IMG/VR virus record: IMGVR_UViG_3300049988_000245
Span: 32,001 to 96,000 of that record
Length of the DNA stretch: 64,000 nucleotides
Source of the DNA: a virus
Taxonomy: Duplodnaviria; Caudoviricetes
Strand: one strand, 5' to 3'
Part shown: piece after piece, positions 1 to 64,000 of the stretch
Numbering within the stretch: position 1 is the first letter of the stretch
Layout of the letters: the number at the start of each line of letters is the position of its first letter
Notes under the pieces: generated by a model
What the model was told of the DNA's origin: nothing
Databases searched by the model: none
The model's input: only the letters and a program-made list of their open reading frames with translations
Made by a program: the position numbers and the translations under genes

Positions 1-180
1 GACGGGGAGAAGCGTCCGCGTCCGATCAAGGCGTTGGAGACGATCCCGGACGAATATCACGACGTTGTCTACTTTGGTGATAACGACAACGAGCAGACCG
101 TACAGGAATTCTTCGACGAATGATTTAGGGATTCCATAAGGGCGCATGGTAGAACGGATTGTTCATCAATCGATTCTCCC

Positions 181-798
181 ATGGCCCTTGTTAATACTGA
201 CATCGACATTGACTTCGCGAATCGTGATCATGCCCTGAAGGGGCTGCATCATATTCCAGCCACCGTTCGGGATTCGATCGGACGCCACACCCGGCACGTC
301 TCGGGGGTCTATTTCCAGCCCGTCCCGATCGACCCCCTCAGCGGGCTGTCCGCGTACGCCTATGACGAGGCGGCCGAACGCGGCTATTTTAAAATCGATT
401 TCCTGAACAACTCGATCTATCAGGGCATTCGGGACGAAGCCCATCTGGACGAACTCCTCGCGAAGGAAGTCGAGTGGGAGTTATTTGATGAATCAACCTT
501 CGTGGAGGAGCTTCCTCATATTGGGAATCACTTCGGCACAGTCCAATCGATCAAGCCGCGCTCGATCGAAGACCTCGCGGTGATTCTCGCCCTGATGCGT
601 CCGGGCAAGCGCTACCTGATTGGTCAGCCCCGGTCGAAGGTGGACGAGGAAATCTGGAAGCCTGACCCGAAGGGGTACCACTTCAAGCGCGCCCACGCCA
701 TCGCATACTCAGTATCCATTATCGTGAAACTCCATTTGCTTATTGAACAGCTTGGTTCTTCGATCGATGCGGAAAAAGCCAACGATGCCCTCTTCTAG
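181..798 (+). CDS. DNA polymerase III alpha-subunit (DnaE)-like short protein
   Basis: Motifs DIDID, RHxSGxY, GYFKIDFL, RPGK and FKRAHAIAY recall the DnaE palm/fingers region; ends in TAG. Confidence 0.7.
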   Translation: MALVNTDIDIDFANRDHALKGLHHIPATVRDSIGRHTRHVSGVYFQPVPIDPLSGLSAYAYDEAAERGYFKIDFLNNSIYQGIRDEAHLDELLAKEVEWELFDESTFVEELPHIGNHFGTVQSIKPRSIEDLAVILALMRPGKRYLIGQPRSKVDEEIWKPDPKGYHFKRAHAIAYSVSIIVKLHLLIEQLGSSIDAEKANDALF

Positions 799-1165
799 CC
801 TACACGCGGGCTATCCCCGGTGGGGGGACGATCTCTACTTGGTCGGCGACGTGTATGATTCTGAAACGAGCAAGCAGATTTGGACCTGCCTGATCATGCG
901 AATCTATGATCACGAGAAAGACCTCGATCGTGGCCGATTCGAAAATTTCAAGCGCGAAACTCGGGAGTTCACCGTCTCGTTCAAGCTGACCAATCAGTCC
1001 CAACCCTGGGCCACCCTCATCGGACCGATGATCAACTGGATCGCCGAGATCGGCAATCAGCCATGGAGCTTGGACATCGACATCCTACACGTGGGCGAGG
1101 GGCGGTTCGACTTCAGCTTCGACGAACTCGATGTGGCGACGATGTTCAAGCTGGTGTTCGCATGA
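785..1165 (+). CDS. small-domain paralog family member (AxxFK-W family)
   Basis: MINWIAEIG...FDFSFDELDVATMFKLVFA; likely ATG at 785 within track ORF 743-1165. Confidence 0.6.
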   Translation: MPSSSLHAGYPRWGDDLYLVGDVYDSETSKQIWTCLIMRIYDHEKDLDRGRFENFKRETREFTVSFKLTNQSQPWATLIGPMINWIAEIGNQPWSLDIDILHVGEGRFDFSFDELDVATMFKLVFA

Positions 1166-1404
1166 ACTACCAGTTCGACGTCGAGAGCGCGTGGTTTCCC
1201 GTCCACGAGAGCCCGAAGCCGCGCAAGGATTGGTTCCGGAAGCGCTACGAGGTGCTGGCCGAATGGCTGGACGAAAACACCCCGGAGTGGAAGTTCAGGG
1301 CGGAACTAGACAATTACGAGTACGACTCGATCTACTCGTTCTATCGAATCGTCGTTCAGTTCGATGAAGAGGATGACGCATTCCTCTATAAGATGCGCTG
1401 GTGA
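1162..1404 (+). CDS. small-domain paralog family member
   Basis: ATGA overlap with the previous gene; LAEWLDENTP...QFDEEDDAFLYKMRW. Confidence 0.7.
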   Translation: MNYQFDVESAWFPVHESPKPRKDWFRKRYEVLAEWLDENTPEWKFRAELDNYEYDSIYSFYRIVVQFDEEDDAFLYKMRW

Positions 1405-1439
1405 TTCTATAGGGTGTTTATAAGGCTTTAAATAGCTTT

Positions 1440-1884
1440 ATGACCTATCAGAACCCTCCCCGTGGCGGTATCGTCCAGCCAAACTCAAAGCATAGCTATC
1501 GTGTCAAGTTTCGCGGTGGCTTCATCGATACCTCGGAATCCTACCTTGATTTCATGCAAAACATGATCTCGGTAGACCTAGACCTTGTCGCGAAGCGCAT
1601 CACCCTGGTGCCGGGACGACATTCTGGCGCTCGCCTCACAGCATATCGCAAAAATGCTGAAGCTGTCTGAATCCGATATCTGCATCGAGCATCTGTCGAA
1701 CTGTGCCGACGTGGTCTCGGTGAAGTCGTTCTCTCACTGCGAGGCGGTCTCGCACACGTACAAGCTCGATTATGCCGAGGCGGGTGCTGCCACACACACG
1801 CTGGTGTTCTCCTATTACGACTTTCGCACCTATCTGGCGCGCAAGCCCATCGATCCGGTTGAAGAGTTCGATCCGGTCATTTAG
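1440..1884 (+). pseudogene. tail-tube (gp19)-like protein split by a frameshift near 1605-1612
   Basis: Frame A gives QPNSKHSYRVKF...ITLV; frame B continues CRDD...ICIEHL...YKLDY...LVFSYYD. The joined length is about 148 aa. Confidence 0.4.
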
Positions 1885-2144
1885 CACCAGCGCATCTTGA
1901 AATCGAACGCGTCGATTTCTTCGCGGAACATGATCTTTGGCGCCTCATGGTGCCAGAGCTTCTTTCGCTTCATCCGGTCCTCACACCACTGGACGACCTC
2001 AGAGAACTCTTTGGGCAACATACCTCTAGGTCCGATGAACCGGTACGGGTAATGACGATCCAAAGGAGACCCACCGATCCACCGACCGGTCTGGCGGTCA
2101 TAATAGTTATAGCTCCCTCGTTTCATCTCGATGAATTTTAGCAT
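1881..2144 (-). CDS. small-domain paralog family member
   Basis: MLKFIEMK...VVQWCEDRM...IMFREEIDAFDFKMRWC. Confidence 0.7.
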   Translation of the reverse strand: MLKFIEMKRGSYNYYDRQTGRWIGGSPLDRHYPYRFIGPRGMLPKEFSEVVQWCEDRMKRKKLWHHEAPKIMFREEIDAFDFKMRWC

Positions 2145-2145
2145 C

Positions 2146-2589
2146 TCAGTACCACTGCATCTTGAACCACATGGCTTCGTTCGGGTCCTCAAACCACAGG
2201 ATCGCTTCGGACAGTTGATGATCCGAAAACGGCAGCATCGTCCATTGCGAGACGAGATTCGACTTACACCATTCCCGTACGTCCTTACGCAGGGAATGCC
2301 GCTTCGCCAAACCATCCAAGATGGACCGCGCTGATCCGTAGAGTTCTCGCCGTCCATCCGCCTCCAGATTGAGGCGCGCCCCTCCGGCGTACCGAATCTC
2401 ATGATCCTCGTGAAACGCAGCGAGGCGAGCAGCATAATCCTGGCTCGCAAGAATGCGCCGTTGGTGTTCTTCCGCTTCCCGTTCGATCCACTGCTGGGTT
2501 TCATACCGCGCCGCCTTGACCCCGGCAATGACGAACGTGATTAGCATTCCCATACACAGCAGGAAAACAATGAATCCTGCCACGTTCAT
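2146..2589 (-). CDS. paralog family member with N-terminal transmembrane segment
   Basis: Hydrophobic N-terminus; VREWCKSNL...WFEDPNEAMWFKMQWY. Confidence 0.65.
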   Translation of the reverse strand: MNVAGFIVFLLCMGMLITFVIAGVKAARYETQQWIEREAEEHQRRILASQDYAARLAAFHEDHEIRYAGGARLNLEADGRRELYGSARSILDGLAKRHSLRKDVREWCKSNLVSQWTMLPFSDHQLSEAILWFEDPNEAMWFKMQWY

Positions 2590-2655
2590 TTGGGGTCCCT
2601 CCGACTCAGGAGAAGCTGAAACATCGTCGAGGACGGGTCCATGAAATCTCCAAAC

Positions 2656-2681
2656 AAAAAGCCGCTAGAACTCTAGCGGCT
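2656..2681 (-). terminator. intrinsic terminator
   Basis: GCCGCTAGA/TCTAGCGGC stem with an A5 run on the + strand (U-tract on -). Confidence 0.6.
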
Positions 2682-2706
2682 CAATGTAACCCAATCCATA
2701 TTAATT

Positions 2707-3084
2707 TCAATCAGGACGACGAAGTAGGGTTACCTGCCGCTTGCGAACACGTCGAGCGATCGTCTCCTGAAGCGAGACCGAGGGTCCAGAGATTAGGTTA
2801 AAGTCTTTTCGGGCGAAGTGCTTGAGGAAGGGGCGGAACTGGCGGAACGTGGGGTCCTTCGTGAAGATGTTGATCGGCACCATACGGTTCGATCCCCACC
2901 ACCATGCCTCTCCAAAACGAAGAAACAGAGCCCGCTGAGCTTCATCTGGAATCAGGTCAAGCACATACATCGACAGCAACTGATTGTCGCTATTCTGAAT
3001 AATACCCAAATAATGCGTTTCCTGTAGACACCCGTAACTAAGGAACGGGAATGTCTCTAGAATCTTCTCAATTCGTTCATCCAT
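2707..3084 (-). CDS. conserved jumbo-phage hypothetical protein
   Basis: Clean 125 aa ORF with WWWGSNRMVPINIF; TAAATA on the - strand upstream near 3112. Confidence 0.6.
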   Translation of the reverse strand: MDERIEKILETFPFLSYGCLQETHYLGIIQNSDNQLLSMYVLDLIPDEAQRALFLRFGEAWWWGSNRMVPINIFTKDPTFRQFRPFLKHFARKDFNLISGPSVSLQETIARRVRKRQVTLLRRPD

Positions 3085-3198
3085 CTCATTGTACGCCAGT
3101 TATGTACTACTATTTAGTTAAGCGTACTCAAGCTACAACTTTATTAAATCTTACAACATAATCGGCCCCTCAGCCTCCTATATTGATCTGACATAAAT

Positions 3199-4086
3199 AT
3201 GACTATGTCGGTCGTGCACGTCTATAATATTCCGCAAGTTGTAATCCTGTGCACCGGCACTGGAGCCAACACAATGAACTTTCCTGTTTCGCGAACGGAC
3301 ATCAAGCTGTCCAAAAACGTCGAGAATGTCATCGATATCTACGTTCGTGACATAGATCGAAAGCCTACTGCACCGGGCGGCATTCTGACGCTGCGAATCT
3401 TAGACCGCAAGAATCGTCGGGTTGTTGCATCCGCACCACTACTGCTGGTGGACCCGAAGAAGGTTCAGTACACCGCGACAATCTCTGGTCTCGACCTAAT
3501 CGAGGTCGATGTCGGGTACTACGACTATGTGGTCTCCTATACGGCCCCGAACGGATTGGAGAGCCTACTCTTCACAGACCGCGACCGGACCGAGATTTCC
3601 ACCGCCGAGGTCCGTCAGGGGCCGTTCCCCGATTACGTCGATGCGGTTCTCCTAACCAAGGACGGGATGCTCTCCCGCGATGTGACCACGCTGTATTCGG
3701 AGCCCCTGGATGGCGCCGCACGCGTGCGCAACGTCTCGGGAATCTCCTCGTTCGTCGTCCTGGGCAACCACTACACGGGCAAGATCACCGTGCAGGCGCT
3801 GCTCGATGCGATGCCGACCAACGATGACACGCAGTGGTTCGACGTAGCCTCGTACGAGTTCGACGATCTCACCGGGAATCAGGCGTTCACGTTCGAGGGG
3901 AACTTCGTCTGGGTCCGCTTCAAGCTGACCGACCGTTTGCCCTTGGTGATCCCGAAGGATGACGGCTGCTGCACCTCGTGCTTGGTCGGATGCCCCGAGG
4001 ATGACAAGCACAATTCACTGACCACCCCGATCGACTGGCCCGCCGAGACTCAGGTTGGTCTGCTTGAGATTCAGTTTAGAGCCTGA
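3199..4086 (+). CDS. putative virion/baseplate structural protein
   Basis: Beta-rich; CATAAATA late promoter at 3192-3199. Confidence 0.5.
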   Translation: MTMSVVHVYNIPQVVILCTGTGANTMNFPVSRTDIKLSKNVENVIDIYVRDIDRKPTAPGGILTLRILDRKNRRVVASAPLLLVDPKKVQYTATISGLDLIEVDVGYYDYVVSYTAPNGLESLLFTDRDRTEISTAEVRQGPFPDYVDAVLLTKDGMLSRDVTTLYSEPLDGAARVRNVSGISSFVVLGNHYTGKITVQALLDAMPTNDDTQWFDVASYEFDDLTGNQAFTFEGNFVWVRFKLTDRLPLVIPKDDGCCTSCLVGCPEDDKHNSLTTPIDWPAETQVGLLEIQFRA

Positions 4087-4088
4087 AG

Positions 4089-4547
4089 ATGCGATATTTC
4101 GACCTACTGGAAGGCCAGACAAAATTTCATTTGAGCGTCGCTCCGCAAGACCAGAAAATCTGCATTCGGGCTCTGCGCGTCGCCACAAAGATACTTGCTG
4201 AGCGAAACTTAGCTCACATTCTTGATTGCGAGATACGTTTTTCGCCAGATCGTTCTGAATACTGGAGGGAACGCGACATCATCATTATCGATTCGCGTCG
4301 TGATGCCGAACACATGGTCAACTCCTTGCTTCATGAAGCAGGGCATCGCTTGCAGATCACAAGTTTCTCTCTACTCAGAAATTTAAAGCTTATATTTGCT
4401 CACTTTAGAGGAAAGCTCGCACCAAACGATTACTCTCGCCAAAATCACTACGAGTTGTTCGCAGAACTATTCCGTCTCTGGTCGCTTAACGAGCTTTCTG
4501 ACGAAAAGTCTCAATGGATGACAGCGGTCATCTCTAAGTATACCTGA
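4089..4547 (+). CDS. HExxH metallopeptidase-like protein
   Basis: LLHEAGH and ELFAE motifs. Confidence 0.55.
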   Translation: MRYFDLLEGQTKFHLSVAPQDQKICIRALRVATKILAERNLAHILDCEIRFSPDRSEYWRERDIIIIDSRRDAEHMVNSLLHEAGHRLQITSFSLLRNLKLIFAHFRGKLAPNDYSRQNHYELFAELFRLWSLNELSDEKSQWMTAVISKYT

Positions 4548-4990
4548 TGCCACGCCGTTCCCGCCCAAAGCGCACTACCAAGACCGTATCCCACCGCGTC
4601 CCACCGAAACCCGCAAGCTGGTTCTGCGATCGTGGCACCTGTCGGTTCTGCGGCGAGCCGATCATCGAGAACGGTAAGGTCAACGGCCGGAAGCACTGGC
4701 ATACGCCATGCGCGCTCGTCTGGAATGTAATGAACAACCCCTCGGAGGCGCGCCTCCATGTGACGCGCCGTGAGAACTTTACCTGCGAGGAATGCGGCTA
4801 CCACAACGTGGACGGTCGATTCGAGGTCGATCACATCAAGCCTCTATTTGAGGCGAAGGGCGACCCCACCTATTGGCAATCACCCAACCTGATGCTGCTC
4901 TGCCTGGATTGCCACAAGATCAAAACCAAGGCCGACATGATCCGGTTTCGAGCGATGATCACCTGCGATGATCCGTTGACACCTGACTGA
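4547..4990 (+). CDS. HNH endonuclease
   Basis: CxxC pairs; EVDHIKPL...NLMLLCLDCHKIKT. Confidence 0.85.
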   Translation: MPRRSRPKRTTKTVSHRVPPKPASWFCDRGTCRFCGEPIIENGKVNGRKHWHTPCALVWNVMNNPSEARLHVTRRENFTCEECGYHNVDGRFEVDHIKPLFEAKGDPTYWQSPNLMLLCLDCHKIKTKADMIRFRAMITCDDPLTPD

Positions 4991-5003
4991 ATCAGTGTAC
5001 ATT
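4976..5003 (+). promoter_or_regulatory. phage early-type promoter
   Basis: TTGACA-N16-TACATT followed by CATCAG; same layout at 7 other sites. Confidence 0.65.
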
Positions 5004-5028
5004 GAGTACATCAGCAAGGAGAGCCCGC

Positions 5029-5310
5029 ATGTCGATCGAACGCGCTATCCGCTACGCCACCTCGCGCATGGACGCCGGGCGCGTCGCTCGTGATTATGGC
5101 GAGTTCTCCATGTGGCGCAGCCGAATGAAGTGGCTTCGCGAGAAAGTCCGCCTCTACAAGTCCGCAGCCGCTGAGATTGCTCGGGACGAACTCCACATCC
5201 TCGTTGAGGAGAATGCTCGCCGGTCTCCCGACCTTCACCCGAAAATCCTCGCCTACCGGATCAGGTCGTCCGCTGCGGCCGAGGAAATGCTTTTGAGACT
5301 CGGCGGATGA
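5029..5310 (+). CDS. hypothetical protein
   Basis: AGGAG RBS directly downstream of the promoter; overlaps the next ATG. Confidence 0.55.
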   Translation: MSIERAIRYATSRMDAGRVARDYGEFSMWRSRMKWLREKVRLYKSAAAEIARDELHILVEENARRSPDLHPKILAYRIRSSAAAEEMLLRLGG

Positions 5311-5609
5311 AGTTTCGCCCGACCAGCCCGACCATGTTCATGCTGGACCTACCATTCGTCGGACCGAACGAGTGGGAATCCAAACTGATCCGGAAGAACG
5401 ATACCCTCAAGGCGGTATTCGACGCTGGCTGGTGGTGGTGCGTCCGTCAGCATGGCGAGCCGAAGTCGATTGGAGTACGCGATTCCGACGATGACTGGAT
5501 TTGGTCGTTCTTCGGGTTCTATCCCCTCCGGCGCGAAGGAACGCTTCGTTCAGGCATCTACTTCAAGGACCCGAATGCGGCGTTCCACTTTCGGCTGGCC
5601 TGCTGTTAA
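5307..5609 (+). CDS. small-domain paralog family member
   Basis: GWWWCVRQHG...IYFKDPNAAFHFRLACC. Confidence 0.65.
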   Translation: MKFRPTSPTMFMLDLPFVGPNEWESKLIRKNDTLKAVFDAGWWWCVRQHGEPKSIGVRDSDDDWIWSFFGFYPLRREGTLRSGIYFKDPNAAFHFRLACC

Positions 5610-5628
5610 CCATCTCGAATCAACTTAG

Positions 5629-5656
5629 TTGACGTTCTCCTGAGTTGCTGTACATT
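5629..5656 (+). promoter_or_regulatory. phage early-type promoter
   Basis: TTGACG-N16-TACATT; TTAACCAT at 5606-5613. Confidence 0.65.
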
Positions 5657-5683
5657 GTGGACATCAGCGCAGGAGAGACACCG

Positions 5684-6151
5684 ATGTCCGACAACAAGCC
5701 CACCCGCATGATTCACGGCGCCGAGCAGGGCAAGATGGTCCGCGCCGCTCTCAAGCAGGCGTTCCCCGGCATCAAGTTCTCGGTGACCTCGAAGGGCGCG
5801 ATCAACGTGTCGTGGACCAACGGCCCGACCAAAAAGGCAGTTGCGGCGATCGTCGATACGTTCCGGGGCGGCGACTTCGACGGCATGCAGGACTTGATGA
5901 TCCCCCGTAACACCTACCTGGGTGACGAGCAGATCAGCTTCATCAACGATTGCGTGTTCTGCGACCGCACGATCACCCCGGAGTTCATCGAAACCACCCG
6001 CAAGGCCCTGGCGACCCTCGACGGGCAGACCGTGTGTGATCTGCTCAACCAGTCGCCCTTCCCGAACGAGCAGGACGTGGCCAAGCGCATCGCCTACATC
6101 CTCCCGGTGGTCGTGGCCCAGCCGGTCAATGGGCTCCCCACGGTGAAGTGA
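5684..6151 (+). CDS. LPD29-like (large polyvalent protein-associated) domain protein
   Basis: VRAALKQAFPGIKFSVTS...VSWTNGPT...FDGMQD. Confidence 0.65.
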   Translation: MSDNKPTRMIHGAEQGKMVRAALKQAFPGIKFSVTSKGAINVSWTNGPTKKAVAAIVDTFRGGDFDGMQDLMIPRNTYLGDEQISFINDCVFCDRTITPEFIETTRKALATLDGQTVCDLLNQSPFPNEQDVAKRIAYILPVVVAQPVNGLPTVK

Positions 6152-6305
6152 GGAGAGACCCGATGACCTACGAGTTTTACCCAACCATCTCCACCTACGG
6201 GTGCCATGCGATCGTCTACCGGCCGATGGAACGGATTCGGCCTGGACCGGAATGCAACGAGTCCACGCGTATCTGGATTTTCCCGGATTCGAATCTCGAC
6301 GACGA

Positions 6306-7004
6306 TTAGTACCGGCCACCCCAACGATCGCCGTTATCGCGCTCCCGGTACTGCTGGGCCTTGTGGTTGTCCAGAATCTCGATCACGTCCTTCGCGCAGA
6401 CCGGATCGGTCACGACAATCTCGCCCGTAACCTTCTGGAGGAAGTTGCGCGGGCCGATGTCGATGGCAAACTGGCTGGCGTCGTAATTCGAGATGAACGA
6501 CCAGAACTCGTACAGCAGATGATTCTCATCCTCTGAGAAGTGCACGCACGCCTCGCGCACGCAAAGTTCGTGGGCCTCGCGATTGCTCATGCGGTAGCCG
6601 AACTTCGCCCGAGCCTTGCTCAGCACGTCGCCGACCTCCTTGCAGGCGCGGCGCACCAGCCGGATGTTCGGTCCGGAAATCTTCTCCAGCTTCGGCATCT
6701 CCAGCACGATGATCTCGATGTCGCGCATTTCCGGCACCGGGTGCATGTGAGAGTCGAACGCGTCGATGTAGCGGGCAATCCCGCAGTCGCGCATGTACTC
6801 GGCCTTGATCACGTCGCGGGTGAAGATCAGAACGGTCTCCGGGTCCTTCTCGAACACCAGACTGGTCATACCGCGACCGAGCAGCTTCAGCCCACGGTAC
6901 TTAGCCGGAATCTCACGCTTCCACACGGCAGAGGCGCGCGGACCCTCGTCTAGAATCTCTTCTTCAATAGCAGATTCGTTGATTAGGTTGATGAACTGTC
7001 TCAT
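6306..7004 (-). CDS. protein kinase-like protein with capsid-targeting-like leader
   Basis: LLGRGMTSLVF Gly-loop, DIGPRN catalytic-loop-like and VVTDP motifs; leader MRQFINLINES; TAAATA upstream. Confidence 0.6.
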   Translation of the reverse strand: MRQFINLINESAIEEEILDEGPRASAVWKREIPAKYRGLKLLGRGMTSLVFEKDPETVLIFTRDVIKAEYMRDCGIARYIDAFDSHMHPVPEMRDIEIIVLEMPKLEKISGPNIRLVRRACKEVGDVLSKARAKFGYRMSNREAHELCVREACVHFSEDENHLLYEFWSFISNYDASQFAIDIGPRNFLQKVTGEIVVTDPVCAKDVIEILDNHKAQQYRERDNGDRWGGRY

Positions 7005-7026
7005 GCCAATATTTATTGATAACAAC

Positions 7027-7058
7027 AAAAAAGGCACCGCATCATCGCGGTGCCTTTT
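7027..7058. terminator. bidirectional intrinsic terminator
   Basis: A6-GGCACCGC-loop-GCGGTGCC-T4. Confidence 0.7.
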
Positions 7059-7144
7059 CTCTGGCGTCAGACTGCTTTAGGTTCGGGTAGCAACTTTCTG
7101 TAATATATCTTTAATCTCAAGGACTGACAATTTCTAAATAACCG

Positions 7145-7789
7145 ATGTTATATTCTGTTTATAAGATCAAGAACACCCTGAACAATAAGGTATACATTGG
7201 AATCACAAGACGGCCAATGAAGATTCGGTGGAAGTGCCACGTCGGCGATGCCCGCCGGGGATCGAAATTTCATTTCCATCGTGCTATTAACAAGTACGGA
7301 TCGGATTTTTTTCAAGTCGAGATTCTTCTGTCTGGATTGACCAGCACTGAAGCTGGCGAAGCTGAAATACGTTTGATTCGAGAGCATGACTCTTACCGCA
7401 ATGGATACAACGAAACACAGGGCGGCGACATCGTTGAATGGTTCGAGAAGGCAACCCCCGAGGTTCGATCGGCCATAATTGAGCGCCGACGCAACGGGTT
7501 TCTTCGATATCTAGCTGCACGGTCTGAAGAAGAGATTCAAGCTCATCGAGATCGCACCGCCGAACAGTGGAGGAATCAGGACCCCATAGACCGAAATGCC
7601 ATGTCGAAGAAAATGGCATCTCGAAAGGCAAAGCGGTATCGTGTGACATCACCAGAAGGTCTCGTCACTGATGTACTGAATCTCAAGGCGTTTTGTCTGG
7701 AGATGAATCTTAATCAGAGTCATATGACTGGAGTCGCAAAGGGGCGTCTTCGATCATATCGTGGCTGGAAGGCTGAGTATCTTGATTGA
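7145..7789 (+). CDS. GIY-YIG homing endonuclease (Seg-like)
   Basis: SVYKIKNTLNNKVYIGIT, EAE, NGYNETQGG; visibly AT-richer than the flanks. Confidence 0.85.
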   Translation: MLYSVYKIKNTLNNKVYIGITRRPMKIRWKCHVGDARRGSKFHFHRAINKYGSDFFQVEILLSGLTSTEAGEAEIRLIREHDSYRNGYNETQGGDIVEWFEKATPEVRSAIIERRRNGFLRYLAARSEEEIQAHRDRTAEQWRNQDPIDRNAMSKKMASRKAKRYRVTSPEGLVTDVLNLKAFCLEMNLNQSHMTGVAKGRLRSYRGWKAEYLD

Positions 7790-7801
7790 GTAGCATTTTT
7801 A

Positions 7802-8872
7802 ATGTCATACGTCGAAAAGCTTATTAGTGATGACTTCGTTTGGACCTCGATAACGAATCATGTAACTGGTCCGCGTAAGCGTAACAGCGGTGGTGGATTC
7901 CATATCAACTGTCCCATGTGTACGTCCCGTGGCGAAGGCGTTGATACGCGTATGCGTTGTGGTGCCAAGCCTGATCAGGGCGGCGTGGTGATCTTCTGCT
8001 TCAACTGCTCGTTCAAAACGCGTTGGAAGCCCGGCGAACTCCTCTCCCGCAACATGCAGGCGTTTCTCCAGGCGATCGGCGTCTCCTCGTCTGAGGTGGC
8101 CCGGCTGAATCACAAGGCGTTCACGTACCGCTCGATTTTCGAGAAGAGCCCGGACGCGATGAACCTCATTCCCGAGGTGACCCGCCCGAGCTTCCATACG
8201 ACCCCACTACCGGACGGCGCCAAGTCGTTCGAGGAATGGGCTGCAATGGCCGAACCACCTCAGGATTTCCTTGAGGTGGCCGACTACCTGTTCTCGCGCG
8301 GTGATGAGATCGCCCTGTCCTCGACGTTCTACTGGACGCCCGAGCCGGGTCGGCATGACCTGAACCGCCGCGTGATCATCCCGCTGAGGTTCGAGGATCG
8401 CATCGTCGGGTATACGGCCCGACACATCGATAAGGAGGCCCGTCCGCGCTACCAGATGCAGACGCAGCCGAACTTCTTGTTCAACTCCCACGCGCTCACC
8501 GCACCGAAGCGTAAATACGCCGTCCTCGTGGAAGGCGTCCTCGACGCCCTCGCGATCGACGGTGTCGGGCTCCTCGGAGCCCATCTCAACCCACAGCAGA
8601 TCGCCTGGATCAAGAGCCACGGCAAGCAGGTCATTCTGGTCCCCGATCGGGACCGACAGGGTGCCGCGCTGATCGACGTGGCCCTGGCCAATAACTGGCG
8701 GGTCGCGTTCCCGGCTTTGAAAAGCTCCGGAGGATCGTGGTGGGAGGAGGATGTGAAGGACTGCGCCGAGGCCGTTAAGCGATACGGCCGGGCGTGGACT
8801 CTTCTGTCAGTTATTGAAAGTTCGACTGACAGTAAGCTAGAGATCAATTTGAAGCGCAAGTTTTACGTCTGA
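7802..8872 (+). CDS. DNA primase (T4 gp61-like)
   Basis: Zn-finger CPMC...CFNC; TOPRIM motifs VEGVLDA and PDRD...G. Confidence 0.9.
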   Translation: MSYVEKLISDDFVWTSITNHVTGPRKRNSGGGFHINCPMCTSRGEGVDTRMRCGAKPDQGGVVIFCFNCSFKTRWKPGELLSRNMQAFLQAIGVSSSEVARLNHKAFTYRSIFEKSPDAMNLIPEVTRPSFHTTPLPDGAKSFEEWAAMAEPPQDFLEVADYLFSRGDEIALSSTFYWTPEPGRHDLNRRVIIPLRFEDRIVGYTARHIDKEARPRYQMQTQPNFLFNSHALTAPKRKYAVLVEGVLDALAIDGVGLLGAHLNPQQIAWIKSHGKQVILVPDRDRQGAALIDVALANNWRVAFPALKSSGGSWWEEDVKDCAEAVKRYGRAWTLLSVIESSTDSKLEINLKRKFYV

Positions 8873-8940
8873 ATTTCTAAAGCATCATTTTCGCAGAATC
8901 GCTCATTTTATCTGTCCGTTTGCTAGGAAAATAATAATCA

Positions 8941-10434
8941 ATGAATACCAATGAACAATACTCGTCTGCGATTCAAGAAATGCTGTTTCAATATATGATC
9001 ACGGACACTAATGCGTTCCTGATTAGCCGTGGAATTATCAAGCCAGAATACTTCCATGACCGCTTGAAGTCGGCGGTTCGCTACGTCCTTGAGCACACCG
9101 AGAAGGGTCGGCCGCTACCGAGCCCTGAGATGATCACCGCCTATACGGGCGTGCCGGTAAACAAGTTCGTCGATCCTCACCTGCATTACGACTGGTACAT
9201 GGAGAATATCGAGGGATTCGCCCGTTACAAGGCCCTCGAACTCACCATCATGGAATCCGTGGACCTGCTGGAGAACGGCGAAGGCGGAGAGGTTGAGCGT
9301 CGCATCAAGGAGGCGATGTCCATCTCCCTTCAGACCGATTTGGGCACCGATTACTTCCACGATCCCCTGGGTCGGCTGGAGCGGATGCGTGACCGGTCCA
9401 ACTACGTCAGCACGGGTTGGAAAGACCTCGACGATAAGCTGCTCGGAGGATTCACCCGTGGGGCGCTGAACGTCTGGGCGGGCGGCTCTGGATCGGGCAA
9501 GTCCCTGTGGCTCCAGAACATCGCCCTCAATTGGGTCTTTGCCGGGCTCAACGTGGTCTATTTCACGCTGGAGCTTTCCGAAGACCTCGTCTCGGTGCGC
9601 CTGGACGCGATGGTGTCCGATCGCGGCACCAAGGACGTGATGCGGGACATCAAGGGCGCGGCGGTTGCGATCAAGGCCCGACACAAGCGAGCCAACGCGC
9701 ACCCGGACAACAAGCCGGGCACGCTCATCGTCAAGAAGATGCCCGAGGCGGGCACCACGGCGAATGACCTTCGGGCGTTCCTGAAGGAGTTCGAGATCAA
9801 GAACGGCTACAAGCCGGACGCCCTGGTGATCGACTACCTCGATCTGATGAATCCGAACAACCGGAAAATCGATGCGACCAACGCGTTTGCCAAGGACAAG
9901 TACACATCCGAGGAGATGCGCGCACTCGCGGGTGAGTACAATTGCCTTCTGGCGACGGCGTCGCAGTTGAACCGCCAGTCCGTGGAGGCGACCGAGTTCG
10001 ACCATTCGCACATTGCGGGCGGCATCTCGAAGATCAATACGGCCGATAACGTGTTCGGCATCTTCACGAGCGCACCCATGCGGGAGCGCGGTGTCTACCA
10101 GATTCAGTTTCTGAAGACCCGCTCGTCATCCGCCGTGGGATCGAAGATCGAGCTTCAGTACAATCCCGAATCCATGCGGATCACCGACGCCGATGGCGGG
10201 GAGGCCGAACAGCGCCCCCTCTCGGCAGAGGAGCAGCGGGCCACGGCTCAGCGAATGGTTGCCGAGGTTCAAAAGCCCGGCACGTTGCCGCGCGGGATGT
10301 CACAACAGAGATTCGAGAATCAGGCGGAGCTTGCCAAGCCTGCCGCAGAAGCACCACCGAGTTCGGCCAGCGGCAAAGACATGCTCGCGCTGATGGCGAA
10401 GCTGAAGAATAACAACAAAACGAACGATCGCTGA
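8941..10434 (+). CDS. replicative DNA helicase (DnaB / T4 gp41-like)
   Basis: Walker A GGSGSGKS; TLELSE; VIDYLDLM; TASQLNR. Confidence 0.92.
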   Translation: MNTNEQYSSAIQEMLFQYMITDTNAFLISRGIIKPEYFHDRLKSAVRYVLEHTEKGRPLPSPEMITAYTGVPVNKFVDPHLHYDWYMENIEGFARYKALELTIMESVDLLENGEGGEVERRIKEAMSISLQTDLGTDYFHDPLGRLERMRDRSNYVSTGWKDLDDKLLGGFTRGALNVWAGGSGSGKSLWLQNIALNWVFAGLNVVYFTLELSEDLVSVRLDAMVSDRGTKDVMRDIKGAAVAIKARHKRANAHPDNKPGTLIVKKMPEAGTTANDLRAFLKEFEIKNGYKPDALVIDYLDLMNPNNRKIDATNAFAKDKYTSEEMRALAGEYNCLLATASQLNRQSVEATEFDHSHIAGGISKINTADNVFGIFTSAPMRERGVYQIQFLKTRSSSAVGSKIELQYNPESMRITDADGGEAEQRPLSAEEQRATAQRMVAEVQKPGTLPRGMSQQRFENQAELAKPAAEAPPSSASGKDMLALMAKLKNNNKTNDR

Positions 10435-10458
10435 AATTGCCAACCGACTAAATAGTCG

Positions 10459-10740
10459 ATGATGATGGAAGAATCAATGCGTAACTTCATCGTTCTCGCC
10501 GAAGCTTATATTGCAGCACCAGAGGACGATGTGGTTGAAACCGTTCAGGAGACCGTGGTTGAGCCTGCGCCGAGCGCATTGATTCTCCACGATCTCGATA
10601 TTCTTGTCACGCGCATGCGCACGTTTATGGAGTCCGAGTCGGGCGATTTCGGTCTGGGCGTGGAGACGGGCATGCAACAGGCGGCAGATATGATCGATAA
10701 TCTGATTCGTCGATATAATACAGGTGATCACGTTGAATAA
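10459..10740 (+). CDS. putative head-associated protein
   Basis: TAAATA at 10449; leader MRNFIVLAEA. Confidence 0.5.
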   Translation: MMMEESMRNFIVLAEAYIAAPEDDVVETVQETVVEPAPSALILHDLDILVTRMRTFMESESGDFGLGVETGMQQAADMIDNLIRRYNTGDHVE

Positions 10741-10987
10741 GAAATTCTCTGGTCTACTCGAAGAGTTGACGAACTATGCACCAACGCGAGATCGCGATCT
10801 ATTCATTGAAAGTCGCGCCCAACAGGTGATTGCGTCAGCATCACATCTCATCAATCTTATCGATGAGAACTACGACGACCAGACTGCGGATGAACTAAAA
10901 CGCAGACTGTTTAACTCGATCAAGAGCGGAGACGAAGGCAAGTTCCGCAGAAAGATTGGACAAATTCGCGAATCCAAGAAGGGGTAA
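10724..10987 (+). CDS. conserved jumbo-phage hypothetical protein
   Basis: Coupled ORF in the late cluster. Confidence 0.5.
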   Translation: MITLNKKFSGLLEELTNYAPTRDRDLFIESRAQQVIASASHLINLIDENYDDQTADELKRRLFNSIKSGDEGKFRRKIGQIRESKKG

Positions 10988-10992
10988 ACTCC

Positions 10993-12120
10993 GTGAAGAC
11001 TGACGAAGAACTCGTAAACGAGATCATGGAAGCCGGTTACGGCCACTCCAAGCCGAGCCTTCTCGGCACGGCGGCCCATTACGGTGCAAAGATGGCCGCC
11101 AAGGGTATCTACAAGGGCGTCAAGGCGGCCAAGAACGCCTACGACAGCCACCCGAACGTGCAGATGGCCAATCAGGCTGAGCTTCGTCAGAACGTCTACA
11201 GGAAATTGAATCAGGATTTCGCCCATTGGGAGCAGCGCATCTCCGGCTCGACCGGCGTTGAGCCGACCGAGGCAAATCTCCTGGCCTTCGCCAAGGAAGT
11301 CTACGGGTTCGATGCCACTTCGGTGCTGAGCACGATCCGGACCGCACCGAAGACGGCTACTACCCCGAAGGCGGCGCCTGCCGCTCCCGGTAAGGCTCCG
11401 GCGGCCCAGGCTGGGGAGATCGCACCCGCGCCCGCACCTGCCGCCAAGAACCCCAGGGTCGTGCAGCAGGACAAGGACGGCAAGCCGTTCTACAAGCACG
11501 ATTCCCGTGGGATCAACTTCGACGATCCGACGCTGAATGATCCGACAAACTCTCCGATCACCACGAACCAGCAGCGCAACCAGCAGCGCTTCCCCGAGAA
11601 GCCCCAGCAGTCCAAGAAGGGCAAGCCACACAAGAAGGAGTCGATCGATCTCTCGAAGTCGTTCAGCCAGATCGTCAAGGAGGCGGATGCGGCGGCGGTG
11701 AAGGCTCAAGCGGCCGAGACCGACAAGCTCAATACCGAGCAGACCCATGCGTTCTTCGACGGCATGGCTCGCCTCGTCCTGGGCAACCCCCAGATGGCCC
11801 AGAACTTCATCCAGAACGGCCAGATTGGCGCACCAACGGCGACGAACACCCAGGCGAGCGCTCCCGCGCAGAAGGGCGCTGGCAAGGCTCCTACGGCTCC
11901 GGCTGAAGCTGGTCCGGGCAACTCCGCACTCAAGGCGGAACTGAACAAGATCATCACCAAGATGGGTGCAAAGATCGACCCCTCGGTGATCCAGTCGCTC
12001 ACCGCGAAGCTCAAGGAGACGCCCGACCTGAAATCGGCCGTCGATCTGGTCGATTCTCCCCAGGAGATCGCAGCGGCCCGTGCCATCATGATCGCCGTGA
12101 TCATCGCGACGGAAATGTAA
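10993..12120 (+). CDS. putative internal head protein, Ala/Pro-rich
   Basis: GTG start with RBS; low-complexity linkers; late cluster. Confidence 0.5.
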   Translation: MKTDEELVNEIMEAGYGHSKPSLLGTAAHYGAKMAAKGIYKGVKAAKNAYDSHPNVQMANQAELRQNVYRKLNQDFAHWEQRISGSTGVEPTEANLLAFAKEVYGFDATSVLSTIRTAPKTATTPKAAPAAPGKAPAAQAGEIAPAPAPAAKNPRVVQQDKDGKPFYKHDSRGINFDDPTLNDPTNSPITTNQQRNQQRFPEKPQQSKKGKPHKKESIDLSKSFSQIVKEADAAAVKAQAAETDKLNTEQTHAFFDGMARLVLGNPQMAQNFIQNGQIGAPTATNTQASAPAQKGAGKAPTAPAEAGPGNSALKAELNKIITKMGAKIDPSVIQSLTAKLKETPDLKSAVDLVDSPQEIAAARAIMIAVIIATEM

Positions 12121-12722
12121 TGGATTTCCTCAAGACCCTCTGCGAGAGCAAGCTATTCCCCTCGCAGAAAAGCCTCGAATCTAAGTCTCGCTCGCAGATC
12201 GCCGATCTCGCATTCCGGTACATCCTGATCTTGCGGATTCTTCTGCTGGAAGAGGAGACCCATGATTTCGCCAAGGGCTACGTGAAGAAGTCCGCCGAAT
12301 GGGGCAACTTCCACAAGTGGCACCCGAACGCGAACGACTTCTATCTACTCCTTCACGGCCTGTCCGAGGTCGATCACCCGGCAAAGACCAAGGATCACTT
12401 TCCGCTCAACCTCGATACGATCCAGCGCTGGCTCAACGCGCTTGGTCGTGGCCAGGGCAACGAGGCGACCACACGCCGGATTTTCATGCGGCTCGACTCC
12501 GACCTCAAGATTCAGAACCAGACACTGCGCGGCCAACGCCGAATCGTGATGAATTGGGAAGACCAGACCACGCGCGAGCGCGCCGATACGTCGGAGAAGC
12601 TGTTCAAGGCCCTTCGGCACGATGCCCCGCGCAGCGAGATTCTAAAACCCCTGATGAAGATCGTCGATCAGTATCAGAAAGAACGCGACGACGAGATTAA
12701 CAAAACGGAGACCGACCAATGA
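12120..12722 (+). CDS. hypothetical virion protein
   Basis: Coupled start; MDFLKTLCES leader. Confidence 0.5.
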   Translation: MDFLKTLCESKLFPSQKSLESKSRSQIADLAFRYILILRILLLEEETHDFAKGYVKKSAEWGNFHKWHPNANDFYLLLHGLSEVDHPAKTKDHFPLNLDTIQRWLNALGRGQGNEATTRRIFMRLDSDLKIQNQTLRGQRRIVMNWEDQTTRERADTSEKLFKALRHDAPRSEILKPLMKIVDQYQKERDDEINKTETDQ

Positions 12723-12931
12723 ACGTACAAGACCTTCTTGGTCGTTCGATCCGCAAGGTGATCGAGAACGCCACGTCCGGCGCTACAAGCGCGGCCAGCA
12801 TCGCAACCAGCACCGCAGGCACCGGAAAAGGTGCAATCGGTGTTGGATTCGACCCCAATGGGAACAAGGGAATCTACCAGGGCAAGCTGAAAAAGCAGTC
12901 CTCCAAAGGATCGAACATTATTCGTCGATAA
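12719..12931 (+). CDS. small putative head protein
   Basis: ENATSGATSAASIA low-complexity motif; ATGA overlap. Confidence 0.5.
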   Translation: MNVQDLLGRSIRKVIENATSGATSAASIATSTAGTGKGAIGVGFDPNGNKGIYQGKLKKQSSKGSNIIRR

Positions 12932-12996
12932 TTGTCACCCCTTTTAACCCTTTTGCATAAATACTTTCACAACAACCTTTTGATGAGGTAATTCAC

Positions 12997-13329
12997 ATGT
13001 ACGCAAACAAGGTCAATGGTAAGGTTTTCGCAGGCGACTTCCTCGGCGCGAATCTTCAGTTCTACGCAGTCACCACTTCGGTTGACATTACCGGCGCTTC
13101 CGCTCAGTCGCAGGCTGCTCTGGACAAGCTCGTCGAGGTCATCTCCCTGAACGGCCAGCCGGTCATCATGGGCGCCCCGACCGGTACCGGTCCGTACGTT
13201 CTGCGCTTCGCCGTCGAGCACACCAACGCCTGGGGCGACAACGCCGCTCTCGTTGCCGCGATCAAGCAGCACGCTCCGGTTGAGTTCGGCGCGTCCACCA
13301 CGACCGCCGTCATCGGCGAGACCCTCTAA
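12997..13329 (+). CDS. putative abundant virion structural protein
   Basis: CATAAATA at 12956, GAGG RBS, strongly biased codon usage, own terminator. Confidence 0.6.
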   Translation: MYANKVNGKVFAGDFLGANLQFYAVTTSVDITGASAQSQAALDKLVEVISLNGQPVIMGAPTGTGPYVLRFAVEHTNAWGDNAALVAAIKQHAPVEFGASTTTAVIGETL

Positions 13330-13357
13330 GTCAATACTCCCTAACGGGAATTGATTG

Positions 13358-13386
13358 AACCCGGCGCTTCGGCGTCGGGTTTTTTT
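13358..13386 (+). terminator. intrinsic terminator
   Basis: ACCCGGCGC-TTCG-GCGTCGGGT followed by a T-run. Confidence 0.85.
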
Positions 13387-13393
13387 ATAAATA
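13386..13393 (+). promoter_or_regulatory. T4-type late promoter TATAAATA
   Basis: Exact T4 late consensus ahead of a virion gene pair. Confidence 0.7.
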
Positions 13394-13418
13394 CAGTAGA
13401 ATTTAATGTTGAGTACCC

Positions 13419-13574
13419 ATGATTATTCACGATCTATTTGAGCTTGCATCACCAAAGCCCAAGCATGTTTGGTCCAAACGCGGGAAAGCGGTTGAGAAGC
13501 GTGTCGAGCGCGAGCCGGATACGCGCATCACGGGTCGTACTCAGCTTGCTGTGAAGGACAATAAGAATGGCTGA
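13419..13574 (+). CDS. 51 aa basic small protein (not in the track)
   Basis: MIIHDLFELASPKPKHVW...; follows the late promoter and overlaps the next start. Confidence 0.5.
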   Translation: MIIHDLFELASPKPKHVWSKRGKAVEKRVEREPDTRITGRTQLAVKDNKNG

Positions 13575-14430
13575 TTCTGACGCAATCAACAAGGCCGCCA
13601 AGCTGCTCGGCATCGACCGGGATGAGGTCACCAAGCGGATGGAGAAGATGCCCGTCAACGCGGTGATCGACGCACTCGATGCGGTTGCATCCGGTGACGA
13701 AGAGCGCGTTCGCGAACTCCTCGGGAATGATGTGGATGAGGACGGCGGTCTGGAATCTCCTGAGAAGAACGTCGAGGATGACGACGAGTTCGAGATCAAC
13801 CCTCTCTTCATGAAGCGGAACAACGCGAAGAAGAAGCAGTCCGAAAAGGAGGTTGAGGAGGAAGCCTTCTCCCCCAACATCGGCGACGAGGTCCGTGTGA
13901 ACGGAGAAGAGGGAATCGTTAAGGTCGTTCATGGCCCGAATGATACGACCGGCGTGATGATCGACGGTCAGACTACCATGGTTAAGAAAGCACAGGTGAA
14001 GCGCGTGAAGACTCAGGAAAGTGTTATTGAAGAAGGTCTAATGGGAATGACCCCGATGATCGACCTGCGTCGCATGCAGGAACTCGCCGGTATGACCCCA
14101 GGGGCGTCGCCGCTCTCCCCAGGTCGTGTGGACTTGGCTGGTTCCTCGGATGCCGTGGAAGGCCCTCCAGCGCCCGTGGACGCCGTCGAGGTGTCTGTGG
14201 AGCCCGCACCAGCACCGATTCCACCGATGCCCGCCCCTGTGGCTCCTACGGCGGCTCCTGAGGCGAATCTGACCGCTGTTAGCATCGACGGCGTCATGTC
14301 GTCGTTCGATCAGATCGAGGCGGCTCTTCCGAACATCGCTCTGGGCGACGCCAAGACGGTCCGTGAGCGCATCAATGCGATCATGGCCCTGCTCAACGAA
14401 GGTCTTGACGGTCGCAAGCGCAAAATCTAA
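13567..14430 (+). CDS. acidic head scaffold/core-like protein
   Basis: Very acidic with low-complexity segments; late cluster. Confidence 0.45.
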   Translation: MADSDAINKAAKLLGIDRDEVTKRMEKMPVNAVIDALDAVASGDEERVRELLGNDVDEDGGLESPEKNVEDDDEFEINPLFMKRNNAKKKQSEKEVEEEAFSPNIGDEVRVNGEEGIVKVVHGPNDTTGVMIDGQTTMVKKAQVKRVKTQESVIEEGLMGMTPMIDLRRMQELAGMTPGASPLSPGRVDLAGSSDAVEGPPAPVDAVEVSVEPAPAPIPPMPAPVAPTAAPEANLTAVSIDGVMSSFDQIEAALPNIALGDAKTVRERINAIMALLNEGLDGRKRKI

Positions 14431-14704
14431 ACCCCCGCTGGGCTCCGGCCACTGTGCAAAAGCATACGCTCGCCCTGAATTGACAGGGGGTCCCCGGTGA
14501 GTAGCTACCTCGAAACCGGGATGGGAGTTTTTCAATTTGACTGTTCCGAATCTACGGAATAGTCTGACTAGGTCACCCAGGCAGGCACTGGATTCGTCCA
14601 TCCTCCACCAGTGAGCTTACACAACGGTCGCTCGGTGAGTTGCAACCTCGAAGCCGAGATGTGGGTATTTGTGAGGGGGTTTGGCCGCAAGGCTGGACCC
14701 CCTT
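14431..14704 (+). ncRNA. candidate structured ncRNA with twin palindromic-loop hairpins
   Basis: Two covarying copies of CGGTGAG-palindrome-CCTCGAA-RCCG, UUCG and GCAA tetraloops; G-U pairs favour the + strand. Confidence 0.55.
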
Positions 14705-14709
14705 AAAGT

Positions 14710-15042
14710 TTACAGGCACACCCTGAGCATGACGAAGTCGCGCTGGCAGTCTTCGACGGAGCCGCCGAACGAGGTCACGTCGAATCCCTCACCGCTGAAG
14801 AGTCCCCGGACGCCCCAGGTGGACGTGTAGAGGCGTTGGGTCCAGTGGCGGCGCAGATCGGCGATCACCCATATTCCCCCAGCATAAGCCTTCCAGCGAC
14901 GAGCCGAATACTTGCTCTTTTCGTAGTCCGAATGAGCCTTGGGAATCGCGTTCATCAGCCCGGTGAAATCGAGTGCCGCGATCTCAGGCGGCGGATCGAT
15001 GTACTTGAGAGCGTACGAGGGTTTTGGTCTGGTCTCTGACAT
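14710..15042 (-). CDS. hypothetical protein
   Basis: 110 aa ORF ending at the RNA candidate. Confidence 0.5.
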   Translation of the reverse strand: MSETRPKPSYALKYIDPPPEIAALDFTGLMNAIPKAHSDYEKSKYSARRWKAYAGGIWVIADLRRHWTQRLYTSTWGVRGLFSGEGFDVTSFGGSVEDCQRDFVMLRVCL

Positions 15043-15071
15043 GCCTCATTATAAGGCATGTCGTGAGGAAA

Positions 15072-15683
15072 TCAAACCTTACGCTTGGTGACGAAGAAGC
15101 GGCTTTCCTCGAACTCGATCTCATATCCCCAGGTCCCGAGGCTCTGGACCCATTCCTGAACGTTGCCACCGCCGAATACCTGGGCGTCGCCATCGTCAGT
15201 GATGTATCCGACCGTGAATCCCTTATGGACGGCCTCGGACATCCGCGCGATCCAGTAGGCTTTTCCCGCCTGGGTATGAGTCTTATCCGAGAGGATCGTA
15301 TCGTAATTCTGAATCATCGGTCCCCAGAACATCTTCTGGGCGATATCTTTAACCGGGCAATCGGGTGACTTCCACAGCATGTAGGTTGAACAGCACCGAC
15401 CAAGACCATCGAGCTTGTAAATTTCGTACTGCGCGGTATAGCAGACCTTCTTGTTGACGATATCCAACAGGAAGAGTTCGCCCTCATGCTCCTCAACAAT
15501 GTTGCCGATCACATAGTGATCATTCTCCACCAGGGGATTGTATTGGCTTCGAATCAAGCGCTGATACTCTAACGTGTTCACCTCCGGGTGATTCACGTTG
15601 ACATCATCGGCCTGAGACTGTGGGACGAGTGCTGGCATCTCCGTAAGCGGGACGACAGCTTCCATAAGATCGCGCATATTCAT
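15072..15683 (-). CDS. putative packaged protein, GNAT-like motif
   Basis: Leader MNMRDLMEA; SDKTHTQAGKAYW; TAAATA on - near 15689. Confidence 0.45.
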   Translation of the reverse strand: MNMRDLMEAVVPLTEMPALVPQSQADDVNVNHPEVNTLEYQRLIRSQYNPLVENDHYVIGNIVEEHEGELFLLDIVNKKVCYTAQYEIYKLDGLGRCCSTYMLWKSPDCPVKDIAQKMFWGPMIQNYDTILSDKTHTQAGKAYWIARMSEAVHKGFTVGYITDDGDAQVFGGGNVQEWVQSLGTWGYEIEFEESRFFVTKRKV

Positions 15684-15691
15684 GCGCTTAT

Positions 15692-16549
15692 TTATCGGAA
15701 TCCCAATTGCAAGTAGGTCGCCATGGTCTCACTCGACGCCAGCATGAGCAGCCGATACATTACCGGAACCTGCGGGTACACCGGCTCAGGCGTATCGATA
15801 GCGATTTTCTTCTGGGCCAGGAAGGCTTTTTGGATCGGCTCGCACAATGCGTAGGTCTCGGCCTGATCGTCGTTTCGGAATCGGCATACGACGGCACCTC
15901 CCCCGAGGGTACGGACGACAAGAAGCTCGAACGACGGTAAGGCGCGATCGTCCTTCAGGTAGCGTTTAAGGTGAAGCGTTCGAGCGTTTGACAGCCGATC
16001 ACACAGGGTAAAGCCGTCGTCCGGGCGGTAGCCGCGATCCAGCACCTTATTCAGCGGGTTGTGCGCGGCAGCATCTCCTTCGATCCAGCCCGTATCGGCG
16101 ACAAACGGCTGCTTCTCGGCCTCTAGCAAGGCCGCGCTGACCAGCCGGGCGGTTTCTGAACTGATCTGGGCAAGTTTCTTCCGTTCTTCCTTAGCGAAAT
16201 AGCCACGTCCGGTTGACCGTAGCGCCGGGCGCGGCTTCTGCAATTGAAACCGCCCATACGGGTCGCGCAGCCACGTCTCAATCCGGGCGTCCTCCAGAGA
16301 GGGCGTGGGTAGAACATGGCGATTCGCAGTCAAGACAATCCGCCCTGATGCGGTGATCTCGAACGCCGTGTGGGTCTTATTCGCGTAGACGACCCGAGTC
16401 TGTTTCAGATGACCATCGTGAACGAGCTTACGCAGGTCGCGATTGGTCGAAGCCATCCCACCCTGACAGTTCACCTCGATCGGCTTGGTCTCCGCCTTCG
16501 ACAGAAGCTCAACCCGGCGGACCAGAGACCGGGCCTTATCTGCACTCAC
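15692..16549 (-). CDS. hypothetical protein
   Basis: 285 aa ORF coupled to the upstream gene. Confidence 0.5.
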   Translation of the reverse strand: MSADKARSLVRRVELLSKAETKPIEVNCQGGMASTNRDLRKLVHDGHLKQTRVVYANKTHTAFEITASGRIVLTANRHVLPTPSLEDARIETWLRDPYGRFQLQKPRPALRSTGRGYFAKEERKKLAQISSETARLVSAALLEAEKQPFVADTGWIEGDAAAHNPLNKVLDRGYRPDDGFTLCDRLSNARTLHLKRYLKDDRALPSFELLVVRTLGGGAVVCRFRNDDQAETYALCEPIQKAFLAQKKIAIDTPEPVYPQVPVMYRLLMLASSETMATYLQLGFR

Positions 16550-16752
16550 GAGGTGGTCTCCGGAAAGATCGCAAATCCGCCATCATGGGAGTCGGTATCG
16601 GAAAAATAGAACCCTCCGAGGTCATGTCCAGCCTCGACACGCTCGGCGATATTACGCAGAAGTCGCGACGCAACAGCAGCGTGCTCAGGTCCAATGACTT
16701 CACCCTCGCCAATGACGACGGAGACTTCAAGCTTGATACGGGGCTTCTTCAC
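16546..16752 (-). CDS. hypothetical protein
   Basis: 68 aa; GGAG RBS; overlaps the next gene. Confidence 0.45.
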   Translation of the reverse strand: MKKPRIKLEVSVVIGEGEVIGPEHAAVASRLLRNIAERVEAGHDLGGFYFSDTDSHDGGFAIFPETTS

Positions 16753-16853
16753 GCGACGATCCTATAGTGATTCAGATTACAATCCCACAAATTTCAAATT
16801 TGGTCAAACCGTTTTTAAGATGGTAAATAGTAGTAGTTAATGAAAGGTCAGAC

Positions 16854-17606
16854 ATGCTTACTGTTGCGTGCGTATTTAAGACATTTACCCAGGGAATCTA
16901 CGGCGGCGCCTATAACGATGCTTGGATTCAGAAACTCCAGAGGAGCGTTGCCAAGCACCTGTCGGTCCCGCACCGGTTTGTCTGCCTCAGCAACAGCTTT
17001 ATCCCGCATGTGGACGTAATTCCTCTCCAGAATGATTGGGAAGGTTGGTGGTCGAAGATCGAGATGTTCCGTCCCGGCCTATTCAAGGGTCCGGTTCTAT
17101 CGTTCGATCTTGATGTTACAGTGTTGAGTTCGATCGACCACATGGCCGGACCGTTTCCGAACATGATGATGCTCCGGGATATTATCCCGACGATCAACAA
17201 CTCTACCTGCATGTGGTGGGACGCCTCGGACCCCGCATACGGTAAGATTTACGAAACGTTCAAGGCCGACCCGGATGGGCTGAAGAAGAAGCACCACGTG
17301 TTCAACACGCAGTCGATGGGAGACCAGGGCTTCATCAACGAGATTGTCACCGGCCAGGGTAAGCAGATCGACATTTGGCAGGACAAATTCGGTGACGAGC
17401 AGTTCGTACCATTTTCGTTCTTCAGCCGTTTGAATCCGATCATGAACGATATTAAGCCGTCGCCCGATCCATTCTCGTTCCTTAATACCCTGAAGGAACC
17501 ACAGATGAATCCAGAACTTCAACGGGCCAAGCTAGTATACTGCCTTGGTAAACCAAAATTTGATTCTTATAATGATCTTGTTGTTGTTAAAAAGAATTGG
17601 GTGTAA
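16854..17606 (+). CDS. glycosyltransferase (GT-A fold, phage type)
   Basis: TVACV, HRFVCLS, WWSKIEMF, FDLDV (DxD), GDQGFI; TAAATA at 16824. Confidence 0.7.
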   Translation: MLTVACVFKTFTQGIYGGAYNDAWIQKLQRSVAKHLSVPHRFVCLSNSFIPHVDVIPLQNDWEGWWSKIEMFRPGLFKGPVLSFDLDVTVLSSIDHMAGPFPNMMMLRDIIPTINNSTCMWWDASDPAYGKIYETFKADPDGLKKKHHVFNTQSMGDQGFINEIVTGQGKQIDIWQDKFGDEQFVPFSFFSRLNPIMNDIKPSPDPFSFLNTLKEPQMNPELQRAKLVYCLGKPKFDSYNDLVVVKKNWV

Positions 17607-17671
17607 GATAACATGCTATCAGGATCACATATATTTGACAATGTGACTGCTGATATATTCATTTTTTATAC

Positions 17672-17679
17672 TATAAATA
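17672..17679 (+). promoter_or_regulatory. T4-type late promoter TATAAATA
   Basis: Directly upstream of the fibre gene. Confidence 0.7.
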
Positions 17680-17703
17680 CTTCGCAAATATTTGAGGTCA
17701 TTA

Positions 17704-20700
17704 ATGAGAATCACCGGAGGAATCAAGCCGTTCAGCCAGCAGAAGGTGCGGCTTGGGCAAACGTCGGGTGTTAAAATTGATTGGGACAACCCAACGGGAA
17801 CGCTTGGATCGGTCAACGCCGGAGATGCTTTCAACTTCAATTTTTCTGCCCGCTCATCCGACAACAACGTTGTCAGGTTCTACCTAAAGTCTGGCTCTCT
17901 GCCGGATGGTATGACGCTGTCTGAAAACGGGACGCTGTCGGGGACATCAAACTCTCCGGGCATGTATGCGTTCGTCATCAAGGCGGTTGCAGGTCTCTTC
18001 TCTGTCGAGCGAACCTTCTCAGTCCTCACGAAGGCTATCACGGTCGCTTGGACCTCTCCAGCCACGCTCGGTACGATTCCAGCTTCTATTTCCACCCTGA
18101 CGACCCTGTCCGCAACGGCATCGGATGGCGGCGCGGTCGATTACCAGTTGGTTTCAGGAAGCCCGCCCTCGGGAATGGAGTTTGTCACTTCTGGTGCGGT
18201 CCTTGGCAAGCCCAGCACGGGAGGCACGGCGGCTTTCACCGTTCGAGCCACTCGAAAGGCCAACATCTTCACCGACCGTACGTTCACGCTTGCGGTTGCG
18301 GCACCAATGATCACGTGGACCACGGGTTCGCTTCCGATGACCACCGGAGGAAACGTTTACGATCAAACCGTAGTCGCTACTTCCAACCAAACAAACGCGG
18401 TCCTATCGTACTCAGTCGTTTATGGATCGCTGCCCGCTGGACTTAGCCTTAACTCGGCAACAGGTCGAATCACGGGAGCAGCGTCGAACGTCGGTGGCTC
18501 CTCGGTATTCCGAATTCGTGCGAACGACGGGTATACGTATCTGGACAAAGAATTCACCATTACGGTGAATGAAGACATCATCTCTTGGAACACCCCGTCA
18601 GGCTCTTTTGCTTCGCTCAATGGCGGACAGACCTTCATGGGTACACTCGCGTCTGTTTCTAACATCACAGGCCGTTTGGTTAATCAGTATCGGGTCGTAT
18701 CCGGCGCACTCCCTGCGGGATTGACCCTCGACCCCGTTTCGGGATCGATCTCGGGAACTGCGCAGAACGTCAACGGCCTGTCATCGTTCATCGTTCGTGC
18801 ATCAGACGGGTTTGGATTCGCGGATCGCTCATTCCAGATCACAGTTCTGGCCGACGTCATTACGTGGCAGACTCCGACCCAGGTTACATTCAACGCTGGG
18901 GATGGCGACACGAGCATTCAGCTTAATGCGACTGCGCTTTCTGGAAGCCCAATCACGTATACGGTCGTCTCGGGCACGGTTCCAACTGGATTCTCGTTCA
19001 ATCCCACGACGGCGATTATCAGGGGATCGTCCAGCACGACAGTAACTTCGGCGATCACCATTCGGGCAAGTAATTCGATTACTTCGTCTGAGCGCACGTT
19101 TACGGTTTCCGTCAACGGGGCGCCGGTCTGGTCAACCGTCTCGGGCTCGATCGGTTCGGTTCTTCCGGGTCAGCAGATCAGCTTCTCGTTGATCGCATCC
19201 GATCCGGACGGCATTCAATCATACACGGTCATCCCAGAGGGGTCGCTTGCCGAAACCGTGTCGATTCGCAAGATGGGTAACACCGGCTACCTAACCGGCA
19301 CATTCCCAACTCCCTCGGATCAGTTCCCGCCCACATGGACGACGGATCGTGCCATTCCCACGGTCAACGAGGGCGTGATTCAGCCCATCTCGCTTGCTGC
19401 GGCGCCTAGCTCGGGACGTACGATCTCTCGTTACCTCACCGTGGGTGGCACGCTGCCCTGGGGTCTGGCGATGGCCGCAAATGGTGTCGTATCTGGCTCG
19501 GCTTTCAACCAGATTGACGAGCCCTTCACGCCACTTGCTCCCGCCCCGTTGTTTGCGACTGCGACCGACCTTGGCACGAAGTCCGAAGGCGATTCAGTTT
19601 CCCTAACGATGAATGCCACCTCGGTCGCCGGTAGTTCGATTTCGAACTACTCGTTCGTATCTGGAACCATGCCATGGGGAATCGTTCTGAACGGCTCTAC
19701 CGGTGTGCTATCGGGTACGATCGGCGACATCGAACCGGTCTCTGAAAATGTTGCAGCCGGTCCGGCACCCCGTTGGATGACATCCAATGCGGTCTCTCTG
19801 GCCGTCTTGAACGAGAACGATCCCGTCTCGGGCGTGAAGTTCGAGGCCCTGTCAAATTCCGCGTCGGGTATCCGTGGGTACGTGCTTCAGTCGGGTGCGC
19901 TCCCCTGGGGACTTACGTTGAGCGCAAACACCGGAGACGTCTCGGGTAACCTCGTGTTCGATCTCATGGACACGCCATTCGTATCTGCGCCCGGTCCGAC
20001 CTTCATCACGGCTTCCGACATGGGCACGGCCAGTGAAGGAACTCCGCTATCCGCAACGATCAAGGCGACACCCGTCACCGGTAATGCCGTGACCTCTTAC
20101 GCCCTAGTCGGCGGAATCCTCCCATGGGGTATCACGGTTAATTTGAACGGCGTGATCTCTGGAACGATCGATAACATCGAACCAATCTCGGACGCCCCTG
20201 CGAATCTTCTGCCTCCGACGTGGATGACCAACGCCTCGCTGCTCTACTCGGGTGACGAGAACTCCACGTTCACCATGAACGTCTCCGCGACCCCGTCGAG
20301 CAATCGTACGGTAGTGTCCTACAACATCGCCAATGGTGCGATTCCGTGGGGCGTAACGCTGAACAATCTTGGTACTCTCTCGGGCACGATCTCGAACATC
20401 GAACCGGTCCGTGATCCCGTTGTGATTCCGGAAGGCCCGATCTGGCAGACCTCGAATGCGACCGTGCTGTTCGCGGGCGACGAAATCATGTCGTTCAACG
20501 CTACCGTAGTCGCGAATTCCGCTACGAATACGGGCATCGCCGCATACACGATCACCAAGGGTGGAGCCCCGTGGGGCGTCTCTCTCAATTCGAAGACCGG
20601 CCAGTTCACCGGAAACGTTACGTTGATCGAGCAGGACGACCCGTTCGTGGTCACGAACACTCCGGTATTCGTAACCCCGGCGGGTAGCCTGGGTACGGTC

Positions 20701-21831
20701 GATGAAGGCACTGTCATGACGACGCCAATCATTGTTACGCCTGGACCACGCTCGGCCCCCGTGAGTGGTTATTCGGTTGTTGCTGGCGCGATCCCTTGGG
20801 GCCTCACTCTGAGCCAGACCGGTGTCCTTTCGGGAACGATCGATAACATCGAGCCGATCGTCGAAATGACCGCGAATCTTAATCCCCCGGTATGGCAGAC
20901 GAACGCCGCAACCCTCTACTCGGGCGATGAGCTTAGCTCATTCTCGACTACTGTGATGGCGAACGCCGCGACCAACAAGACCGTCGTTTCGTACACCGTC
21001 ATGAATGGGACGATTCCGTGGGGAACGACCCTGAACAGTGCGGGCGTCCTCACCGGAACCATCTGGGGAATCGAGCCAGTATCCGATCCAGTGGCGATTC
21101 CGGCTGCTCCAGTCTGGATCACCGCAAACACCTCGGTGCTCTTCTCGGGTGACGAGATCATGCCGTTCACCGCCACCGTGGTTGCGAACTCCGCCACGAA
21201 TACGGGGATCGCCGCCTACATGATTGCGAACGGCACCGTCCCCTGGGGCGTAACGCTGAACTCGAAGACCGGTCAGTTCACCGGCAACGTGACGCTGATC
21301 GAGCGCGATGACCCGTTCATCGTGACCACCCCGCCGGTATTCACCACCCCCGGCGATCTGGGGACGGTCAACGAAGGCGCTCTGATCTCTCAGAGCATCG
21401 TGGCGCTCCCAGGGGCGGCTTCCATCCCTGTGGCTACCTACGCGGTCTCTGGTGGAGCTATGCCGTGGGGAATCACCCTGAGCCCATCTGGTACGCTATC
21501 TGGAACGATCGATAACATCGAGCCAGTCAGCGAAGGAATCGTTCTTGGGACACCCCCATCGTTTACGACTCCGGCGGGCTCGCTCGGAACGTTCTCGAAC
21601 TCAGCAACCGTCAGCACCTCTGTGAGTGCGACTCTAGCAGGTTCATCCATCTCTTATGGAGTTCAATCGGGCACGCTTCCTTGGGGTGTTGTCCTAAATC
21701 AAACGAACGGTTCTATTTCTGGATCATTGAATCCTACTGATGATTCAAATCGTACATTTGCTTTCTCAATTAGAGCTTTTTCGTCAAATGCAGGTTATAT
21801 TGACCGTGCATTCTCTATTACTGTTCAGTAA
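17704..21831 (+). CDS. Ig-repeat (He_PIG/cadherin-like) fibre protein
   Basis: About 17 repeats of WxT...Y.vvsGxLPxGlxL..xGxlsG; about 10 central repeats lack the final beta-hairpin. Confidence 0.8.
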   Translation: MRITGGIKPFSQQKVRLGQTSGVKIDWDNPTGTLGSVNAGDAFNFNFSARSSDNNVVRFYLKSGSLPDGMTLSENGTLSGTSNSPGMYAFVIKAVAGLFSVERTFSVLTKAITVAWTSPATLGTIPASISTLTTLSATASDGGAVDYQLVSGSPPSGMEFVTSGAVLGKPSTGGTAAFTVRATRKANIFTDRTFTLAVAAPMITWTTGSLPMTTGGNVYDQTVVATSNQTNAVLSYSVVYGSLPAGLSLNSATGRITGAASNVGGSSVFRIRANDGYTYLDKEFTITVNEDIISWNTPSGSFASLNGGQTFMGTLASVSNITGRLVNQYRVVSGALPAGLTLDPVSGSISGTAQNVNGLSSFIVRASDGFGFADRSFQITVLADVITWQTPTQVTFNAGDGDTSIQLNATALSGSPITYTVVSGTVPTGFSFNPTTAIIRGSSSTTVTSAITIRASNSITSSERTFTVSVNGAPVWSTVSGSIGSVLPGQQISFSLIASDPDGIQSYTVIPEGSLAETVSIRKMGNTGYLTGTFPTPSDQFPPTWTTDRAIPTVNEGVIQPISLAAAPSSGRTISRYLTVGGTLPWGLAMAANGVVSGSAFNQIDEPFTPLAPAPLFATATDLGTKSEGDSVSLTMNATSVAGSSISNYSFVSGTMPWGIVLNGSTGVLSGTIGDIEPVSENVAAGPAPRWMTSNAVSLAVLNENDPVSGVKFEALSNSASGIRGYVLQSGALPWGLTLSANTGDVSGNLVFDLMDTPFVSAPGPTFITASDMGTASEGTPLSATIKATPVTGNAVTSYALVGGILPWGITVNLNGVISGTIDNIEPISDAPANLLPPTWMTNASLLYSGDENSTFTMNVSATPSSNRTVVSYNIANGAIPWGVTLNNLGTLSGTISNIEPVRDPVVIPEGPIWQTSNATVLFAGDEIMSFNATVVANSATNTGIAAYTITKGGAPWGVSLNSKTGQFTGNVTLIEQDDPFVVTNTPVFVTPAGSLGTVDEGTVMTTPIIVTPGPRSAPVSGYSVVAGAIPWGLTLSQTGVLSGTIDNIEPIVEMTANLNPPVWQTNAATLYSGDELSSFSTTVMANAATNKTVVSYTVMNGTIPWGTTLNSAGVLTGTIWGIEPVSDPVAIPAAPVWITANTSVLFSGDEIMPFTATVVANSATNTGIAAYMIANGTVPWGVTLNSKTGQFTGNVTLIERDDPFIVTTPPVFTTPGDLGTVNEGALISQSIVALPGAASIPVATYAVSGGAMPWGITLSPSGTLSGTIDNIEPVSEGIVLGTPPSFTTPAGSLGTFSNSATVSTSVSATLAGSSISYGVQSGTLPWGVVLNQTNGSISGSLNPTDDSNRTFAFSIRAFSSNAGYIDRAFSITVQ

Positions 21832-21848
21832 ATTTAAAGGATCAATTT

Positions 21849-22910
21849 ATGGCGACTTATAACTTTACGATTCGCGCTACCGATAACGTTGGCGCCTATG
21901 CGGATCGCAACTTCTCGATCAATGTCAACAACACGATTTATGACCGATTCGTTGCTGTCGGCAACGCCGGTCTCGCCCGTTCACCCGATGGTGTGAATTG
22001 GCTTTGGGAAGCTGGTCTGTCGGGAGAGGGCGTTGCTTTTGGTGGCGGCAAATGGCTGGTTTGGAACGGCACAACGTTTCGCTCTTCACCCGATGGAACC
22101 TCTTGGACCAACTATACCCCGACGTTTACCGGCGCGAGCGTTGGTGGTGTCTCCCGTATCAAATACCGTATCGCGAATAGCACGTGGGTCGCGCACACTT
22201 ACTATTTCAATGGGTCGAGCTATTCATATGATGAATTTAGTTCCACCGATGCCGTAACATGGGCGAGATCAACAAATATCTTTACCGGCGGTGGCAACAC
22301 TCTGTCGTATGCAACCTGTGACTTCGATCATGACGCCGCAGGTAATTGCGTTGCTTATCTCAATGGTGGAGCAACTTTCTACAAGCCAGCCGCTTCATCT
22401 ACATGGACAAGCCAGTCAATTAGCGGCCTCGGTCAAATTTCTGCCAGCACTTTTTGGGGAAATGTTCGAAACTATAACGGCTTGTGGATCATTTCGGCTG
22501 GCTCATCAAACGTTGCCACGTCAGTTGATGGTACCAATTGGGTCGGGCGCGCCACCGGTGCCGCTCAGTATGGTCTGCTGTATCTGAACGGTCGAATCCT
22601 TTCTCTTCCTACGAATACTGGAGCCAACACGTCCGCGACAATCCGAGAAAGCCTTACTGCGGGTCGTTCATGGGCAGGCCGCACTGGAGCAACTGCATCC
22701 AATAATCTTCCGTACGGACTGCTTACCGGCACGGGTGGAAATACGTATAAGCAGCCTATGTGCTATTTCGGCGGCACGCTACTGGCTCACTCAAACGGCA
22801 ACACTGCACTTTCTAGAAGCGTGGATGATGGTCTTACGTTTACGAGCTTTGCACCGGCCGGTTCATCAGGGGTATTCAACGCAATTGCTGCTCGTGACGG
22901 TATTAGCTAA
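21849..22910 (+). CDS. beta-propeller (BNR/Asp-box) adhesin with N-terminal Ig hairpin
   Basis: Repeated SxDGxxW Asp-boxes; begins MATYNFTIRATDNVGAYADRNFSINVN. Confidence 0.7.
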   Translation: MATYNFTIRATDNVGAYADRNFSINVNNTIYDRFVAVGNAGLARSPDGVNWLWEAGLSGEGVAFGGGKWLVWNGTTFRSSPDGTSWTNYTPTFTGASVGGVSRIKYRIANSTWVAHTYYFNGSSYSYDEFSSTDAVTWARSTNIFTGGGNTLSYATCDFDHDAAGNCVAYLNGGATFYKPAASSTWTSQSISGLGQISASTFWGNVRNYNGLWIISAGSSNVATSVDGTNWVGRATGAAQYGLLYLNGRILSLPTNTGANTSATIRESLTAGRSWAGRTGATASNNLPYGLLTGTGGNTYKQPMCYFGGTLLAHSNGNTALSRSVDDGLTFTSFAPAGSSGVFNAIAARDGIS

Positions 22911-22928
22911 GATTTTGAGGTAAAATAA

Positions 22929-24092
22929 ATGGCAACCTATAACTTTACAGTCCGTGCGATTGATAATTCTGGTGCATTTTCAGATCGCAACTTTGCGATG
23001 ACTGTGAATAACACTCAGGTAGATCGTTTTATCATTTCCACTTATAATGGATTCCTTCGTTCTACCGATGGGACTACTTGGAATCTCGACCAGAATATTT
23101 ATAGCGAACAGGTTCGTTGGGAAAATAACCAATGGATTGGATACTCGTCAAATGCGTACGCCTATACTGGAACTATTCGCACATCTGTCGATGGCTTGAA
23201 TTGGAAAAGCATCACACCCACAGTTCCCTTCAGAGCGGCAATCACTTCGACTGAAGGATTTAGCAACCTTTTGTTTCAGGGTTGGAATTCTATCAAATAC
23301 CGCAAGGGTGCTTGGAGAGGTTTTGCGATCGTCTATGCAACACTCAATTCTACTGGTGTGGTTTGGTACTTGTACGAAGAGTACTCATCTCCTGATCTTG
23401 TTAATTGGACTCCGGTGGGACAAGTAACTGCCAGAGTTGGTACGTCGGTAAATCTTGGCAACGGCGTTGTGGACTTTGATTATGATCCTGCTACGGATAC
23501 GACTGTGGCGTTGTTTTCTAATTATCAACAAGGCGGATGTTTTGGTTATCGTAGAGTTGGCACAGGAGCTTGGGGAAATATTTATATCACAGGTACCAGC
23601 CTGGGAGGTACTGTTCCCCTAGAGTCTTCACGAACCGGTTTTACTTCTTCGACCAGAACAGGAAAAGTGTTCTTCCAAAACGGCGTATGGATTATTTCGA
23701 TCGGTGCGATTCTTGTTTGGACCAGCACGGATGGGAATAATTTTATTACGCGAGACCTGTCTATTTCTTCGGCTGGTATCGGTAATGTGATATACTCGAA
23801 CGGTCGGCTACTTGCATATCCGATGAACTCAACGGGCCTAACCAACCCGCTTCTGCAAAGCACGAATGCGGGCCATACTTGGACAACCCGACCGATCACT
23901 TCGACGCAGAAACTTTTGTCTACTTTTACTTCAAATCAAATGAATCGCCAGAATATTGCTTCCTATGGTGGCACGATTATCGCGATCTCGCCAGCAGAGG
24001 CAAACATCGTCGTTTCGAAGGACGACGGTTTAAACTGGTCTCTGATTAATGTGGGTGGCACTCCAATTAGCATCGCCTCCCGCGAGAGCTAA
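22929..24092 (+). CDS. second beta-propeller adhesin with N-terminal Ig hairpin
   Basis: SxDGxxW repeats; begins MATYNFTVRAIDNSGAFSDRNFAMTVN. Confidence 0.7.
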   Translation: MATYNFTVRAIDNSGAFSDRNFAMTVNNTQVDRFIISTYNGFLRSTDGTTWNLDQNIYSEQVRWENNQWIGYSSNAYAYTGTIRTSVDGLNWKSITPTVPFRAAITSTEGFSNLLFQGWNSIKYRKGAWRGFAIVYATLNSTGVVWYLYEEYSSPDLVNWTPVGQVTARVGTSVNLGNGVVDFDYDPATDTTVALFSNYQQGGCFGYRRVGTGAWGNIYITGTSLGGTVPLESSRTGFTSSTRTGKVFFQNGVWIISIGAILVWTSTDGNNFITRDLSISSAGIGNVIYSNGRLLAYPMNSTGLTNPLLQSTNAGHTWTTRPITSTQKLLSTFTSNQMNRQNIASYGGTIIAISPAEANIVVSKDDGLNWSLINVGGTPISIASRES

Positions 24093-24158
24093 TCCATACA
24101 ACTCCGGGTCCTACGGGACCCGGAGTTTCCGCCTACTGGAGGCTGAAAATGGAGAGAG

Positions 24159-24422
24159 TCAACCCCATCGCATCTTGAAGGCGAACGCGTCATTCTCATC
24201 GGAAAAATAGAATGCGTCGCCTGCATCGATCCAGCGATTGCAATAGGTGGACCTGTGGGACGGGTACAAGACGGGTCCGAACTGCTCCGTGCACCACTCA
24301 ATCATCTCGGGGCTGGCCCCGTCATTAGTCCAGATCAGATGAGGGAATTGCCGATAGAGGTTCTTTTCCCTGATGGCTTGGCGCTTGGCCAACACGCTAT
24401 CCCAAAGGCTCATCAGCCCCAC
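24159..24422 (-). CDS. small-domain paralog family member
   Basis: MIEWCTEQFG...FYFSDENDAFAFKMRWG. Confidence 0.7.
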   Translation of the reverse strand: MGLMSLWDSVLAKRQAIREKNLYRQFPHLIWTNDGASPEMIEWCTEQFGPVLYPSHRSTYCNRWIDAGDAFYFSDENDAFAFKMRWG

Positions 24423-24631
24423 CGCATCTTGCAGGCAAATGCCGTATTTTTATCGGTGAAGTATAGACGCTGGCACTTCTCGGTCGAGTCATATGCCAGC
24501 GTCCACTTACCCTTTTGTTCGGGAAGAGTTAACCAATCCCGAACATAACCGAGATACTTGATTTTCTCTCGATCGAGGATGAAGCTCTCCGGCATCTCGG
24601 TATGTCGATGATGCGGGAGATACTTCGCCAT
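24413..24631 (-). CDS. small-domain paralog family member
   Basis: VRDWLTLP...LYFTDKNTAFACKMRWG. Confidence 0.65.
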   Translation of the reverse strand: MAKYLPHHRHTEMPESFILDREKIKYLGYVRDWLTLPEQKGKWTLAYDSTEKCQRLYFTDKNTAFACKMRWG

Positions 24632-25104
24632 CAGATGACGCCGTGCGCCTTCAGGAATGCGATGCACTTCTGCGCGTCGCCGTCGTACCGATAGGCGCGA
24701 CCCCCTGCCTTCTCCCACCGCTTGGTGTTCTTCGACATGTCGTCCACGAGCCAGTCACCGGGCTGCTTCATGTGAAGAGCCTTGTTCTTGGACAGGCAGG
24801 TGATGACCTTCTTGTGCGCGAAGTGGCCATTGGCCCACCACGACATCTTGGACTCGGCAGCGCGCTCGTAGTCCCCCTTGGGGCATCCGGTGAGGACAGT
24901 CGGCTCGACATGCTTGATCGCGTCCCAAAGCTCGATCGCTCCGGGCTTCATCGGCATGTGGGACCAGAACGTGTCCGAGGCGTTCGCCTTGGCCCACATC
25001 TCGTCATCATTCATATCTTTTGGATATTGGCCGAACAGATCGAAGATGTGCTGGTCGAAATCCGCAAAAACGCCGTCAGAATCTACGAATAAGTGGTTTG
25101 ACAT
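24631..25104 (-). CDS. HAD-family 5'(3')-deoxyribonucleotidase-like protein
   Basis: LFVDSDGVFADFD, VLTG, K, LVDD motifs. Confidence 0.8.
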   Translation of the reverse strand: MSNHLFVDSDGVFADFDQHIFDLFGQYPKDMNDDEMWAKANASDTFWSHMPMKPGAIELWDAIKHVEPTVLTGCPKGDYERAAESKMSWWANGHFAHKKVITCLSKNKALHMKQPGDWLVDDMSKNTKRWEKAGGRAYRYDGDAQKCIAFLKAHGVI

Positions 25105-25181
25105 AATTCCTCCAAAGTCAATTGATGTGCGGATTAAGCACCGTTGTCAACCCTGGAGGCAATTTTCGTGTTACGAAAAAT

Positions 25182-25910
25182 TCACTTGCGGCGAGTCAGT
25201 CTGTCGAGTTCCGCATTCAGGTTGATCACCTTCGGGCGGGAGCCATATGGCTTTCCAGAGATTCGAGCGCGTTCCTGCTCATCTCGGAGCATGGATTGAA
25301 TCTTCTTGATCCGAGCCTTGACCGTTTCGTCTTCTGATTCGTTTTCCACAAGAGCATCATTCAGGTCGGTAATCTTCGGAACCGGGAGTTTTCCACGCTC
25401 CGCGACCATCGCAACCTCCTCGACACCGCGCATGAGGTATTCCTTACCACCCGTGGCGGTGCGGACCTTCAGCGCACAATTCTGAAGCTCGCCGCCCTGG
25501 TCCTCGAAGAACACGCGCATGAGCTTGATCAACTGCGACGCGCTGGCGCCCTCGAAGATCATGTACTGATTCGGGTTGTTCCGATTTTGAGAGGCAACGC
25601 GAATCCAACCTTTGGCGCAGACCGCGTTCATCACGACAGGGTCGCGATCCTTGCCGGTGGCACCATGAAGTTCCTCGGCGGTGACACCGAACTCTTCCGG
25701 GTTCTTCATGACCTGCTGGACGTGGTTGTTGATGCCCACAACAGGGACGAACTCGCCGTTGGCGGAATTGTACCAGCTACGGTAGGCGTACTTGTAAGAG
25801 AGCTTCCAGGCCGCCTCAAGTAGGGACTGGTACTTGCGGCGCTGTTCCGGCTGATGCTCAGCGGCTTCTGCTGTCGAACCAAGTAGGTTCAAAATGCTAC
25901 GAATGTCCAC
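25182..25910 (-). CDS. putative packaged protein
   Basis: GTG start MDIRSILNLL; TAAATA on - near 25943. Confidence 0.45.
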   Translation of the reverse strand: MDIRSILNLLGSTAEAAEHQPEQRRKYQSLLEAAWKLSYKYAYRSWYNSANGEFVPVVGINNHVQQVMKNPEEFGVTAEELHGATGKDRDPVVMNAVCAKGWIRVASQNRNNPNQYMIFEGASASQLIKLMRVFFEDQGGELQNCALKVRTATGGKEYLMRGVEEVAMVAERGKLPVPKITDLNDALVENESEDETVKARIKKIQSMLRDEQERARISGKPYGSRPKVINLNAELDRLTRRK

Positions 25911-26088
25911 AAATAGGACTCCCAAAATGAAATGACTTAATATTTATCCGTTTGGGAGGTTTGGACGGGCTACCAGCCCCACCCAGGGGGCTGGCCCGGT
26001 TTTCCCAGGGAGGGCCAATGGCTGTCCCTGGGTCCTGATGTCGGGGCCGCGTAACTCCGGAGAGCAGAGGGGGCGCACCGACTATTCG

Positions 26089-26319
26089 TCATCCATGCAT
26101 GATCGCGATAACCGCCTGGGTCTCATCGCGGTACCACACCCGAATACGGTACTTGTCGAACGGCTCGATCACCTGCTTTGCGCGGGTAGCCCATTCGATC
26201 TTGTAGATATGCGTGAACCTCTGGAGGTAGTCGAGGGCGTCGAACAGATTTAGACCGACCAGATCGAGGTCGTCCAGGGCACATTGAAGCCCATAGTTCT
26301 TCTGCATTTCCGCGTTCAT
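26089..26319 (-). CDS. hypothetical protein
   Basis: Coupled to the GNAT gene stop. Confidence 0.45.
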   Translation of the reverse strand: MNAEMQKNYGLQCALDDLDLVGLNLFDALDYLQRFTHIYKIEWATRAKQVIEPFDKYRIRVWYRDETQAVIAIMHG

Positions 26320-26873
26320 GCGGCCACCACGTGGGCATTGTACCCGACATAGCGGAAAAACAGCTTGGTTCCGTAGGAGAGCCACCCCAGATTCTCTTCC
26401 GAGAGCGCCTTGTACGTGAGCGGGTAATCGACCGGCTTCAGATCGACCGTCGCAATGGCCGTCTCATGATCACGCTCGATCACGAACCCGAGGGCGAGCA
26501 GGCGGCGCATCATCCAGCGATTCTGGGTCAGGCATTGAGAAGAGAATCGTTTGGCACGAAAGCGGGACCATTCAACCGCTCTGGCCAGGAGGTTCGCGCC
26601 GTTTCCGGCTTTCCGGAAGGGCTCTTCCACGGACAGGCCGAGGTCGGCGGTTCCGTGGGCAAACGCGACGTGCGCGGCGGCGCGAAGCGTACAGTTTTCG
26701 TCGAAGAATCCGAAAATCGCGTCTTGGGTCAGATCGATCCCAGAGACATACCGGTTGATAGCCTCGTCCGTAGTGGACGATTCGAATCGCATCATGCGAT
26801 CGTTATAATCGAGGCGCTTCAGATGCTCCTCAAATTTCCACCGCTCCATAGGAAGCAGCATACGAATGGTCAT
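26316..26873 (-). CDS. GNAT N-acetyltransferase (host-like)
   Basis: LGLSVEEPFRKAGNGANLL (motif A); NRWM. Confidence 0.75.
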   Translation of the reverse strand: MTIRMLLPMERWKFEEHLKRLDYNDRMMRFESSTTDEAINRYVSGIDLTQDAIFGFFDENCTLRAAAHVAFAHGTADLGLSVEEPFRKAGNGANLLARAVEWSRFRAKRFSSQCLTQNRWMMRRLLALGFVIERDHETAIATVDLKPVDYPLTYKALSEENLGWLSYGTKLFFRYVGYNAHVVAA

Positions 26874-26973
26874 TGGAAATGCCTCGAAAAATAGCTGAGT
26901 ACCGCTGGGGAAAGCGGAGTATTTATTCAACTACATTTCAAGGCGCAGCCGCAATATTTTCGCGACGTGAATT

Positions 26974-27342
26974 CTAGTTGGCTGGATCGTTGTAGTAATT
27001 CGATACGTACTGGAAGTCGTCCGCCGACATCCGAATCTTCCCGTCCTTCGCGCCGATCGCCAAGGCGAGCAGGACTTTCATCTCTCGGATGTGGTGACCG
27101 TGCCAGTAATAAGTCGCGTTCACACCTGCGAGTTCTCTGAGATTCTTGTCGGCCTTTTGGGTCGCTTGATCCGCCGTGAGGGTCACATCGAGCCCGAAGA
27201 ACTTGCGTGGCTTACTGTACTCAGCGATCCTCTCCTGACGCAACCGGACGCGCTCGGCCTCCCGCCACTCGATGGCGTCTTTCAGAGCCGCAACAACGCG
27301 CGGGGCGCTGACTTCGGCCGAGGTGAATGCCTTGTCGGTCAT
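26974..27342 (-). CDS. hypothetical protein
   Basis: GGAG RBS before MTDKAF; TAG stop. Confidence 0.5.
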   Translation of the reverse strand: MTDKAFTSAEVSAPRVVAALKDAIEWREAERVRLRQERIAEYSKPRKFFGLDVTLTADQATQKADKNLRELAGVNATYYWHGHHIREMKVLLALAIGAKDGKIRMSADDFQYVSNYYNDPAN

Positions 27343-27575
27343 CTGTGCTCTCCATAGTCGTTGAATTCGATCCGGCGGGTCTTCCAGGGCTTCCACATGA
27401 GGAGATCGGCGCAGCAGAAGCCGACGCCCCCGGCGAGGTAGGAGTACCAGTTGATCCCGCCAGCCGCCCAGGGAAGCCACGAGATGGCAAAACCGATTGG
27501 CGCGGTCACCGAGGTTCCGATGAGGAATAGCGCGGTCTGCCGGTAAATCTCGTACTTGAGCGGCGTGTTCAACAT
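27339..27575 (-). CDS. small membrane protein
   Basis: Two hydrophobic segments; directly downstream of the tRNAs. Confidence 0.5.
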   Translation of the reverse strand: MLNTPLKYEIYRQTALFLIGTSVTAPIGFAISWLPWAAGGINWYSYLAGGVGFCCADLLMWKPWKTRRIEFNDYGEHR

Positions 27576-27597
27576 GAAATACCCCGGATGAATAAAA

Positions 27598-27672
27598 TGG
27601 CGTCCCCTCAGGGATTCGAACCCTGGATCGCGGAGTTAGAAGCCGCTGCCTTAACCGCTTGGCTAAGGGGAC
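27598..27672 (-). tRNA. tRNA with CUA anticodon (amber suppressor-like), Gln-type D-arm, encoded CCA
   Basis: GUCCCCU/AGGGGAC acceptor, G73, D-arm GCC-AAGCGGUUAA-GGC, anticodon arm GCGGC-UUCUAAC-UCCGC, T-arm CAGGG-UUCGAAU-CCCUG. Confidence 0.85.
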
Positions 27673-27678
27673 ATACGG

Positions 27679-27752
27679 TGTCTCTGGTCGGGCTCGAACC
27701 GACGACCAATGGAGTTAGAAGCCACCGCTCTGACCAACTGAGCTACAGAGAC
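27679..27752 (-). tRNA. second tRNA with CUA anticodon (amber suppressor-like)
   Basis: GUCUCUG/CAGAGAC acceptor, A73, D-stem GCUC/GAGC, anticodon arm GUGGC-UUCUAAC-UCCAU, T-arm GUCGG-UUCGAGC-CCGAC; CCA not fully encoded. Confidence 0.85.
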
Positions 27753-27881
27753 ATCCCGTACTTATGTGCTAAACGATCCGGTGATTTTCGTCAAACCAAT
27801 CTGATCTGGATGGTTAACGACCCACCTGAATCTCAAACGATTGCCGCTTAAATATTAGAGACATCCAACTGAGGTATTACC

Positions 27882-28004
27882 ATGGATTCACTGTTTAACG
27901 TCTTCATTGCCGACAAGCTGATCTTCTACCCGTTCGCCGCACTGGTGTTCTACTTCCTCTGCCTCGAAGCAGTCCACAAGACGAAGATCGTTCTACGTCG
28001 CTAA
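27882..28004 (+). CDS. 40 aa hydrophobic peptide (not in the track)
   Basis: GAGGT RBS, TAAATA near 27849; MDSLFNVFIADKLIFYPFAALVFYFLCLEAVHKTKIVLRR. Confidence 0.45.
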   Translation: MDSLFNVFIADKLIFYPFAALVFYFLCLEAVHKTKIVLRR

Positions 28005-28011
28005 AACGACA

Positions 28012-28042
28012 AGCCCGACCAAAGCAATGCTCTGGCCGGGCT
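28012..28042. terminator. hairpin between the convergent peptide gene and pqqA
   Basis: AGCCCGACCAAAGC/GCTCTGGCCGGGCT imperfect stem. Confidence 0.45.
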
Positions 28043-28086
28043 ACACTCAGTACGACGTACAGTTCCGTCGAATTTGTATTGCAGTC

Positions 28087-28176
28087 TTAGTTGAAGGTGT
28101 CGATCTCAGCCGAATCGTAGCTGGTGACTTCCATACCAACGCAGACTTCCTGAACGATAGGGGCAGACCACTTCAT
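28087..28176 (-). CDS. pqqA: pyrroloquinoline quinone precursor peptide PqqA
   Basis: MKWSAPIVQEVCVGMEVTSYDSAEIDTFN (29 aa, ExxxY intact); AGGAG RBS; TTGAAA-N17-TATTAT promoter upstream. Confidence 0.93.
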   Translation of the reverse strand: MKWSAPIVQEVCVGMEVTSYDSAEIDTFN

Positions 28177-28348
28177 AGCGTTTCTCCTTAGTGACGTATG
28201 TTAACGTCTCGTACATAATAAGGTTGCGCGCAATTCTTTTCAAGCACAAAGATTCTTAGGAAATCATTATTTTCGCATTCCCATCAAATGATGAATTTTG
28301 CGACAAAATGCCATCTTTTGATGCACCCCAAATATCTGATTTTGGAGA

Positions 28349-28468
28349 TAACGGGCGTCCGCATCGACCCTGCTGCACATGGTGTTGCAGGCGCCCGGAC
28401 CGCTCCCAGAGTCGTTTTGGGAGCGGTCACTAGGGGGTCAGCCAACCTAAGGCTGGACGCCTCCGTTA
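28349..28468 (+). ncRNA. candidate multibranch structured RNA
   Basis: Closing stem TAACGG-GCGTCC/GGACGC-CCGTTA; 11 bp inner hairpin; G-U pairs favour +. Confidence 0.35.
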
Positions 28469-29041
28469 CGCGGCGAGAGCCACATCCTTGACCTCCTTCG
28501 GTGTGATCCGAGCCGAACCGTCTGCGTTCAGTGTCAGCGTACAGTGGCGGAAACGGATCGCACCCTTGGTGGAGGGGTGATCGGGGGTCTCTCGGGTGGT
28601 CCCGGTGGTGGCCGAGAAGTCCACGTGATGGACGTAGTAGGATTTGCCCTTCGTCTTGAGCACCCAGGCGGGGAGCGAGGGGAACTCAATCGAGCCCTTG
28701 TTGAAGTGGAAGTCCACCATGGGGCAGTTTTCCACCGTCAGGGGGAAGCTTGCCATCTGATCGGCCATCTGCTGGTCCATCGCCAGGATACGCGCCCAGC
28801 GCTGCTTGGCCGAGTCGAGAAGCGTCATCGTCTTGAACGCCATGATGGATTGGAAATGAAGCTCGCGCTGGAGCTTGCGCGTGGCATCCGCACCGGGGTT
28901 GGTCCGGGCCATCCGCTTGAGCTTCGCCCGATCGGCGCGAATCTTCTTTGTCTGGTGCGCGTAGAGGGCGCGCCACGTCTGGCGCCAGGACTTGTACTGC
29001 TCGGGGGTGGTGAAGGTCGGGTGCATTGCGTGAGCGGACAT
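28466..29041 (-). CDS. hypothetical phage protein
   Basis: AAGGA RBS before MSAHAM; C-terminal YYVHHVD...TRETPDHPSTKG. Confidence 0.55.
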   Translation of the reverse strand: MSAHAMHPTFTTPEQYKSWRQTWRALYAHQTKKIRADRAKLKRMARTNPGADATRKLQRELHFQSIMAFKTMTLLDSAKQRWARILAMDQQMADQMASFPLTVENCPMVDFHFNKGSIEFPSLPAWVLKTKGKSYYVHHVDFSATTGTTRETPDHPSTKGAIRFRHCTLTLNADGSARITPKEVKDVALAA

Positions 29042-29051
29042 GGTCGATTCC

Positions 29052-29333
29052 TTACTGTGTGATCGTGGGGTTCTTGATTCCGGCCCACCGAATACGAAAA
29101 TGGAAGGCCGTGTTCTCATCGCTGAAGTAATACAACTCGTATCCATCAGCGTGGTACCAGTATCCGGGCTGATCGGTACACCATTCCCGGAGTTCTTTAC
29201 TGTAGTTGAAGTTCCTTTTTCCCAAATAGACTTTGTGGACTTTTCCCCACTTCTTTCGAATGTGGTTAAGGAGAAAATCTTTGTGCCGCATCTCTGGTGG
29301 TCGGTTCTCGTAATTCGTCATGATCACTTCCAC
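29052..29333 (-). CDS. small-domain paralog family member
   Basis: LREWCTDQPG...YYFSDENTAFHFRIRW. Confidence 0.7.
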   Translation of the reverse strand: MEVIMTNYENRPPEMRHKDFLLNHIRKKWGKVHKVYLGKRNFNYSKELREWCTDQPGYWYHADGYELYYFSDENTAFHFRIRWAGIKNPTITQ

Positions 29334-29956
29334 CTCAGTGTGTACATGATCGCGTCATGCTGGTACTCGAACGCGATACCTACGGTGGTGGAACAGCCCG
29401 AGGCCCATCCCACACGCTTGTGCTGGCCCATGCAGGTGTCGGCCAACCAAACTTCGATTTCCTGAAGCTTCTTCACGTCGAAGCGGATGACCTTCATCAG
29501 GTACCAACTTGGGTCGATCTGGAGCGTCGCCTTCAGGGAGGCCATCTGCGCCTGATCCTCCCATTTCTCAGTGCCGACGAAGTTCGAATCCGTGTAGCCG
29601 TATTCGCCCGGCTCCCACTGATCCGCCTCGGGTAGCGCACAGATGCGCGTCAGGCCCTCGTGGAGCTTGGCGAGCAGTTCCGGGTCATTGGCGTTGCCTT
29701 CTTCCTCGAACGCCACGCCAGGGCTGTCGAAGGTCACCTGAAGGTAGGCGTCCTTCGTGAGGGAGAAGAACAGGGAGGAATTGTACTGACGGTCGATCGA
29801 ACACCCGATCTCGGTGTCCTCCGCGTCGAGTTCGGCGTCGTCTGGTAGGGCTGGAAGGCGGGCGAGCAGAGTCGCCCAATCTCTTTCGAGATCAGTCATG
29901 GAGGTCTCCGGAATGTGATGGGGTTGAAACGCAGAAACGCCCGCCGCCGGAATCAA
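29324..29956 (-). CDS. paralog family domain fused to an acidic N-terminal domain
   Basis: IEVWLADTCMG...IAFEYQHDAIMYTLRWK. Confidence 0.6.
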   Translation of the reverse strand: MIPAAGVSAFQPHHIPETSMTDLERDWATLLARLPALPDDAELDAEDTEIGCSIDRQYNSSLFFSLTKDAYLQVTFDSPGVAFEEEGNANDPELLAKLHEGLTRICALPEADQWEPGEYGYTDSNFVGTEKWEDQAQMASLKATLQIDPSWYLMKVIRFDVKKLQEIEVWLADTCMGQHKRVGWASGCSTTVGIAFEYQHDAIMYTLRWK

Positions 29957-30102
29957 CCGGTGACGAGCGTCAGATAGGCAAACTGTGGGCGAGCAGGCGA
30001 AACGGCCGGTGATCCGGGCCAGGAACGCGATGATCGCGGAAAGGCGGTTCTACAAGGTCATGAGGGGAATCTAGCGCAGCCGTGTCGGACTGGCAATATG
30101 AT

Positions 30103-30540
30103 TTATCTGCCTGTGCACCACGTAATTTTGAACTGCATCGCGGTTGCCAAATCCTCGAACAGATAGTGTTTGCGAACGGCGTCACCTCGCCAAAGCGTAG
30201 GTGGATTCCCGGCAATGGCGCGAGACCCTAGGCGCTGCCTCATCGTGCGCTCATCCGTAGTCAGATCGACGAGCGTTTCCCAGCGCTTTACCACACCGGT
30301 TCCGCAATCATACGCCCAGCTTTCAGGCGTATCGAAGCCGCTAGATCGAGATGGGAAGCGGCGCGTTGTCATGAACCTATCGAGACGAGAAACTTCGTGG
30401 AAATGGTGTTGATTCTGGATCAGCGCGATAACCTGTGCATCCAAATCCCATTCGTCTGCCCACATGATCCGGCAAGGGTTTGGTCGGTCTCGGTCGCCAC
30501 GCTCGGTGCGCCAAACACCATCCGAACCCTGCCACCACAT
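30103..30540 (-). CDS. small-domain paralog family member
   Basis: Ends YLFEDLATAMQFKITWC. Confidence 0.6.
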   Translation of the reverse strand: MWWQGSDGVWRTERGDRDRPNPCRIMWADEWDLDAQVIALIQNQHHFHEVSRLDRFMTTRRFPSRSSGFDTPESWAYDCGTGVVKRWETLVDLTTDERTMRQRLGSRAIAGNPPTLWRGDAVRKHYLFEDLATAMQFKITWCTGR

Positions 30541-30752
30541 CAGCGTGCCTTTACGACGAACATCCTACCCACGGAATCCCGGTGTAGCGTATCACCCTTA
30601 CGACAGACAATGCGGCCCTCCCAATCGTGCACGATGATCTTTTCGGCATCAGCACCGAAATTCAGAAAGATCACCCACCTGGGCCATTCGCTCGTTGGAG
30701 TGTCGGTGCCCGGATAAACCCAGGAGACTGTAGGAAGCGTGCTCATCAACAT
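30540..30752 (-). CDS. hypothetical protein
   Basis: Coupled 70 aa ORF. Confidence 0.45.
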   Translation of the reverse strand: MLMSTLPTVSWVYPGTDTPTSEWPRWVIFLNFGADAEKIIVHDWEGRIVCRKGDTLHRDSVGRMFVVKAR

Positions 30753-30782
30753 ACAATAATTGGCTTAAGCGTTTACGGACAA

Positions 30783-30796
30783 TATTTATCTAAATA
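30783..30796. promoter_or_regulatory. back-to-back TAAATA late promoters
   Basis: TATTTA (30783-88) and TAAATA (30791-96) between divergent genes. Confidence 0.55.
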
Positions 30797-30819
30797 AAAG
30801 CATTGTTTAGGAGAACACA

Positions 30820-31476
30820 ATGCATTCGATGCGAGAAATCATGACGCTCATGGAGGCACCTCGTAAGAAGGCCGCTGCCTTCCCGACCGTCAATCCTGAC
30901 GAGCTTCTTGGACGCGTGATGAATCTCATGGCCGTCCTCCAGGGCATGAACTTCCAGTTTACCGCCGATTGGGTCTTCGCCATGGTAGAGCAGGCCAAGC
31001 AGCAGAAGCTCGCGTTCGAGCGCCAAGCGGCGGAGGATCACGAGCGCTACGGGGACGAGCACGACCCGGCAGATTGGACCTTCGACGTGAAGGATGCCTA
31101 TCGGGACCTCGCCGAGCCGTTCTACCGTAAGGCCACCCACGCGTTCAACATTCTGGCGGACGCCCAGGTGGCCCAGCGGGTCTATCAGGACTCCATGGTA
31201 ACCAACCCGGACGACCCCATGGATATGGTCGAAGATTCCGATTACCTGCGTTGTCTCCAGGCTCAGCGGAATCTCGGACAGGCGATCGAGGCGATCAATC
31301 CGTCTCGCCCCTCGACGTTTGTTGCCGTGCTCGACGGCATCGAGAGCGTCCTCCAGACGTTCAAAAGCGCAATGAGCGGGGGCGAGCAGCGTATTCCACC
31401 GGAATGGCTTGATAGTGTGGAAAAGGAACTGGAACATCTTCTCCCACTAATGCGTTTTACTCTTAAGAACCTTTGA
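30820..31476 (+). CDS. putative packaged helical protein
   Basis: AGGAG RBS; leader MHSMREIMTLMEA. Confidence 0.55.
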   Translation: MHSMREIMTLMEAPRKKAAAFPTVNPDELLGRVMNLMAVLQGMNFQFTADWVFAMVEQAKQQKLAFERQAAEDHERYGDEHDPADWTFDVKDAYRDLAEPFYRKATHAFNILADAQVAQRVYQDSMVTNPDDPMDMVEDSDYLRCLQAQRNLGQAIEAINPSRPSTFVAVLDGIESVLQTFKSAMSGGEQRIPPEWLDSVEKELEHLLPLMRFTLKNL

Positions 31477-31502
31477 GGCTTTAGGTTTGACGAATTCCAA
31501 GT

Positions 31503-31531
31503 AAAAAGGGCGCCCGGCGGGGCGCCCTTTT
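31503..31531. terminator. bidirectional intrinsic terminator
   Basis: A5-GGGCGCCC-loop-GGGCGCCC-T4 between convergent genes. Confidence 0.75.
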
Positions 31532-31579
31532 CGTTATACGGGAATGCGTATATTTGGGTTTTATACGGATTTGCGTATA

Positions 31580-32074
31580 TCAGTTGGATTCGTTCAGCCA
31601 GGGCGCAACGACGTGGACCACGTTGCCGTACTTGCTCAGGTGTCGCTCCATGGGTCCGCCGATCTTCCCGTCCGTGAGGATGAACGAGAGCGTGTGGTCG
31701 AACTCCAACATGCCACGGTGATCGAAGAAGCCGTCCGTGAACACGAACACCTTCCGAACCCCCTGGGGACCGTCATGATTCCGAACAAAGGTTAGCGGAG
31801 CAGCGATGTTGGTCCCACCCCCACACTGGAGACCCTTGACGCGCGTCAGCACATGGAAGTTGCCGGTCACGTCGAACACCTCCAGCACGGATGCGTCGAA
31901 CGTGCACACAACGACACGCTTCACTCCGTGGGCGATGCAGGCCAGGGCGATGTTCTTGAACTGTGCGGCCACGTCGTCGAAGCGCGTGGCACCAGAAACA
32001 TCGCAGGCCACATAGATGGTTTCACCCTCTGCAACTCCCGCGAGGTCGAACGCCTTCTTGATCGGTGTGTCCAT
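31580..32074 (-). CDS. vWA-like domain protein
   Basis: DVSGA (MIDAS-like), GGGTN, VFTDG. Confidence 0.75.
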   Translation of the reverse strand: MDTPIKKAFDLAGVAEGETIYVACDVSGATRFDDVAAQFKNIALACIAHGVKRVVVCTFDASVLEVFDVTGNFHVLTRVKGLQCGGGTNIAAPLTFVRNHDGPQGVRKVFVFTDGFFDHRGMLEFDHTLSFILTDGKIGGPMERHLSKYGNVVHVVAPWLNESN

Positions 32075-32133
32075 GGTATCCTCAGTGTTGGGGCGGTAAT
32101 TTCGTCGTCGCTTCCATGTAAAATCGCATTAGG

Positions 32134-32283
32134 TTAAAGGCGGAACCGCTGCATCATGGCAACGCGAATCTGACGGGCCTGCTCGGCGGCGGCGATCTCG
32201 GCCGCACTCACGGGGGCCTTTTGGGGCGCGGCCGGGACAATGATCTGGGTTGCGGTCGAGTTGAGCGTGACGGTGACGATCAT
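32134..32283 (-). CDS. small hypothetical protein
   Basis: GGGAG RBS downstream of an early promoter. Confidence 0.45.
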   Translation of the reverse strand: MIVTVTLNSTATQIIVPAAPQKAPVSAAEIAAAEQARQIRVAMMQRFRL

Positions 32284-32310
32284 GGCTGGGCTCCCGTTGC
32301 TGATTCCCCT

Positions 32311-32338
32311 AATATACACCTATCCGTCAGAACGTCAA
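32311..32338 (-). promoter_or_regulatory. phage early-type promoter
   Basis: TTGACG-N16-TATATT followed by AGGGGAATCAGCA, the same leader as at 43975. Confidence 0.7.
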
Positions 32339-32505
32339 CTAGGGTTGGTGTGAAAGAATCTCTCCTGAATCGTATTAACCAAAAAAATATTGGAAATCCC
32401 ACGATCTCAAGATATAAATACCCCCGTGATCAGATTCACTGGTCACCTGTAGGCAGTAAAGACCTCGCAAGTCGGTGAGGCAGTTGAGACCTACTAAGGA
32501 GAATC

Positions 32506-33147
32506 ATGACTAGAAAGCGTTCTGCGCAGCGCGTTGCTGTGCCCACAACCGTACCAACAATCATCGAGTTCATCATCGACGAATCCGGCTCCATGGGGTC
32601 CGTGGTCGATGAGACGATCTCAGGATTCCGATCCTTTCTCGATGAACAAAAGGCCGCTCAAGGTAGCGCCCTCCTCTCCCTGACAAAATTCGAGAGCAAT
32701 AATCTCGTCACGCCTTACGTCGATCTTGACGTAAACCTCGTACTGCCGCTGACCCGTGAGACGTTCGTCCCGGCCGGTGGCACCAATCTTCGTGATGCAC
32801 TCGGAAGCCGAGTCCGGAACGTCGAAGAGCGGATCAAGAGTTGGACGAGCCCGCCTCAGGTGCTCGTCGTCCTCCTAACAGATGGACAGGACAACCAGAG
32901 CCGCCAGTACAGCACCCCTCAGGTTCGCGACATGATCGCCGCCCACGAGGCTCAAGGCTGGACCTTCGTCTACCTGGGATCGGATTCACGCGCGCTGGAA
33001 GCCGCCCAGGCCATGGGATTCCAGCCCGGCAATTCGAAGAAGTTCGAGATCAACGAGATGCACAAGACGATGGAGACACTGTCCCGCGCGACAACCGCGT
33101 ACCGGGCCACCTCCACCGCTGCTGCTTCAACCTCATTTTTTGCCTAA
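32506..33147 (+). CDS. vWA domain protein
   Basis: DESGSM, GGTNLRDA, LTDGQDN; TATAAATA at 32413. Confidence 0.85.
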   Translation: MTRKRSAQRVAVPTTVPTIIEFIIDESGSMGSVVDETISGFRSFLDEQKAAQGSALLSLTKFESNNLVTPYVDLDVNLVLPLTRETFVPAGGTNLRDALGSRVRNVEERIKSWTSPPQVLVVLLTDGQDNQSRQYSTPQVRDMIAAHEAQGWTFVYLGSDSRALEAAQAMGFQPGNSKKFEINEMHKTMETLSRATTAYRATSTAAASTSFFA

Positions 33148-33161
33148 GGGAGTCATTAATC

Positions 33162-34199
33162 ATGCGTACGAATAACGTCGAACTCCGCGTCGTGGTCAAG
33201 AACAAGGCCATCACCGAATACGCCCACAACGGCCAGACCTTCATTGAGGGCCGCGAGGGTTCCAACTTCAACATCACCGTGACCAACCACAACCCGTTCC
33301 GGGTCGAGGCGGTCGTCGCGGTGGACGGCCTGTCCGTGCTCGACGGCAAGGATGCGGGTCCGCAGAGCGACGGCTACCTGCTCGGTCCAAACGAGACCAT
33401 CGCGATCCCCGGCTGGAAGCTCAACGAGGCCCAGGTCGCGGCATTCGAGTTCTCTGGGAAGGGCGGCTCCTACTCCGCGCTCAGCACGGGCTCGGCCCGC
33501 AATACCGGAGTGATCGGCCTGCTCGTCTACCGGGAGCGCTACGTTGCCCCGAACTACGTCCCTCGGACGTTCGTCAGCAGCCCGCTCGGACAGTTCTCCA
33601 CCGGAACCATCACGGCTACCCCTCCGGGATGGATGATGAACAACATCACCGAAACCGATCTCAATACTCTGATCGGTGGGGGTGCACCACTGAACTACCA
33701 CAATACGGTCCCGACTGACGCTCGTATGATGGGCGCGCTTAACGTCGGCGCGGTACAGTCGGCCATGGCGGTCAACCACACCGTGGCCAGTGTTGGTGCC
33801 AGCGTCATGCGGGGAGCCAAGGGTCCCCAGGGGCCGCAGGGTCCCAAGGGCGATGTCGGTGCACAGGGTTCTCAGGGCTCGCCGGGCGTTTCCACCATGG
33901 AGATGGACCAGAGCTTCAACATCTCCCGTGGTTACGAGGGGATTCAGCCACAGGCGCTCGCCGCTTCGGTGCAGAATCTCGGCACCGCCTTCGGTGAAGC
34001 CCAGACGTTCGCCACCACCACGGTGTCGTTCGCCCGTGGCGACATGCAGGCGATGCTCGTGCTCTACTACGACAACGCCCGTGGTCTGAAAGCCCGAGGA
34101 ATCGTCCTAACGCGTACGAAGAAGGACGCGGTACTGGCGACTCCCAACGCGTTTCCCGGCATGAGCGGTTGCACGCCCCCGAAGGGCTGGAACGGCTAA
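33162..34199 (+). CDS. vWA-associated hypothetical protein with collagen-like insert
   Basis: Start MRTNNVELRV; GPQGPQGPKGDVGAQGSQGSPG triplets. Confidence 0.65.
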   Translation: MRTNNVELRVVVKNKAITEYAHNGQTFIEGREGSNFNITVTNHNPFRVEAVVAVDGLSVLDGKDAGPQSDGYLLGPNETIAIPGWKLNEAQVAAFEFSGKGGSYSALSTGSARNTGVIGLLVYRERYVAPNYVPRTFVSSPLGQFSTGTITATPPGWMMNNITETDLNTLIGGGAPLNYHNTVPTDARMMGALNVGAVQSAMAVNHTVASVGASVMRGAKGPQGPQGPKGDVGAQGSQGSPGVSTMEMDQSFNISRGYEGIQPQALAASVQNLGTAFGEAQTFATTTVSFARGDMQAMLVLYYDNARGLKARGIVLTRTKKDAVLATPNAFPGMSGCTPPKGWNG

Positions 34200-35326
34200 C
34201 CCAGCCGCATCCTCTCGATCTCGACCTCCTCATAGGTCATCGGCGTCCCATTCGTGGGTGCCGGTGACCCACCCTGGACCAAATGAGCCAACCGCGCGAG
34301 CGCCCCCATCAGATTGGGATCATTCACGGTCGGCTTCGTCAATACCGGGCTGGGCTTGAAGAACTTCGGTGGCTTGCGCTCGAACTTCTTGTGGTTCGGA
34401 GGCGGCAGGGCTGGCGAGTTCGGATCGAAGTTCTGGAACCCCGCTCCGTTGACGGCTAGATACGTGCCGTCATCGACCTTCTGCCAAATCTCAGCATGCT
34501 TGGATCGCGGCGCCGTCTTCAGGTCGCGGCGGATGTCCCGCATGACCTTGTCGGCCATCCCAAACTGCGACGGCGACAGCTTATGATCGTGGAACGACAA
34601 CGCGTCCCCATCACCATCGACCTCGACGATGAAGAAGTTGCGCTTCAACACCTGCCGGATGAGCCCGGCGAACAGCGACGCCTCCTGAATGCTGAAGGTG
34701 TCCTCCTGTAAGGCTAGCGACATCCCACGAACGGCAAACCCCAGCAGGTACTGCTCCGCTGTGCCCTCCCACTCCTCTGGCTCCTCCGCCGACGACGCCT
34801 TACGCTGCTCAGCGATAAAGCCTTCCTTGTGGATGATCGGGTAGTGGTGCCACCGACCACCGAACGACTCGCCATAGTAAACGCCCGGCATGAAGCAGGC
34901 GAACACCCCCACCTGCCTGGGAAAGGTTTCCAACCACGAGACGCGGTTGTGCTGAAATTCGCAGACCGCTCCGGCGCCGCAGTTCGAGTCCGGTAGGGAC
35001 GGTGCTCCGAAGGCGAAACGGTCCGCCCGGCCGTTCAGCAGCTTGTCCGCACCGTACGCGTTGATCCGGCGAGCCACCTCGGCATCCGCCAGCGCAGACG
35101 TGCGGTAGCAGCCCACGATGTGCGGCGCGAGCGCCGCCACAGGCATCTCCGCCTCGATCATCTCCCTGAGATACCAGTGCAATCCCTCATGACGCTTGGG
35201 CGGACGACCGCGCACGGCCAATTCAGCCGACCACCACGCCTCCATCTTTTTCCCACTGGATACGAACACGGTCCGCTTCGTCCGAGGGTCGCGGTACTCG
35301 TAGACGTACGCACAGTCCTGCATCAC
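34196..35326 (-). CDS. hypothetical protein
   Basis: 376 aa ORF with phage-like codon usage. Confidence 0.5.
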   Translation of the reverse strand: MMQDCAYVYEYRDPRTKRTVFVSSGKKMEAWWSAELAVRGRPPKRHEGLHWYLREMIEAEMPVAALAPHIVGCYRTSALADAEVARRINAYGADKLLNGRADRFAFGAPSLPDSNCGAGAVCEFQHNRVSWLETFPRQVGVFACFMPGVYYGESFGGRWHHYPIIHKEGFIAEQRKASSAEEPEEWEGTAEQYLLGFAVRGMSLALQEDTFSIQEASLFAGLIRQVLKRNFFIVEVDGDGDALSFHDHKLSPSQFGMADKVMRDIRRDLKTAPRSKHAEIWQKVDDGTYLAVNGAGFQNFDPNSPALPPPNHKKFERKPPKFFKPSPVLTKPTVNDPNLMGALARLAHLVQGGSPAPTNGTPMTYEEVEIERMRLG

Positions 35327-35943
35327 CGAATCTCCTCGTTCGCACGGCTGAGGAGCAAACCAGCCACCGATCGTATGGCCGACCCGGTCGCTCGCAGCTT
35401 CTCCCCCAAAGGTACGGTAGGTTTAAACTCTTTCTTTTTAGAATAGAACTCTGCGTTAACAGGAGAGTTAATTTTATATCCCTTACCTTTGGGGGAGGTC
35501 ATCCGGGCGAGGCATTTTGCAGCAATCCAGGCGAACGTCGCCATGAAGTCGAGGCCGAACGTGAAGCGGATGGGGCGGCGCTTGATCCCATTGGGCATCG
35601 TCGGGGTGCGGGCGATGCGCTCGTACTGACCGGCCGGGTCAGGAACACGGTCGAGGAAGCCAATCGCCTCCAGCGTCTTCAGGGCGCCACGGATGCGGTC
35701 CTCGGACAGACCCAGGGTGGCGTTCCCCATGAGGGCACGACGATCGACCGGGAATGGGCGTTTATGCTTGGACGGGACCGCGTTCATGCGAGCGAGGAAC
35801 ACCGCCAGGATGTGGGCGGCCTCGCGGTTCTTGAAGCCTCGGAGTCGGACTTCGAGAAGTTGGAAGAGCTTGCCGGGCAGCTTATAGTTGCCCGATTCCC
35901 GAGCAGGATAGAATCGCAGGCCGTCGCGGGTGATCGGTAGCAT
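35323..35943 (-). CDS. plasmid-type replication/HTH protein (tentative)
   Basis: LGLSEDRIRGALKTLEAIGFLDR winged-helix-like segment; adjacent to the iteron-like array. Confidence 0.4.
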   Translation of the reverse strand: MLPITRDGLRFYPARESGNYKLPGKLFQLLEVRLRGFKNREAAHILAVFLARMNAVPSKHKRPFPVDRRALMGNATLGLSEDRIRGALKTLEAIGFLDRVPDPAGQYERIARTPTMPNGIKRRPIRFTFGLDFMATFAWIAAKCLARMTSPKGKGYKINSPVNAEFYSKKKEFKPTVPLGEKLRATGSAIRSVAGLLLSRANEEIR

Positions 35944-36023
35944 AGGCGAAGATGGCTCCCTTGGATGAAGGCAGCCGTCTACAGAATGCACTTTTCCGGG
36001 CCTGTCAAAATAGCCTGTGCGCG

Positions 36024-36185
36024 GACTAGGTTATTCGTCGCGAGGTATGAGTCAATTGTCGCGTTGAGCTAGGCGTTTTGTCGCGAGGTATGCGTGATTT
36101 GTCGCGCAATGCCCGAATCGTGTCTTTCCCGTCACACTGCGCGACGAATGACTCATACTTGGTATAGGGGATTTGGCGCGCAATC
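36024..36185. repeat. iteron-like repeat array
   Basis: GTCGCG cores at 36037, 36058, 36080 and 36101 (21-22 bp period) plus an inverted copy at 36140. Confidence 0.7.
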
Positions 36186-36267
36186 AGATTCTCGAAGTCT
36201 CCGATAGTCATCGTAGGCGACGGGGCGGTCTAAATATTCTCTGAGCCAATCATCAGAGGATAAAACC

Positions 36268-36687
36268 ATGTACCAGCTTAGCGCCGACTCTATCGGTAAA
36301 CTCAAGGGTGTTCACCCTGATCTTGTGAAAGTCGTCATGCTCGCGATCCAGAAGACCGACATAGACTTCAAGGTCGGCGAGGGTGTACGTACGCTCGCCC
36401 GTCAAAAGAAGCTTGTCGCCGAAGGCAAGTCGAAGACCCTGAACTCCCGCCACATCCCCGGCAAGGACGGGTACGCCAAGGCCGTGGACCTCTGGACGAT
36501 GCCGAACGGCACGGTCACCTGGGTCCAGGCTGATTACGTCAAGCTGTCCAAGCACGTTCTTGCGGCGGCCAAGGAACTCGGTGTAGCGATCCGCTGGGGC
36601 GGCGATTGGGATGGAGACGGAAACTGGCGCGAGGAAGCTTTCTTCGACGGCCCTCATTTCGAGTTACTGACTAAGGTTTACCCATAA
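36268..36687 (+). CDS. endolysin, M15-family L-Ala-D-Glu peptidase
   Basis: EGVRTLARQ, SRH, AVD, IRWGGDW, DGPHFEL. Confidence 0.88.
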   Translation: MYQLSADSIGKLKGVHPDLVKVVMLAIQKTDIDFKVGEGVRTLARQKKLVAEGKSKTLNSRHIPGKDGYAKAVDLWTMPNGTVTWVQADYVKLSKHVLAAAKELGVAIRWGGDWDGDGNWREEAFFDGPHFELLTKVYP

Positions 36688-37285
36688 TCCTTGAATCTTT
36701 AACAAGACGAATCGCTTCTCCTAGAATCTTCATCTCTTCACAGGTGAAGCGATTCCCCCTAGTAACGTTACAACTACGGCATGCCGGTACGACATTGTCC
36801 ACGGTGTGACCGCGATCATTATCGATCCGATCGCAGCCGACGAAGTCATCCTCCGATCCACAATAATAACAAGGCTTCCCATCGATATTTTGGTCAAACC
36901 AGATTACGTCGATATTGTTTTCAAAGCCTTTCAGCTTGTCACGCCTAACATAGCTTCGGACAAGGAATTTCGATCGATCGCGTTCGTATTGTGAATCACT
37001 GACGATCTTACCCTTTGCCGAGCGGGAATATCGAAGAGCCCGCGCCTTAAGTTTGGCATGCTGTTCCGGCGTTAGATTCTCAACCAGTTCCTTTGAACGA
37101 TCTCGACCCTTCTTCCTCTTGGAATGACATGCCAAGCATTCATACCCGACGCCGTACTTTCGCGAAGAGTCGGTAACGAAGAATTCTGGCGTCGCCGCCA
37201 TCTCTTGTTCGCACATATTGCAGATTCGGTTTCCCTCAGTCTTGCAGCGGCGGTGCGCCCGCTTTTTTTTGATTTCCATCCACAC
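36671..37285 (-). CDS. HNH homing endonuclease
   Basis: CYYCG...DRIDNDRGHTVDNVVPACRSCN. Confidence 0.85.
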   Translation of the reverse strand: MWMEIKKKRAHRRCKTEGNRICNMCEQEMAATPEFFVTDSSRKYGVGYECLACHSKRKKGRDRSKELVENLTPEQHAKLKARALRYSRSAKGKIVSDSQYERDRSKFLVRSYVRRDKLKGFENNIDVIWFDQNIDGKPCYYCGSEDDFVGCDRIDNDRGHTVDNVVPACRSCNVTRGNRFTCEEMKILGEAIRLVKDSRIMGKP

Positions 37286-37352
37286 ATTTTAATATCGACG
37301 GGACGTATTGTCGAAATGTAAATCCGGTCTATTGCCTAGACGGATTATTTTA

Positions 37353-37874
37353 ATGTCCTCGATTCCAGATTACGACCATATTTTGCGCGGTCTCTATGCG
37401 AATTTCTTCGACAGCAAGGAACTGTTCGTCCTATTTGCGACAACGACTGTCCGTGACACGATGAAGAATATTCTCGGTTACGAGAGTTCGGTCGCCGACC
37501 TTGAGGCGTGCGAGAAAGCCGTGTTCGGCGTGAGATTCGAGAAGAGCTTTATCAAGGTCGGGGGCTATCCCCGGAAGGTCCAGAAGAAGCGTAAGGGCAC
37601 GGACGACCTGTTCCTTGACACGGTGATCGGCGGACTTCCCCTGGACATCAAGACCACCTTGGGCGGCCAGACTTGGATGATTCCGCACGAATGCGTTGGT
37701 CACTGGTGCCTTTTGGTCAAAGTAGACTGGAAGGTCGAGCGGTTCTCGATCGGGATTCTTAAGGCTGATTCACGGATGCTTACGAAAGGTACGAATCAAG
37801 ACCTGAAGCACTCCGTATCGAAGGAGGGGCGAGAGAACATCCGGTGGATCGACGAGGGGGTGAGCTACGCCTGA
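37353..37874 (+). CDS. NaeI-like restriction endonuclease catalytic domain
   Basis: LDIKTT...WMIPHECVGHWCLLV...NQDLK...IRW pattern of the NaeI family; no C-terminal topo domain. Confidence 0.65.
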   Translation: MSSIPDYDHILRGLYANFFDSKELFVLFATTTVRDTMKNILGYESSVADLEACEKAVFGVRFEKSFIKVGGYPRKVQKKRKGTDDLFLDTVIGGLPLDIKTTLGGQTWMIPHECVGHWCLLVKVDWKVERFSIGILKADSRMLTKGTNQDLKHSVSKEGRENIRWIDEGVSYA

Positions 37875-38070
37875 CTAGGCGTTTCGTCGCGCAATCGAGC
37901 CGTTCGACGGAACGATTCAAATCGCCTCATTTTGCAGGGCGATTCGATCACTAAACCACTGAGAAATAATTACTTTTATGGCTACGCTTCGATTGCGCGA
38001 CGAATTGCCTACAGCCAGTCTAAATGGTTAACCAAGATCGAAAATCGATTGGGCGACAAATGACCTACAC
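37873..38070. repeat. second set of iteron-like repeats
   Basis: TAGG..wTTyGTCGCGCAATCG at 37876 (+), near 37990 (-) and near 38046 (-), upstream of the RepA-like gene. Confidence 0.65.
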
Positions 38071-38174
38071 GACTCCGAGGCTGCATTTCGGTTCCATGAT
38101 AAAAATTTTGGTCAACCAAATTTAGCCTTTGACATTAGGCCGATGACTCGGCATCCCAAAGGCGGGAGAAAAAC

Positions 38175-39320
38175 ATGTCGCAGGTCGTCCGCCTACCTCT
38201 GTCGAATGGCCACGTTGGTGCCCAGGCGTTCCAGCTTCCCTTCCTGAGGCCCGAGAGCGACACGTCCTCGAACAGCATCGGAATCTGGGACCTCACCCCG
38301 TGGCCGGTCCTCTACACGCCTTCGGCCAACCGGCTGGGCGGGAAGTTCTTGGACAGCATCACCCGGACGTTCGACGCGCGCGGGCATTCCTACACGCTCA
38401 CCCTTCGCCCGGCCCGGATCAAGTACCCAGACGGCACCGAGGCGGACGAGTTTCCGGGCGAGCGCGAGGCGCTAGTCGAGATGGCCGTGCGCAAGATCGC
38501 GGCACAGCGGCAGACCCTGGAGATCGAGCGGAACACCGTCTCGGTCACGATCGGCCTGTACGAACTGTTCAACGAGTTGAAGGCCACCGGCCATTCGATG
38601 CGGTACGTCCATATCGAGGAGGCTCTTCGCATCCTCAACGGGACCCAGGTGGAGATCAAGCGGACCGATATCGACGGCGATGGTGATCAGGTGGAGACGA
38701 TCCTGTCCTCGGCGATCTTCATCACGATGGTTCTGAAAAAGTACCGAAAGAAGGAAGATTCGAACGGCGCGTTCATCCAGTTCAACAGTCTGATCACGGA
38801 TGCGATTCGCGGCCTCGACTTCCACGAGATCAACTACGCCCTTCTGATGAAGATGCGCCCGGTCCCCCGGTGGGTGTACAAGCGGCTGCTGCACGAGATC
38901 ATGTTCGGGTCGAGCCCCGATCGACGCGAGCACGTCCTACGGGCGTCGTCGATCCTCGAATCCTCCGGCATGAACGGGTACAAGCGTCTGCGCGACGCGT
39001 TTGACAAGATCACCGGCTTCGTGACCGAGCTTCACCAGCAGGGTGGGGTGATCGACTCGTTCACGATCGAGAAGGAAGAGGTTGGGTCGGGCCGTGAGCG
39101 CAAGACCGCCGACATTCTTTACCGAATTCGGGTGACCGACGAATTCTATGCCCAGGCTGAATCTGCCATCCGTGGGCAGGTCCATCGGATCGAGGATTTC
39201 GAGGCCCTGACGCAGCGCAAGCCCTCCGAGGGCTGGGTGCCGGAGACGACCGCGCTTAAGGCGGGTCTGAAGAAGCGGGTTACGGCGCGGAAGAAGGCCG
39301 AACAACTCAACCTTATCTGA
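38175..39320 (+). CDS. plasmid-type replication initiator-like protein
   Basis: SNSIGIWD, LRPARI, FPGEREALVE, LYELFNELKATGH pattern recalled from plasmid Rep-like proteins; iterons upstream. Confidence 0.55.
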   Translation: MSQVVRLPLSNGHVGAQAFQLPFLRPESDTSSNSIGIWDLTPWPVLYTPSANRLGGKFLDSITRTFDARGHSYTLTLRPARIKYPDGTEADEFPGEREALVEMAVRKIAAQRQTLEIERNTVSVTIGLYELFNELKATGHSMRYVHIEEALRILNGTQVEIKRTDIDGDGDQVETILSSAIFITMVLKKYRKKEDSNGAFIQFNSLITDAIRGLDFHEINYALLMKMRPVPRWVYKRLLHEIMFGSSPDRREHVLRASSILESSGMNGYKRLRDAFDKITGFVTELHQQGGVIDSFTIEKEEVGSGRERKTADILYRIRVTDEFYAQAESAIRGQVHRIEDFEALTQRKPSEGWVPETTALKAGLKKRVTARKKAEQLNLI

Positions 39321-39321
39321 C

Positions 39322-39349
39322 TTGCATTCCTGCGGTTTTGATGTACATT
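39322..39349 (+). promoter_or_regulatory. phage early-type promoter
   Basis: TTGCAT-N16-TACATT-GATGACATCAG. Confidence 0.6.
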
Positions 39350-39373
39350 GATGACATCAGCCGGGGGATTCGC

Positions 39374-39781
39374 ATGGACGTTGCCAACCTGATCGACCGA
39401 GCCGGTCTCGACGAGTACGATCGGGATATTGGCACTGCTGGTCTGTGTGGCGTATTCGCGCTGGCCCTTTACCGGGAACTTCTCCGCCGGGGCGTCTCGT
39501 CGCAGATCGTGTTTCTGTCGCTAGGCGACTGCGGTGACGTTCGCGACCTTGAATGGCGCCACGTTATGATCCGGATCGAGGATCGCTACTACGACGTGGA
39601 TGGCGAAGTCCTGCTCGAACATGCAATCGAGAATTACTGCTGGGGAAATCCGCATCGGAAGACCGCCACAGCGGTGCCCGTGACCTTCAAACAGGCCACG
39701 GACATCCTTCGTGAGTTGCGTCCGTCCGCATACGACCACCGTTACCGGATGATCTGGGGCCGGAAGCTCCGGGCCGCCTAA
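39374..39781 (+). CDS. hypothetical protein
   Basis: AGLCGVFA...HV...YYDVDG, a possible papain-like Cys-His-Asp set. Confidence 0.5.
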   Translation: MDVANLIDRAGLDEYDRDIGTAGLCGVFALALYRELLRRGVSSQIVFLSLGDCGDVRDLEWRHVMIRIEDRYYDVDGEVLLEHAIENYCWGNPHRKTATAVPVTFKQATDILRELRPSAYDHRYRMIWGRKLRAA

Positions 39782-40567
39782 CTACTTCCAGGCCGTCACG
39801 GGGAGACGACGCTTCCAGCCCTGGCCGGGTTTTAGGATGATCGCCGCGACCTCGCGAGGCATCTCGCGGGCATCCTTGAGGTACCTCGGGTAGTTCCAGG
39901 CATTGTAGAGGATTCTCGGTTCCGGATGACGGGCGCGAGACCTCGGAAGTCGATGAATCAGTCGATCGAGGCTTGCGGTCTGCACCGGGGCATGAACGGG
40001 CTCGGGCATCGGCGGAGGTGTGAACTCGAATGCCGCCTGGGCGCGCAAACGAGTGCCCGTGGACTGGCGCGACGATGGCGGGCGGACCAGACGTGGTTCG
40101 CGGACCGGACGGGCCTCACGGGGCTTCCTGGCGCGACTCTGGCGGCGCTCCTCTTCCTCGCGCAGGCGCTGTTCCACCGGATCGACCCAGGTAACGCTCT
40201 GGAGAATTCGGCGCGGCGCTTCGGCGACGGGTTCCGGCTGAGATTCCGGCTTGGCCTCGACCTTTCGCATGGGCGGGAAGATGTCGAGGGAATCGATCGG
40301 TAGGGCTTCCGGCTCGGACTGCTTCTGGAACAGCTTCTCCGCATCGTCGCGGTACCGATTGGAGGAGAAGCTGGGCTCAAATAGCCTACGTTCGGCTTCT
40401 TGGACTGCATCGTACGAGTCGGCATGGATGTCGCGGGCTGGCACGTCATCGAGCGAGGGTTCGTCGATCATCGGGCCGTGATCGTCGTTACCTGCAAAAG
40501 CGGGTCGCGCGGTGGACCGACGTGCAGTGCGCCTCTCCACTTTGAAGTTGGGAGGGGGGCGTCTCAT
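39782..40567 (-). CDS. Pro/Arg-rich hypothetical protein
   Basis: GAGG RBS before MRRPPP; TAG stop. Confidence 0.4.
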   Translation of the reverse strand: MRRPPPNFKVERRTARRSTARPAFAGNDDHGPMIDEPSLDDVPARDIHADSYDAVQEAERRLFEPSFSSNRYRDDAEKLFQKQSEPEALPIDSLDIFPPMRKVEAKPESQPEPVAEAPRRILQSVTWVDPVEQRLREEEERRQSRARKPREARPVREPRLVRPPSSRQSTGTRLRAQAAFEFTPPPMPEPVHAPVQTASLDRLIHRLPRSRARHPEPRILYNAWNYPRYLKDAREMPREVAAIILKPGQGWKRRLPVTAWK

Positions 40568-40667
40568 ATGACCTCGTGAAGGGTTAACTTTGCTGACCGC
40601 TCCTGGCGGTAGATCAGCATATAAGACGCCTTTCTGGTTCTGTGAAGAGGCTTCTCGGAATGCCTGT

Positions 40668-41237
40668 TTACAACCACTTGATAATTGGTTGATCCAAATT
40701 TCCTGTTTCCCAAACGAACCATGCGAAAGCCAACATGCTGGACGATTTCGGCTTGTTCTCGCCATCGCGGTTCATTTTTAACCTGTACGTAAACACGTAA
40801 ACGGTTTTGGGAGGGAATTTTTCGAAGAACGCCTTTCGCTTCTTCCCTTCTAAGAACTGGAGCTTCAGCAGCATCGCCACCTTACCATCAGCCTGCGCGA
40901 GCGAATGCCGGACGAAACGCTCGGCATACTTGTAAGGAGGATTGGTGATGATGTGGTTGACCCGTCGAGACTCGTTGAAGAAGTCGAGCCCGCCTTGGCC
41001 GTATCCTCGGTCGATTAGGTCGGTCGCCAGAACGATGTGCCCGGTTTCTTCCAGAACCTTGCAGATCGCTCCATCACCACACGCTGGCTCCCACACAAGA
41101 CCTGGGAATTCCTCGACCGCGAGCAGCGCTTCCACGGCGTTCCGGGGCGTGGGGTAGAAGTCGTTCTCGGGGCGGCCTTTGGATGTGCCGGAAATGCTCT
41201 GCGCGCGACGCAGACGGATCGCTGAAGTGTCTTCCAT
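40668..41237 (-). CDS. DNA amino-methyltransferase (small phage type)
   Basis: DFYPTP, EPACGDG, ITNPPY. Confidence 0.85.
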   Translation of the reverse strand: MEDTSAIRLRRAQSISGTSKGRPENDFYPTPRNAVEALLAVEEFPGLVWEPACGDGAICKVLEETGHIVLATDLIDRGYGQGGLDFFNESRRVNHIITNPPYKYAERFVRHSLAQADGKVAMLLKLQFLEGKKRKAFFEKFPPKTVYVFTYRLKMNRDGENKPKSSSMLAFAWFVWETGNLDQPIIKWL

Positions 41238-41321
41238 TATAGCGGTATTTATTCCACCGCCTCAGGAGCAACCGATTATTAACCATTTTTCGGTAGACCA
41301 ATTTTCGTTCGACCATACCGC

Positions 41322-41349
41322 TTGACGTTCTCTCAAAACCGCGTATATT
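41322..41349 (+). promoter_or_regulatory. phage early-type promoter
   Basis: TTGACG-N16-TATATT; TTAACCAT at 41279. Confidence 0.65.
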
Positions 41350-41399
41350 CAACTCATCAGCCGCATAGAGACGGCGCCAACACAGGAACGGATCACACC

Positions 41400-42329
41400 A
41401 TGAACACCGCTTTCACCGCCACCTCCGAGATCGCTCTCTCCCTCGCCGCTTCCGCTGCTGAGCGCGCCGCCCAGGCCACCCAGAAGGGCATCAAGGGGAT
41501 CATGACCGGCCGGTCGGACACCTTCCGGGTCAACCCGTTCGACATCGATGTGGTCGCTGGTTTCAACCTTCGCGGCTTCGACTCCGAGGAGGTTCAGGCC
41601 GACCTCGTCCACCTCGCTCAGGACATCAAGACCCGTGGCGTCCAGCAGAGCCTGAAGGTTCGTCTCGACAGCCGTGACAACCGCCTGAAGCTGGTCGATG
41701 GCGAGCGTCGTCTCCGGGCCACCATCTACGCGATCAACTTCCTCGACGCCTCCGACATCACCGAGGTCCCGGTCGTGCTGGTTCGCGGCAAGTCGGACGC
41801 CGACCTGATCGCCGAGCAGTTCGCCTCGAACACCGACGATCTGCGCAAGGACTTCAACGAGGTCGAGCAGGCCAACGGCATCCAGCGTCTGATCGGCTTC
41901 GGCTGGGATGACACGAAGATCGCCGCCCAGACCGGCCTCAAGATGGCCCGTGTGAAGCGTCTCGTGGCGATCCTCGAACTCCCCACGGTGGTGTCCGATC
42001 TGGTTCGTGCGGACAAGGTCTCGGCCACCTACGCCCTGGAGGTGGTGAAGAACTCGGCCAACACCGAGGCTGCTGTCGAGACCCTGGAGAAGGGCCTTGC
42101 GGTTGCTGCGGAGAAGGGCGGCACCAAGGTGATGCGCAAGCACGTCACCCGCGCCGAGACCCCGGCTCTCCCCGGCAAGGCGTCCCCCCGCACGGTCCTC
42201 AAGAGCGTTGCGGAGGACTTCAAGACGGGTGAGGAAGTCGAGTCCACCAACGATGGTGTGACCACGGTGGCCTTCCACTTCACCCCCGAGGTCGCGGCCC
42301 GGATCAAGGCGGCCCTCGCCGGTCTCTGA
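41400..42329 (+). CDS. ParB/Spo0J-like protein
   Basis: LVDGERRLRA ParB box, E.E.A, HTH region. Confidence 0.8.
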   Translation: MNTAFTATSEIALSLAASAAERAAQATQKGIKGIMTGRSDTFRVNPFDIDVVAGFNLRGFDSEEVQADLVHLAQDIKTRGVQQSLKVRLDSRDNRLKLVDGERRLRATIYAINFLDASDITEVPVVLVRGKSDADLIAEQFASNTDDLRKDFNEVEQANGIQRLIGFGWDDTKIAAQTGLKMARVKRLVAILELPTVVSDLVRADKVSATYALEVVKNSANTEAAVETLEKGLAVAAEKGGTKVMRKHVTRAETPALPGKASPRTVLKSVAEDFKTGEEVESTNDGVTTVAFHFTPEVAARIKAALAGL

Positions 42330-42344
42330 TACGAGACCTTGGCG

Positions 42345-42375
42345 AACACCCCCGGCAATCGTGCCGGGGGTTACT
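42345..42375 (+). terminator. intrinsic terminator
   Basis: CCCCCGGCA/TGCCGGGGG stem. Confidence 0.6.
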
Positions 42376-42499
42376 CTGTTGAAAGGGGACCTGTGATGAC
42401 GAAGAGCGATTTCATGTGGGAGTTCGGTCCTGCCCTGTATGGAAGCACCCTGGGTCTCGCTGTCGGTTCGATCCTGCTCGCCGGGTTTTATTTCTTCCC

Positions 42500-42760
42500 A
42501 TGAAGTGGGTCCAGACCGACTTGAAGCGGAACTCCGATCGGTGGGTTGCGCGGTTCAAGCTACCACTCCCGCACGGTCAGCGGGGGCTGGACTACACTTT
42601 TGCTTCTCTGTTTGCTCGCAGGTCACAAGCATGGTGTCTGGAGAATTTTGGCAAGCCCCATGCGAGCCATTCGACGAAGTATCGGTGGCACATGGACGGG
42701 TGGACGGCTCACTTCCGGCATGAGGACGATGCCTTCGCGTTCAAGATGCGGTGGTGCTGA
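42500..42760 (+). CDS. small-domain paralog family member
   Basis: SQAWCLENFG...AHFRHEDDAFAFKMRWC. Confidence 0.7.
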   Translation: MKWVQTDLKRNSDRWVARFKLPLPHGQRGLDYTFASLFARRSQAWCLENFGKPHASHSTKYRWHMDGWTAHFRHEDDAFAFKMRWC

Positions 42761-42794
42761 GGTGGTGTGGATCATTCGAGACGGAGGAACCAAG

Positions 42795-43094
42795 ATGGCT
42801 CGGTACTACCAGTACACCGACATCGTCGTCCCCGGCGTGCGCCGATTGATCGAGACCGACTTCACCGTGTTCCTGATGAAGGATTGCGATGACACCGTGA
42901 TGGGCGATCTCGAAGTGGTCGAGTGGGCCGCCACCCAAGGGGCACCAATCCACGTGGATAACCATTTCTGGAACCACCCGGTACGCCTCGGCAAGGACCA
43001 TAATCATGCGGCGATCGTCGATGCGTTCGACTCAGCCGTTCTCATGATCCGCGACCCCGATCTGGCCATGGCGTTCAAGCTGAAATTCTGTTGA
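42795..43094 (+). CDS. small-domain paralog family member
   Basis: VVEWAATQG...MIRDPDLAMAFKLKFC. Confidence 0.65.
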   Translation: MARYYQYTDIVVPGVRRLIETDFTVFLMKDCDDTVMGDLEVVEWAATQGAPIHVDNHFWNHPVRLGKDHNHAAIVDAFDSAVLMIRDPDLAMAFKLKFC

Positions 43095-43161
43095 GCTTGA
43101 CGCGACCGGGCGATCCGTGTTCGAGAGTTTCGTCGGGCGCTAGTGCCCTGGGGAGCCAGTC

Positions 43162-43377
43162 ATGGTGATGGACAACGACCCGGACGAGAAGCTGATCGGG
43201 CATTTCACGTCGCGATCTTATCATTTGCATCTGTTGCGTGTGAGTACGGGGTACCGGATGGACTCGTTCGATAAGGATGATGTCTCTGGTACGATTTCGC
43301 AGGCACATTATTCCGATCTGCAAAACGCTCAGGTGGCATTCTGTATGAAGCTGCAAGAACTGCTCGCCACGGCTTAA
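43162..43377 (+). CDS. hypothetical protein
   Basis: GGGAG RBS; 71 aa. Confidence 0.4.
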   Translation: MVMDNDPDEKLIGHFTSRSYHLHLLRVSTGYRMDSFDKDDVSGTISQAHYSDLQNAQVAFCMKLQELLATA

Positions 43378-43485
43378 CCATTCTCACGAATTCGGCTTGC
43401 ATTCTTTTCGTTTTAAATCACATTGAGGAACCCGCCAGCTAACCACTGGCTAGTCGGATCACGCTGACCGACGAAGTGAAGCCGA

Positions 43486-43950
43486 TTGGTCTCGGCAAAC
43501 TCAGGCGCCGGTCCCCGGAGGGGACGCGATGGTGGTAGCGAAAGGATGGATAGCGTGGAGCCGAAAGCTAGGAAGCGCCCCGTCCCCACCAAGTATTTCA
43601 CTGAACTGGACGGTGGAATTCCGAAGCAATTCGTCCTCCCCATGACGATCAGGCAGAGGCGCCGAATCATGGGGGATTTTGCTGATTCTCAGAGCTTTAA
43701 TCAGCACTGTTGTGACCTCGAAGAGTGGGGCCGCGAGAACCAGATCGAGTTTCAGTTCGGTCTCCTCTACGACGTTCGTGAACGCTATTCTGCGGAGTAC
43801 GATCGCGTCATGACGGCGAACGATATTCCCGACCACGATCGAGAACGAATCCTCAAGGGCCTTCAGGACCGCGAGGAGTACCTGTTCAACGCGTTCTTCT
43901 TCGATAACCGTACCCACGCGTTCATGTTCAAGCTTCGCTGGTTCGGTTGA
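43486..43950 (+). CDS. small-domain paralog family member
   Basis: LEEWGRENQ...FFFDNRTHAFMFKLRWFG. Confidence 0.65.
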   Translation: MVSANSGAGPRRGRDGGSERMDSVEPKARKRPVPTKYFTELDGGIPKQFVLPMTIRQRRRIMGDFADSQSFNQHCCDLEEWGRENQIEFQFGLLYDVRERYSAEYDRVMTANDIPDHDRERILKGLQDREEYLFNAFFFDNRTHAFMFKLRWFG

Positions 43951-43974
43951 CATCCTACTGAATCCACGTATATT
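43947..43974 (+). promoter_or_regulatory. phage early-type promoter
   Basis: TTGACA-N16-TATATT-AGGGGAATCAGCA. Confidence 0.7.
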
Positions 43975-43997
43975 AGGGGAATCAGCAGGAGAGATTC

Positions 43998-44264
43998 ATG
44001 GCCGCGCTCAAGATCGAGATCAACCCGGATATGGACTCGGTTCGGCGCCGCGCCGCGAAGTCGAACAACGACTGGCTGGTCTGGCGCAACCGCGACGGCG
44101 CCACCTGCGCGGCCCGCCGGTCGCTTCCCGCGATCAAGCAGGCGATGCTGGACTGCGGCACCGGCCGGAAGTTCACCATGTACTGTGCCCGGTCGGTCAT
44201 GCCGATGCTGATCGACTGGCGCCTCGGTCTGATCCTCCGGAACAACACCCGTCGCGGGTACTGA
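43998..44264 (+). CDS. hypothetical early protein
   Basis: AGGAG RBS after the promoter. Confidence 0.55.
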   Translation: MAALKIEINPDMDSVRRRAAKSNNDWLVWRNRDGATCAARRSLPAIKQAMLDCGTGRKFTMYCARSVMPMLIDWRLGLILRNNTRRGY

Positions 44265-44521
44265 TGAGCGAACGGACCTTCCTTCCGGCTGGGGAATCGT
44301 ACCTCACCAGCGTACTTTATCGGGCTCCCGTGGATATGGGCAGTCTGTCCCCGGATTGTAGTGCGATTATAGACTGGCTCGAAGAGGACGGCTTTGAAGG
44401 ATACTACTTCCTAGATAGTCACTCCTCGTACAATACGATTGGCAAACGCGTCTACGTAGATGTCAGCGTACTATTCAGTAACCCCGCTGCGGCATTCAAT
44501 TTCCGCATGAGATGGACTTGA
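44264..44521 (+). CDS. small-domain paralog family member
   Basis: IIDWLEEDG...VLFSNPAAAFNFRMRWT. Confidence 0.7.
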   Translation: MSERTFLPAGESYLTSVLYRAPVDMGSLSPDCSAIIDWLEEDGFEGYYFLDSHSSYNTIGKRVYVDVSVLFSNPAAAFNFRMRWT

Positions 44522-44536
44522 AATCAGGAGATACCC

Positions 44537-45232
44537 ATGGGTGGTTCGATCAAAATCGTGACGCGGTTCTCCAACGGTGAGGTGCAGGGCGACGTTCGCC
44601 ACACCAACAACTTCCCGTTCTGGATTCGCCACCCCCGGTTCATCGAAGGGGACGAGGCGTTCTTCCGCAAGTACGTGGAGATGCCCTCCGAGTACAAGGA
44701 AGGCGACGCCACACTGGCTCCGGACGAGTACGGAGTCGTCGTGATCGACTTCAAGTATCGCACTGTCCACGTGTGCAACAACTACTCTCACCTCGTCAGA
44801 ATTTCGGTTTTCGAACGCGTTCACATGCAGAACAACCAGTTCGGCATCGGCGAGTCCGAGCAGGACGACGAGGCGACGTTCCGTGAGATGCTGGAGAAGG
44901 GTTATCTTTGCTTGGTCGAGCAGAACAGCCTGGGTGATCGACGGGAGATTGAACTCTCCGACGTGACCATGGAAAACTGGAACAACAAGATCGATGCGAA
45001 GTACGGGTTCCAGGCCACCATGAATTCCGACACGAGCTACTCCATCGGAATCAAATACCCCGGCTGGACGATCAAGCAGTACCGGGCGGACGATATCGCG
45101 TCGCACGACGAGCTTCGTCAGAATCTCCGCAACGCGGGCTTCACGATCACTGAAGCGGACGAGCGCAAGTACGTGGCTTGGCGGGACGAGCAGATCGCCA
45201 TGCTGGCGGAGGACGAAGCTCCCCAGGTTTAA
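44537..45232 (+). CDS. hypothetical protein
   Basis: AGGAG RBS; 231 aa. Confidence 0.55.
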   Translation: MGGSIKIVTRFSNGEVQGDVRHTNNFPFWIRHPRFIEGDEAFFRKYVEMPSEYKEGDATLAPDEYGVVVIDFKYRTVHVCNNYSHLVRISVFERVHMQNNQFGIGESEQDDEATFREMLEKGYLCLVEQNSLGDRREIELSDVTMENWNNKIDAKYGFQATMNSDTSYSIGIKYPGWTIKQYRADDIASHDELRQNLRNAGFTITEADERKYVAWRDEQIAMLAEDEAPQV

Positions 45233-45306
45233 CCACGATGCGTTATGCTCATTTCGCGAAATGGGCATAACTGGTATTTTGCGCCATCCATATTGAAGGG
45301 TATACG

Positions 45307-47352
45307 ATGACGATCGAGCGCACCGACCTGATCCCCGGCGTAACCAAGGTTCGTCTGATCGGATACAGCGAATTTCAAAAGTCGCTGCTCACCTTCTGTG
45401 TTGAACCAGCTTCGTTGCGTTTCCGAAACGCGATACCGGCGATCGGTACGGTTGGGGTGGTCGGCGCGTCTTATAATCTGCGGGAAAACTCCATCCCTGT
45501 GCTGTTCGGTGAAGATACCCCGCTGGGCGACAACGAGGTGGACTGCGACCTCAATACGCTGGAAATCATCGAGAACCCGCCCCGGATGGAGCCGTTTCCG
45601 CTCGGTACCAAGGTGAAGCTGGTCAAGGCCGATCCCCGTCATCGGGGCGTGGGTTCGGCCATCCCCACGGTCGGCCTGATCGGCACGATCGATGCGCAGA
45701 CGGCCCCCGCATGGTGCCAGACCGTTCGGTTTAAGGCGACCGATCTCGGCTACGGCTCGCGTGATGATGACGACGATACGATCTGCCTGTACATCCTGCG
45801 CAACTGCCTGGAGCAGTACGTCCCGGTGGATGATGCGCTCCGACAGATCGTCGCCACCCTGAAAGAGGGACCGAAGGAATTCGATCCCGACACGTACCGG
45901 CCCAAGGTCGATCCCGACGCGCTGATCGACGCCCGTGGACATTGGATGAAGACCGAGCCGTTCCTGCGTAGCAGCATGGAGATGTGGTCGGGCAAACACT
46001 TTGACGACAATGTCAGCAGGTCGATGCTGTTCGAGAAAATCGATCTGGAAGAGCATGGCGCGGTCCGGGAGGAAACAAAGCAACTGTTCTTCCTCAGCAG
46101 CGAGTGCTTCGTCTGCCAGAGCAGGTTCGGCTACACCCCCTCGGAGGGTGGCAAGCGCTTCACCGCGTCCACCGAATGCCCGTATCCGGGCGGCATCCCC
46201 GATTACGATGTGCTGCTCGGCGTCCCCTCGGGGCGGATCGTGTTTGCGAACGACCTGCGTGCCCTGGTGGAGATCGAGGAGCCCCGTGGGACCAGCGTGA
46301 ATTCAATGATCGGCCAGCGCCGTAATACGGAGGCACACGCGGCGGCTGGACTGATCATGATCGCCACCGGCAACACCTGTCCGGGTATCTGGCGGCGGCC
46401 CGATGGGACGATCAGTATCGCCAACTTCCGGGGGAATGATCCGCAGGACGATGACGACCACGAGGTCGAGGGCGTGCACACCCCGGTGGAGGAGCGCGGC
46501 GAGGACTTGGGCAGCATCTGCACGGACCTGTGGGACTTCTGCGCGATGGACTACGGGTACTTCGTGAACCGCTGCGCCGCGCTCAACGAGGACCCGAAGG
46601 ATTTCGACATCACGATCGTCGATGTGAAGGCCGGGACCTGGGCGTTCACGGTCCCGAAGAGCACCGGTCGGGACACTGCGACGGAAATCTACTCCACTGG
46701 TCGCTGGACCGATCAGGCGGCGCCGGAGATTCGCCTCCCCGACACAACCCTGTCGGAGACCCTGGCGGAGAGCCAAGCCTGGAAGGGCCTGAAGGATATC
46801 TGGTCGAGCCCGATCTCCTCGAACGGCTACAAGGGCGTCGAATTCGTGCTGATCTGCTTCGGCACCGGCTACGACTGGACCGATGGGCTGCTCCGCACGG
46901 GCACTCGCCGGGAGGACGAGCCGTTCCGGAATCTCACCGACGCCATGCTGGAGCAGCCCCAGGCGGTGCACCCGCTGGACCAGCACGTGCCGGTGTGGCC
47001 GAACTTCGCCTATCCAATGGGGGAAGCCTTCCTCGGTCAGGAGCCGGGCATCTCGCCGATGTTCCCGCTTTCCATGGGCTACGCGAAGGTCTCGAAAATC
47101 CCGCAGAATGTCGATCCGTGGTGGCTCGCGCTCTCGGTCATGTACGTGAAGGCGATGAAGGATCGAACGGACCTATTCATGACCCGCCATGGCTACACGG
47201 CGGAGAAGCAGCAGGCCGGGATGAATCTGATCTATTCGATGCTGCTCGATCTGGTGGAGGTTCGTGGAGGGATCGACTGGATGCGCCCGTACTTCCGGGA
47301 GTGGCTGGCCGTGGATCAGGAACTTCTTCTGAAGAATCCGCCCCATGCGTGA
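45307..47352 (+). CDS. large hypothetical protein with two N-terminal SH3/KOW-like repeats
   Basis: PGVTKVRL...IPAIGTVG and PLGTKVKL...IPTVGLIG duplication. Confidence 0.55.
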   Translation: MTIERTDLIPGVTKVRLIGYSEFQKSLLTFCVEPASLRFRNAIPAIGTVGVVGASYNLRENSIPVLFGEDTPLGDNEVDCDLNTLEIIENPPRMEPFPLGTKVKLVKADPRHRGVGSAIPTVGLIGTIDAQTAPAWCQTVRFKATDLGYGSRDDDDDTICLYILRNCLEQYVPVDDALRQIVATLKEGPKEFDPDTYRPKVDPDALIDARGHWMKTEPFLRSSMEMWSGKHFDDNVSRSMLFEKIDLEEHGAVREETKQLFFLSSECFVCQSRFGYTPSEGGKRFTASTECPYPGGIPDYDVLLGVPSGRIVFANDLRALVEIEEPRGTSVNSMIGQRRNTEAHAAAGLIMIATGNTCPGIWRRPDGTISIANFRGNDPQDDDDHEVEGVHTPVEERGEDLGSICTDLWDFCAMDYGYFVNRCAALNEDPKDFDITIVDVKAGTWAFTVPKSTGRDTATEIYSTGRWTDQAAPEIRLPDTTLSETLAESQAWKGLKDIWSSPISSNGYKGVEFVLICFGTGYDWTDGLLRTGTRREDEPFRNLTDAMLEQPQAVHPLDQHVPVWPNFAYPMGEAFLGQEPGISPMFPLSMGYAKVSKIPQNVDPWWLALSVMYVKAMKDRTDLFMTRHGYTAEKQQAGMNLIYSMLLDLVEVRGGIDWMRPYFREWLAVDQELLLKNPPHA

Positions 47353-47587
47353 GCCTCGATACGACTTCATCCCTCTCAGTCGAGAGGGATACCACTACGA
47401 CCATAAGTTCGTGATTCGGGAAGACGGCGAATTCTTCAGGAGTAAGTACGACCCGATTCCAAGCGAGGTTGTTGCTTGGCTAGAAGAGCACGTCGGTACG
47501 TACGGCTACGACTACACGAATATCGACGGAGATGTTTGGATATCCGGATCGAAGAAAGCGTTCGAATTTCGTATGCGCTGGTGCTGA
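47345..47587 (+). CDS. small-domain paralog family member
   Basis: VVAWLEEHVG...WISGSKKAFEFRMRWC. Confidence 0.7.
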   Translation: MREPRYDFIPLSREGYHYDHKFVIREDGEFFRSKYDPIPSEVVAWLEEHVGTYGYDYTNIDGDVWISGSKKAFEFRMRWC

Positions 47588-47602
47588 ATTGAGGGGCATA
47601 AA

Positions 47603-47851
47603 ATGAGCGAGAACGGAATCGGTATAAGGTCGGACCATTACGTTCGGACCTGGGGCCTTGGCTTTGGTTTCGGTGGCAAGACCGTTCGCTTGACCAACGA
47701 ACAGTTCTGGTTTGCCATGCTGGACGGAAGAATTCGGTACAGCCTGGGCGAGATTGCGCGGCGAACGGTGTGGAATATGACGGTGGAGCAGTACGAGAGC
47801 CAGCGCCATCCCGGCGCAGATGCCGCCTGCATCTCGTTCGACGACGCGTGA
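47603..47851 (+). CDS. hypothetical protein
   Basis: GAGG RBS; coupled to the next gene. Confidence 0.45.
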   Translation: MSENGIGIRSDHYVRTWGLGFGFGGKTVRLTNEQFWFAMLDGRIRYSLGEIARRTVWNMTVEQYESQRHPGADAACISFDDA

Positions 47852-48066
47852 GCGGCTGCAAGTATATCCCGGAGGGGAATGGCTATGGCGTTCGCTTTAT
47901 GCTTCCGGACAGGGATGACTGGAAAGTCGAAGCCCTACGGGAACTCACCAACTGGCTCACCGATGAATTCGGTGAGCCTCATATGATGCGATGGTATCAA
48001 ATGCAGTGGATCATCTATATCCCTGACCCGACCATCGCAATGGCGTTTCGGCTACGTTGGTGCTGA
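47848..48066 (+). CDS. small-domain paralog family member
   Basis: GTG start; LTNWLTDEFG...IYIPDPTIAMAFRLRWC. Confidence 0.65.
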   Translation: MSGCKYIPEGNGYGVRFMLPDRDDWKVEALRELTNWLTDEFGEPHMMRWYQMQWIIYIPDPTIAMAFRLRWC

Positions 48067-48471
48067 CTCGCCGTGGATCGCCCGGAAAGCCTCGCGATCG
48101 ACCGGGAAGATGTTCTCGGTCTCTGAGGTGTCGAACATCTGCTCGTACCGCTCCGGACCGAGAAGCGTCTTGGTCTGTCTCATGAAGCCGGAGAAGTTCG
48201 TTTCGGCCGCGTCGAGGAAACCTTCCGAGGTGAGTTCGCCCCGATCCATTGCCTGACCCAGGCGCTCATGCTCGCCGCGCATCTTGCGTTGGATGGTCAG
48301 GACGTGTTCGAACTCCTCGGGCGTCACCGACACCTTGGTCTGCTCGAACATCGAGTGAAGCTCTTCGCGATCCGTTTGAACGTGACTGTGCATATGCTGC
48401 CCCTGATGAAAGAGGCAGCATATCTGGTTCGTCGGCTTAGATCGATACCTGTCTGCCCAATTCGACGGCAC
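48052..48471 (-). CDS. hypothetical protein
   Basis: ORF downstream of kup; the true start is probably internal. Confidence 0.4.
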   Translation of the reverse strand: MPSNWADRYRSKPTNQICCLFHQGQHMHSHVQTDREELHSMFEQTKVSVTPEEFEHVLTIQRKMRGEHERLGQAMDRGELTSEGFLDAAETNFSGFMRQTKTLLGPERYEQMFDTSETENIFPVDREAFRAIHGESAPT

Positions 48472-50314
48472 GCTCCGTGGGTATCCGGAAGTGCGCCGAG
48501 GCGTCGGCCTGAGCGGTGGACATCCGGACGAAGAGTGCGTCCTGCCACCAGGGCATCTTAGACGCGCTGGAAACCTTCAGGGTGCGCTTGGACAAGAAGA
48601 AGCTCGTCTTCATCACCTCGAACTTCCAGCCCGCCCTACGACACTGCTTGAGCGCCAGGGGAACGTTCGGGACTTCCATGAACCCGAACCGTAGGCGGAC
48701 CCGCAGGAAGCCGTCGTTCAGGGTCTCGATCCGAACGCGGTCTACTTCTTCCACGCGAGGTTCGTCCACCGTGTCTACGGCGAGAATCACGGTGTTCTGG
48801 TGGAGCACCCGGTTGTGCTTCAGGTTATGCAGGAGCGCCGGGGGCACCTCGTCCGGACGAGGCGTAAAGAACACTGCCGTCCCATCGACGCGATTCTTGA
48901 TTGATTTGGCCAGCGTCGGGATATAGTCGAGCAGGTCAAGAGCTTCCTTGCTCTGCTTGGTCGAGAGTAGTTCCGAACCCTTCCGCCACGTGATCATCGC
49001 GACCATCAGGAGAGCGCCGAACAGCACCGGGAGCCAGCCGCCGTCGAACACCTTCAGTGAGTTGGCCGACAGGAACACCATGTCGAGGGCCAGGAACGGC
49101 GTCATCAGCATGACAGCGAGCGGCATCGGGACCCGCCAGACCTTCCAGGCGACGAAGAACGCCAGCAGCGCGGTCATCACCATGGTCCCGGACACCGCGA
49201 TCCCGTATGCGGAGATCAGCGCCTCGGAGGACCGGAACGACAGCACCACCATGACGACTCCGGTGAGCAGCATCCAGTTGATCTGAGGAACGTAGATTTG
49301 CCCCCGCTCGGTCTCCGAGGTCGGTCGAATCACCATTCGGGGGAGCAGCTTCAACTGGATCGCCTGCTGGGTGAGCGAGAACGCCCCGGTGATCGCGGCC
49401 TGCGCGGCGATGATCGTCGCCAGCGTGGCGAGCAGCACCATCGGGATCAGCGCCCATTCCGGAAACATCAGGAAGAACGGATTCTCCGCATGCTCCGGGT
49501 GAGCCATCAGGAATGCGCCCTGGCCCAAATAATTCAGACCCAGACAGGGGAAGATGAAGCCGATCCACGCGACTTGAATCGGAGTCCGGCCGAAGTGACC
49601 CATGTCCGCGTATAGCGCCTCCGCTCCGGTAACTGCGAGGAACACCGAACCGAGCACCAGCATAGAGGCGAGGCCGTGGTGGAGTAGGAAGTCGAGCGCG
49701 TGGAGCGGGTTCAGGGCCGCCAGGATAGCCGTGTTCTCCCAGATGTAGGGAAGACCAACCAGGGCCATCAGACCGAACCACAGGGCCATCACGGGGCCAA
49801 AGAACGTGGCAACTCGCGCCGTACCCCGGCTCTGCACCACGAACAGGCTGATCAGGATGACCAGGGCGAGCGAAACCACGTAGGGTTTGAACGCGGAGGA
49901 GACCAGATTCAGCCCCTCGACCGCTGACAGAACCGAGACCGCCGGAGTCAGCACGGCGTCTCCATAGAACAGGGCGGCGCCGATCATCCCAAGTATCACG
50001 ACGTACTTGGCTCCGCCCATGGCCTTAAACGCCAGTGCGGTGAGTGCAAGAATCCCGCCCTCACGGTCATTGTCCGCCCACATAATGAGGCCGACATATT
50101 TCACCGTGACGGTCAGGAACAACGTCCAGAGGACCAGGGAGACCAGGGAGACGATCAGGTCGGGGGAATGTGCTCCGGCGCCGGAGGCGACCTTCAGGGT
50201 CTCCTTGAGCGCATACAAGGGGGAGGTGCCGATATCCCCATAGACGACACCGGTCGAGCCGAGAGCCAGTGTGAACAGGCCCGCCTTATGCGGGACCGTG
50301 GTGGTGGATGACAT
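48437..50314 (-). CDS. kup: KUP/HAK/KT potassium transporter
   Basis: GVVYGDIGTSPLYA, GEGG-like REGGILAL, GAEALYADMGHF, LLHNLKHN; multiple TM helices. Confidence 0.95.
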   Translation of the reverse strand: MSSTTTVPHKAGLFTLALGSTGVVYGDIGTSPLYALKETLKVASGAGAHSPDLIVSLVSLVLWTLFLTVTVKYVGLIMWADNDREGGILALTALAFKAMGGAKYVVILGMIGAALFYGDAVLTPAVSVLSAVEGLNLVSSAFKPYVVSLALVILISLFVVQSRGTARVATFFGPVMALWFGLMALVGLPYIWENTAILAALNPLHALDFLLHHGLASMLVLGSVFLAVTGAEALYADMGHFGRTPIQVAWIGFIFPCLGLNYLGQGAFLMAHPEHAENPFFLMFPEWALIPMVLLATLATIIAAQAAITGAFSLTQQAIQLKLLPRMVIRPTSETERGQIYVPQINWMLLTGVVMVVLSFRSSEALISAYGIAVSGTMVMTALLAFFVAWKVWRVPMPLAVMLMTPFLALDMVFLSANSLKVFDGGWLPVLFGALLMVAMITWRKGSELLSTKQSKEALDLLDYIPTLAKSIKNRVDGTAVFFTPRPDEVPPALLHNLKHNRVLHQNTVILAVDTVDEPRVEEVDRVRIETLNDGFLRVRLRFGFMEVPNVPLALKQCRRAGWKFEVMKTSFFLSKRTLKVSSASKMPWWQDALFVRMSTAQADASAHFRIPTERAVELGRQVSI

Positions 50315-50378
50315 GTGGGTGATCCATTGGAGGAGGCGACGTTCTACACCTCTCTCATTGGTTCGACCAAATTGAATT

Positions 50379-50987
50379 TCAGGCAGATTCCTCCTCGGGC
50401 GGGGCAATTTTGTACCACCGCATTTTGAACTCCATCGCCTCGTTCGGGTCCTTAATCACCGCGACAACGTTCCGAAGCTGGTTCGACCATCCACCGGTCA
50501 CGACATGCGGACCTCGAATTCGTTCATTCACCCAGACTTCCATCTCCGTGTGTTGGTCCGAGGTCATAGTAGTCTCGATTCTGTAATTCTTGACCAGCGA
50601 CCTGAACCAATCTCGAACCTCTACAAGAGATCGTGGATCAGAGAATGCCAAACGCCATCCGTTAACATTGGACGACATGTCACCTTCGCGTTGCAGTAGA
50701 ACATTTCCATTCACACCATCGACGAATTTTCTGAATTCGGTGTAGTCCCAAAGTTTATTATTGATGTCCAAATCAGTTACTCGAAACTCTTCCCCGAAGG
50801 AGGCTCCGAAATACCACATCCGATAGTCATTGAACGGGTCTGGTAAGCCATGCGAGGGAATCTTCGCCACTCCCTGGAGCGTATTAGCAATTGGCTGAAA
50901 CTCCATGACTCGGGAGTTCATATTGGTGATCTGCGAGTATACCTCTGGGGTGAAGGACACGCGCGGAACCATTATAACGGTACTCAT
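50379..50987 (-). CDS. paralog family member with two tandem domains
   Basis: WRLAFSDPRSLVEVRDW followed by MEVWVNE...VIKDPNEAMEFKMRWY. Confidence 0.6.
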   Translation of the reverse strand: MSTVIMVPRVSFTPEVYSQITNMNSRVMEFQPIANTLQGVAKIPSHGLPDPFNDYRMWYFGASFGEEFRVTDLDINNKLWDYTEFRKFVDGVNGNVLLQREGDMSSNVNGWRLAFSDPRSLVEVRDWFRSLVKNYRIETTMTSDQHTEMEVWVNERIRGPHVVTGGWSNQLRNVVAVIKDPNEAMEFKMRWYKIAPPEEESA

Positions 50988-51017
50988 ATATATACCCCAA
51001 AGCCCCTAAATATGCGT

Positions 51018-51395
51018 ATGAAGAAGCCGCAGAGACCTCTGGTTCAGAGGTTCTTCCACGACATGTTTACCGGACGTGACAACCATACATTCGATATGGG
51101 TCGTATCCTGTGGTTTCAGTCGATTCAAGCCTTCATCGGCCTGTCCGTGTATGCACTGTACAAGGGCGGCACCTTCGATCCCGTTCTCTGGGGCGCAGGT
51201 CTCGCCGCGCTCATGGCATCTGGTGGCGCCGCCCTCGGGTTGAAGTCTGGCACCGAGCCGGAATTTCGTGAGAAGACCCCGATGGGTGATTTCTCCGGCC
51301 GGATCGATGCAGTTCGAACCGAAGTCACCTCGGTTCGTCAGTCGGCCACCTCCATGGCGGCTTCGAAGCCAGACGAGCCAGACGACGGGGTTTGA
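51018..51395 (+). CDS. putative holin-like membrane protein
   Basis: TAAATA at 51007; DMFTGRDNHTFDMGR followed by two TM segments. Confidence 0.5.
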   Translation: MKKPQRPLVQRFFHDMFTGRDNHTFDMGRILWFQSIQAFIGLSVYALYKGGTFDPVLWGAGLAALMASGGAALGLKSGTEPEFREKTPMGDFSGRIDAVRTEVTSVRQSATSMAASKPDEPDDGV

Positions 51396-52438
51396 TTCGG
51401 CTTCTTTCGTCTCGGACCCGTATTGGTCCCGCGCCGAATCGCCTTTATGTGCATAGGTACGCCACCGGGAAGCTCTTTGTAGGCTTCTCCGCGAATCACC
51501 TTATAAACGGCATCGCCGATACCAAGCTCGCGGGCGATCTGCTTCCCGAACACGTATCGGGTCCGATACATCCGCCGGGCCTGGATGACTTGCTCTTCAG
51601 TCAGTCTGCGACGGAATCCAGACGGTCGAAGTGTTGTTGCTCCCGGAACGTCTGCATAGTACCTTCCCGTAACGATATTGTTGATTGTCGCCGGATCAGT
51701 ACCTCCATAGGCGTCACCAAGCTTCTTAAGTGAAATACCAGACGTATACTGAAGCCGAATGAACAGGACTTGCTCGTCCGTAAACTTGCGCGCCTGATTG
51801 CGTTTTACTAGGGCGCCCGGCAGATGTGCGTACAAGCGTCCGGCCAGGATCGCATTAGTAAGATTTCGGGAGAGACCAAACTTGGCGGCGATCTCCGCTT
51901 GAGTGATGTCCTTTTTTGCGTAAAGGCTACGCATCCGCAGGACGTCCTTTTCCGGAATACTTCCGAGGGGCTTCTTTACCGCCCCGTGGATGTCCTTGTA
52001 GGAACGACCGGAGACGATCGCGCTGATCACAGTAGTTGGAGCCTCGAAGTATGCGGCTAACGCAGACTGTGCCCAATTCTTCTCACGGTAAAGATACCGC
52101 ATAAAAACGACTTGATATTTCTTAAACGTCCGGGGATTCTTCTTTATTGCTCCCGGAAGGTATGCGTATGACCGTCCTGAGATGCAATTGGCAACGCGCT
52201 TTTCGGCCTCGCCCATATAGGCAGCGATCTGACTATGCGTCCATCCGGATCGGGCGAGTTCCCGCATGTGCAAGACTTCGCTTGGCGTGAAAGCCTCGCG
52301 ACCAATCCGCACTTGTCCTTCGAACTCGAACTCCAGATACGCACTGATCGCTGCGTCAGACCACTTTTCGTCGGTCAAACGGCGAATCGTAAGAACCTGC
52401 TGGTCAGTGTAATGGATTGTGGAAGGAGGAGTCGGCAT
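51338..52438 (-). CDS. tandem HTH-array DNA-binding protein
   Basis: Five full repeats and one partial repeat of xTxxQVxxxRxxY...lAxxfG...I..G..Y..LPG. Confidence 0.7.
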   Translation of the reverse strand: MPTPPSTIHYTDQQVLTIRRLTDEKWSDAAISAYLEFEFEGQVRIGREAFTPSEVLHMRELARSGWTHSQIAAYMGEAEKRVANCISGRSYAYLPGAIKKNPRTFKKYQVVFMRYLYREKNWAQSALAAYFEAPTTVISAIVSGRSYKDIHGAVKKPLGSIPEKDVLRMRSLYAKKDITQAEIAAKFGLSRNLTNAILAGRLYAHLPGALVKRNQARKFTDEQVLFIRLQYTSGISLKKLGDAYGGTDPATINNIVTGRYYADVPGATTLRPSGFRRRLTEEQVIQARRMYRTRYVFGKQIARELGIGDAVYKVIRGEAYKELPGGVPMHIKAIRRGTNTGPRRKKPNQTPSSGSSGFEAAMEVAD

Positions 52439-52643
52439 GAAATCCCCGTTTGTGAGCGGAGAAACTACCGGGGCTGGCCTTTTTGGTCAACCGAATCTGG
52501 GCGAACAAAATCGATTTTCAAGGGGACAGGCGGGCTGATGAGGCCGAGGTCCCTTCTGCGTAATCAACGCAGTGGCCTGTTGATGGGCCATATCCGGCGA
52601 ACCGGATTCTCTGACATGGTTAGCCTGCCCCCATGGAAATCGA

Positions 52644-52844
52644 TCACTTATCGTTGAGTAGGGAGTTTCGATACCGATTTTCGGCGATCACTTTGTCCAT
52701 CTCGTCGGCGCGCCGCCGTCTATAGGCAGCGATATCGCAATCAAGGGCCGCCGTTCGACGATTCGATCTAACCCAAAGCATCAGGCAGAAAACGATCGCA
52801 GCCAGCGGCGGCCCAAACAAATATACGAGAGATGGGGATATCAT
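52644..52844 (-). CDS. small membrane protein
   Basis: N-terminal TM helix. Confidence 0.45.
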   Translation of the reverse strand: MISPSLVYLFGPPLAAIVFCLMLWVRSNRRTAALDCDIAAYRRRRADEMDKVIAENRYRNSLLNDK

Positions 52845-53395
52845 TGGTGTGACGAGTGAACCTCTGGGAGGCCCGTATTGTGCATGGTCTCACTTGGGGA
52901 AGTCAATTTTTCCCAATCGCCATCCACGGGTTCTAGCACGTTGACGGCAAATCGGCTGTCGTCGAGCACCTGAAGCCAGCCGATCACGTCTTCGCGCGTC
53001 CCTCGGAAGCCGAACTCTCGCATGATCTCGTCCACGATCATCGGATGGGGTCCGGATTCGGCCTCGCCGATCACGGAGATGCTGAGGTGACGGCAGGGTA
53101 CGCCCGGAGCGTGCTCCTCGATCGCGTATGTGGCCTCGTAGCAGGTAGGAAGCTGTACGGTCTGGTCTCGGTCCATAGTGAGCGGCAGGGCGGCTGTGCC
53201 GTTCTCCAACGCTTCCGCGCGGGACTGAATGGTCGAGTACGGAATGATGTTTCGGTGCGCATCCTGAAGGGCGACCGACATGAGGGCACGGGCTTGATTG
53301 TCGATGATGAGGGGGAGCGACATCGTGTTTCCACCGTGAGAGCGCGCCTGTCCCGGCGCTCCCATGACATTCTCACCCGGCCGTGACGAAGGCAA
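52841..53395 (-). CDS. hypothetical protein
   Basis: Likely start MSLPLII; C-terminal CRHLSISV...P.P. Confidence 0.5.
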   Translation of the reverse strand: MPSSRPGENVMGAPGQARSHGGNTMSLPLIIDNQARALMSVALQDAHRNIIPYSTIQSRAEALENGTAALPLTMDRDQTVQLPTCYEATYAIEEHAPGVPCRHLSISVIGEAESGPHPMIVDEIMREFGFRGTREDVIGWLQVLDDSRFAVNVLEPVDGDWEKLTSPSETMHNTGLPEVHSSHQ

Positions 53396-53418
53396 GTCCG
53401 TCGCTTTAGACCAACCAA

Positions 53419-53676
53419 TTAGTCAAGTGCCTCTACGGTCACCCGAACGCGTTTTCCACGAAGAGAGTTAAACAGGGTGTGGGAATCCTCTCGCCCATTT
53501 TCAGACCATGAGCGGAGTTCGACCGAGAACATCCCGTCCGAGTGGGTCTCCTGTGGGGTCATGACGACGACAATCAGGGCCTGCGCGCCGTCGTCCACCT
53601 CGATATGGTCGTGGTCAACAACACCCTTGCGGGATTCGGTTGGGAACACAAACTCGGTTGCGTATCGAATCATCAT
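53419..53676 (-). CDS. hypothetical protein
   Basis: Coupled ORF. Confidence 0.45.
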   Translation of the reverse strand: MMIRYATEFVFPTESRKGVVDHDHIEVDDGAQALIVVVMTPQETHSDGMFSVELRSWSENGREDSHTLFNSLRGKRVRVTVEALD

Positions 53677-53951
53677 TCAACCCATCGGTAAGCGGTAAAT
53701 CGACCTTCTTTATGAGATTCCTCGACCCAACCGGCGTCACGGCAGTCTCGGGCGATTCGTTCGGCCAGCATCACGGCGGCTGTCACAGGACCCCCATGAG
53801 CGCGTAGTGCATGTACGCAGTACTCGGCTACGTCCTTCACCCGGAAGGGTCGCTGGCGCATATCCACGTAGACCTGTTCGACCACCTCCCAGGCGACCGA
53901 TGTGCCCGCAACAACGTAGCGGTGGTCCTTGAAACAATAATCCCGCGCCAA
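53673..53951 (-). CDS. hypothetical protein
   Basis: GGAG RBS; winged-helix-like size. Confidence 0.45.
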   Translation of the reverse strand: MARDYCFKDHRYVVAGTSVAWEVVEQVYVDMRQRPFRVKDVAEYCVHALRAHGGPVTAAVMLAERIARDCRDAGWVEESHKEGRFTAYRWVE

Positions 53952-53970
53952 CGACCCGTTCTCCAGTGAG

Positions 53971-54861
53971 TTATCGGATTCCCGTATACCCGCCGTCGAA
54001 CACCTTGGCCATAACCCGATCGGTTAAAGATTCCACGAAATCGTCCATCATGGAATCAGCGCCGAATAGACGCTTCAGAGAGAAGCCACGCTTCACCTCG
54101 GTGGTGACGCGGAACAGCGGTATGTTCGAGGCAAACGCATGCAGGATCGCGGAATTGCTGTCGCCGAGTTCGTCAACCAGGGTGCCGACATGGTCCTTGG
54201 CCATGAAGTAGTCGCCGTCCATGGTGGCTTCGGTCACCTGGGGGCGAAACCCCTGGACGTGCTGCTTGAACGCCGTGTGTAGCCCCTGGAGCTTGTCGTT
54301 GACCGCATCCTTGTCCTCGTCCGTTGGTGTCTTGAACGGCACCACGGTGCGTTTCATTTTACCGGCGGTGAAGAGTTCGAAGTGCACTCCGATTCGCTTC
54401 AGCGCGTCCTCGAAGATTGGAATTTGACCAACCACGCCGATCGAGCCGACGAACGCCATCGGGTTTGCCACCAGCTTGGTGGCGACGCAGGCCATCATGT
54501 AGCCGCCGGATGCCGCGATCTCATCCACGAACACCGTGACAGGAATCTTCGCGTTGATCAGCCGCTCCACCTGGGCCGCCGCATTGGCGTACGCGGTTAC
54601 GGGGCCGCCGGGGGAATACACCGACAAGTACACCTGGGTGCCCTTGGCACCAGCGTTGACGATCACCGCGTTCACGTCGTGTTCGAGCTTCCGGAAGGCG
54701 TCTTCCTTCGGAATGCGGGTGTCGAACGTGATCAGGAAGATCGGGCCGCTGCTGGTGTTCTTGTTAGCTTCCATAAACACCTTTTGCGTATTCTTGGTGC
54801 CGATCTGTTTGGCCAGCACCTTGGTCTCGTTCTCGATCTTGGTCTTGTACTTCTTCTTCAT
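53971..54861 (-). CDS. sohB: S49 serine peptidase (SohB/SppA-like)
   Basis: SPGG, DEIAASGGYMMAC, GSIGV, TAGKMKRT. Confidence 0.85.
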   Translation of the reverse strand: MKKKYKTKIENETKVLAKQIGTKNTQKVFMEANKNTSSGPIFLITFDTRIPKEDAFRKLEHDVNAVIVNAGAKGTQVYLSVYSPGGPVTAYANAAAQVERLINAKIPVTVFVDEIAASGGYMMACVATKLVANPMAFVGSIGVVGQIPIFEDALKRIGVHFELFTAGKMKRTVVPFKTPTDEDKDAVNDKLQGLHTAFKQHVQGFRPQVTEATMDGDYFMAKDHVGTLVDELGDSNSAILHAFASNIPLFRVTTEVKRGFSLKRLFGADSMMDDFVESLTDRVMAKVFDGGYTGIR

Positions 54862-54883
54862 AGAAAATCTCCGGGTACACATG

Positions 54884-54908
54884 AAAAGGGCGCCCCGTAG
54901 GGCGCCCC
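54884..54908 (-). terminator. intrinsic terminator
   Basis: GGGCGCCC stem with an A-run, similar to the 31503 terminator. Confidence 0.6.
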
Positions 54909-54916
54909 AGATCGGT

Positions 54917-55519
54917 TCAGGCTACCTGACGCTGTGCGTCCGGCGCTGGGAGCTTGCCCCGGTAGTGGTTGGCGATGCCGTAGGTGAGGAAAGCACCACC
55001 TGCGATGGCGAGGAACACCAGGGCGATCAGGATCGGGGCCATGCCGCTATCTTCCTTGTCGTCCGACTTGAAGAAGTCGGTGACCTTGTCGAAGGCGTCG
55101 CCGATACCCGAAGAGGCGTGGTAGATGTTCGAGCCCATCGCATAGGTGTTGTATGCGGTGGTCGCCATGTTGGCGAAGCTCTTCTCCCGGAACATCTCGA
55201 TCCACGAATGGATAGTGATGATCAGGCCGGTGCCGAGCGCAGGGACGATGATCGTCAGGTACCACATCCCCATGAGGGCGTTGTTGAACTTTGCCGACAT
55301 CGGGTGGACCAGATTCAGCACCACCGCTTCGAGGATGATGAGGAGCATCGAGAAGCCGATCGCCGACTGGATCGCGGCCGACCAGATGACGAGGAACATG
55401 AAGGGTCCGTGGGACTCACGCTCCGCCCAGGTCATGCCGACGACGCGGGCATTCATGAACGAGATGAAGGTGTTCCAGAGAACCAGAGCAACGGCGAACA
55501 AAATGTACCAACCAGACAT
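54917..55519 (-). CDS. multi-pass membrane protein
   Basis: Four or five hydrophobic segments. Confidence 0.6.
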   Translation of the reverse strand: MSGWYILFAVALVLWNTFISFMNARVVGMTWAERESHGPFMFLVIWSAAIQSAIGFSMLLIILEAVVLNLVHPMSAKFNNALMGMWYLTIIVPALGTGLIITIHSWIEMFREKSFANMATTAYNTYAMGSNIYHASSGIGDAFDKVTDFFKSDDKEDSGMAPILIALVFLAIAGGAFLTYGIANHYRGKLPAPDAQRQVA

Positions 55520-55596
55520 GGCTAAAATCCTTGTAGAGAGATGCCTATATTGTGTTTCATGAGGACCAAGCGGTCAATTAAAACCGCTTGGAATGA

Positions 55597-55854
55597 TTAA
55601 TGCTCACCCACCCAGCGCATCTTGAATTCGAATGTTTGTTCTGCATTGGGCATAGTAAACGTTCTGTGGTTGGAAACGTACCACCGAGTATCGTCATCGA
55701 TCGATGGCTCGCCAAACCTCTCCTGACACCACTCAGTGATCTCTTGAGTAAGTTTGTCGGCCTCGTTCACGTTCTGAAGACCGATTGGATCGACGAGGAA
55801 TAACCACCAACCGCTCAATGGGTCGAAACCACCCTCCTCGACGATGACTTTCAT
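55597..55854 (-). CDS. small-domain paralog family member
   Basis: ITEWCQERFG...FTMPNAEQTFEFKMRW. Confidence 0.7.
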   Translation of the reverse strand: MKVIVEEGGFDPLSGWWLFLVDPIGLQNVNEADKLTQEITEWCQERFGEPSIDDDTRWYVSNHRTFTMPNAEQTFEFKMRWVGEH

Positions 55855-56042
55855 CGGTTCAGCGCGATCCCGCCGAGGCAGATGGCTGAGGCCCATCCGC
55901 CGCCGCCCAGGATGACGAACCCACCGATCGTCTTGTAAGTATCGGAGGCGTTCAGGCCAGTGTGGATCATCCATCCACCGAGTCCCATTGCGGCTAGACC
56001 CAAGAGGCCAACCCCCAGGACCATGTATGCGAGTTTCTCCAT
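55851..56042 (-). CDS. small membrane protein
   Basis: Two TM segments. Confidence 0.5.
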   Translation of the reverse strand: MEKLAYMVLGVGLLGLAAMGLGGWMIHTGLNASDTYKTIGGFVILGGGGWASAICLGGIALNR

Positions 56043-56105
56043 CGCTTTTGCCTCAGGTTGGATGTGGTGATACGGGCGAGCTTACAAAAAGGGGTCTACG
56101 TAGTT

Positions 56106-56450
56106 TTAAGCGTAGGCGAACCCGAGCAGCAGCAATTCGTCTCGACGGATCGGCTTCGGTAGGCCATCCGCGATGATCACGGCAAGTTCGAACGGCATGA
56201 TCTCGATCGGGAAGTCTTTCTGCATACCGAAGTCGTCCCCGCCCCAAAGGGCGATCCGAACTGTGGTGAGATCACCACTGACGCCGCCGCCATGGATTTC
56301 ACCAACGAAGCAGCGAAGCTCGCCATTGGTGGTCGGATACCAGTCCTCGTTCGTCGGAGCGGTGAATTCGTAACGCTGAGGGATCACGCCGTTCATCCGG
56401 GTATTCCGGTACGGAGGATTCGGAGCGACCTTCGGTGCTTTGCGTCCCAT
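56106..56450 (-). CDS. hypothetical protein
   Basis: GGAG RBS; 114 aa. Confidence 0.45.
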   Translation of the reverse strand: MGRKAPKVAPNPPYRNTRMNGVIPQRYEFTAPTNEDWYPTTNGELRCFVGEIHGGGVSGDLTTVRIALWGGDDFGMQKDFPIEIMPFELAVIIADGLPKPIRRDELLLLGFAYA

Positions 56451-56582
56451 GAATCTCTCCTCAGCGCGAGTAGCGGCGACCGCGTTTGACCGAGCCGTCA
56501 GCGGTGGAGCGGATCGTCCATTCCTTGCCCTTGTCGTGGGTCTCGACAGTCAGCTTGACCTTGCCCCGCTGCTGATGTCATC

Positions 56583-56610
56583 AATATACATCAAAACGCG
56601 AGAGATACAA
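56583..56610 (-). promoter_or_regulatory. phage early-type promoter
   Basis: TTGTAT-N16-TATATT-GATGACATCAGC, near-identical to the 39322 site. Confidence 0.6.
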
Positions 56611-56703
56611 GAGTATAGAATCGATCTGGTTAACGCTCACCAAACCTCATCCGCAGGCCGATGCCGCGAAGCGTGATGAGTGGGGAAGCCATACGTGTCT
56701 CCG

Positions 56704-56967
56704 CTATCCGAAACAAAGTTTGAACGCGACCGCGTCTACCTCACGATAAAACAAGAGATCGACGGAATCTGAGAACTTAGGAGTGTACTTGTATAAAATG
56801 TTGTTTTCGTCCAGCCAAGCCTTAGCTTGGTCGCTGAGGCACGTCTGGACGTGATGACCGAGGACGCTTTTGGCGTTCCGAAGCGCACGATGATCCGAGG
56901 CGCCGTTTATGAACACCTTGACCAGACGAACACTCCCGTCCGGATTAAGAATCGGTGTGAGAATCAT
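56704..56967 (-). CDS. small-domain paralog family member
   Basis: AKAWLDENNI...LLFYREVDAVAFKLCFG. Confidence 0.65.
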   Translation of the reverse strand: MILTPILNPDGSVRLVKVFINGASDHRALRNAKSVLGHHVQTCLSDQAKAWLDENNILYKYTPKFSDSVDLLFYREVDAVAFKLCFG

Positions 56968-57239
56968 GATTCGGGGTCCGCAGGATAAACCTGCCAGTGC
57001 GTGCCGATGACGTAGTCCTTGTAGGGATTCGCCGTAACAGTCTTGAAGCCACCGAGGTAGTCGTAATTCTCCGACTCGTAGTCAACGGTAAGTTCGGATT
57101 CCCACACGCAGACGTGCCAGGATTTCTCCGGACTATGGTTGTTCAGGCTCTCCCATCCGGCGGTCCCGTAGACGAGGAGCTTGCGACCATCCCGTGGAGT
57201 GTTCTGGTCGATCGGGTAGGTGACGCCGGGGACAAACAT
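56964..57239 (-). CDS. hypothetical protein
   Basis: AAGGA RBS; coupled. Confidence 0.5.
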   Translation of the reverse strand: MFVPGVTYPIDQNTPRDGRKLLVYGTAGWESLNNHSPEKSWHVCVWESELTVDYESENYDYLGGFKTVTANPYKDYVIGTHWQVYPADPES

Positions 57240-57243
57240 TTCC

Positions 57244-57453
57244 TTAACCCTCGATGTCCGCTTTCAGCTTAGTCAGGCTAGAGAAGATTTCCCCGCCCTT
57301 TTTCTGTCCCTGCGGGATATACTGAAACCCCGCTTCGGTTCGCTGGATGACACCTGATTTTCGATCGTTCAAGTGCACCACGATCTGCGTATCGCTGATC
57401 CGCGTGTAGCGAATCGCGAGACCACCGCCGTACTTGATCTTTTCGTAAGACAT
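57244..57453 (-). CDS. hypothetical early protein
   Basis: GGGAGG RBS after an early promoter. Confidence 0.55.
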   Translation of the reverse strand: MSYEKIKYGGGLAIRYTRISDTQIVVHLNDRKSGVIQRTEAGFQYIPQGQKKGGEIFSSLTKLKADIEG

Positions 57454-57479
57454 GTGGGCCTCCCGTTCCGATGTGATCT

Positions 57480-57507
57480 AATATACATCGAATTAGGAGG
57501 ATGTCAA
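57480..57507 (-). promoter_or_regulatory. phage early-type promoter
   Basis: TTGACA-N16-TATATT. Confidence 0.65.
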
Positions 57508-57508
57508 C

Positions 57509-58531
57509 TTAGGTGACGACGACGCCCTGCGGACCGGCCTTCACACGGGTGCCGCCCTTCTGCTGGGCCGAGGTGGCGACGAACAGGGCAAGCTCCGGCA
57601 CGCGCGCGCGGATCATCGAGACCAGATCGTGCGACGGGTCAGGGTTTGCCGAGCCCGCACCCGCAGCGGGAGAGCGTCCGGTCACGACGCCGTCGATGTA
57701 CGCCTGGACTTCCTTCTGCTGCTCCGGGTTGAGACCCTTTAGCTGATTCCAGAGATCGAACTTCACGCCTGTGGCGGAATCCTGATACTGGCCGTTCTCG
57801 ACCGTCGCGGAAATCTGCGCCAGGGTGATTTTACCATCTGCGGTCTTCAGCGTGATGTTCTCGACGTACTTCGTCTCGGTGTGCTCGATCGTCCCTTCGA
57901 GGGAAATCTGCGTGAAGAAATCGCGACTCGACGAGACAGCGCCGCCCTGCTTGAACTCGTACTCGGAGATCGCCTTCAGCGCCGCCGCAGCCTTCTTCGC
58001 GGCCTCACCAAGCTCCGGGCTGAGCCCTTCGATCCCGGCGGTGGTCATGTCCACGTTGATTCCGCTTGCCTGTAGCTGCTGAATCACGTGGTCCATGTCG
58101 CCGTTGAACACCTGATCCATCTGCGAGGACGCCTGCTGGGCCGCCGCAGGGTTCGAAGCCAGACCCACCAGGGTGCCGACCATGCCGACGAGGATCGCGA
58201 TGAGCGCACGATTCTGCATGGCGATCTTGCCCACCTTGAGCACCTTTTGGAGCGTGCCTGAGACCTGGGGGTTTTCAGCGAACACGTTCAACGCTTTGTT
58301 CGTGGTCGCTGCGAGGAAGTCATACTGGATATCCCGGTACTTCTGCTGCGCTGCCTTGGCTGTCGCCTTGATCTTGTCCGCCAGCGGGCCTTCCATGAGC
58401 AGGCGAGAGCGGGCGCTTTCCCGTAGGGGGCGGAGAAGGGGGTTCGCGGCGTGGCATTCGAGGAAAAACGAGATCGTCTCGTCTTCGTTCTCGATCAGAT
58501 GCAGATAGGTACGAAACAGGGAAGCGGTCAT
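57509..58531 (-). CDS. putative packaged protein with hydrophobic hairpin
   Basis: TAAATA at 58536-41 (-); leader MTASLFRTYLHLIENE; ALIAILVGMVGTLVGLA segment. Confidence 0.5.
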   Translation of the reverse strand: MTASLFRTYLHLIENEDETISFFLECHAANPLLRPLRESARSRLLMEGPLADKIKATAKAAQQKYRDIQYDFLAATTNKALNVFAENPQVSGTLQKVLKVGKIAMQNRALIAILVGMVGTLVGLASNPAAAQQASSQMDQVFNGDMDHVIQQLQASGINVDMTTAGIEGLSPELGEAAKKAAAALKAISEYEFKQGGAVSSSRDFFTQISLEGTIEHTETKYVENITLKTADGKITLAQISATVENGQYQDSATGVKFDLWNQLKGLNPEQQKEVQAYIDGVVTGRSPAAGAGSANPDPSHDLVSMIRARVPELALFVATSAQQKGGTRVKAGPQGVVVT

Positions 58532-58600
58532 CCGATATTTATGTTCAAATGTCCGGACTAAATGGTATGCCCATTTCATTACACAGCATAGAGATTTGAA

Positions 58601-58831
58601 ATGGCTATTCCAGAATCCAATATCTACAAGATGGACATGAGCAGCCCGCTGAACGAGCCGTTCTATCACTACACCTACGGAGGACGCGGAATGCACGAGG
58701 GTCTGTTCGAGGGAGACCGTTACGTGATCGTGACGAAGATTACCGGACAGGACAACTACGTGTTCGCGAACATCAATACGGGTAGGTTAGTTTCAGGGGT
58801 GCACCCGCTCTCGCGCTTTGTTGCGATCTGA
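58601..58831 (+). CDS. hypothetical protein
   Basis: Short ORF with phage-like codon usage. Confidence 0.45.
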   Translation: MAIPESNIYKMDMSSPLNEPFYHYTYGGRGMHEGLFEGDRYVIVTKITGQDNYVFANINTGRLVSGVHPLSRFVAI

Positions 58832-59162
58832 TAAAATCGTCGGACGATTCCTCGCGTCCGACAACATGCCGGAGCTTGTCCCAAATCTCCTCGGTGAGGA
58901 CCATCGTCGTGCCATCGACGCGGTCGTAGAGTTCCGGGGCGATCTCGCAGAAAATCTCGACGAGAGGATTCCCGCGCATCCGGTCGATGGGGAGAAATCG
59001 ATTCTTCACCGCCCGGAACAGCATCTCGCCGGGATCGCGCTTGATTATCACGTGCGCGCGGAACGATATCGTCGTGCGAATCCGGTCTGCGCCGACGATT
59101 TGTCGGCCCTGACGATTCGGGATCAGCGCGATGATCTGAGGGGGCATGAATCCATGGTCCAA
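58773..59162 (-). CDS. hypothetical protein
   Basis: ORF downstream of the tmRNA. Confidence 0.45.
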   Translation of the reverse strand: MDHGFMPPQIIALIPNRQGRQIVGADRIRTTISFRAHVIIKRDPGEMLFRAVKNRFLPIDRMRGNPLVEIFCEIAPELYDRVDGTTMVLTEEIWDKLRHVVGREESSDDFIRSQQSARAGAPLKLTYPY

Positions 59163-59169
59163 ACATGGG

Positions 59170-59497
59170 TCCGGGGGCCGAAGCCCCCGGTTCTGTTTCT
59201 ACGGTTACCCTACCGCACGAAGATCACGCCGCGAGGCGGACTTCCATGGCAACGTTGTCGTTGACAGATATGTGTTTGAACAGTGCACGCAAACAGTTTC
59301 CTGCGTACGCAAGCCGTGTCTCAGCTTATGTCGCCTCGTGCTCCCCGAAGGAAGTCGATCTCTCTTGCCCCTTCACGCGCAATCGATCCCAAGTCGCCCC
59401 CATCAGGAGAACACTTCATGAAAGTGTGCTCATGGTGGAGGCGTGCGGATTCGAACCGCAGTGTTGCCGCGCTATCTCACAAGGTCTTCAACAGTGG
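59170..59497 (-). ncRNA. ssrA: two-piece (circularly permuted) tmRNA
   Basis: Acceptor piece ends UGCGG-UUCGAAU-CCGCA-CGCCUCC-A-CCA (59433); hairpin IVS 59402-59432; coding piece starts GGGGGCG (59401) with G3-U70; tag VNDNVAMEVRLAA* at 59265-59224. Confidence 0.92.
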
Positions 59498-59499
59498 GG

Positions 59500-59530
59500 T
59501 ATTTATAGCTGAGCGTCGGTGGAGTGTCAA
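59500..59530 (-). promoter_or_regulatory. tmRNA promoter (overlapping sigma70 and T4-late)
   Basis: TTGACA-N17-TATAAATA. Confidence 0.7.
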
Positions 59531-59563
59531 GAATGGTGGAGGCGGCGATATAATAAATAATAG

Positions 59564-60127
59564 ATGAAAACACCGCGTAGTATCTCCACCGTTTGTGCAA
59601 ATTGTTCCGTAGATTTTCTAAAAGCAAAAAAAGAGTACGATCGACAAATTCGGGAGGGAAGATCGTATTTCTTCTGTAGTCGATCTTGTAATACATCCCA
59701 CTCTAACAAGATGGCTTCACCGGAACGAGTGGAGGCAAGCCGTAAAAGGCTTACTCAGGCCCGCCTGGACGGTCTTATCCCGCCTCGAACAAGAGATGAG
59801 TCTTCTCCATATCGTTATTACATCAGAAAATCGAAATGTCGCGGTGTTGAAAGCAACCTCACAATATCCTACTTAAAATCTCTGTGGGAATATCAAGAAG
59901 GAAGATGCGTTTACTCGCACGTCGATTTGATACTTAATGAGTATGTTTCCACCAAGCGGCAGGATATACGATTCCTGGCCTCGTTGGACCGAATCGATTC
60001 GACCAAAGGCTACATCGAAGGAAACGTTCAATTCATTTCTGCTTGCATGAATTACGGCAAAAGCACTTTGACAGACTCGCAGTTTCGAGAGCTACTTGAA
60101 ATATTGAGGTCTTCAAACCGTAAGTAA
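59564..60127 (+). CDS. HNH-type homing endonuclease with N-terminal Zn ribbon
   Basis: CANC...CSRSC; ASLDRIDSTKGYIEGNVQFI; visibly AT-rich. Confidence 0.8.
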   Translation: MKTPRSISTVCANCSVDFLKAKKEYDRQIREGRSYFFCSRSCNTSHSNKMASPERVEASRKRLTQARLDGLIPPRTRDESSPYRYYIRKSKCRGVESNLTISYLKSLWEYQEGRCVYSHVDLILNEYVSTKRQDIRFLASLDRIDSTKGYIEGNVQFISACMNYGKSTLTDSQFRELLEILRSSNRK

Positions 60128-60139
60128 AGGATTTTCCGA

Positions 60140-60310
60140 ATACGGCCTCCTTTGGTCCAGGCAGACCTCTGGTAGGGTTTTCACACGTGCCTGCGCGCTA
60201 CTTATCTGCTGACCGCATCCGGGAAAGTCTCTGTTGTGCGCGCTTCGTATCACCCTCCCTGGTGACAGCAGCCTTGCGGTAGTCCCCCTGTGGGGTCCGG
60301 GCGCGGACAA
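60140..60310. ncRNA. candidate pseudoknotted structured RNA
   Basis: Several WC helices in crossing order within an ORF-poor interval. Confidence 0.3.
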
Positions 60311-60490
60311 CGATTCTGATATTAACCGAAACGTATCTTGAACTCAAATGCTAAGTTTGGGTGATCCAAGCGAAAGCTACGCCTTCGTACCGTAGCGGGC
60401 TACTCCTCGGATTCGATATGCTATCCGTCGCTTCTGCTGTCAAAAAACAAGGGATTAATCTTGATAGAAGGACTTGATTGATCGATTCAA

Positions 60491-62707
60491 GTGATTCATG
60501 ATATTGGTTGTACGAATCTGTCCAACCACGAGATGAGGCTTTTTATGATTCCGTTTCGTTACGCCATTGTTCTGAAGAATCTCACTAAGGCGCAGGTCGC
60601 AGCGCTTTGTATCCATGTCGCGGGTAAAAGATTGAATATGCCTCAGATTTTTAAGATCGCGTTTGATAACGATCTAATGTCGTTGATTGACGTTCGAGTC
60701 GGAGAAGAGCTTAATTCTCCGACTTGGAAGAACTCGTATCAAGGTTCTCTTGCAAACGAGGCCAAGCTTCCCAATTCGATAATTTCTCGATTTGAGAACG
60801 ATGGTCTCATGGAATATGACGTGACCGAGTATTTCGACATCGATTTGAAGAGAATTTTTGGTCCCAATTCATGGAAGGATTATGAGAACGCTTTGAACCG
60901 CGATCCGGAGATTCAAGAAGAAATACAGACTAAGTCGATGCATGTCGCAAAAATGGATTTCTTCATCAAAAATACTCTCGACACTGCGCCGGTTGGTGTG
61001 ATGTTTCGAGAGCTTGTGATGAACGGGATTGAGGCTCCCGCGCCTGAGAGCACTACAGAGAACTATCTCCGGAGAATCCGGATTATGAGCTACGACCACT
61101 TTGGCACACCGAAGGCTATGATCGTCAACAACGGGCGTGGACTAGACCGGTTCGAGATGGACCGGATGATGGCGCTTGCCTATTCCGGTGGAAAGGAAAT
61201 GGGTACCGAGGGTCGGTTGAATCGTGGTGAGGGCGCGAAAATCGCAGCAATGCGATTTAACAGGAACGGACTGGTATGGCAGTCCCGTAAGGGCGTAGGC
61301 CCGGTTTACCAGTGTGGTCTGATGTTCAATGAGGATACGGATTCCTACGGGCGCATCTTGGCTGAGAACGGACAAACCGTATGGCCTGCACCCGAAGACG
61401 ACGCAAACCCTTTTCCTTCTGGCGACTTTGTTCGTGTCATCCTTCTTGGAAATGATGCGAAGCAAGATACTGTTTCAAATCCGTATGGGCAGAGGGACTC
61501 GGCACATACGATCACGCGAGAAATCTGGAACCGCTGGTACAAGTATCCGTCCGTCAAAGACGGCTACCGCCTCATTGTAGAAACCTCCGACAAGGTGAAC
61601 AACCGGTCCGGAAAGGCTTTCCGCCGAGCCCTGTGCCAGCACGACTTTCATCAAAATGCCGCTGCGCACAATATCACCATCGATGTTGTCACCACTTCCG
61701 GAGACGTGAAGATCGAGTTCGTCCGCGCTGAACCCCTTAGCGAAACGTTCGGCAAGACCGCCTATAGTCGGGAGTCAACCGGCGAGAACGGTTCTCGCAT
61801 GGCAATCGTTTGGCGGAACGAGATGTACGACGTTCATGCTCCCGCCAAGTGGTACCTCGAAGCCTCATCATTTGGTTTGGGACCGCTGGCGGCATCTGTC
61901 GGCGTGTTTATCCATCTCCCAGACTCTTTTGACGCTAAGGATGACAGATTCCGGAGCACGCTGGAGTCGGGGGGGCATACCGTTGTGTGCAAAGACTTTC
62001 GCGAAGTCATCTTCAACGCGCGTCCGGAATGGATCAAGAAGGCTGTTGACAAGGCCCTGAAGCAGAAGTTTGATCTCAGCGACGTTAACCAATACCTTCA
62101 GGAGCTTGCAAATTCTCTTCGCCCTCAGGCTCCGGGCGCAGAGGATAATGTCATCGATCTTCGAACCAAGCGAGGCGGCAGCGGGGGTGGGGATTCGGCG
62201 GCTAAACGTCGTACCGGTCTTTTCTCAACGCGCGGGTCCGGTGCCAAGACGGGTACACCGATTGTGGCCCCTAGCGTTCACTGGTCTACGCCGTCCGAGG
62301 AGCCTAACCTGAAGGATCGCGGTGCCTACTTCAACCGGGCGACCAATGCACTCTTTTTGAACGAGAACTATGGCCCGATCAAATCGATCGGTAATCGTAT
62401 CGAGGGGCAAATCTACCCCCCTCGCATCCAGTTGACCGACGAAGGTGTCGTCGAGCTTCGTGAGCTTGCGAAGTACGAGATTTATCGACGGTTGGGAAAG
62501 GCTGTCGGCGAACTGGTGGTACGAGGAATCGCCAAGGCTGGCGAGCAGAACTGGACCGAGGAGCAGATCGATCAGAGTGTTGGTGCTGACGCTTTGACGA
62601 TCAACACTGAGACCAACCGTGATGCCGAAATCGTCGCGGCCATCAAGGCTTCTCCGCAGTACAAGCACATCATGACCAAGGTGTCTGCGGGGCAGGCAAC
62701 GGCATGA
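60491..62707 (+). CDS. GHKL (Hsp90/MORC-like) ATPase protein
   Basis: FRELVMNGIEA, NNGRGL, GEGAKIAA Bergerat-fold motifs; start uncertain. Confidence 0.7.
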   Translation: MIHDIGCTNLSNHEMRLFMIPFRYAIVLKNLTKAQVAALCIHVAGKRLNMPQIFKIAFDNDLMSLIDVRVGEELNSPTWKNSYQGSLANEAKLPNSIISRFENDGLMEYDVTEYFDIDLKRIFGPNSWKDYENALNRDPEIQEEIQTKSMHVAKMDFFIKNTLDTAPVGVMFRELVMNGIEAPAPESTTENYLRRIRIMSYDHFGTPKAMIVNNGRGLDRFEMDRMMALAYSGGKEMGTEGRLNRGEGAKIAAMRFNRNGLVWQSRKGVGPVYQCGLMFNEDTDSYGRILAENGQTVWPAPEDDANPFPSGDFVRVILLGNDAKQDTVSNPYGQRDSAHTITREIWNRWYKYPSVKDGYRLIVETSDKVNNRSGKAFRRALCQHDFHQNAAAHNITIDVVTTSGDVKIEFVRAEPLSETFGKTAYSRESTGENGSRMAIVWRNEMYDVHAPAKWYLEASSFGLGPLAASVGVFIHLPDSFDAKDDRFRSTLESGGHTVVCKDFREVIFNARPEWIKKAVDKALKQKFDLSDVNQYLQELANSLRPQAPGAEDNVIDLRTKRGGSGGGDSAAKRRTGLFSTRGSGAKTGTPIVAPSVHWSTPSEEPNLKDRGAYFNRATNALFLNENYGPIKSIGNRIEGQIYPPRIQLTDEGVVELRELAKYEIYRRLGKAVGELVVRGIAKAGEQNWTEEQIDQSVGADALTINTETNRDAEIVAAIKASPQYKHIMTKVSAGQATA

Positions 62708-63393
62708 CGGTCAGCGTAACCCTCAAACGGGAAGACGAGATTCGAATCGTTTCCCTACACGTCGAGGCTGAGTGGCCTCTGCGGAAAATCGCAGAGACTT
62801 ACAGCACCAGCAATCATCGCGTTAAACGCATCTTGGAGCGCCACGGCGCTCCAATTCGAACCGAAGGCTGGAAGTTGGAGCCACTTTCCGAAGAACGAAA
62901 GAAACAGATTAGTAGTCAACAAAAAGGGCTTCCTTGCTGGATGCGAGGAAGAAAAATGACCGATGAACATCTTCGAAAGATGATGGCAAGTAAGTTGAAA
63001 ACAAAACGGTCTTTATCAGAATATAAAGACCTCGAACGATTGAAAATCCTTACGGGTATAACGTCCAGGCATCGAAAGATGCTGAGCTTTACCGATGAAT
63101 CGCGATTCGCGTTCATTGACAAGTTCTATTTCGATGAAGCATTCAACGCAATATATGATGCTTGGTTAGTAAACGACAAAAATAAGTGGTGGTACCCTTC
63201 GATTGATCATAAAATCCCGAAATCGTTGGGAGGATGTTTCTCCCTCGACAATCTTCAATTCTTAACTTGGTTTGAGAATCGGGCAAAGGCTGATATCCCC
63301 CAGGATCAATGGGAGGAGCTTAAGAGATTCACGAACACAAAGTCGAACCTTTTCATAGAATCCATTCTTGAATCGCGGCGACGATCTAATTGA
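62704..63393 (+). CDS. HNH endonuclease with HTH/NUMOD3-like N-terminus
   Basis: PSIDHKIPKSLGG...NLQFLTWFENRAK. Confidence 0.75.
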   Translation: MTVSVTLKREDEIRIVSLHVEAEWPLRKIAETYSTSNHRVKRILERHGAPIRTEGWKLEPLSEERKKQISSQQKGLPCWMRGRKMTDEHLRKMMASKLKTKRSLSEYKDLERLKILTGITSRHRKMLSFTDESRFAFIDKFYFDEAFNAIYDAWLVNDKNKWWYPSIDHKIPKSLGGCFSLDNLQFLTWFENRAKADIPQDQWEELKRFTNTKSNLFIESILESRRRSN

Positions 63394-63763
63394 CGTAATC
63401 TCCGTCAGCGATACCTGACACTTCCATACGGGCGCGCCATCCTTCATCGAGCGGGCGCGCATCCGTATGAAGTCGGGCTTCCAGTGCATCGTTGTCCGAA
63501 TACACATGCAATACGATTGTATCATAAACCGTATACTTGGTATACCAGCTATCCGGTTTCGTATCGACAACGAATCGAATGAATTCCCAATGATATGGAA
63601 TCTCGCGGTGATCGAGATAGTTCACAAGGCGGTCTGATTCCTCCGCGTGATACCAGTAGGTAGCTCGGAGAGATCGAATCAGACATCCGTCATGGATGTG
63701 GCCGGGCGGGAACGGGTTGAAGTCGGTTCCAAATTCGTGCCAGAAAATCATGAAGCTACGCAC
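63386..63763 (-). CDS. hypothetical protein (divergent paralog-family member)
   Basis: LVNYLDHRE...HVYSDNDALEARLH. Confidence 0.45.
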   Translation of the reverse strand: MRSFMIFWHEFGTDFNPFPPGHIHDGCLIRSLRATYWYHAEESDRLVNYLDHREIPYHWEFIRFVVDTKPDSWYTKYTVYDTIVLHVYSDNDALEARLHTDARPLDEGWRARMEVSGIADGDYVN

Positions 63764-63953
63764 GGCAGGTCGCTCCCCAGGTGAGTCGAAATTCGAAAGC
63801 CTGCTCAGGCGTTACGCTGGCGATCAATTCCTTGCGGCTTTCCCAATTCGGAACAGGCTCGGTCAGAACGATTCCCCGCGCTACACACCAATCCACGATG
63901 GGTTGGCCCAGGCGTTCAAAATCCTCGCGTGGCTGAACGAAAAAGTCGATCAC
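63756..63953 (-). CDS. small-domain paralog family member
   Basis: IVDWCVARG...SVTPEQAFEFRLTWG. Confidence 0.65.
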   Translation of the reverse strand: MIDFFVQPREDFERLGQPIVDWCVARGIVLTEPVPNWESRKELIASVTPEQAFEFRLTWGATCRA

Positions 63954-64000
63954 CCAACCCTCGTCCTGCCAATCCCACTGGTTTCCGTCCCAGGACCATC

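Follow-up and report, generated by a model that had tools for sequence, protein, structure and literature searches.

The window analyzed here, a stretch of 64,000 nucleotides (positions 32,001 to 96,000 of IMG/VR record IMGVR_UViG_3300049988_000245, Caudoviricetes), carries 20 genes for small proteins that share a tryptophan-containing helix and a C-terminal motif. A sequence-only reading had listed them as about 20 paralogs of one uncharacterized small domain, and the motif lies in an open frame at every listed place. The genes are the following, with E values from the profile search described below.

785..1165, plus strand: weak member (E=2.7e-3) ending ...ATMFKLVFA; start uncertain, ATG 785 or TTG 839; stop overlaps the next member's ATG (ATGA)
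1162..1404, plus strand: member of 80 aa ending ...DAFLYKMRW, nothing after the W
1881..2144, minus strand: member of 87 aa ending ...DAFDFKMRWC; ATG 1 nt past where the 2146 member stops; a longer frame reaching 2528 lacks coding potential
2146..2589, minus strand: member of 147 aa ending ...EAMWFKMQWY; predicted N-terminal transmembrane helix
5307..5609, plus strand: member of 100 aa with the degenerate end ...AAFHFRLACC; sigma-70-like promoter 304 nt upstream, ending at 5003
24159..24413, minus strand: member P0003, 84 aa, the window's best score (E=1e-19); ATG overlaps the upstream member's TGA (TGATG)
24413..24631, minus strand: member of 72 aa ending ...TAFACKMRWG; its ATG shares bases with the stop codon of the ORF upstream
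29052..29321, minus strand: member of 89 aa with a 10-residue tail beyond RW
29324..29899, minus strand: member of about 191 aa with a long N-terminal extension, ending ...DAIMYTLRWK; AGG TGG precede the next ATG
30103..30540, minus strand: divergent member of 145 aa ending ...TAMQFKITWCTGR (E=3.3e-4)
42500..42760, plus strand: consensus-type member of 86 aa, overlapping the ORF upstream by ATGA; second AF2 model
42795..43094, plus strand: divergent member of 99 aa ending ...LAMAFKLKFC (E=1.4e-2)
43546..43950, plus strand: divergent member of about 134 aa ending ...HAFMFKLRWFG (E=8.6e-3)
44264..44521, plus strand: member of 85 aa, gene two behind a sigma-70-like promoter ending at 43974
47345..47587, plus strand: member of 80 aa; first AF2 model; 75% identical to its ortholog in the related phage L025
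47848..48066, plus strand: member of 72 aa that starts with GTG within a GTGA overlap; L025 ortholog 86% identical
50379..50972, minus strand: member of 197 aa, adjoining a Kup transporter gene; its N-terminal extension is lineage-specific and its tail has 13 residues; only 3 homologs found
55597..55854, minus strand: member of 85 aa; ATGA overlap with an upstream 63-aa gene; L025 ortholog 70% identical
56704..56967, minus strand: divergent member of 87 aa ending ...DAVAFKLCFG (E=1.7e-2)
63756..64000, minus strand: member of 94 aa cut by the window end (gene to 64040), first in an array of 8 continuing outside the window

All 20 places proposed earlier were right, but several starts have been moved; likely starts are now 2144 (not 2528), 24413, 24631, 29899, 43546 (43486 lacks coding potential as a start), 50972, and 55854, and the gene at 63756 runs to 64040.

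One small-protein family across the genome

We seeded a profile HMM from the motif and iterated it against ORFs from all six frames of the complete genome (265,895 bp). All 20 genes were recovered as one protein family, 16 of them at E<=3.3e-4, the four weakest ORFs being 728-1165 (2.7e-3), 43480-43950 (8.6e-3), 42525-43094 (1.4e-2), and 56704-57081 (1.7e-2). Genome-wide, 93 ORFs matched at E<1e-3 and 99 at E<0.05, in 99 distinct places, while shuffled ORFs gave no profile match and reversed ORFs gave one (E=0.0086). The iterated profile found no members in the window beyond the 20, which are one fifth of the genome-wide total. Family genes fall into 43 arrays, each with at most 9 members, and take up 10.7% of the genome, about one in four genes of the phage; both strands are used, as had been noticed in the window (49 genes on the plus and 50 on the minus strand genome-wide). 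The phage genome, of 266 kb, is from leaf and silage. With many paralogs of one domain, partly in tandem, in a jumbo phage genome of >200 kb, the family represents a lineage-specific small-protein expansion, a term that names a kind and not a homologous family.

The family signature is [YF]P[HY]xF ... E[VI]xxW[CL]xE[QR]FG ... RW ... [FI]xF[RS]D[EP][DN]DAF[EA]F[KR][ML]RW, and our working definition was a domain at the C terminus that combines a W[CL]xE helix with an AFxF[KR][ML]RW helix. The motif nearly always closes the protein, as first described, with 0 or 1 residue after it in 77 of the 99 members. The members are mostly soluble small proteins (median length, 86 aa), mostly of a single domain; an N-terminal transmembrane helix is predicted in 4 of 99, and in five longer proteins Pfam matched nothing in the extension at the N terminus. 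The copies are old, with a median identity of 36% to the best paralog and no recent duplicates. An 1,822-aa helicase, P0133, was considered as a fusion of the family and rejected; its match is partial, limited to an 'EEWCKETFEG' stretch (profile positions 24-54), and its helicase-associated repeats have neither the hairpin nor the terminal helix.

The description of the family as uncharacterized also stands. None of the 93 members matched PHROGs v4 at 1e-3, Pfam-A gave only 13 scattered single matches (E=0.012 or worse), NCBIfam 20 had no match, and the best hit of the family profile to PDB sequences had E=0.43. By these sequence searches, the family appears to be described in no domain library searched, and we found no paper describing it. 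Since the domain is unnamed in libraries, a tenth of such a genome goes unlabeled by annotation pipelines.

Predicted fold and gene junctions

AF2 models of two of the 99 members (47345 and 42500), built from different alignments, gave the same beta-beta-alpha-beta-beta-alpha order; the listed genes join in one profile and the modeled ones in one topology. The pLDDT was 82.5 and 78.5, with a core above 90 that includes the terminal helix. Each protein is predicted to be essentially one compact domain of about 60 residues, whose two core helices would be the WCxE helix and the terminal AFxFKMRW helix (pLDDT >90); in both models the C-terminal motif forms the last helix of the domain (pLDDT 92-96). 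The conserved residues trace a hydrophobic-face pattern. As the conserved W, F, A, and M fall in the hairpin and the two core helices, the motif is better seen as scaffold than as a detachable docking peptide, and the conserved, exposed K/R and E may in addition form a shared functional surface. A homodimer prediction for the 47345 member scored 0.03.

Foldseek found no match at E<=0.001 among PDB entries and Swiss-Prot models. Searches of AFDB clusters and BFVD returned only weak matches to unnamed small proteins (best E, 0.019-0.027), those in BFVD mostly from 'uncultured Caudovirales phage', and these are probably family members. ESM Atlas matches were only viral 'hypothetical protein' clusters, apart from weak shape likenesses to SUI1 (TM 0.52) and a DnaJ-linked bacterial cluster (TM 0.62). 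The predicted fold may also weakly resemble the DCoH/pterin-4a-carbinolamine dehydratase fold (PDB 1uso, 2ebb, 3jst; acRAF 4low). Membership in the DCoH/PCD family was rejected by sequence, with Pterin_4a (Pfam) unmatched at E<=0.1 and no conserved His in the signature to correspond to the catalytic histidines.

The translational coupling noticed earlier was seen as ATGA or TGATG overlaps at eight sites (1162, 24413, 24631, 42500, 44264, 47848, 55854, and 56967) and as spacers of 1-2 nt at two (2144 and 29321). At these junctions the last codons seem to have a second use. The Arg codon of M-R-W is AGG or AGA in 20 of 34 TGATG-coupled members (59%) against 2 of 23 uncoupled members and 8.5% genome-wide, and another phage contig shows the same trend. 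This excess suggests that gene ends double as the ribosome-binding site of the next gene, where ATG AGG TGG (M-R-W) would supply GAGGTG as the Shine-Dalgarno site. That the proteins end 0-1 residue past the Trp would be explained in part by this use of the M-R-W codons, a nucleotide-level constraint mimicking conservation of a protein C terminus.

The fold and the junctions bear on the idea that the C-terminal helix docks all paralogs on one phage or host hub while variable parts recruit cargo. The position of the motif at the extreme C terminus in most members, the 70-90% conservation of the FKMRW ending, and the K and R predicted from signature periodicity to lie on the exposed helix side are all in its favor. 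However, the helix belongs to the core of the predicted fold and is modeled with high confidence, and the Shine-Dalgarno site and the stop-start junction account at least in part, as features of the DNA, for the fixed end. Most members are also too short for a second module (the median length leaves no room for it), which does not support the earlier picture of a docking motif with variable modules, and the 3 or 4 copies in other phages and those in a bacterial island come with no obvious common hub gene. We regard hub adaptors as rather unlikely.

Similarly improbable, in our estimation, is a large set of small nucleic-acid-binding regulators of transcription or translation. Such a role would agree with the weak fold likeness to several alpha/beta domains (RRM, KH, ACT, and SUI1-like) and to the transcriptional coactivator DCoH, and with the conserved K and R in the last helix. 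For the zinc-ribbon copies (about 35) of Bacillus phage G, a role as transcription or translation factors has been proposed. In composition, the median pI of 5.9, the few basic members (pI >8 in only 22 of 99), and the 15% aromatic residues point to a protein binder rather than a nucleic-acid binder.

Spread and selection

In a library of 1.84 billion protein representatives, 4,409 clusters matched the family at E<=1e-3, so that a family named by no library is present in thousands of metagenome protein clusters. Among phages, the profile matched 47 proteins of Sinorhizobium phage Phosso, 4 of Atu_ph07, and 3 of PA5oct, with no match in T4, RaK2, or 121Q. A contig of 59% GC has 20 members within 20 kb and one of 37% GC has 8 within 12.8 kb. 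A strict-motif search retained 9 IMG/VR loci and 1 bacterial locus, counts that reflect the strict motif and not the family. One member used as a tblastn query against 50,697 phage records matched nothing, such sequences being too short and too diverged for it, and megablast of one window gene against phages gave no match either. The PA5oct members gp274 and gp275 have no virion mass-spectrometry note attached and are not mentioned in the PA5oct paper (PMC7318152). Phosso and PA5oct are cultured, so the function is open to bench work.

A Methylobacterium chromosome has members too, in a mobile island beside a transposase and a VapE-like primase, a setting that would suit an immunity or antitoxin-like repertoire in which each copy neutralizes a different toxin, whether an effector of abortive infection or one that a competing element encodes. 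Polymorphic toxin loci carry immunity-gene arrays of small, diverged alpha/beta proteins, and the member arrays look like these. But no toxin genes are paired with members, no member matches any Pfam Imm or antitoxin family, and known immunity arrays usually mix many families, so that we give this explanation a low probability.

The earlier proposal of diversifying selection is not supported by comparison with L025. Across 10 ortholog pairs, dN/dS was 0.01-0.27 with a median of 0.17, a whole-gene value that is compatible with positive selection at a few sites; 21 neighboring genes gave 0.14. At family-core columns the orthologs were 89% identical, and at N-terminal columns and those variable within the family identity was still 68-71%. 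Every copy appears from these alignments to be individually under purifying selection, including the positions that differ between paralogs. In the syntenic stretch, 11 of 12 members are retained as one-to-one orthologs. It is therefore very improbable that the members are selfish or neutral cassettes, useless to the phage, that spread by duplication with their own ribosome-binding site and start-stop junction, even though the cassette design is self-contained, the neighboring member is the best paralog 13 times against 2 expected by chance, and a stretch of about 360 nt with the 56704..56967 member (cassette 56612-56972) is absent from L025, since this one-to-one retention, the low dN/dS, the conservation of paralog-specific positions, and the lack of recent copies all speak against it.

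A proposed role and its comparison with known systems

Promoter-like sites of the sigma-70 type (TTGACN-N17-TAYWWT) number 16 in the genome against about 1 expected, a roughly 16-fold enrichment. Seven lie in the window, and for five of these a member follows 0.3-1.8 kb downstream. They head operons holding members; by a strict match, most arrays lack such a promoter. A search for RNA runs containing the stretch 42300-48100 listed none. The early promoters proposed before are thus borne out insofar as several strings lie in operons with such promoters; that they act early is argued by analogy.

Our leading, still tentative reading, to which we give a probability of roughly 0.45, is a panel of early, paralog-specific binders of host or defense proteins, drawn from one ancient scaffold family. 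Operons read by the host RNA polymerase would have the proteins made early in infection, by analogy with the relative PA5oct, which depends on the host RNA polymerase and whose early genes are mostly small unknowns (PMC7318152). One rigid scaffold may have been diversified such that each paralog recognizes a different host or defense protein, with recognition through the variable N terminus, the loops, and the sheet surface. The genes are laid out as cassettes, the stop overlapping the next ATG (TGATG or ATGA) and the M-R-W codons apparently supplying the next Shine-Dalgarno site. The size of the expansion and the copy-specific purifying selection argue that one scaffold serves about a hundred separate functions, with the phage-host interface as their most plausible place. 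A host-binding repertoire, or an anti-defense one as also suggested in the sequence-only reading, is plausible.

A stronger form of the binder panel, which we consider doubtful, is that this unnamed, widespread scaffold is a genome-encoded 'binder library' of about a hundred paralogs, each tuned to a different host defense or housekeeping protein. If it were true, the family would be a large untapped source of anti-defense proteins and the main reason that the phage lineage reached jumbo size, and the gene-end ribosome-binding-site cassettes would be the mechanism of growth by unit duplication.

Expansions of this kind have been described. The zinc ribbons of Bacillus phage G were called unprecedented (Iyer et al. 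2021, PMC7824862), and some jumbo phages have arrays of >30 similar genes (review PMC13282480). As in those arrays, one small domain is multiplied here in tandem strings, for which a role at the phage-host interface is suggested. The family differs from that of phage G in being alpha/beta with no zinc ribbon, in a copy number about three times higher (93-99 against about 35), and in being common to several phage lineages of 37-59% GC. While the genes of known arrays are 'highly similar', the copies here are diverged, with about 36% identity to the best paralog.

The early genes of T4 form a host-takeover gene cluster of a large virulent phage. In PA5oct, the long terminal repeat genes gp34-gp105 are an early host-takeover cluster (PMC7318152). 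The strings described here resemble both in consisting of small unannotated genes that lie behind host-type promoters and whose products are not detected in the virion. Those clusters, however, are mixtures of unrelated small genes, whereas here one family is spread over 43 places.

A family of small domains with 93-99 copies in one genome

The sequence-only reading had placed 20 copies of one uncharacterised small domain in the window, and a regular-expression search found the ending motif in open frames at these places. The translations all have the Trp helix W[CL]xE..G and end everywhere in D/N-x-x-x-A-[FM]-x-F-[KR]-[ML]-R-W, usually with no or one residue after it. Using 49 ORFs with F[KR][MLI]RW from across the genome as the seed, we iterated a profile over all stop-to-stop ORFs of the genome (265,895 bp, 56% GC; the window is its bases 32,001-96,000). 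Iteration ended at a stable set of 92-93 ORFs in the whole genome at E<1e-3, or 99 at E<0.05. Shuffled ORFs gave no match and reversed ORFs a single weak one (E=0.0086). The window members are exactly the 20 proposed, with no further ones found there by the profile, and the proposal of one family thus holds, although four members (785, 42795, 43486, and 56704) are weak and divergent (E 2.7e-3 to 1.7e-2). Each of the 99 domain matches has a place of its own; the + strand carries 49 and the - strand 50, and they form 43 arrays of 1 to 9 genes. Together, family genes cover 28.4 kb (10.7%) of the genome, of which about 6.4 kb falls in the window.

The 20 places stood, and several of the gene starts did not. 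Shine-Dalgarno pairing with stop-start overlaps, codon-usage score, and orthologues or independent gene calls set member starts at 2144, 24413, 24631, 29899, 43546, 50972, and 55854, and the first member has two candidate starts, 785 or 839. Members have a median length of 86 aa and are mildly acidic (median pI of 5.9) and aromatic-rich (F+W+Y 15%, W 4.3%). An N-terminal hydrophobic helix is found in only 4 of the 99, including member 2146-2589.

The description as uncharacterised was borne out. For 93 members, Pfam gave just scattered single matches (best E=0.012) and PHROGs none; NCBIfam had no match, the best hit of the profile among PDB sequences was at E=0.43, and Foldseek against PDB and Swiss-Prot models returned nothing significant. 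Our literature search found no paper describing the family. Only small proteins without a name came back from BFVD, AFDB clusters, and the ESM Atlas; nearly all those in the first and last of these are viral, and the proteins are probably relatives.

AlphaFold2 was run on two members with different alignments, giving pLDDT values of 82.5 (47345-47584) and 78.5 (42500-42757). Both models have the order strand(s), helix, hairpin, helix, and both exceed a pLDDT of 90 from helix 1 through the final residue of the protein; helix 1 is the Trp helix and helix 2 the terminal motif. The source-genome copies and 142 outside sequences gave the following signature:

Strand 1: [YF]P[HY]xF
Helix 1 and cap: E[VI]xxW[CL]xE[QR]FG
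Strand 2: RW
Strand 3: [FI]xF
Cap and helix 2: [RS]D[EP][DN]DAF[EA]F[KR][ML]RW

The spacing of A, F, F, M, and W in helix 2 would match a buried face, the acidic residues preceding it would suit a helix cap, and E/K/R would suit i to i+4 pairs. Because of this putative spacing and cap pattern, the conserved motif is best taken for a minimal domain's skeleton rather than for a linear docking peptide. The earlier picture of a docking motif with variable specificity modules is not supported: in both models the motif is helix 2 of the domain, and most members are too short for a separate module. "DCoH-like fold" would be the best label for the modelled domain, as its order beta-beta-alpha-beta-beta-alpha is also that of DCoH; the structure scores lie below the tool's meaningful level, and a sequence link to DCoH is absent.

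Gene junctions, promoters, and selection

Many members end in ...AAG ATG AGG TGG xxx TGA TG, where the A of TGA is the A of the next ATG. The 3' end of 16S rRNA is exactly complementary to GAGGTG and AGGTG, which are located 5 nt ahead of the next gene's ATG. These junctions confirm the proposed translational coupling. AGG or AGA encodes the Arg of M-R-W in 20 of the 34 members with a stop codon overlapping the ATG or GTG of a following gene, and in 2 of the 23 uncoupled members; these codons make up 8.5% of Arg codons genome-wide and 10% elsewhere in family genes. Longer-tailed members lack the overlap. A metagenome contig of 59% GC has the identical junction and the same Arg-codon trend. Because AGG/AGA is concentrated in coupled members and the overlap is missing from longer-tailed ones, the fixed Trp-to-stop distance is, at least partly, a nucleotide-level cassette feature carrying the next gene's ribosome-binding site. 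Arg and Trp are conserved equally in members with CGC codons and in uncoupled genes; the protein constraint is therefore independent of the junction.

Sites of the form TTGACN-N16-18-TAYWWT number 16 in the genome, versus about 1 expected from a Markov shuffle, and 7 lie in the window. In 5 of these 7, a same-strand family gene follows 0.3-1.8 kb downstream, with one to few other small genes between. Several sites have a common leader, ...TATATTAGGGGAATCAGCA...GGAG..ATG, which may be a regulatory element. Strong sigma-70-type promoters (TTGACG/A, 17 nt, TATATT) with the leader AGGGGAATCAGCA..GGAG..ATG are as follows:

Window 43934-43991
Window 32294-32351
Genome 28475, 29919, and 182161

Such sites fit transcription by the host polymerase, probably early in infection, which is also the pattern in the relative PA5oct (PMC7318152). 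In the claim that members often sit behind early promoters, the promoters stand for several strings of members, and the early timing is an analogy with PA5oct.

The paralogues are old: best-paralogue identity has a median of 36%, and no recent copies were found within the genome. The best paralogue is the adjacent member in 13 cases versus 2 by chance, a faint trace of tandem duplication. L025, a 60.8-kb contig of a related phage from another sample, is collinear with window 45-69 kb and has one-to-one orthologues (54-86% identity) of 11 of the 12 family genes there. The exception, 56704, sits in a stretch of about 360 nt (56612-56972) replaced in L025 by about 200 nt of unrelated sequence; this is a cassette gained or lost between close phages. 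Of three near-identical contigs, two have one member split by a frame disruption and the third has it whole (L016 8056-8453 versus L017 7800-8453), which looks like single copies still decaying.

For 10 family orthologue pairs, dN/dS was 0.01-0.27 (median 0.17), and 21 genes nearby had a median of 0.14; the values are rough, with dS near or above 1. Diversifying selection, as had been suggested, is not supported. The dN of the family is about 2-fold that of neighbouring genes (0.165 versus 0.086). Orthologue identity is 89% in family-core columns and 68-71% in paralogue-variable columns and N-terminal parts. Since paralogue-variable positions stay this similar and dN/dS is low, every copy is under its own constraint, which argues for many distinct functions and against junk DNA and wholesale diversifying selection.

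Source phage and distribution of the family

The DnaB-type helicase of the source phage is closest to those of Atu_ph07 (53%), Phosso (53%), and PA5oct (47%), which places it in the "group 2.2" of Iyer et al. 2021 (PMC7824862), made up of T4-related jumbo phages. DNA near-identical to the phage occurs in metagenome runs from leaves and silage. Its window also encodes the following:

7145-7789, +, GIY-YIG homing-endonuclease-like gene directly upstream of replication genes
17692-21831, +, 1,379-aa probable fibre or head-decoration protein, in which eight He_PIG Ig-like repeats were matched (E=3e-79)
41322-42329, +, ParB-like protein, first in the operon with member 42500
48437-50407, -, full-length Kup-type K+ uptake transporter (656 aa; PF02705 E=2.4e-172 and K_trans_C; 93% identity in L025), an unusual phage auxiliary gene
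51338-52438, -, protein with sigma-70 region 4 and helix-turn-helix matches
53971-54882, -, S49 (SppA/ClpP-like) peptidase

Among 1.84 billion proteins, the profile matched 4,409 clusters (50% identity representatives, E<=1e-3), nearly all of 60-125 aa. Matches per genome or contig were as follows:

Sinorhizobium phage Phosso: 47, all annotated "hypothetical"
Metagenome contig, 59% GC: 20 in 20 kb, in 1-nt-overlap strings
Metagenome contig, 37% GC: 8 in 12.8 kb
Agrobacterium phage Atu_ph07: 4
Pseudomonas phage PA5oct: 3
T4, RaK2, and 121Q: 0

PA5oct gp274 and gp275 are members with a clear motif, and neither carries a virion mass-spectrometry note. The family is rare in bacteria: across the genomes of 185,579 species, searching with the strict motif gave one confirmed locus, a lower-GC island of Methylobacterium carpenticola (L026; G001:C1:215950-281130) with 5-6 members. 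An rve transposase, a VapE-like primase, and genes for heavy-metal efflux are also encoded there. The family is therefore not restricted to jumbo phages. M. carpenticola is a leaf bacterium, which gives a hint of the hosts that this group of phages may infect; 2 of 121 sampled genomes of its bacterial family match at 1e-5. Among the profile hits we rejected P0133, a 1,822-aa ResIII/DEAD helicase with about seven C-terminal repeats of about 93 aa, each with "EIEEWCKETFEGxP"; only the stretch "EEWCKETFEG" is common to both, resembling helix 1 and nothing else; convergence may explain this, or else an old helix motif that both share.

Possible function and comparison with known expansions

We tentatively read the members as small cytoplasmic protein binders, each paralogue with its own host or defence-protein target, at a probability of about 0.45. 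This reading draws on the proteins being small and acidic, with an aromatic core and no export signals, and on their being missing from the virion list of PA5oct. Constraint specific to each copy, the type of promoter, and the occurrence in other mobile elements also point this way. What it takes from structure and genomics is well supported; the function itself we infer. A less likely rival is one shared hub for all paralogues. With similarly low probability, the paralogues could be nucleic-acid-binding regulators or a toxin-neutralising repertoire. As selfish cassettes, they would have the self-contained junction in their favour and the constraint on every copy against them.

Jumbo phages are already known to show lineage-specific expansions of small domains, as with the zinc ribbons of phage G (PMC7824862), and some have arrays in which over 30 similar genes occur (PMC13282480). 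We rate as new here the domain itself, its record copy number, its wide spread, and its distinctive cassette junction. Both the phage G ribbons, with about 35 copies, and this family, with 93-99, are small-domain expansions within one jumbo phage.

Follow-up and report, generated by a model that had tools for sequence, protein, structure and literature searches.

Between two convergent genes of a jumbo phage found in leaf and silage metagenomes lies a non-coding gap of 279 nt, which holds two copies of one bulged hairpin. What kind of element occupies this gap, and what might its hairpins do? A first, sequence-only reading proposed a single structured RNA of ~270 nt that multimerises through self-complementary loops, or else a pair of tandem protein-binding sites. 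Palindromic loops mediate kissing dimerisation, the retroviral DIS being an example. The stretch of DNA considered here, which we call the window, has a length of 64,000 nucleotides and corresponds to bases 32001-96000 of an IMG/VR virus record of 265,895 bp in total; unless a relative is named, positions are those of the window.

Genomic context of the element

The gap is preceded by a gene for a 287-aa protein (13567-14430, + strand), and wherever we found the element it lies directly 3' of an orthologue of this gene. On its other side is a convergent gene for a 110-aa protein (14710-15042, - strand), whose stop codon is 6 nt from the terminator hairpin of the element. A T4-type late promoter, TATAAATA (13386-13393, + strand), stands before the 287-aa gene, just past a canonical intrinsic terminator (13361-13386, + strand) with a GC stem, a UUCG loop and seven U, and we consider the 287-aa gene a late gene because of this promoter. 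The terminator is an example of the ordinary terminator style of this phage. The TATAAATA octamer occurs six times in the window, at 13386, 17672, 23096(-), 23579(-), 32413 and 59500(-), versus 0.35 expected, and these copies probably mark T4-like late promoters. The one at 17672 is directly 5' of a gene for a 1379-aa fibre protein with Ig repeats (17692). Directly upstream of the 110-aa gene there is a strong sigma70-like promoter, TTGATT-N16-TATAAT (15075-15048, - strand; 10/12 match), so that T4-late and host-type promoters oppose each other across the element.

The element had been described as following a head/scaffold cluster. This placement was not borne out: the nearest upstream genes recognisable with HMMs encode a primase and a DnaB-type helicase, 4-6 kb away, and neither Pfam nor PHROGs gave a match for the four adjacent upstream ORFs (the 287-aa gene included) or for the 110-aa gene. 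The HMM searches revealed no packaging genes near the element, and no link to a capsid gene was found that would support the suggested connection to capsid assembly. Just upstream of the primase and helicase genes is a free-standing homing endonuclease gene of the GIY-YIG/HNH type (7145-7789, + strand; phrog_314, E 1.6e-28).

Elsewhere in the window, a permuted tmRNA of the two-piece type is encoded at 59133-59526 (- strand; Rfam RF04321, 77 bits), with the tag peptide VNDNVAMEVRLAA, and the TATAAATA copy at 59500-59507 (- strand) is located at its upstream end. The permuted tmRNA and its NDN tag would fit an alphaproteobacterial host. Two tandem tRNA genes (27598-27752, - strand) both have a CUA (amber-reading) anticodon; ARAGORN assigns them to tRNA-Pyl and Rfam to tRNA, and the neighbouring long ORFs are normal in code 11.

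Architecture of the element

The two modules have the sequences first described for them. Module 1 (P4; 14493-14520, + strand) reads CCCGGT-GAG-TAGCTA-C-CTC-GAA-ACCGGG, and module 2 (P4'; 14631-14658, + strand) reads CTCGGT-GAG-TTGCAA-C-CTC-GAA-GCCGAG. Each consists of a 6-bp lower stem, a GAA bulge on the 3' side, a 3-bp GAG/CUC upper stem and a 7-nt loop, which is UAGCUAC with the tip palindrome GUAGCUAC in module 1 and UUGCAAC with the tip palindrome GUUGCAAC in module 2. The modules lie within a 38-nt direct repeat whose copies are 82% identical and 138 nt apart, and the pattern GGTGAG-N7-CTCGAA-N-CC has exactly two occurrences in the 266-kb record, each of them on the + strand, and none in a reversed control.

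Module 1 belongs to domain 1, a four-helix junction (14441-14529, + strand) for which the MFE and centroid structures are the same and which has a consensus fold and covariation over five phages. Its helices are P1 (14441-14446/14524-14529), P2 (14447-14470), P3 (14473-14488) and P4. A U-rich tail, UUUUUCAAUUU (14528-14538, + strand), comes after P1, and an inter-domain hairpin, H (14539-14564, + strand), with 10 bp and a 6-nt loop, follows. Hairpin H is overlapped by a promoter-like pair (14537-14565, + strand) composed of TTGACT (14537-14542), a 17-nt spacer and TAGTCT (14560-14565). Domain 2 (14575-14666, + strand) is a paralogue of domain 1, recognised by the model of the latter and 88-91% identical in three phages; it is formed by P1' (14575-14579/14662-14666), P2' (14580-14606), whose UUCG loop is at 14593-14596 (+ strand), P3' (14607-14628) and P4'. 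A GCAA-capped, GC-rich hairpin of 13 bp with the tail UUAAAGUUU (14674-14711, stem 14674-14703, + strand) ends the element and is a likely + strand terminator. The 10-bp hairpin, the UUCG loop and the GCAA-capped stem are all at the positions that the sequence-only reading had given.

Homologues and distribution

Relatives were collected by a protein search with the 287-aa gene, which returned orthologues with 90, 79, 68, 59 and lower percentages of identity, and their contigs were inspected. The element follows the orthologous gene with two modules in each of L006 (90%) and L007 (79%), and with one module in each of L143 (68%) and L008 (59%). From L009 (59%) downwards, an ordinary terminator or a different gene occupies the site, and in L010 and L011 it is a plain hairpin-plus-U terminator. 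The single domain of L143 fills the whole gap and adjoins the convergent gene directly; in L008, a stretch of ~600 bp downstream of the single domain (3990-4579 of that contig) has no called gene. All differences of a near-identical strain variant from silage in the gap are located in the 5' part, at loops or unpaired positions; in the P2 loop, for instance, AAAA is replaced by GAAA.

Beyond these contigs, a blastn search of 50,697 phage records gave no match to the element, and scans with the module pattern of IMG/VR, supplemented by a model check, and of 185,579 prokaryote genomes returned chance matches in coding DNA only. The same scan of JGI metagenomes gave at least 120 chance matches, with three palindromic loops among the matches listed versus ~2 expected. 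The domain model found just two copies in the 266-kb record and none in the 607-kb distant relative G001, and protein searches with both downstream genes led to no further contigs. With so few homologues and pattern scans that yield chance matches only, the family is narrow as far as the data reach.

The comparison with Rfam that the first reading had recommended left the element without a matching covariance model. At gathering scores, the window and four homologous loci contain only the tmRNA and the two tRNAs, which lie elsewhere; when the region 13800-15400 was compared with Rfam 15, whose families include pRNA, manA, hammerhead, twister-sister, hairpin and 6S, at E values up to 10, the only hit within the element was BjrC68, a terminator-like match at the last hairpin with 15.7 bits versus a gathering score of 39. 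Judging from these sequence comparisons, we regard the element as a previously undescribed, conserved family of phage RNA.

Fold, strand and duplication

The single-sequence MFE structures of the 5' part of the window and of L006, L007, L008 and L143 have the same four-helix layout, in which P1 is the closing helix around the invariant P4 and the two hairpins that vary, P2 and P3. RNAalifold recovers P1, P3 and P4 in the consensus. A covariance model made from the five domain-1 sequences matches the 3' part of the window, L006 and L007 from end to end, with 38.7-44.6 bits and E values of 1e-8 to 1e-10, the closing helix P1' included. Because the match extends over the full length of domain 2, the element is considered a tandem duplication of one ~90-nt domain.

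Over the eight domain copies, 96.1% of the cells of 19 pairs are paired, versus 30-52% when the pairing partners are slid, and compensatory changes are seen in 8 of the 19; as this alignment was fitted to the model, its pair counts lean towards the structure. For the full-length element in three phages, 96.6% of the cells of 80 pairs are paired (35-47% slid), with compensatory changes in nine pairs, some of them in hairpin H (GTTCCG/CGGAAT to ACGCGG/CCGCGT) and in the terminal hairpin. In hairpin H, three pairs are altered on both sides and one changes from G·U to A-U, and the GCAA hairpin has three G·U pairs besides its compensatory changes. Every helix of the domain shows compensatory or G·U changes. 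In this way, covariation in the syntenic relatives bears out the proposal of a structured non-coding RNA. The proposed long-range pair of CTGGG with CCCAG fares differently: both strings are present, but the pairing is not conserved, since L007 has no 5' partner.

The + strand had been favoured from the G-U pairs, and this view agrees with our results: ~9 G·U pairs and several changes from G-C to G·U fit only this strand, and the fold z-score against shuffled sequences is -2.74 for it and -1.26 for the - strand. The z-scores of single domains are modest (-0.8 to -3.0), so the case for structure rests on comparison and not on energy; in the MFE structure of domain 2 of the window taken by itself, module 2 is unformed. 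Indels of 1 nt shift the reading frame among the homologues, and therefore there is no conserved ORF; one frame of the - strand is open in L006 despite these indels.

The same evidence bears on the possibility that the functional form is double-stranded DNA, with the GTWGCWAC palindromes or the entire inverted repeats being operator, origin or promoter sites of a dimeric DNA-binding protein. As DNA, the tips are indeed palindromes of 8 bp; between the modules there is a promoter-like TTGAC/TAGTCT pair whose spacer is palindromic, and the primase and helicase genes are 4-6 kb upstream. A DNA site of this kind would nevertheless leave unexplained why the arms lack symmetry, given their conserved bulge of 3 nt and additional C, why stems are maintained through G·U pairs that are A·C on the opposite strand, why compensatory changes keep the pairing and not the sequence, and why the modules sit inside a larger junction that covaries as well and is closed by P1. 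We consider it very improbable.

Probable transcription units

We infer that the late transcript of the 287-aa gene must run into domain 1. In the ancestral state, a late gene driven by TATAAATA ends in a single domain, whose role would have been that of a 3'-terminal mRNA structure, because the single domain of L143 abuts the convergent gene. By duplication, this 3'UTR element has given rise to a likely stand-alone sRNA.

Of the two TTGAC boxes that had been pointed out as possible promoter or origin parts, the one at 14480 (TTGACA) was rejected as a promoter: it is the variable P3 loop, and it reads TTAACA in the silage strain variant and TCAACA in L007. The other, at 14537, is conserved together with TAGTCT at 14560. 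The arrangement TTGACT-N17-TAGTCT is kept in three phages, with a spacer that is constant in length and 29% identical. TAGTCT agrees with the -10 consensus at 3/6 positions only, the TTGAC/TAGTCT pattern is not enriched in the window, and the conserved GAC and GTC double as the base of hairpin H. P1' starts ~4 nt past the predicted start site. The terminal hairpin (14674-14703) is GC-rich and covarying, and its tail UUAAAGUUU fails the U-tract rule of the terminator scan. Taken together, the conserved promoter-like pair, the position of P1' and the covarying terminal hairpin point to domain 2 probably being transcribed on its own as well, as an sRNA of ~135 nt. As a consequence, the idea of one ~270-nt RNA stands as regards the structured RNA itself, and its single transcript may instead be a 3'UTR plus this sRNA.

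Another account would see in the element no more than a compound 3' end, with the branched structure serving the late mRNA as terminator and as a barrier to exonucleases; the element would have no partner in trans, and domain 2 would be a redundant duplicate. The gap does sit between convergent genes, in L143 one domain occupies all of it, and L010 and L011 have a hairpin-plus-U terminator at the same place. A U-rich tail comes after P1 in most copies: L006, L007 and L008 have one resembling UUUUUCAAUUU after the domain, and domain 2 has a weaker version, whereas the tail of L143 is not U-rich. In domain 1, P1 is followed by UUUUU, but P1 closes a branched structure. Stability, however, needs structure and not 28 invariant nucleotides, simple canonical terminators are used elsewhere by this phage (13361-13386), and domain 2 is conserved above synonymous sites. 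We therefore hold a mere 3' end to be improbable.

Conservation profile

The unevenness of conservation along the element can be seen when L006 and L007 are compared with the window (identities in this order). In the flanking genes, identity at third codon positions is 64-71%. The interior of hairpin H is 29% and 29% identical, the -35 region around TTGAC (14537) 82% and 91%, and the -10 TAGTCT (14560-14565) 100% and 100%. Module 1 reaches 100% and 96%, module 2 100% and 100%, and domain 2 overall 91% and 88%, which is above synonymous sites.

Within P4, the eight copies confirm what two copies had suggested, namely that the outer stem covaries (C-G to U-A, G-C to A-U and U-A to U·G) under a conserved GAA bulge. 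None of the eight copies departs from the others in the upper stem, the GAA bulge or five of the loop positions. The loops UAGCUA and UUGCAA are palindromic in every copy, in keeping with the first description of two different 6-nt palindromes, and one compensatory double change separates the two variants. The whole tip is an 8-nt palindrome. The outgroups L008 and L143 have GUUGCAAC, as does domain 2; in the two-domain phages, domain 1 has GUAGCUAC. Positions 2 and 5 of the domain 1 loop thus changed jointly after the duplication, from UUGCAA to UAGCUA; cross-complementarity of UAGCUA with UUGCAA went down to 4/6, and self-complementarity remained intact. Because there are five lineages and two loop variants only, this palindrome-preserving change counts as a single event.

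Proposed self-pairing of the P4 tips and possible protein binding

The loop pattern is what would be expected of homotypic kissing sites that have become orthogonal. Natural RNA homo-oligomers that form through kissing loops or palindromic pairing have been described, and some are phage-associated, as is the manA motif (PMC12990946; PMC12286853; bioRxiv 10.64898/2026.07.01.735769). According to nearest-neighbour energies, the self-duplex has -5.1 kcal/mol for UAGCUA and -4.5 kcal/mol for UUGCAA, and the cross-duplex -2.0 kcal/mol; the predicted gain upon dimer formation is -12 to -13 kcal/mol for module homodimers and 0 for the heterodimer. AU-rich 6-bp kisses of this type are weaker than the retroviral type, GCGCGC, whose self-duplex has -10.9 kcal/mol. 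Inspection of the alignment found no conserved intramolecular partner for the P4 loops, and candidates in P2, P3 and P3' were rejected since they are not conserved.

From these observations, we propose the following explanation. The + strand encodes a structured RNA whose unit is a ~90-nt four-helix junction, and ancestrally one such unit was the 3'-terminal part of a late mRNA. The lineage of the window has this unit duplicated in tandem, and the second copy would have gained a sigma70-like promoter and a strong terminator. The invariant P4 tip would be the working part and would pair with the identical tip on another molecule by homotypic loop-loop kissing; the two paralogous loops being mutually orthogonal, the RNAs would be joined into dimers or chains. 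To the explanation as a whole, that is, a duplicated junction RNA with an sRNA from its second copy and homotypic kissing by P4, we give a probability of about 0.4. Self-pairing of the P4 tips is our leading mechanism; we hold it tentatively because the loop change is a single event, the AU-rich kisses are weak and the invariance resembles that of a protein site.

It is this invariance that makes a protein-site reading a close rival. In that alternative, the P4 hairpins would be tandem binding sites of a phage protein, such as the 287-aa protein, or of a host protein, which would control the stability, translation or termination of the late mRNA, and the palindromy would be incidental. An invariant loop or bulge above a covarying stem is the classic form of a protein-recognised hairpin, as in lambda boxB and the MS2 operator, and P4 has this form, with a freely covarying lower stem below an invariant upper stem, GAA bulge and loop. 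Kissing needs none of the invariant bulge, upper stem and five loop positions, which are typical of protein-recognised hairpins. The strict linkage to the 287-aa gene in five lineages also speaks for a protein, and so does the protein itself, with its conserved small beta-barrel and basic C-terminal tail. It is conserved in at least 10 phage lineages, and an AlphaFold model (pLDDT 60) consists of an N-terminal helical bundle, an acidic linker, the small beta-barrel (residues 103-145), a Pro/Ala linker and a basic C-terminal helical hairpin; compared with viral folds, this model gave no informative match. On the other hand, a single sequence-specific protein would not predict loops that differ at positions 2 and 5 and yet remain self-complementary, and no RNA-binding family or fold was identified in any neighbour of the element. 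We consider protein binding about as likely as self-pairing, or somewhat less so.

Comparison with known systems

If P4 self-pairing is correct, the closest functional parallel to the element is a DIS-type kissing hairpin, here placed on a junction scaffold. Like the DIS of HIV-1, it has a 6-nt self-complementary sequence in an apical loop, which allows a homotypic kiss and an extended duplex. Unlike the 9-nt DIS loop, the phage loop has 7 nt and no flanking purines; its palindromes are AU-rich and weaker, and there are two orthogonal sites per locus. Moreover, the DIS lies in a genomic RNA and the element in a phage with a DNA genome, where dimerisation is a prediction.

There is a looser resemblance to phi29 pRNA and to the self-associating RNAs manA, ROOL and GOLLD. 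The pRNA (RF00044) is also a phage-encoded structured RNA of similar size, and it multimerises by loop-loop pairing; in contrast to our element, it uses two different complementary loops in a heterotypic ring, and the element has neither an Rfam match nor nearby packaging genes. To our knowledge, pRNA is known only in small phi29-like phages. The manA (RF01745), ROOL, GOLLD, OLE and HYER RNAs are conserved non-coding RNAs, several of them phage-associated, whose conserved loops or palindromes give rise to RNA-only oligomers (PMC12286853, PMC12990946, bioRxiv 10.64898/2026.07.01.735769). Their interfaces are mostly heterotypic kissing loops in larger folds, whereas in our element, which has no Rfam match, assembly is hypothetical. 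The element stands outside the DIS, pRNA and manA/ROOL/GOLLD families, as their models have no match in it and its architecture differs.

With 3'UTR-derived or terminator-ended sRNAs, and with rnaC and rnaD of T4, the element shares its place at an mRNA end, a possible internal promoter, a terminal hairpin and the setting in a T4-like phage. The function of rnaC and rnaD, which are stable small RNAs of T4, is unknown. Unlike bacterial sRNAs and these T4 RNAs, the element has no evident single-stranded seed, and its conserved CCUCC is buried in P2'; an anti-Shine-Dalgarno role of CCAUCCUCC was discarded for the same pairing within P2'. It also differs from rnaC, rnaD and linear sRNAs in being a four-way junction located outside the tRNA cluster. 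The boxB/N site of lambda and the MS2 and PP7 operators are similar in their invariant loop and bulge over a covarying stem, with the site present twice in the element; they differ in that the element has palindromic loops that vary between copies by a compensatory pair, and no cognate protein was identified.

Several other classes were considered and rejected. For a tRNA or cloverleaf, ARAGORN found nothing in the region of the element, a 28-nt bulged hairpin stands at the T-arm position and the P3 loop has 6 nt. As for a hammerhead, module 1 has GAG..CUC-GAA-A beside a U-A pair, but it possesses neither CUGANGA nor stem I nor an H17 site, module 2 reads GAAG and there is no Rfam match. A kink-turn was dismissed because the GAA bulge is followed by Watson-Crick A-U and C-G pairs, with no GA/AG tandem in either orientation. 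Domain 5 of group II introns was considered as a class and dropped, CRISPR-repeat mimics and type III antitoxin repeats have the wrong spacing and repeat structure, and a retron would require a reverse transcriptase gene, which is absent nearby.

Implications

Few structured RNAs of giant phages have been described, and loop-mediated RNA oligomerisation in nature has been recognised only recently. The element is small, with ~90 nt per domain and a clear comparative fold. Given two paralogues with self-complementary loops that have diverged in a compensatory manner, self-pairing is directly testable with short transcripts and loop swaps. We regard as doubtful the fuller picture of a self-assembling phage RNA with one homotypic loop per four-way junction, the loops orthogonal after duplication, whose two-domain transcripts, late in infection, would be linked head-to-head and tail-to-tail and so form dimers or open chains; if true, this jumbo phage would possess a natural RNA-only scaffold that represents a new family. 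Should the P4 hairpins instead be protein sites, they would provide a new RNA-protein recognition pair in a phage late operon. Under either reading, the element would add a new family to RNA catalogues.

What the first reader, a model, noticed from the sequence alone, without database searches (positions are those of the whole stretch)
17704..24092. Split-Ig plug-and-socket fibre: hairpin-less Ig repeats plus adhesin genes that start with the missing hairpin
Seen: the first five Ig repeats and the last repeat of the 1379 aa ORF end with the terminal hairpin F.F.IRA....DR.F.I.V (e.g. TFAFSIRAFSSNAGYIDRAFSITVQ). Ten consecutive central repeats (about 19327-21549) stop right after GxLSGTI(D)NIEP, lack that hairpin, and all carry a Trp (LPxG becomes PWG). 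The next two genes encode beta-propellers whose first 27 aa are just that hairpin (MATYNFTIRATDNVGAYADRNFSINVN; MATYNFTVRAIDNSGAFSDRNFAMTVN). Established: donor-strand complementation completes Ig folds in chaperone-usher pili. Inference: each incomplete repeat is a docking socket, giving a branched, multivalent fibre with interchangeable receptor-binding heads. I do not recall this being described for phage fibres.
Basis: partly seen in the sequence, partly recalled or inferred. Interest (0 to 1): 0.88.

Follow-up and report, generated by a model that had tools for sequence, protein, structure and literature searches.

The report
Hairpin-less Ig stalk with hairpin-tipped heads
A jumbo phage encodes a long bead-string stalk in which eleven Ig-like beads lack their last two strands, and two propeller "head" proteins that begin with exactly that missing piece. 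This suggests, but does not prove, that the heads snap onto the stalk by completing its beads.

Summary
The fibre gene (17704-21831) has 5 complete He_PIG repeats, then 11 repeats lacking the F-G hairpin, then one complete repeat. Pfam's own profile shows the split. Truncated repeats match positions 1-69 of 96. Residues 3-27 of both downstream propellers match positions 72-96.

The arrangement is conserved in about 22 modules from about 16 phage contigs, including the isolated phages Atu_ph07 and Phosso. The link holds when gene order or strand changes. The 30-residue N-terminus is by far the most conserved part of 46 propeller cluster representatives. All three Atu_ph07 homologues were detected in virions by published mass spectrometry.

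AlphaFold2 folds the truncated repeats as an open three-stranded sheet, with no intra-chain swap. The final repeat folds as a full seven-strand domain.

Docking itself is not shown. The one co-fold I could run gave no verdict. Propeller gene number rises only coarsely with socket number: 1 gene for 3-4 sockets, 2 for 7-11. Multivalent occupancy therefore stays speculative.

My reading is a virion appendage whose heads are anchored by trans-completion of at least one truncated repeat (about 0.5). No published description was found. This scan has not recorded it on other DNA.

The parts
16854..17606 (+). Glycosyltransferase-like gene directly upstream. It is syntenic with the fibre in a relative and may be an accessory gene.
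   Evidence: phrog_1962 glycosyltransferase, E 2.8e-26. 55% identical to the gene upstream of the orthologous fibre in L004.
17704..21831 (+). Fibre or stalk gene of 1375 aa from ATG 17704 (1379 aa from TTG 17692). It encodes a He_PIG / cadherin-like bead string.
   Evidence: Database copy P0016 starts at the ATG. Foldseek hits are tandem cadherin EC domains.
17779..19101 (+). Five complete He_PIG repeats (aa 30-470), each with its own F-G hairpin.
   Evidence: Repeat lengths are 85-96 aa, with hairpin-profile hits at their ends. Pfam match 24-95/96 for aa 292-387.
19102..19302 (+). Transitional hairpin-less repeat without Trp (aa 471-537, IPEG type). It is equivalent to the repeat that is split between two ORFs in the mini-systems.
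19303..21537 (+). Ten consecutive hairpin-less PWG repeats (aa 538-1282, period 72-77 aa). These are the candidate sockets.
   Evidence: Pfam profile matched only to position 69 of 96. AlphaFold2 gives pLDDT 78-92 and three strands per repeat.
21538..21828 (+). Final complete PWG repeat (aa 1283-1379). Its F-G hairpin (nt 21754-21828) is of the same subtype as the propeller hairpins.
   Evidence: Pfam 6-95/96. AlphaFold2 pLDDT about 97 with seven strands. Full-length hairpin-profile match of 18-44 bits across orthologues.
21849..22910 (+). Propeller head 1 (353 aa). The N-terminal hairpin is aa 1-27 (nt 21849-21929). The gene has its own Shine-Dalgarno sequence.
22929..24092 (+). Propeller head 2 (387 aa). 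The N-terminal hairpin is aa 1-27 (nt 22929-23009). The gene has its own Shine-Dalgarno sequence.
   Evidence: It is 34% identical to head 1 overall, but 21 of the first 29 residues are identical.

Best explanation
These are three genes of one virion appendage of a jumbo phage.

The first gene makes a long, probably flexible string of cadherin-like (He_PIG) beads. It has a short conserved N-terminal anchor, five complete beads, eleven beads that are exact deletions of the F-G hairpin, and one complete terminal bead.

The other two genes make BNR/Ycf48-like beta-propellers, most likely glycan- or receptor-binding heads. Their only strongly conserved part is a 27-residue N-terminal F-G hairpin of the same subtype as the hairpin of the terminal bead.

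Inferred mechanism: a truncated bead is an open-faced half sandwich. Sheet A-B-E-D keeps its hydrophobic face, and strand C has a free edge. The head's hairpin adds to the edge of strand C and closes the sandwich in trans. This ties head to stalk without a covalent link. It is a two-strand analogue of donor-strand complementation.

Shown:
- the anatomy;
- the complementarity;
- the conservation;
- the genetic linkage;
- virion presence of the homologues.

Inferred: that the hairpin binds a truncated bead. Which beads are used, and how many, is unknown.
For: - Exact complementary halves of one Pfam domain: 1-69 against 72-96 of 96.
- The hairpin profile hits the fibre only at F-G positions, with genome-wide E 4e-6.
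- The truncated repeats are the same subtype as the terminal complete repeat. They share Pro at the start of strand A and an aromatic residue in LPxG. The terminal repeat's cis hairpin has the same loop length as the propeller hairpin and is the best match to it.
- Core-facing positions of strands B, C, D and E stay hydrophobic in 75 truncated repeats.
- AlphaFold2 on two truncated repeats plus the terminal repeat gives 3 strands per truncated repeat (pLDDT 78-92), linkers at 55-60, no swap, and 7 strands at about 97 for the terminal repeat.
- The N-terminal 30 residues have entropy 0.6-1.3 bits. The rest of 46 propeller cluster representatives have 2-3 bits.
- The hairpin is always at residue 1-3 and is never fused to upstream repeats among the full-length hits of the profile search.
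- About 22 modules pair a truncated-repeat fibre with hairpin-tipped propellers. These include a divergent-strand arrangement (L008) and a reversed gene order (L021).
- Other He_PIG proteins have 90-100 aa periods. The one all-complete fibre examined has no such propeller next to it.
- Only these two propellers and this one fibre carry these elements in the genome.
- In the mini-systems a single repeat is split between two separately translated polypeptides with no residues lost, so joining chains through a shared He_PIG sheet looks like a family habit.
- Atu_ph07 gp239, gp240 and gp241 were all detected in virions, each at its own gel position (PMC6102473 Table S5).
Against: - No structural or binding evidence exists. 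The only co-fold allowed returned no verdict.
- The truncated repeats still receive fairly high AlphaFold2 confidence on their own, so they may be stable as they are.
- The number of truncated repeats varies from 3 to 14, while the propeller genes number only 1 or 2.
- The terminal complete repeat carries its own distinctive exposed hydrophobic residue on strand D. That could be the real docking site.
- A Glu conserved only in truncated repeats (86%) could be a compensating adaptation rather than a contact.
- Very similar hairpins occur in cis in small-phage proteins, so part of the hairpin's conservation may be a general property of this He_PIG subtype.
Confidence: 0.5

Rival explanations
1. 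The heads are anchored to the stalk by their N-terminal hairpin, but not in the truncated repeats. The hairpin docks on the distal, complete repeat, for example by edge augmentation next to its own plug-like hairpin or on its hydrophobic D-strand patch. The truncated repeats are merely slim spacer beads. Their open face would be covered by the aromatic residue, by neighbouring repeats (A/B-type super-repeats) or by other stalk copies.
For: - The terminal repeat is always complete and is the repeat nearest in sequence to the plug.
- It alone has a hydrophobic residue at the outward-facing D-strand position, in 7 of 8 orthologues. It also has an aromatic or aliphatic residue in LPxG.
- Truncated repeats come in alternating A and B types with a 150-aa super-period in several orthologues.
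- Their number varies like a length spacer.
- Head genes number 1-2 regardless of a 3-14 repeat count.
- The truncated repeats have pLDDT 78-92 alone.
Against: - AlphaFold2 shows no packing between neighbouring repeats (pTM 0.44, linkers 55-60).
- It leaves unexplained why the deleted element and the orphan element are the same 25 residues.
- It leaves unexplained why hairpin-less repeats occur only next to hairpin-tipped proteins.
- An orphan F-G hairpin has a hydrophobic face that needs a half-sandwich partner.
Confidence: 0.3
2. There is no stalk-head complex through the hairpin. The N-terminal hairpin would be a relic of an ancestral gene fusion, or an integral part of the propeller (for example packed on it, or used for self-association). 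In that case the similarity to the missing hairpin has no assembly role.
For: - AlphaFold2 gives the hairpin pLDDT 84-89 in the isolated propeller.
- Plug-like hairpins are a common consensus of this He_PIG subtype in small phages.
Against: - A relic would decay. Instead the hairpin is the most conserved part of the protein over 46 clusters, while its DNA differs at many synonymous sites.
- It is never found fused.
- Linkage to truncated fibres survives changes of gene order and strand.
- All three homologues are virion proteins.
Confidence: 0.1
3. The hairpin-coding segments are recombination or recoding sites. Through them the propeller genes would be fused to the fibre as alternative C-terminal cassettes, by DNA rearrangement, frameshift or read-through.
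For: - Three similar hairpin-coding segments lie in the same orientation.
- The reading frame of propeller 1 is open from 45 nt upstream of its ATG and overlaps the end of the fibre gene.
Against: - The three DNA segments share no long identical stretch (72% mean column identity with scattered mismatches).
- Each propeller has its own Shine-Dalgarno sequence and ATG.
- In L008 the propellers are on the opposite strand.
- In Atu_ph07 the proteins run at their own sizes.
Confidence: 0.03

Closest known systems
Donor-strand complementation in chaperone-usher pili. Also seen in type V pili, archaeal threads and TasA fibres (from my own knowledge; CupE paper PMC10104325 surfaced).
   Same: An Ig-like subunit lacks its C-terminal strand. 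A short N-terminal extension of another subunit supplies it in trans, giving a very stable non-covalent joint.
   Different: - Two strands (the F-G hairpin) are missing, not one.
- The incomplete domains are tandem repeats inside one polypeptide, up to 11 of them, not one per subunit. The result could be branched rather than linear.
- The donor is a globular propeller head.
- Assembly would be cytoplasmic in a phage, with no chaperone or usher found nearby.
- Insertion is not demonstrated.
Branched receptor-binding complexes of phages such as CBA120, G7C, PhiK64-1 and Rak2-like phages (from my own knowledge).
   Same: Several receptor-binding proteins have a conserved N-terminal anchor and variable heads. 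They are encoded next to the protein they attach to.
   Different: There the anchors are globular domains on trimeric tailspikes. Here the anchor is a 27-residue hairpin that equals the missing part of the adaptor's own Ig repeats, and the heads are single propellers.
Atu_ph07 gp239-gp241 and Sinorhizobium phage Phosso XYS97784-97786.
   Same: True homologues of the module, with truncated He_PIG repeats plus a hairpin-tipped propeller. The Atu_ph07 proteins are virion components.
   Different: They are mini versions. The fibre is split into two polypeptides inside a repeat. There are 3-4 truncated repeats and one propeller. They are annotated only as hypothetical or 'EF hand/PKD domain' proteins, and no function has been described.
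Ycf48, BNR-repeat glycoside-hydrolase-like and sortilin Vps10 beta-propellers.
   Same: The fold of the heads: Foldseek probability 1.0, TMq up to 0.61 to 3b7f and 0.5-0.54 to Ycf48. Repeated S-x-D-G-x-x-W motifs are present.
   Different: - No Pfam family is matched.
- Identity is below 17%.
- No known member carries an N-terminal He_PIG hairpin.
- Catalytic residues were not assessed.
Split-domain tags engineered from Ig-like domains, such as SpyTag/SpyCatcher, and split GFP (from my own knowledge).
   Same: A beta-strand or hairpin removed from a beta-sandwich or barrel rebinds in trans and rebuilds the fold.
   Different: Those are man-made, and SpyTag also forms an isopeptide bond. This would be a natural, multi-copy version.

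Membership tests
He_PIG (PF05345) putative Ig / cadherin-like domain | Match to the Pfam profile above the gathering score | tested here: met
   Whole protein scores 262 bits against a cut-off of 24, in 14 stretches. Single repeats score 27-42 bits. Foldseek hits tandem cadherin EC domains.
He_PIG (PF05345) putative Ig / cadherin-like domain | Full seven-strand domain covering the whole 96-position profile | tested here: not met
   Not met for the 11 central repeats. The two scored here match only positions 1-69 or 10-69, and a third gave no hit. AlphaFold2 shows 3 strands per repeat. The five N-terminal repeats and the final repeat do meet it.
Donor-strand complementation (chaperone-usher type) | Ig-like acceptor lacking its C-terminal strand(s), and a donor N-terminal extension with the matching sequence | tested here: met
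   At sequence level, acceptor is profile 1-69 and donor is profile 72-96 at residues 3-27 of both propellers. Two strands are involved rather than one.
Donor-strand complementation (chaperone-usher type) | The donor strand physically inserted into the acceptor groove | tested here: inconclusive
   One co-fold was run and returned no verdict. No experiment is available.
Donor-strand complementation (chaperone-usher type) | Dedicated periplasmic chaperone and usher genes | tested here: not met
   Ten neighbouring ORFs were scanned with Pfam and PHROGs. Only replication genes, a homing endonuclease and a glycosyltransferase were found. The setting is a phage genome.
Phage receptor-binding protein with N-terminal anchor | Conserved N-terminus and variable C-terminal head among relatives | tested here: met
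   Entropy is 0.6-1.3 bits for residues 1-30 and 2-3 bits elsewhere, over 46 cluster representatives.
Phage receptor-binding protein with N-terminal anchor | Present in the virion | tested here: met
   Met for the homologues only. Atu_ph07 gp239, gp240 and gp241 are in the published virion proteome. Not tested for this phage.
Phage receptor-binding protein with N-terminal anchor | Binds a host receptor | not testable with these tools
   The host of this phage is not known from the data used here.
BNR / Asp-box beta-propeller | Beta-propeller fold with repeated Asp-box-like motifs | tested here: met
   AlphaFold2 gives pLDDT 87.9 and pTM 0.86. Foldseek hits Ycf48, 3b7f and sortilin. S-x-D-G-x-x-W motifs can be read.
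BNR / Asp-box beta-propeller | Match to a curated BNR or sialidase sequence family | tested here: not met
   Pfam and PHROGs give no family for P0002 or P0003.

The most novel reading that the evidence does not exclude
Every hairpin-less repeat is a live socket. One stalk would then carry a bottle-brush of up to eleven propeller heads drawn from two interchangeable types. That would be a natural, modular, multivalent split-Ig plug-and-socket system for phage adhesion. The same principle would also join the two halves of the stalk in the mini-systems.
Probability: 0.15. Interest if true: 0.88.

Novelty: new variant of a known kind. Interest (0 to 1): 0.7.

Why it matters
If the hairpin does complete the truncated repeats, this would be the first donor-strand-type joint reported in a phage appendage, to my knowledge and within the papers searched.

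It would also be the first natural case in which a tandem array of incomplete Ig domains acts as a rack for interchangeable receptor-binding heads.

That would explain how some jumbo phages build their thin 'whiskers'. It would give a simple rule for predicting which head belongs to which stalk. It would also offer a compact natural plug-and-socket pair for protein engineering.

Two isolated phages, Atu_ph07 and Phosso, carry small three-protein versions, so the idea can be tested directly.

Tried and rejected
- Co-fold of P0001:1134-1287 (two truncated repeats) with P0002:1-34. The score was 0.26 against a mark of 0.32, and the controls were not run. This is no verdict, neither for nor against.
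- Megablast of 20 kb against phage records found no match.
- Pfam and PHROGs on the two propellers found no family.
- Recombination-cassette idea: rejected. The three hairpin-coding DNA segments are only moderately similar, and the propellers lie on the opposite strand in L008.
- Frameshift or read-through fusion: rejected. Each propeller has its own ribosome-binding site, and the Atu_ph07 proteins migrate at their own sizes.
- Search for the hairpin attached to other head types. The word-based search returned only 6 close relatives. tblastn of the 36-mer found only Atu_ph07, Phosso and cis hairpins in pelagiphage fibre proteins. It was therefore not informative.
- Tandem Repeats Finder found no DNA-level repeat, because the repeats are too diverged.
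- Trp as the mark of a socket: rejected. It is present in the complete final repeat and absent from about half of the truncated repeats in relatives.
- A type-specific plug/socket code (Y17 against F17, I24 against M24): it is seen in the window's close relatives but is not consistent in more distant systems. Not pursued.
- Literature searches for donor-strand complementation in phage fibres, and for He_PIG in phages, found nothing relevant.
Full report
CONTEXT

The window is bases 32001-96000 of a single 265,895-bp contig. Upstream genes include a GIY-YIG homing endonuclease, a primase and a DnaB-type helicase. This is a jumbo-phage genome. The three genes of the finding lie outside any recognisable structural block. 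They sit just downstream of a glycosyltransferase-like gene (16854-17606).

THE OBSERVATION

ORF 17692-21831 is probably translated from ATG 17704, as in the database copy P0016. It is a He_PIG (PF05345) protein (E 3e-79, 14 stretches).

I anchored on the LPxG...GxxSG core and on a profile made from the central repeats. This gives the following layout:
- a short N-terminal segment;
- five repeats of 85-96 aa;
- one 71-aa repeat (aa 471-537);
- ten repeats with a period of 72-77 aa, each carrying PWG;
- a final 97-aa repeat, which also carries PWG.

A 25-position profile built from the N-termini of 46 propeller relatives hits the last ~25 residues of repeats 1-5 and of the final repeat. It hits nothing in the eleven central repeats.

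Against all 3829 six-frame ORFs of the genome, that profile finds only the two propellers (E 1e-16 and 3e-15) and the fibre (E 4e-6), at the F-G positions.

Pfam's own 96-position He_PIG profile gives the cleanest picture:
- Truncated repeats match positions 1-69 or 10-69, above the gathering score.
- Complete repeats match 6-95.
- Residues 3-27 of both downstream proteins match positions 72-96. This is their only Pfam hit.

The missing piece and the orphan piece are therefore complementary halves of one domain.
- There are eleven hairpin-less repeats, not ten.
- Four of the ten PWG repeats have a different tail.
- The Trp is also present in the complete final repeat.

STRUCTURE PREDICTIONS

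I ran AlphaFold2 on aa 1134-1379, which covers two truncated repeats plus the final repeat, using a 24-row alignment.
- The final repeat has seven strands at pLDDT about 97.
- Each truncated repeat has three strands (B, D, E) at pLDDT 78-92.
- The linkers score 55-60.
- There is no strand swap and no packing between neighbouring repeats (pTM 0.44).

The C segment has no partner strand. Foldseek places the repeats with tandem cadherin EC domains.

AlphaFold2 on P0002 with 46 sequences gives a hairpin (strands 2-11 and 17-26, pLDDT 84-89), a short linker, and a propeller from residue 34 (pTM 0.86). The propeller resembles Ycf48, a BNR-repeat glycoside-hydrolase-like protein (3b7f, TMq 0.61) and sortilin Vps10 domains.

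COMPARATIVE EVIDENCE

The propeller family.
- It has at least 45 cluster representatives of 330-400 aa. Nearly all start with the hairpin at residues 1-3. One (P0097) starts just after it, possibly a mis-called start.
- None of the full-length hits is fused to upstream repeats.
- Column entropy is 0.6-1.3 bits over residues 1-30 and 2-3 bits elsewhere.
- At the DNA level the three hairpin segments of the window differ at many positions. The conservation therefore acts on the peptide.

The fibre family.
- Orthologous fibres P0017-P0023 share the same plan: complete repeats, then 7-14 truncated repeats, then a complete last repeat.
- Other He_PIG proteins retrieved by the same search have periods of 90-100 aa.

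Gene contexts. About 22 modules on about 16 contigs or phages all pair a truncated-repeat fibre with hairpin-tipped propellers. They comprise:
- the window;
- L001 (two modules);
- L004, L008, L009, L010 and L011;
- Phosso;
- Atu_ph07;
- IMG/VR loci L013-L018 and L021.

Within these modules:
- The link survives rearrangement. The propellers are on the opposite strand in L008, and the propeller lies upstream of the fibre in L021.
- Long fibres with 7-11 truncated repeats have two propeller genes (8 of 8).
- Mini fibres with three truncated repeats plus a split repeat have one (14 of 14).
- In several jumbo phages the fibre-plus-propeller unit is duplicated as a whole.
- The one all-complete He_PIG fibre examined (P0024) is followed by a Laminin_G_3 protein, not by a hairpin-tipped propeller.

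Repeat subtype. Column statistics over 75 truncated, 29 N-terminal complete and 8 terminal repeats show:
- Truncated and terminal repeats are one subtype. They share Pro at the start of strand A and an aromatic residue in LPxG.
- Core-facing positions stay hydrophobic in the truncated repeats.
- A Glu before strand B is specific to truncated repeats (86%).
- The terminal repeat has its own exposed hydrophobic residue on strand D.

The terminal hairpin has the same loop length as the propeller hairpin and is the best match to it.

THE MINI-SYSTEMS

In Atu_ph07, Phosso, L001 and the IMG/VR jumbo contigs, the fibre is made of two polypeptides. The break falls inside one truncated repeat.
- In Phosso it lies in the B|C loop, with no residues lost.
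- In L001 it lies in the D|E loop.

This suggests that in this family chains are routinely held together by sharing a He_PIG sheet.

EXPERIMENTAL ANCHOR

The published virion proteome of Atu_ph07 (Attai et al. 2018, PMC6102473, Table S5) lists three proteins:
- gp239: 15.8 kDa, 3 peptides, 40.6% coverage;
- gp240: 36.3 kDa, 2 peptides;
- gp241: 43.7 kDa, 6 peptides.

These are exactly the three homologues (L006 7479-7910, 7982-8998 and 9001-10206). Each is most abundant in a gel band fitting its own size.

The same paper describes tail fibres and thin 'hairy whiskers', mainly on the capsid. The propellers are therefore virion proteins in a homologous system. The location of the appendage is open.

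WHAT IS NOT SHOWN

The only complex prediction allowed was two truncated repeats plus residues 1-34 of P0002. It scored below the tool's mark and is no evidence either way.

Nothing shows which repeat binds the hairpin, whether several do, or whether the open faces are instead covered by neighbouring repeats or by other stalk copies. The A/B alternation of repeat types in several orthologues and the special surface of the terminal repeat keep those rivals alive.

MECHANISM AND ODDS

Most likely (about 0.5): the heads are tied to the stalk when their N-terminal F-G hairpin adds to the free edge of strand C of a truncated repeat and closes the half sandwich. This is a two-strand analogue of donor-strand complementation.

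Rivals:
- Docking on the terminal complete repeat, with the truncated repeats acting as spacers (about 0.3).
- No hairpin-mediated complex (about 0.1).
- Recombination or recoding cassettes (about 0.03).

The fully multivalent bottle-brush reading has perhaps 0.15.

COMPARISON AND NOVELTY

The domain families (He_PIG, BNR-like propeller) are known. So is the general logic of a conserved N-terminal anchor on receptor-binding proteins.

The principle of strand complementation is known from pili. Its defining parts are only partly met here. The chaperone and usher are absent, two strands are involved rather than one, and insertion is untested.

I found no paper describing hairpin-less He_PIG arrays or hairpin-tipped propellers in phages. 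The homologues in isolated phages are annotated as hypothetical proteins. I therefore class it as a new variant of a known kind.

Noticed in passing
window 16854-17606; L004 5514-6245 and 12274-13032: A glycosyltransferase-like gene (phrog_1962) sits directly upstream of the fibre. It is 55% identical to the gene in the same position in L004, where a second copy follows the propellers. The propeller hairpin carries two conserved N-x-T/S motifs, near residue 5 in 37 of 46 relatives and near residue 27 in 35 of 46. The module might be glycosylated, but this is pure speculation.
   Followed up: partly
L005 7388-8991; L006 7479-8998; L001 8440-9989; L013-L018: In the mini-systems the fibre is encoded by two ORFs that break inside a single He_PIG repeat. 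The break is in the B|C loop in Phosso and the D|E loop in L001. In Atu_ph07 the two ORFs are 71 nt apart. The two Atu_ph07 products run as separate proteins in virions.
   Followed up: partly
L012 2659-4689 and 4706-6889 (genome 210658-214888, outside the window): A second He_PIG protein (676 aa) has complete repeats. It is followed by a 727-aa protein with collagen triple-helix repeats. This is probably another virion appendage.
   Followed up: partly
L022-L043 (small IMG/VR phage contigs): Each contig carries two or three paralogous 260-400 aa proteins. Each ends in a He_PIG domain whose cis hairpin is nearly identical to the jumbo-phage plug (TTYNFTIRATDAEGQTADRAFSI type).
   Followed up: no
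L010 766-1539 (-): A 257-aa protein shares the fibre's conserved N-terminal segment and one complete He_PIG repeat, but has a different C-terminal domain. The N-terminal segment looks like a shared virion-attachment module.
   Followed up: no
L004 6347-9982 (P0022 aa ~275-445): The orthologous fibre carries a Gly/Tyr-rich low-complexity insert of about 170 aa between two complete repeats.
   Followed up: no
window 7145-7789: A GIY-YIG homing endonuclease gene lies immediately upstream of the primase and helicase genes.
   Followed up: no

Follow-up and report, generated by a model that had tools for sequence, protein, structure and literature searches.

Two adjacent genes on the minus strand of a viral contig are predicted to encode intact, well-formed tRNAs with a CUA anticodon, which reads the amber codon UAG. 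The phage that carries them uses the standard genetic code over the 265,895 bp available and is not recoded. We think it probable that both genes are genuine amber suppressors giving limited read-through, with a shared anticodon arm that has been selected or gene-converted and with a phage client that is not among the genes seen. The arm is identical on two otherwise divergent tRNA bodies and contains a rare mismatch, and the gene that appears to be the client of such tRNAs in sister phages is missing from the locus.

The window analysed here is a stretch of 64,000 nucleotides, bases 32001-96000 of one linear 265,895-bp IMG/VR virus record with a CheckV completeness of 57%; positions below are those of the window unless another genome is named. 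Proteins of the contig are mostly of no recognised family, but those that can be named include a DnaB-type helicase, a primase, a fibre protein with Ig-like repeats, an HNH endonuclease and a Kup potassium transporter. Compared with its counterparts in Agrobacterium phage Atu_ph07 (490 kb) and Sinorhizobium phage Phosso (469 kb), the helicase shows 53% identity, and it shows 57% with that of G001, a complete IMG/VR relative of 499,572 bp. The contig is thus part of a jumbo phage of 470-500 kb in the Atu_ph07/Phosso group, and its host is probably an alphaproteobacterium. It carries seven tRNA genes in all (Cys, the two CUA genes, three Glu and Asp), and large tRNA islands like those of its relatives presumably sit in the absent 43% of the genome. 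A search of IMG/VR for close relatives via the neighbouring proteins found none, and the exact-arm pattern had no match there.

The upstream gene, tRNA-A (27677-27752, minus strand), and the downstream gene, tRNA-B (27598-27672, minus strand), are separated by a spacer of 4 nt (GUAU). Both were detected by ARAGORN, which places the anticodon cta at the canonical position in each, and by Rfam model RF00005, with scores of 64.0 bits for tRNA-A and 57.7 bits for tRNA-B against a gathering threshold of 29. The anticodon arm reads GUGGC-UUCUAAC-UCCAU in tRNA-A and GCGGC-UUCUAAC-UCCGC in tRNA-B, with the same 7-nt loop, U32-U33-C34-U35-A36-A37-C38. Within the stem, G29:C41 and G30:C40 are paired in both tRNAs, and the sole non-standard pair flagged by the Rfam alignment in each is 31:39, a C31/U39 mismatch. 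The outer stem is G27:U43 and U28:A42 in tRNA-A and G27:C43 and C28:G42 in tRNA-B; these differences at 27:43 and 28:42 are compensatory and so support the register with a 7-nt CUA loop. From the sequence and the Infernal alignment, the tertiary positions are standard in both genes (U8, A14, G18-G19, G15:C48, the T-loop TTCGA and G53:C61).

Outside the arm the two genes differ in several respects. tRNA-A has A73 and ends in ACC-G, with CCA not encoded; a CCA-adding enzyme gene is present in the contig as well as in G001, Atu_ph07 and Phosso (four of four), and this enzyme could complete tRNA-A. tRNA-B has G73, an acceptor stem of GUCCCCU/AGGGGAC, an encoded CCA and a variable loop of 4 nt. Its D stem has 3 bp of the GCCA..GGC (GCC/GGC) type, as in the tRNA-Gln of Phosso. 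Position 20 is U, not A, in both. The sequence-only reading had described two different tRNA bodies in tandem with one CUA anticodon, and on this ARAGORN, Rfam and the sequence agree. Its further details also held: the common GGC-UUCUAAC-UCC with CUA at 34-36 and the C31/U39 mismatch is read in both genes, the Gln-type D stem and G73 belong to tRNA-B and A73 to tRNA-A, and neither has A20. ARAGORN prints tRNA-Pyl for any CUA anticodon. That label was rejected for both genes: the D loop is normal with G18-G19, the anticodon stem has five positions and the variable loop has 4 or 5 nt, whereas tRNA-Pyl has a short D loop, a 6-bp anticodon stem and a 3-nt variable loop, with pylS/pylBCD as partners.

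The bodies give some indication of the amino acids inserted. With the arm removed, the nearest body to tRNA-B is that of the contig's own tRNA-Glu(UUC) (76%); for tRNA-A it is the Sup-CUA tRNA of Serratia phage BF (85%), followed by a cyanophage tRNA-Arg(UCU) (78%) and then by Thr, Asn and Lys tRNAs; the body of tRNA-A thus looks Lys/Arg-like. The CUA anticodon differs from the Gln CUG, Lys CUU and Glu CUC anticodons at position 36 only. Elements of tRNA-Glu (the acceptor stem and the missing 47) are present in tRNA-B, which does not have the U1:A72 pair of tRNA-Gln that is used by GatCAB. LysRS prefers U35 and A73, both of which tRNA-A has, and the ArgRS identity elements A20 and C35 are both missing from it. 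With assignments drawn only from these textbook identity rules and the nearest bodies, tRNA-B probably inserts Glu and less likely Gln, and tRNA-A possibly inserts Lys, which is a weak guess. As the bodies differ, the two tRNAs probably insert different residues, and the insertion of two different amino acids at UAG is plausible.

The bodies of tRNA-A and tRNA-B are only 67% identical to each other, yet the 13-nt arm core GGC-UUCUAAC-UCC is identical in the two; it forms the direct-repeat family D1, at 27711-27723 in tRNA-A and 27632-27644 in tRNA-B (both minus strand). To place this arm among others we surveyed IMG/VR CUA tRNAs that have G29G30/C40C41 and any base at 31, 32, 38 and 39, a set selected by pattern from the matches listed, with kinship ignored. 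The combination C31-U32/C38-U39 occurred in none of the 133 phage CUA arms sampled among the matches listed, and its presence in both tandem genes is therefore not independent chance. Mismatches at 31:39 in general were found in 39 of 160 phage CUA tRNAs; of the other tRNAs encoded on that DNA, 21 of 574 had one (again among the matches listed). This corresponds to an odds ratio of 8.5 (Fisher p 4e-14) for listed matches that are not phylogenetically independent.

A search with the exact 13-nt arm together with the T arm returned eight metagenome contigs, and all eight matches are CUA tRNAs. Their acceptor stems and discriminators vary, the surrounding DNA ranges from 33-56% G+C, and the contigs have no homology to the phage contig. 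Exact-arm matches in two bacterial MAG contigs (L069 and L070) proved not to be tRNAs and were set aside. The identity of the arm on two bodies that are 67% identical is kept by selection, gene conversion or both, and the sharing of so rare an arm by two tandem bodies suggests that the arm itself is under selection. Suppression efficiency is reportedly set by the anticodon arm, as in the 'extended anticodon' work of Yarus, and the arm described here, with C31/U39, U32 and C38, probably tunes decoding efficiency.

A candidate client for such tRNAs was found in the sister phages. In Phosso a 'peptidyl tRNA hydrolase' is annotated at 176,653-176,985, and the match to the PTH2 model begins 30 nt upstream of that start. 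The PTH2 frame reads AGGAGA-n7-ATG AAG TAT TAG from 176,491, with an amber codon directly behind the first three codons. The PTH2 orthologue of Atu_ph07 opens ATG ATT GGC GAA CAC TTT TGA. The stop codon of this gate tracks the suppressor anticodon of the phage: TAG occurs with CUA in Phosso, which has two CUA tRNAs (at 171,983 and 446,731), and TGA occurs with UCA in Atu_ph07, which has one UCA tRNA (at 430,713). Suppressor tRNAs recur across this clade, G001 too having two with CUA. We screened the genomes throughout for gates of this kind, defined as a start and 1-10 codons leading to a stop that is followed by a long coding frame. The top match was PTH2, the sole TAG case in Phosso and the sole TGA case in Atu_ph07.

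The same arrangement is seen in unrelated phages. In Serratia phage BF a PTH2-like gene opens M-T-H-TAG about 3.5 kb from the Sup-CUA tRNA. Two exact-arm tRNAs from metagenomes have an amber-gated gene directly downstream, M-A-P-T-TAG in the 475-kb contig L061 (Pfam PTH2, 32.3 bits) and M-T-TAG in L067 (Pfam PTH2, 23.8 bits). We also sampled 135 loci from IMG/VR in which a CUA tRNA was confirmed, chosen by sequence pattern and not phylogenetically independent. In the flanks examined, an amber-gated PTH2-like ORF was present at 32 of the 135 among the matches listed. Among these matches the gated ORF was on the strand of the tRNA in 32 of 32 loci, its median distance from the tRNA was ~830 nt, and TAG was most often its third codon. 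Two CUA tRNAs per locus were found at 19 of the 135 loci (among the matches listed). A PTH2-type gene gated at codon 3-7 appears, from these sequences, to be the one recognisable client of such suppressors, both in the sister phages and in numerous large phages unrelated to them. A literature search found no paper describing a stop-gated PTH2.

In Phosso the gated PTH2 lies within a cassette of five genes (gp265, gp266, PTH2, gp268 and gp269), and the same is true of Atu_ph07. Both ends of this cassette can be recognised beside the tRNA pair. Gene X (29324-29899, minus strand) is a homologue of the cassette's first gene, Phosso gp265 and Atu_ph07 AUZ95037 (tblastn E 4e-15 and 1e-13), and its likely start is the ATG at 29899, which is preceded by GGAGA. 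Gene Y (28466-29041, minus strand) is a homologue of the last gene, Phosso gp269 and Atu_ph07 AUZ95033; in tblastn it is 47.5% identical to the Phosso protein (E 4e-50) and matches that of Atu_ph07 with E 2e-38, and it belongs to no Pfam family. Between genes X and Y there is a weak gp268-like frame, and tblastn found neither gp266 nor PTH2 there. Since gp265 and gp268 are members of a large small-protein family in the contig, the synteny rests on best matches and on gene Y. The gated PTH2 and a neighbour appear to have been deleted from the syntenic cassette in this phage. If so, the client has been lost or sits in the 43% of the genome that the contig does not cover.

Searches of the rest of the contig are in line with this. 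The 266 kb contain a single PTH2 gene, at G000:9053-9500 in contig coordinates, which has a plain start and is an ungated paralogue. An HMM built from the gated PTH2 members found no gated-type match in the contig or in the complete G001, and the gate screen with TAG gave no credible match in the 266 kb of the contig. Several candidates were considered and rejected. An in-frame ATG-ACC-TTG-TAG, 54 codons upstream of gene X, was judged to be chance, given the GGAGA-ATG at 29899 and no coding signal between; a similar case in G001, ATG-ACG-TAG, is doubtful as a gate. An ATG-TAG before the ORF at 26316-26930 lies upstream of the likely real start of that ORF. The ORF had looked GNAT-like by eye, but Pfam returned nothing even at E<=1.

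Lying at the end of the syntenic cassette, the tRNA pair is located 713 nt beyond gene Y. Between them is a strong terminator-like hairpin (28012-28042, minus strand) of 14 pairs followed by a T-rich tail, which implies a separate promoter for the tRNA pair; tRNA-A and tRNA-B are probably transcribed together from it. One arm of the hairpin is similar to the 3' end of tRNA-A (inverted repeat I2, with 27682-27694), and the ~250 nt between the hairpin and the pair hold scrambled tRNA-A fragments. Among these is a piece of the 5' end and D loop of tRNA-A (27857-27876, minus strand; direct repeats D4 and D6), ~100 nt upstream of the gene, which looks like the footprint of a past duplication or rearrangement. 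On the other side of the pair, a 78-aa ORF (27339-27575, minus strand) starts 22 nt after tRNA-B. It has two predicted membrane helices, has no Pfam family and is not PTH2-like.

We propose that the pair would most likely give low-level or timed UAG read-through during infection, without recoding the phage. In this model tRNA-B would supply probably Glu and tRNA-A possibly Lys at UAG, the shared mismatched arm would set the decoding efficiency, and the client would be an early-TAG gene that has been lost or lies in the 43% still missing. TAG ends ~11% of the phage's genes without extra back-up stops behind them, and an efficient suppressor would thus be costly. The sequence-only reading had proposed conditional amber read-through, with loop and decoy alternatives. 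Its first part stands, in that amber-reading tRNAs in a non-recoded genome leave limited or conditional read-through as the best reading; the alternatives, discussed below, are not supported.

The absence of the cassette's PTH2 could also mean that the pair are relics, which once served this stop-gated gene and have persisted without function after it was deleted in the subclade. Phosso and Atu_ph07 have PTH2 and its neighbour, which are not found between genes X and Y here, and the tRNA fragments upstream of the pair point to local rearrangement. The complete G001 does not have a gated PTH2 either, so that the tRNAs may serve another purpose in the subclade or be relics, and its two CUA tRNAs (at 102,238 and 106,351) have the loops CACUAAA and CCCUAAA, in which A33 and C33 replace U33. 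However, both cloverleaves in the window are flawless and have high Infernal scores, neutral decay would not preserve an identical 13-nt arm on bodies that are 67% identical, and 43% of the genome is unseen. We consider loss of function of this kind unlikely, if worth keeping in mind.

Two further readings involve a tmRNA. A permuted tmRNA, which we take to be of the alphaproteobacterial type, is encoded at 59133-59526 on the minus strand (ARAGORN; Rfam RF04321, 77.3 bits). The contig and G001 both have this tmRNA, and neither Phosso nor Atu_ph07 does; across the four genomes, the pair with the tmRNA is without the gate and the pair with the gated PTH2 is without the tmRNA. Both tmRNA and PTH2 handle stalled or drop-off translation products, and the pattern is one of four genomes. 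The tmRNA is a possible functional companion of the tRNAs, which would rescue ribosomes that have read through to the ends of mRNAs. An extended version of our proposal would have the two tRNAs as a deliberately matched two-amino-acid module, its arm tuned for weak, controlled read-through and, through C38, perhaps a poor substrate for isopentenylation of A37, with the tmRNA having replaced the gated PTH2 in the subclade and the 31:39 mismatch being a designed feature of such tRNAs generally; we regard this as speculative and rather unlikely.

Alternatively, read-through may be directed at the host or a competitor, so that proteins made from UAG-ended mRNAs of the host or a co-infecting element would be extended or destabilised, or a defence overridden, while the phage tmRNA clears non-stop ribosomes. 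No phage client was found in the contig, the tmRNA occurs in the contig and G001 and not in the pair of relatives where a gated PTH2 persists, and host stop codons were suggested as possible targets by the authors who described Atu_ph07 (PMC6102473). This evidence is circumstantial and comes from four genomes. Such a mechanism would also hit the phage's own TAG-ended genes, and the tRNAs have neither a defence nor an anti-defence gene linked to them. We judge it quite improbable as the main role, and retain limited read-through for a phage client as the preferred reading.

It is very improbable that the loop is read in a shifted or expanded register, either as a 9-nt C-UUCUAAC-U loop or as CUUCUAA with UCU as the anticodon, giving Arg(AGA) decoding or +1 frameshift suppression. 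Some observations do lean this way: phage tRNA-Arg(UCU) genes are among the neighbours in full-length BLAST, the cyanophage Arg gene matches tRNA-A at 78% identity once the arm is excluded, an Arg gene of a Providencia phage shares its acceptor stem with tRNA-B, and the C31/U39 mismatch might open the loop. The UCU register, however, forms only three of five stem pairs in each tRNA and loses position 26, and the main Arg identity elements A20 and C35 are replaced by U20 and U35. Across the ten tRNAs with the same arm, 27:43 and 28:42 covary in the CUA register, which fits a 4-bp stem, the C31/U39 mismatch and a normal CUA loop, and the exact-arm tRNAs of L061 and L067 adjoin amber-gated genes. 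The 9-nt frameshift suppressors suggested from the sequence are not supported by this covariation, and for the other suggestion, that the tRNAs act as anticodon-nuclease decoys, the genomic context gives no pointer.

The genetic code was examined over the whole contig. Greedy coding coverage under code 11 is 92%, and in a comparison of stop-to-stop coverage with TAG, TGA or TAA as sense, TAG adds nothing over what TAA adds. With a codon-usage model, TAG terminates 33-41 of 315-346 called genes (~11%), as a normal minority stop. In-frame extensions beyond TAG are not longer than those beyond TAA or TGA; three long post-TAG extensions each have a start codon 3-8 codons past the TAG and are ordinary adjacent genes. 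No excess of back-up stops was found behind TAG-ended genes. In tblastn with TAG translated as X against Atu_ph07, G001 and Phosso, no internal TAG was found in conserved genes, and matches of TAG-containing frames were antisense or off-frame shadows and gene boundaries only. No class-I release factor (PF00472), and hence neither RF1 nor RF2, and no Glu/Gln-tRNA synthetase (PF00749) was found in the 57%-complete contig, G001, Atu_ph07 or Phosso, so the phage RF2 or aminoacyl-tRNA synthetase for which the sequence-only reading had proposed to look did not turn up among these families. The complete relatives that carry CUA tRNAs are likewise standard-code. The sequence-only reading's view that the genome is not globally recoded, made for the window, extends to the whole 265,895-bp contig on coverage, stop usage and tblastn, and the comparison of code 11 with TAG as sense that it proposed showed no gain from the latter. 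Genome-wide or late-gene recoding of TAG (code 15), as in crAss-like and Lak phages, is extremely improbable and effectively refuted for the 266 kb seen by the coding density, the stop usage, the conserved proteins, the absent RF2 gene and the standard-code relatives, even though CUA tRNAs are present and structural and lysis genes may partly fall in the missing 43%.

Suppressor tRNAs in standard-code phages, including XacN1 and Atu_ph07, have been reported several times without a known purpose, and the clade context, with a stop-gated PTH2 in the sister phages, reshapes that question. What is distinctive here is the identical rare mismatched arm on two bodies together with the missing client. 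The 31:39 mismatch, about eight times commoner in phage CUA tRNAs than in other phage tRNAs among the matches listed, is a testable clue to tuning, and tRNAs kept without a gated PTH2 offer a natural contrast for roles beyond the unlocking of PTH2. Naturally tuned suppressor arms are also of possible interest for engineering stop-codon suppression.

The pair adds a further case to those already published. The Xanthomonas jumbo phage XacN1 has two CUA suppressor tRNAs, for which in-silico amber read-through gave no target (Yoshikawa et al. 2018, PMC5852040). It belongs to the same broad group as the phage described here and is likewise a jumbo phage with the standard code and two CUA tRNAs; its copies are described within a 29-tRNA block in the terminal repeats, whereas here they form an isolated tandem with a rare mismatched arm. 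A UCA suppressor tRNA was reported in Atu_ph07 (Attai et al. 2018, PMC6102473), a 'tRNA-Pyl(CUA)' in Sinorhizobium phage AP-J-162 (PMC11242549), and a standard-code phage with a suppressor tRNA was noted by Borges et al. (bioRxiv 10.1101/2021.08.26.457843; PMC9523058). In the code 15 phages (crAss-like and Lak; Borges et al., PMC9523058) a phage CUA tRNA overrides the host stop, as is proposed here, but in those phages the late genes contain many in-frame TAGs and an RF2 is often encoded, neither of which is found in the contig.

Atu_ph07 and Phosso, the nearest cultured relatives, share with this phage the standard code, suppressor tRNAs and the cassette that runs from gene X to gene Y. They keep the stop-gated PTH2, which the contig is without, and their suppressor arms are CUCUAAA or CUUCAAA with 31:39 paired, in contrast to the mismatched arm here. 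The Sup-CUA tRNA of Eneladusvirus (Serratia phage BF, Yersinia phage fHe-Yen9-04 and the Erwinia pEa_SNUABM phages) has a body 85% identical to tRNA-A outside the arm, but it carries the arm GGAAU-CUCUAAA-AUUCU, is present in a single copy and belongs to phages of enterobacterial hosts. Classical bacterial amber suppressors, such as supE tRNA-Gln and those derived from Lys and Glu tRNAs, are single-mutation alleles of host genes, whereas the two tRNAs described here are encoded by dedicated genes of the phage and carry a conserved, mismatched arm.

The annotated start of the peptidyl-tRNA hydrolase gene (PTH2) is too far downstream in both cultured relatives, Sinorhizobium phage Phosso and Agrobacterium phage Atu_ph07. 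The true frame opens in Phosso with ATG AAG TAT TAG (176,491-176,502; L077:5492-5503 in the stretch analysed) and in Atu_ph07 with ATG ATT GGC GAA CAC TTT TGA on the minus strand (L078; ATG at 199,001, TGA at 198,983-198,981). In each phage the suppressor anticodon agrees with the stop that gates PTH2, CUA with TAG in Phosso and UCA with TGA in Atu_ph07. An amber-gated PTH2-like ORF on the strand of the tRNA was also found, among the matches listed, in 32 of 135 IMG/VR loci (sampled from L122-L201 and L241-L320), which were picked by sequence pattern with kinship among phages ignored. Among the matches listed, the 31:39 pair is mismatched in 24% of the phage CUA tRNAs, with C/A, A/C, C/C and C/U predominating; for the remaining phage tRNAs encoded on that DNA the share is 3.7%.

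Permuted tmRNAs are encoded by the contig (window 59133-59526, minus strand) and by its complete relative G001 (15556-15913), with the tags VNDNVAMEVRLAA and VNDNDIRMAIAA, respectively, whereas Phosso and Atu_ph07 are without a permuted tmRNA. Across these four genomes, tmRNA occurrence is thus opposite to that of the gated PTH2.

An in-frame ATG-ACC-TTG-TAG (window 30050-30061, minus strand) lies about 55 codons 5′ of the likely start of gene X, the first gene of the cassette that holds the gated PTH2 in the cultured phages, and ATG-ACG-TAG (109612-109620, minus strand) lies about 55 codons 5′ of the likely start of its G001 homologue; the frame between is open in both. We judged these early-TAG starts to be chance or 5′ UTR, although the arrangement is shared by the contig and G001. 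Upstream of the tRNA pair, pieces resembling the 5′ end and D loop of tRNA-A (27857-27876) and its 3′ end (28012-28042), the latter forming one arm of a terminator-like hairpin, look from their sequence like traces of tRNA duplication or rearrangement.

Both CUA tRNAs of G001 (L048:2238-2314, plus strand; L048:6351-6425, minus strand) are missing U33, with loops CACUAAA and CCCUAAA; one nevertheless reaches 64.8 bits against Rfam's model for tRNA. ARAGORN also reports a four-base-anticodon (tcca) tRNA in the G001 tRNA island (L051:10970-11045, minus strand), which could be an 8-nt-loop or frameshift-suppressor-like tRNA.

The window also encodes a full-length Kup/HAK potassium transporter (48437-50407, minus strand; Pfam K_trans, 574 bits), an uncommon auxiliary gene for a phage. 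Phosso 169,971-173,142 (L077:1-2143) holds a cysteinyl-tRNA synthetase gene, a CUA tRNA and a short 'serine-tRNA synthetase'-like gene, with the tRNA in the middle; the contig homologue of the short gene (contig positions 179353-180051, 41% identity) is distant from the tRNA pair.

Pseudomonas phage Milchi (L056:1-666) encodes, immediately 3′ of an RNA ligase gene, a suppressor tRNA whose D arm is Gln-like. It resembles tRNA-B: positions 8-62 are 82% identical, and the figure is 70% without the anticodon arm. The Milchi PTH2 gene is ungated and located away from its suppressor tRNA.
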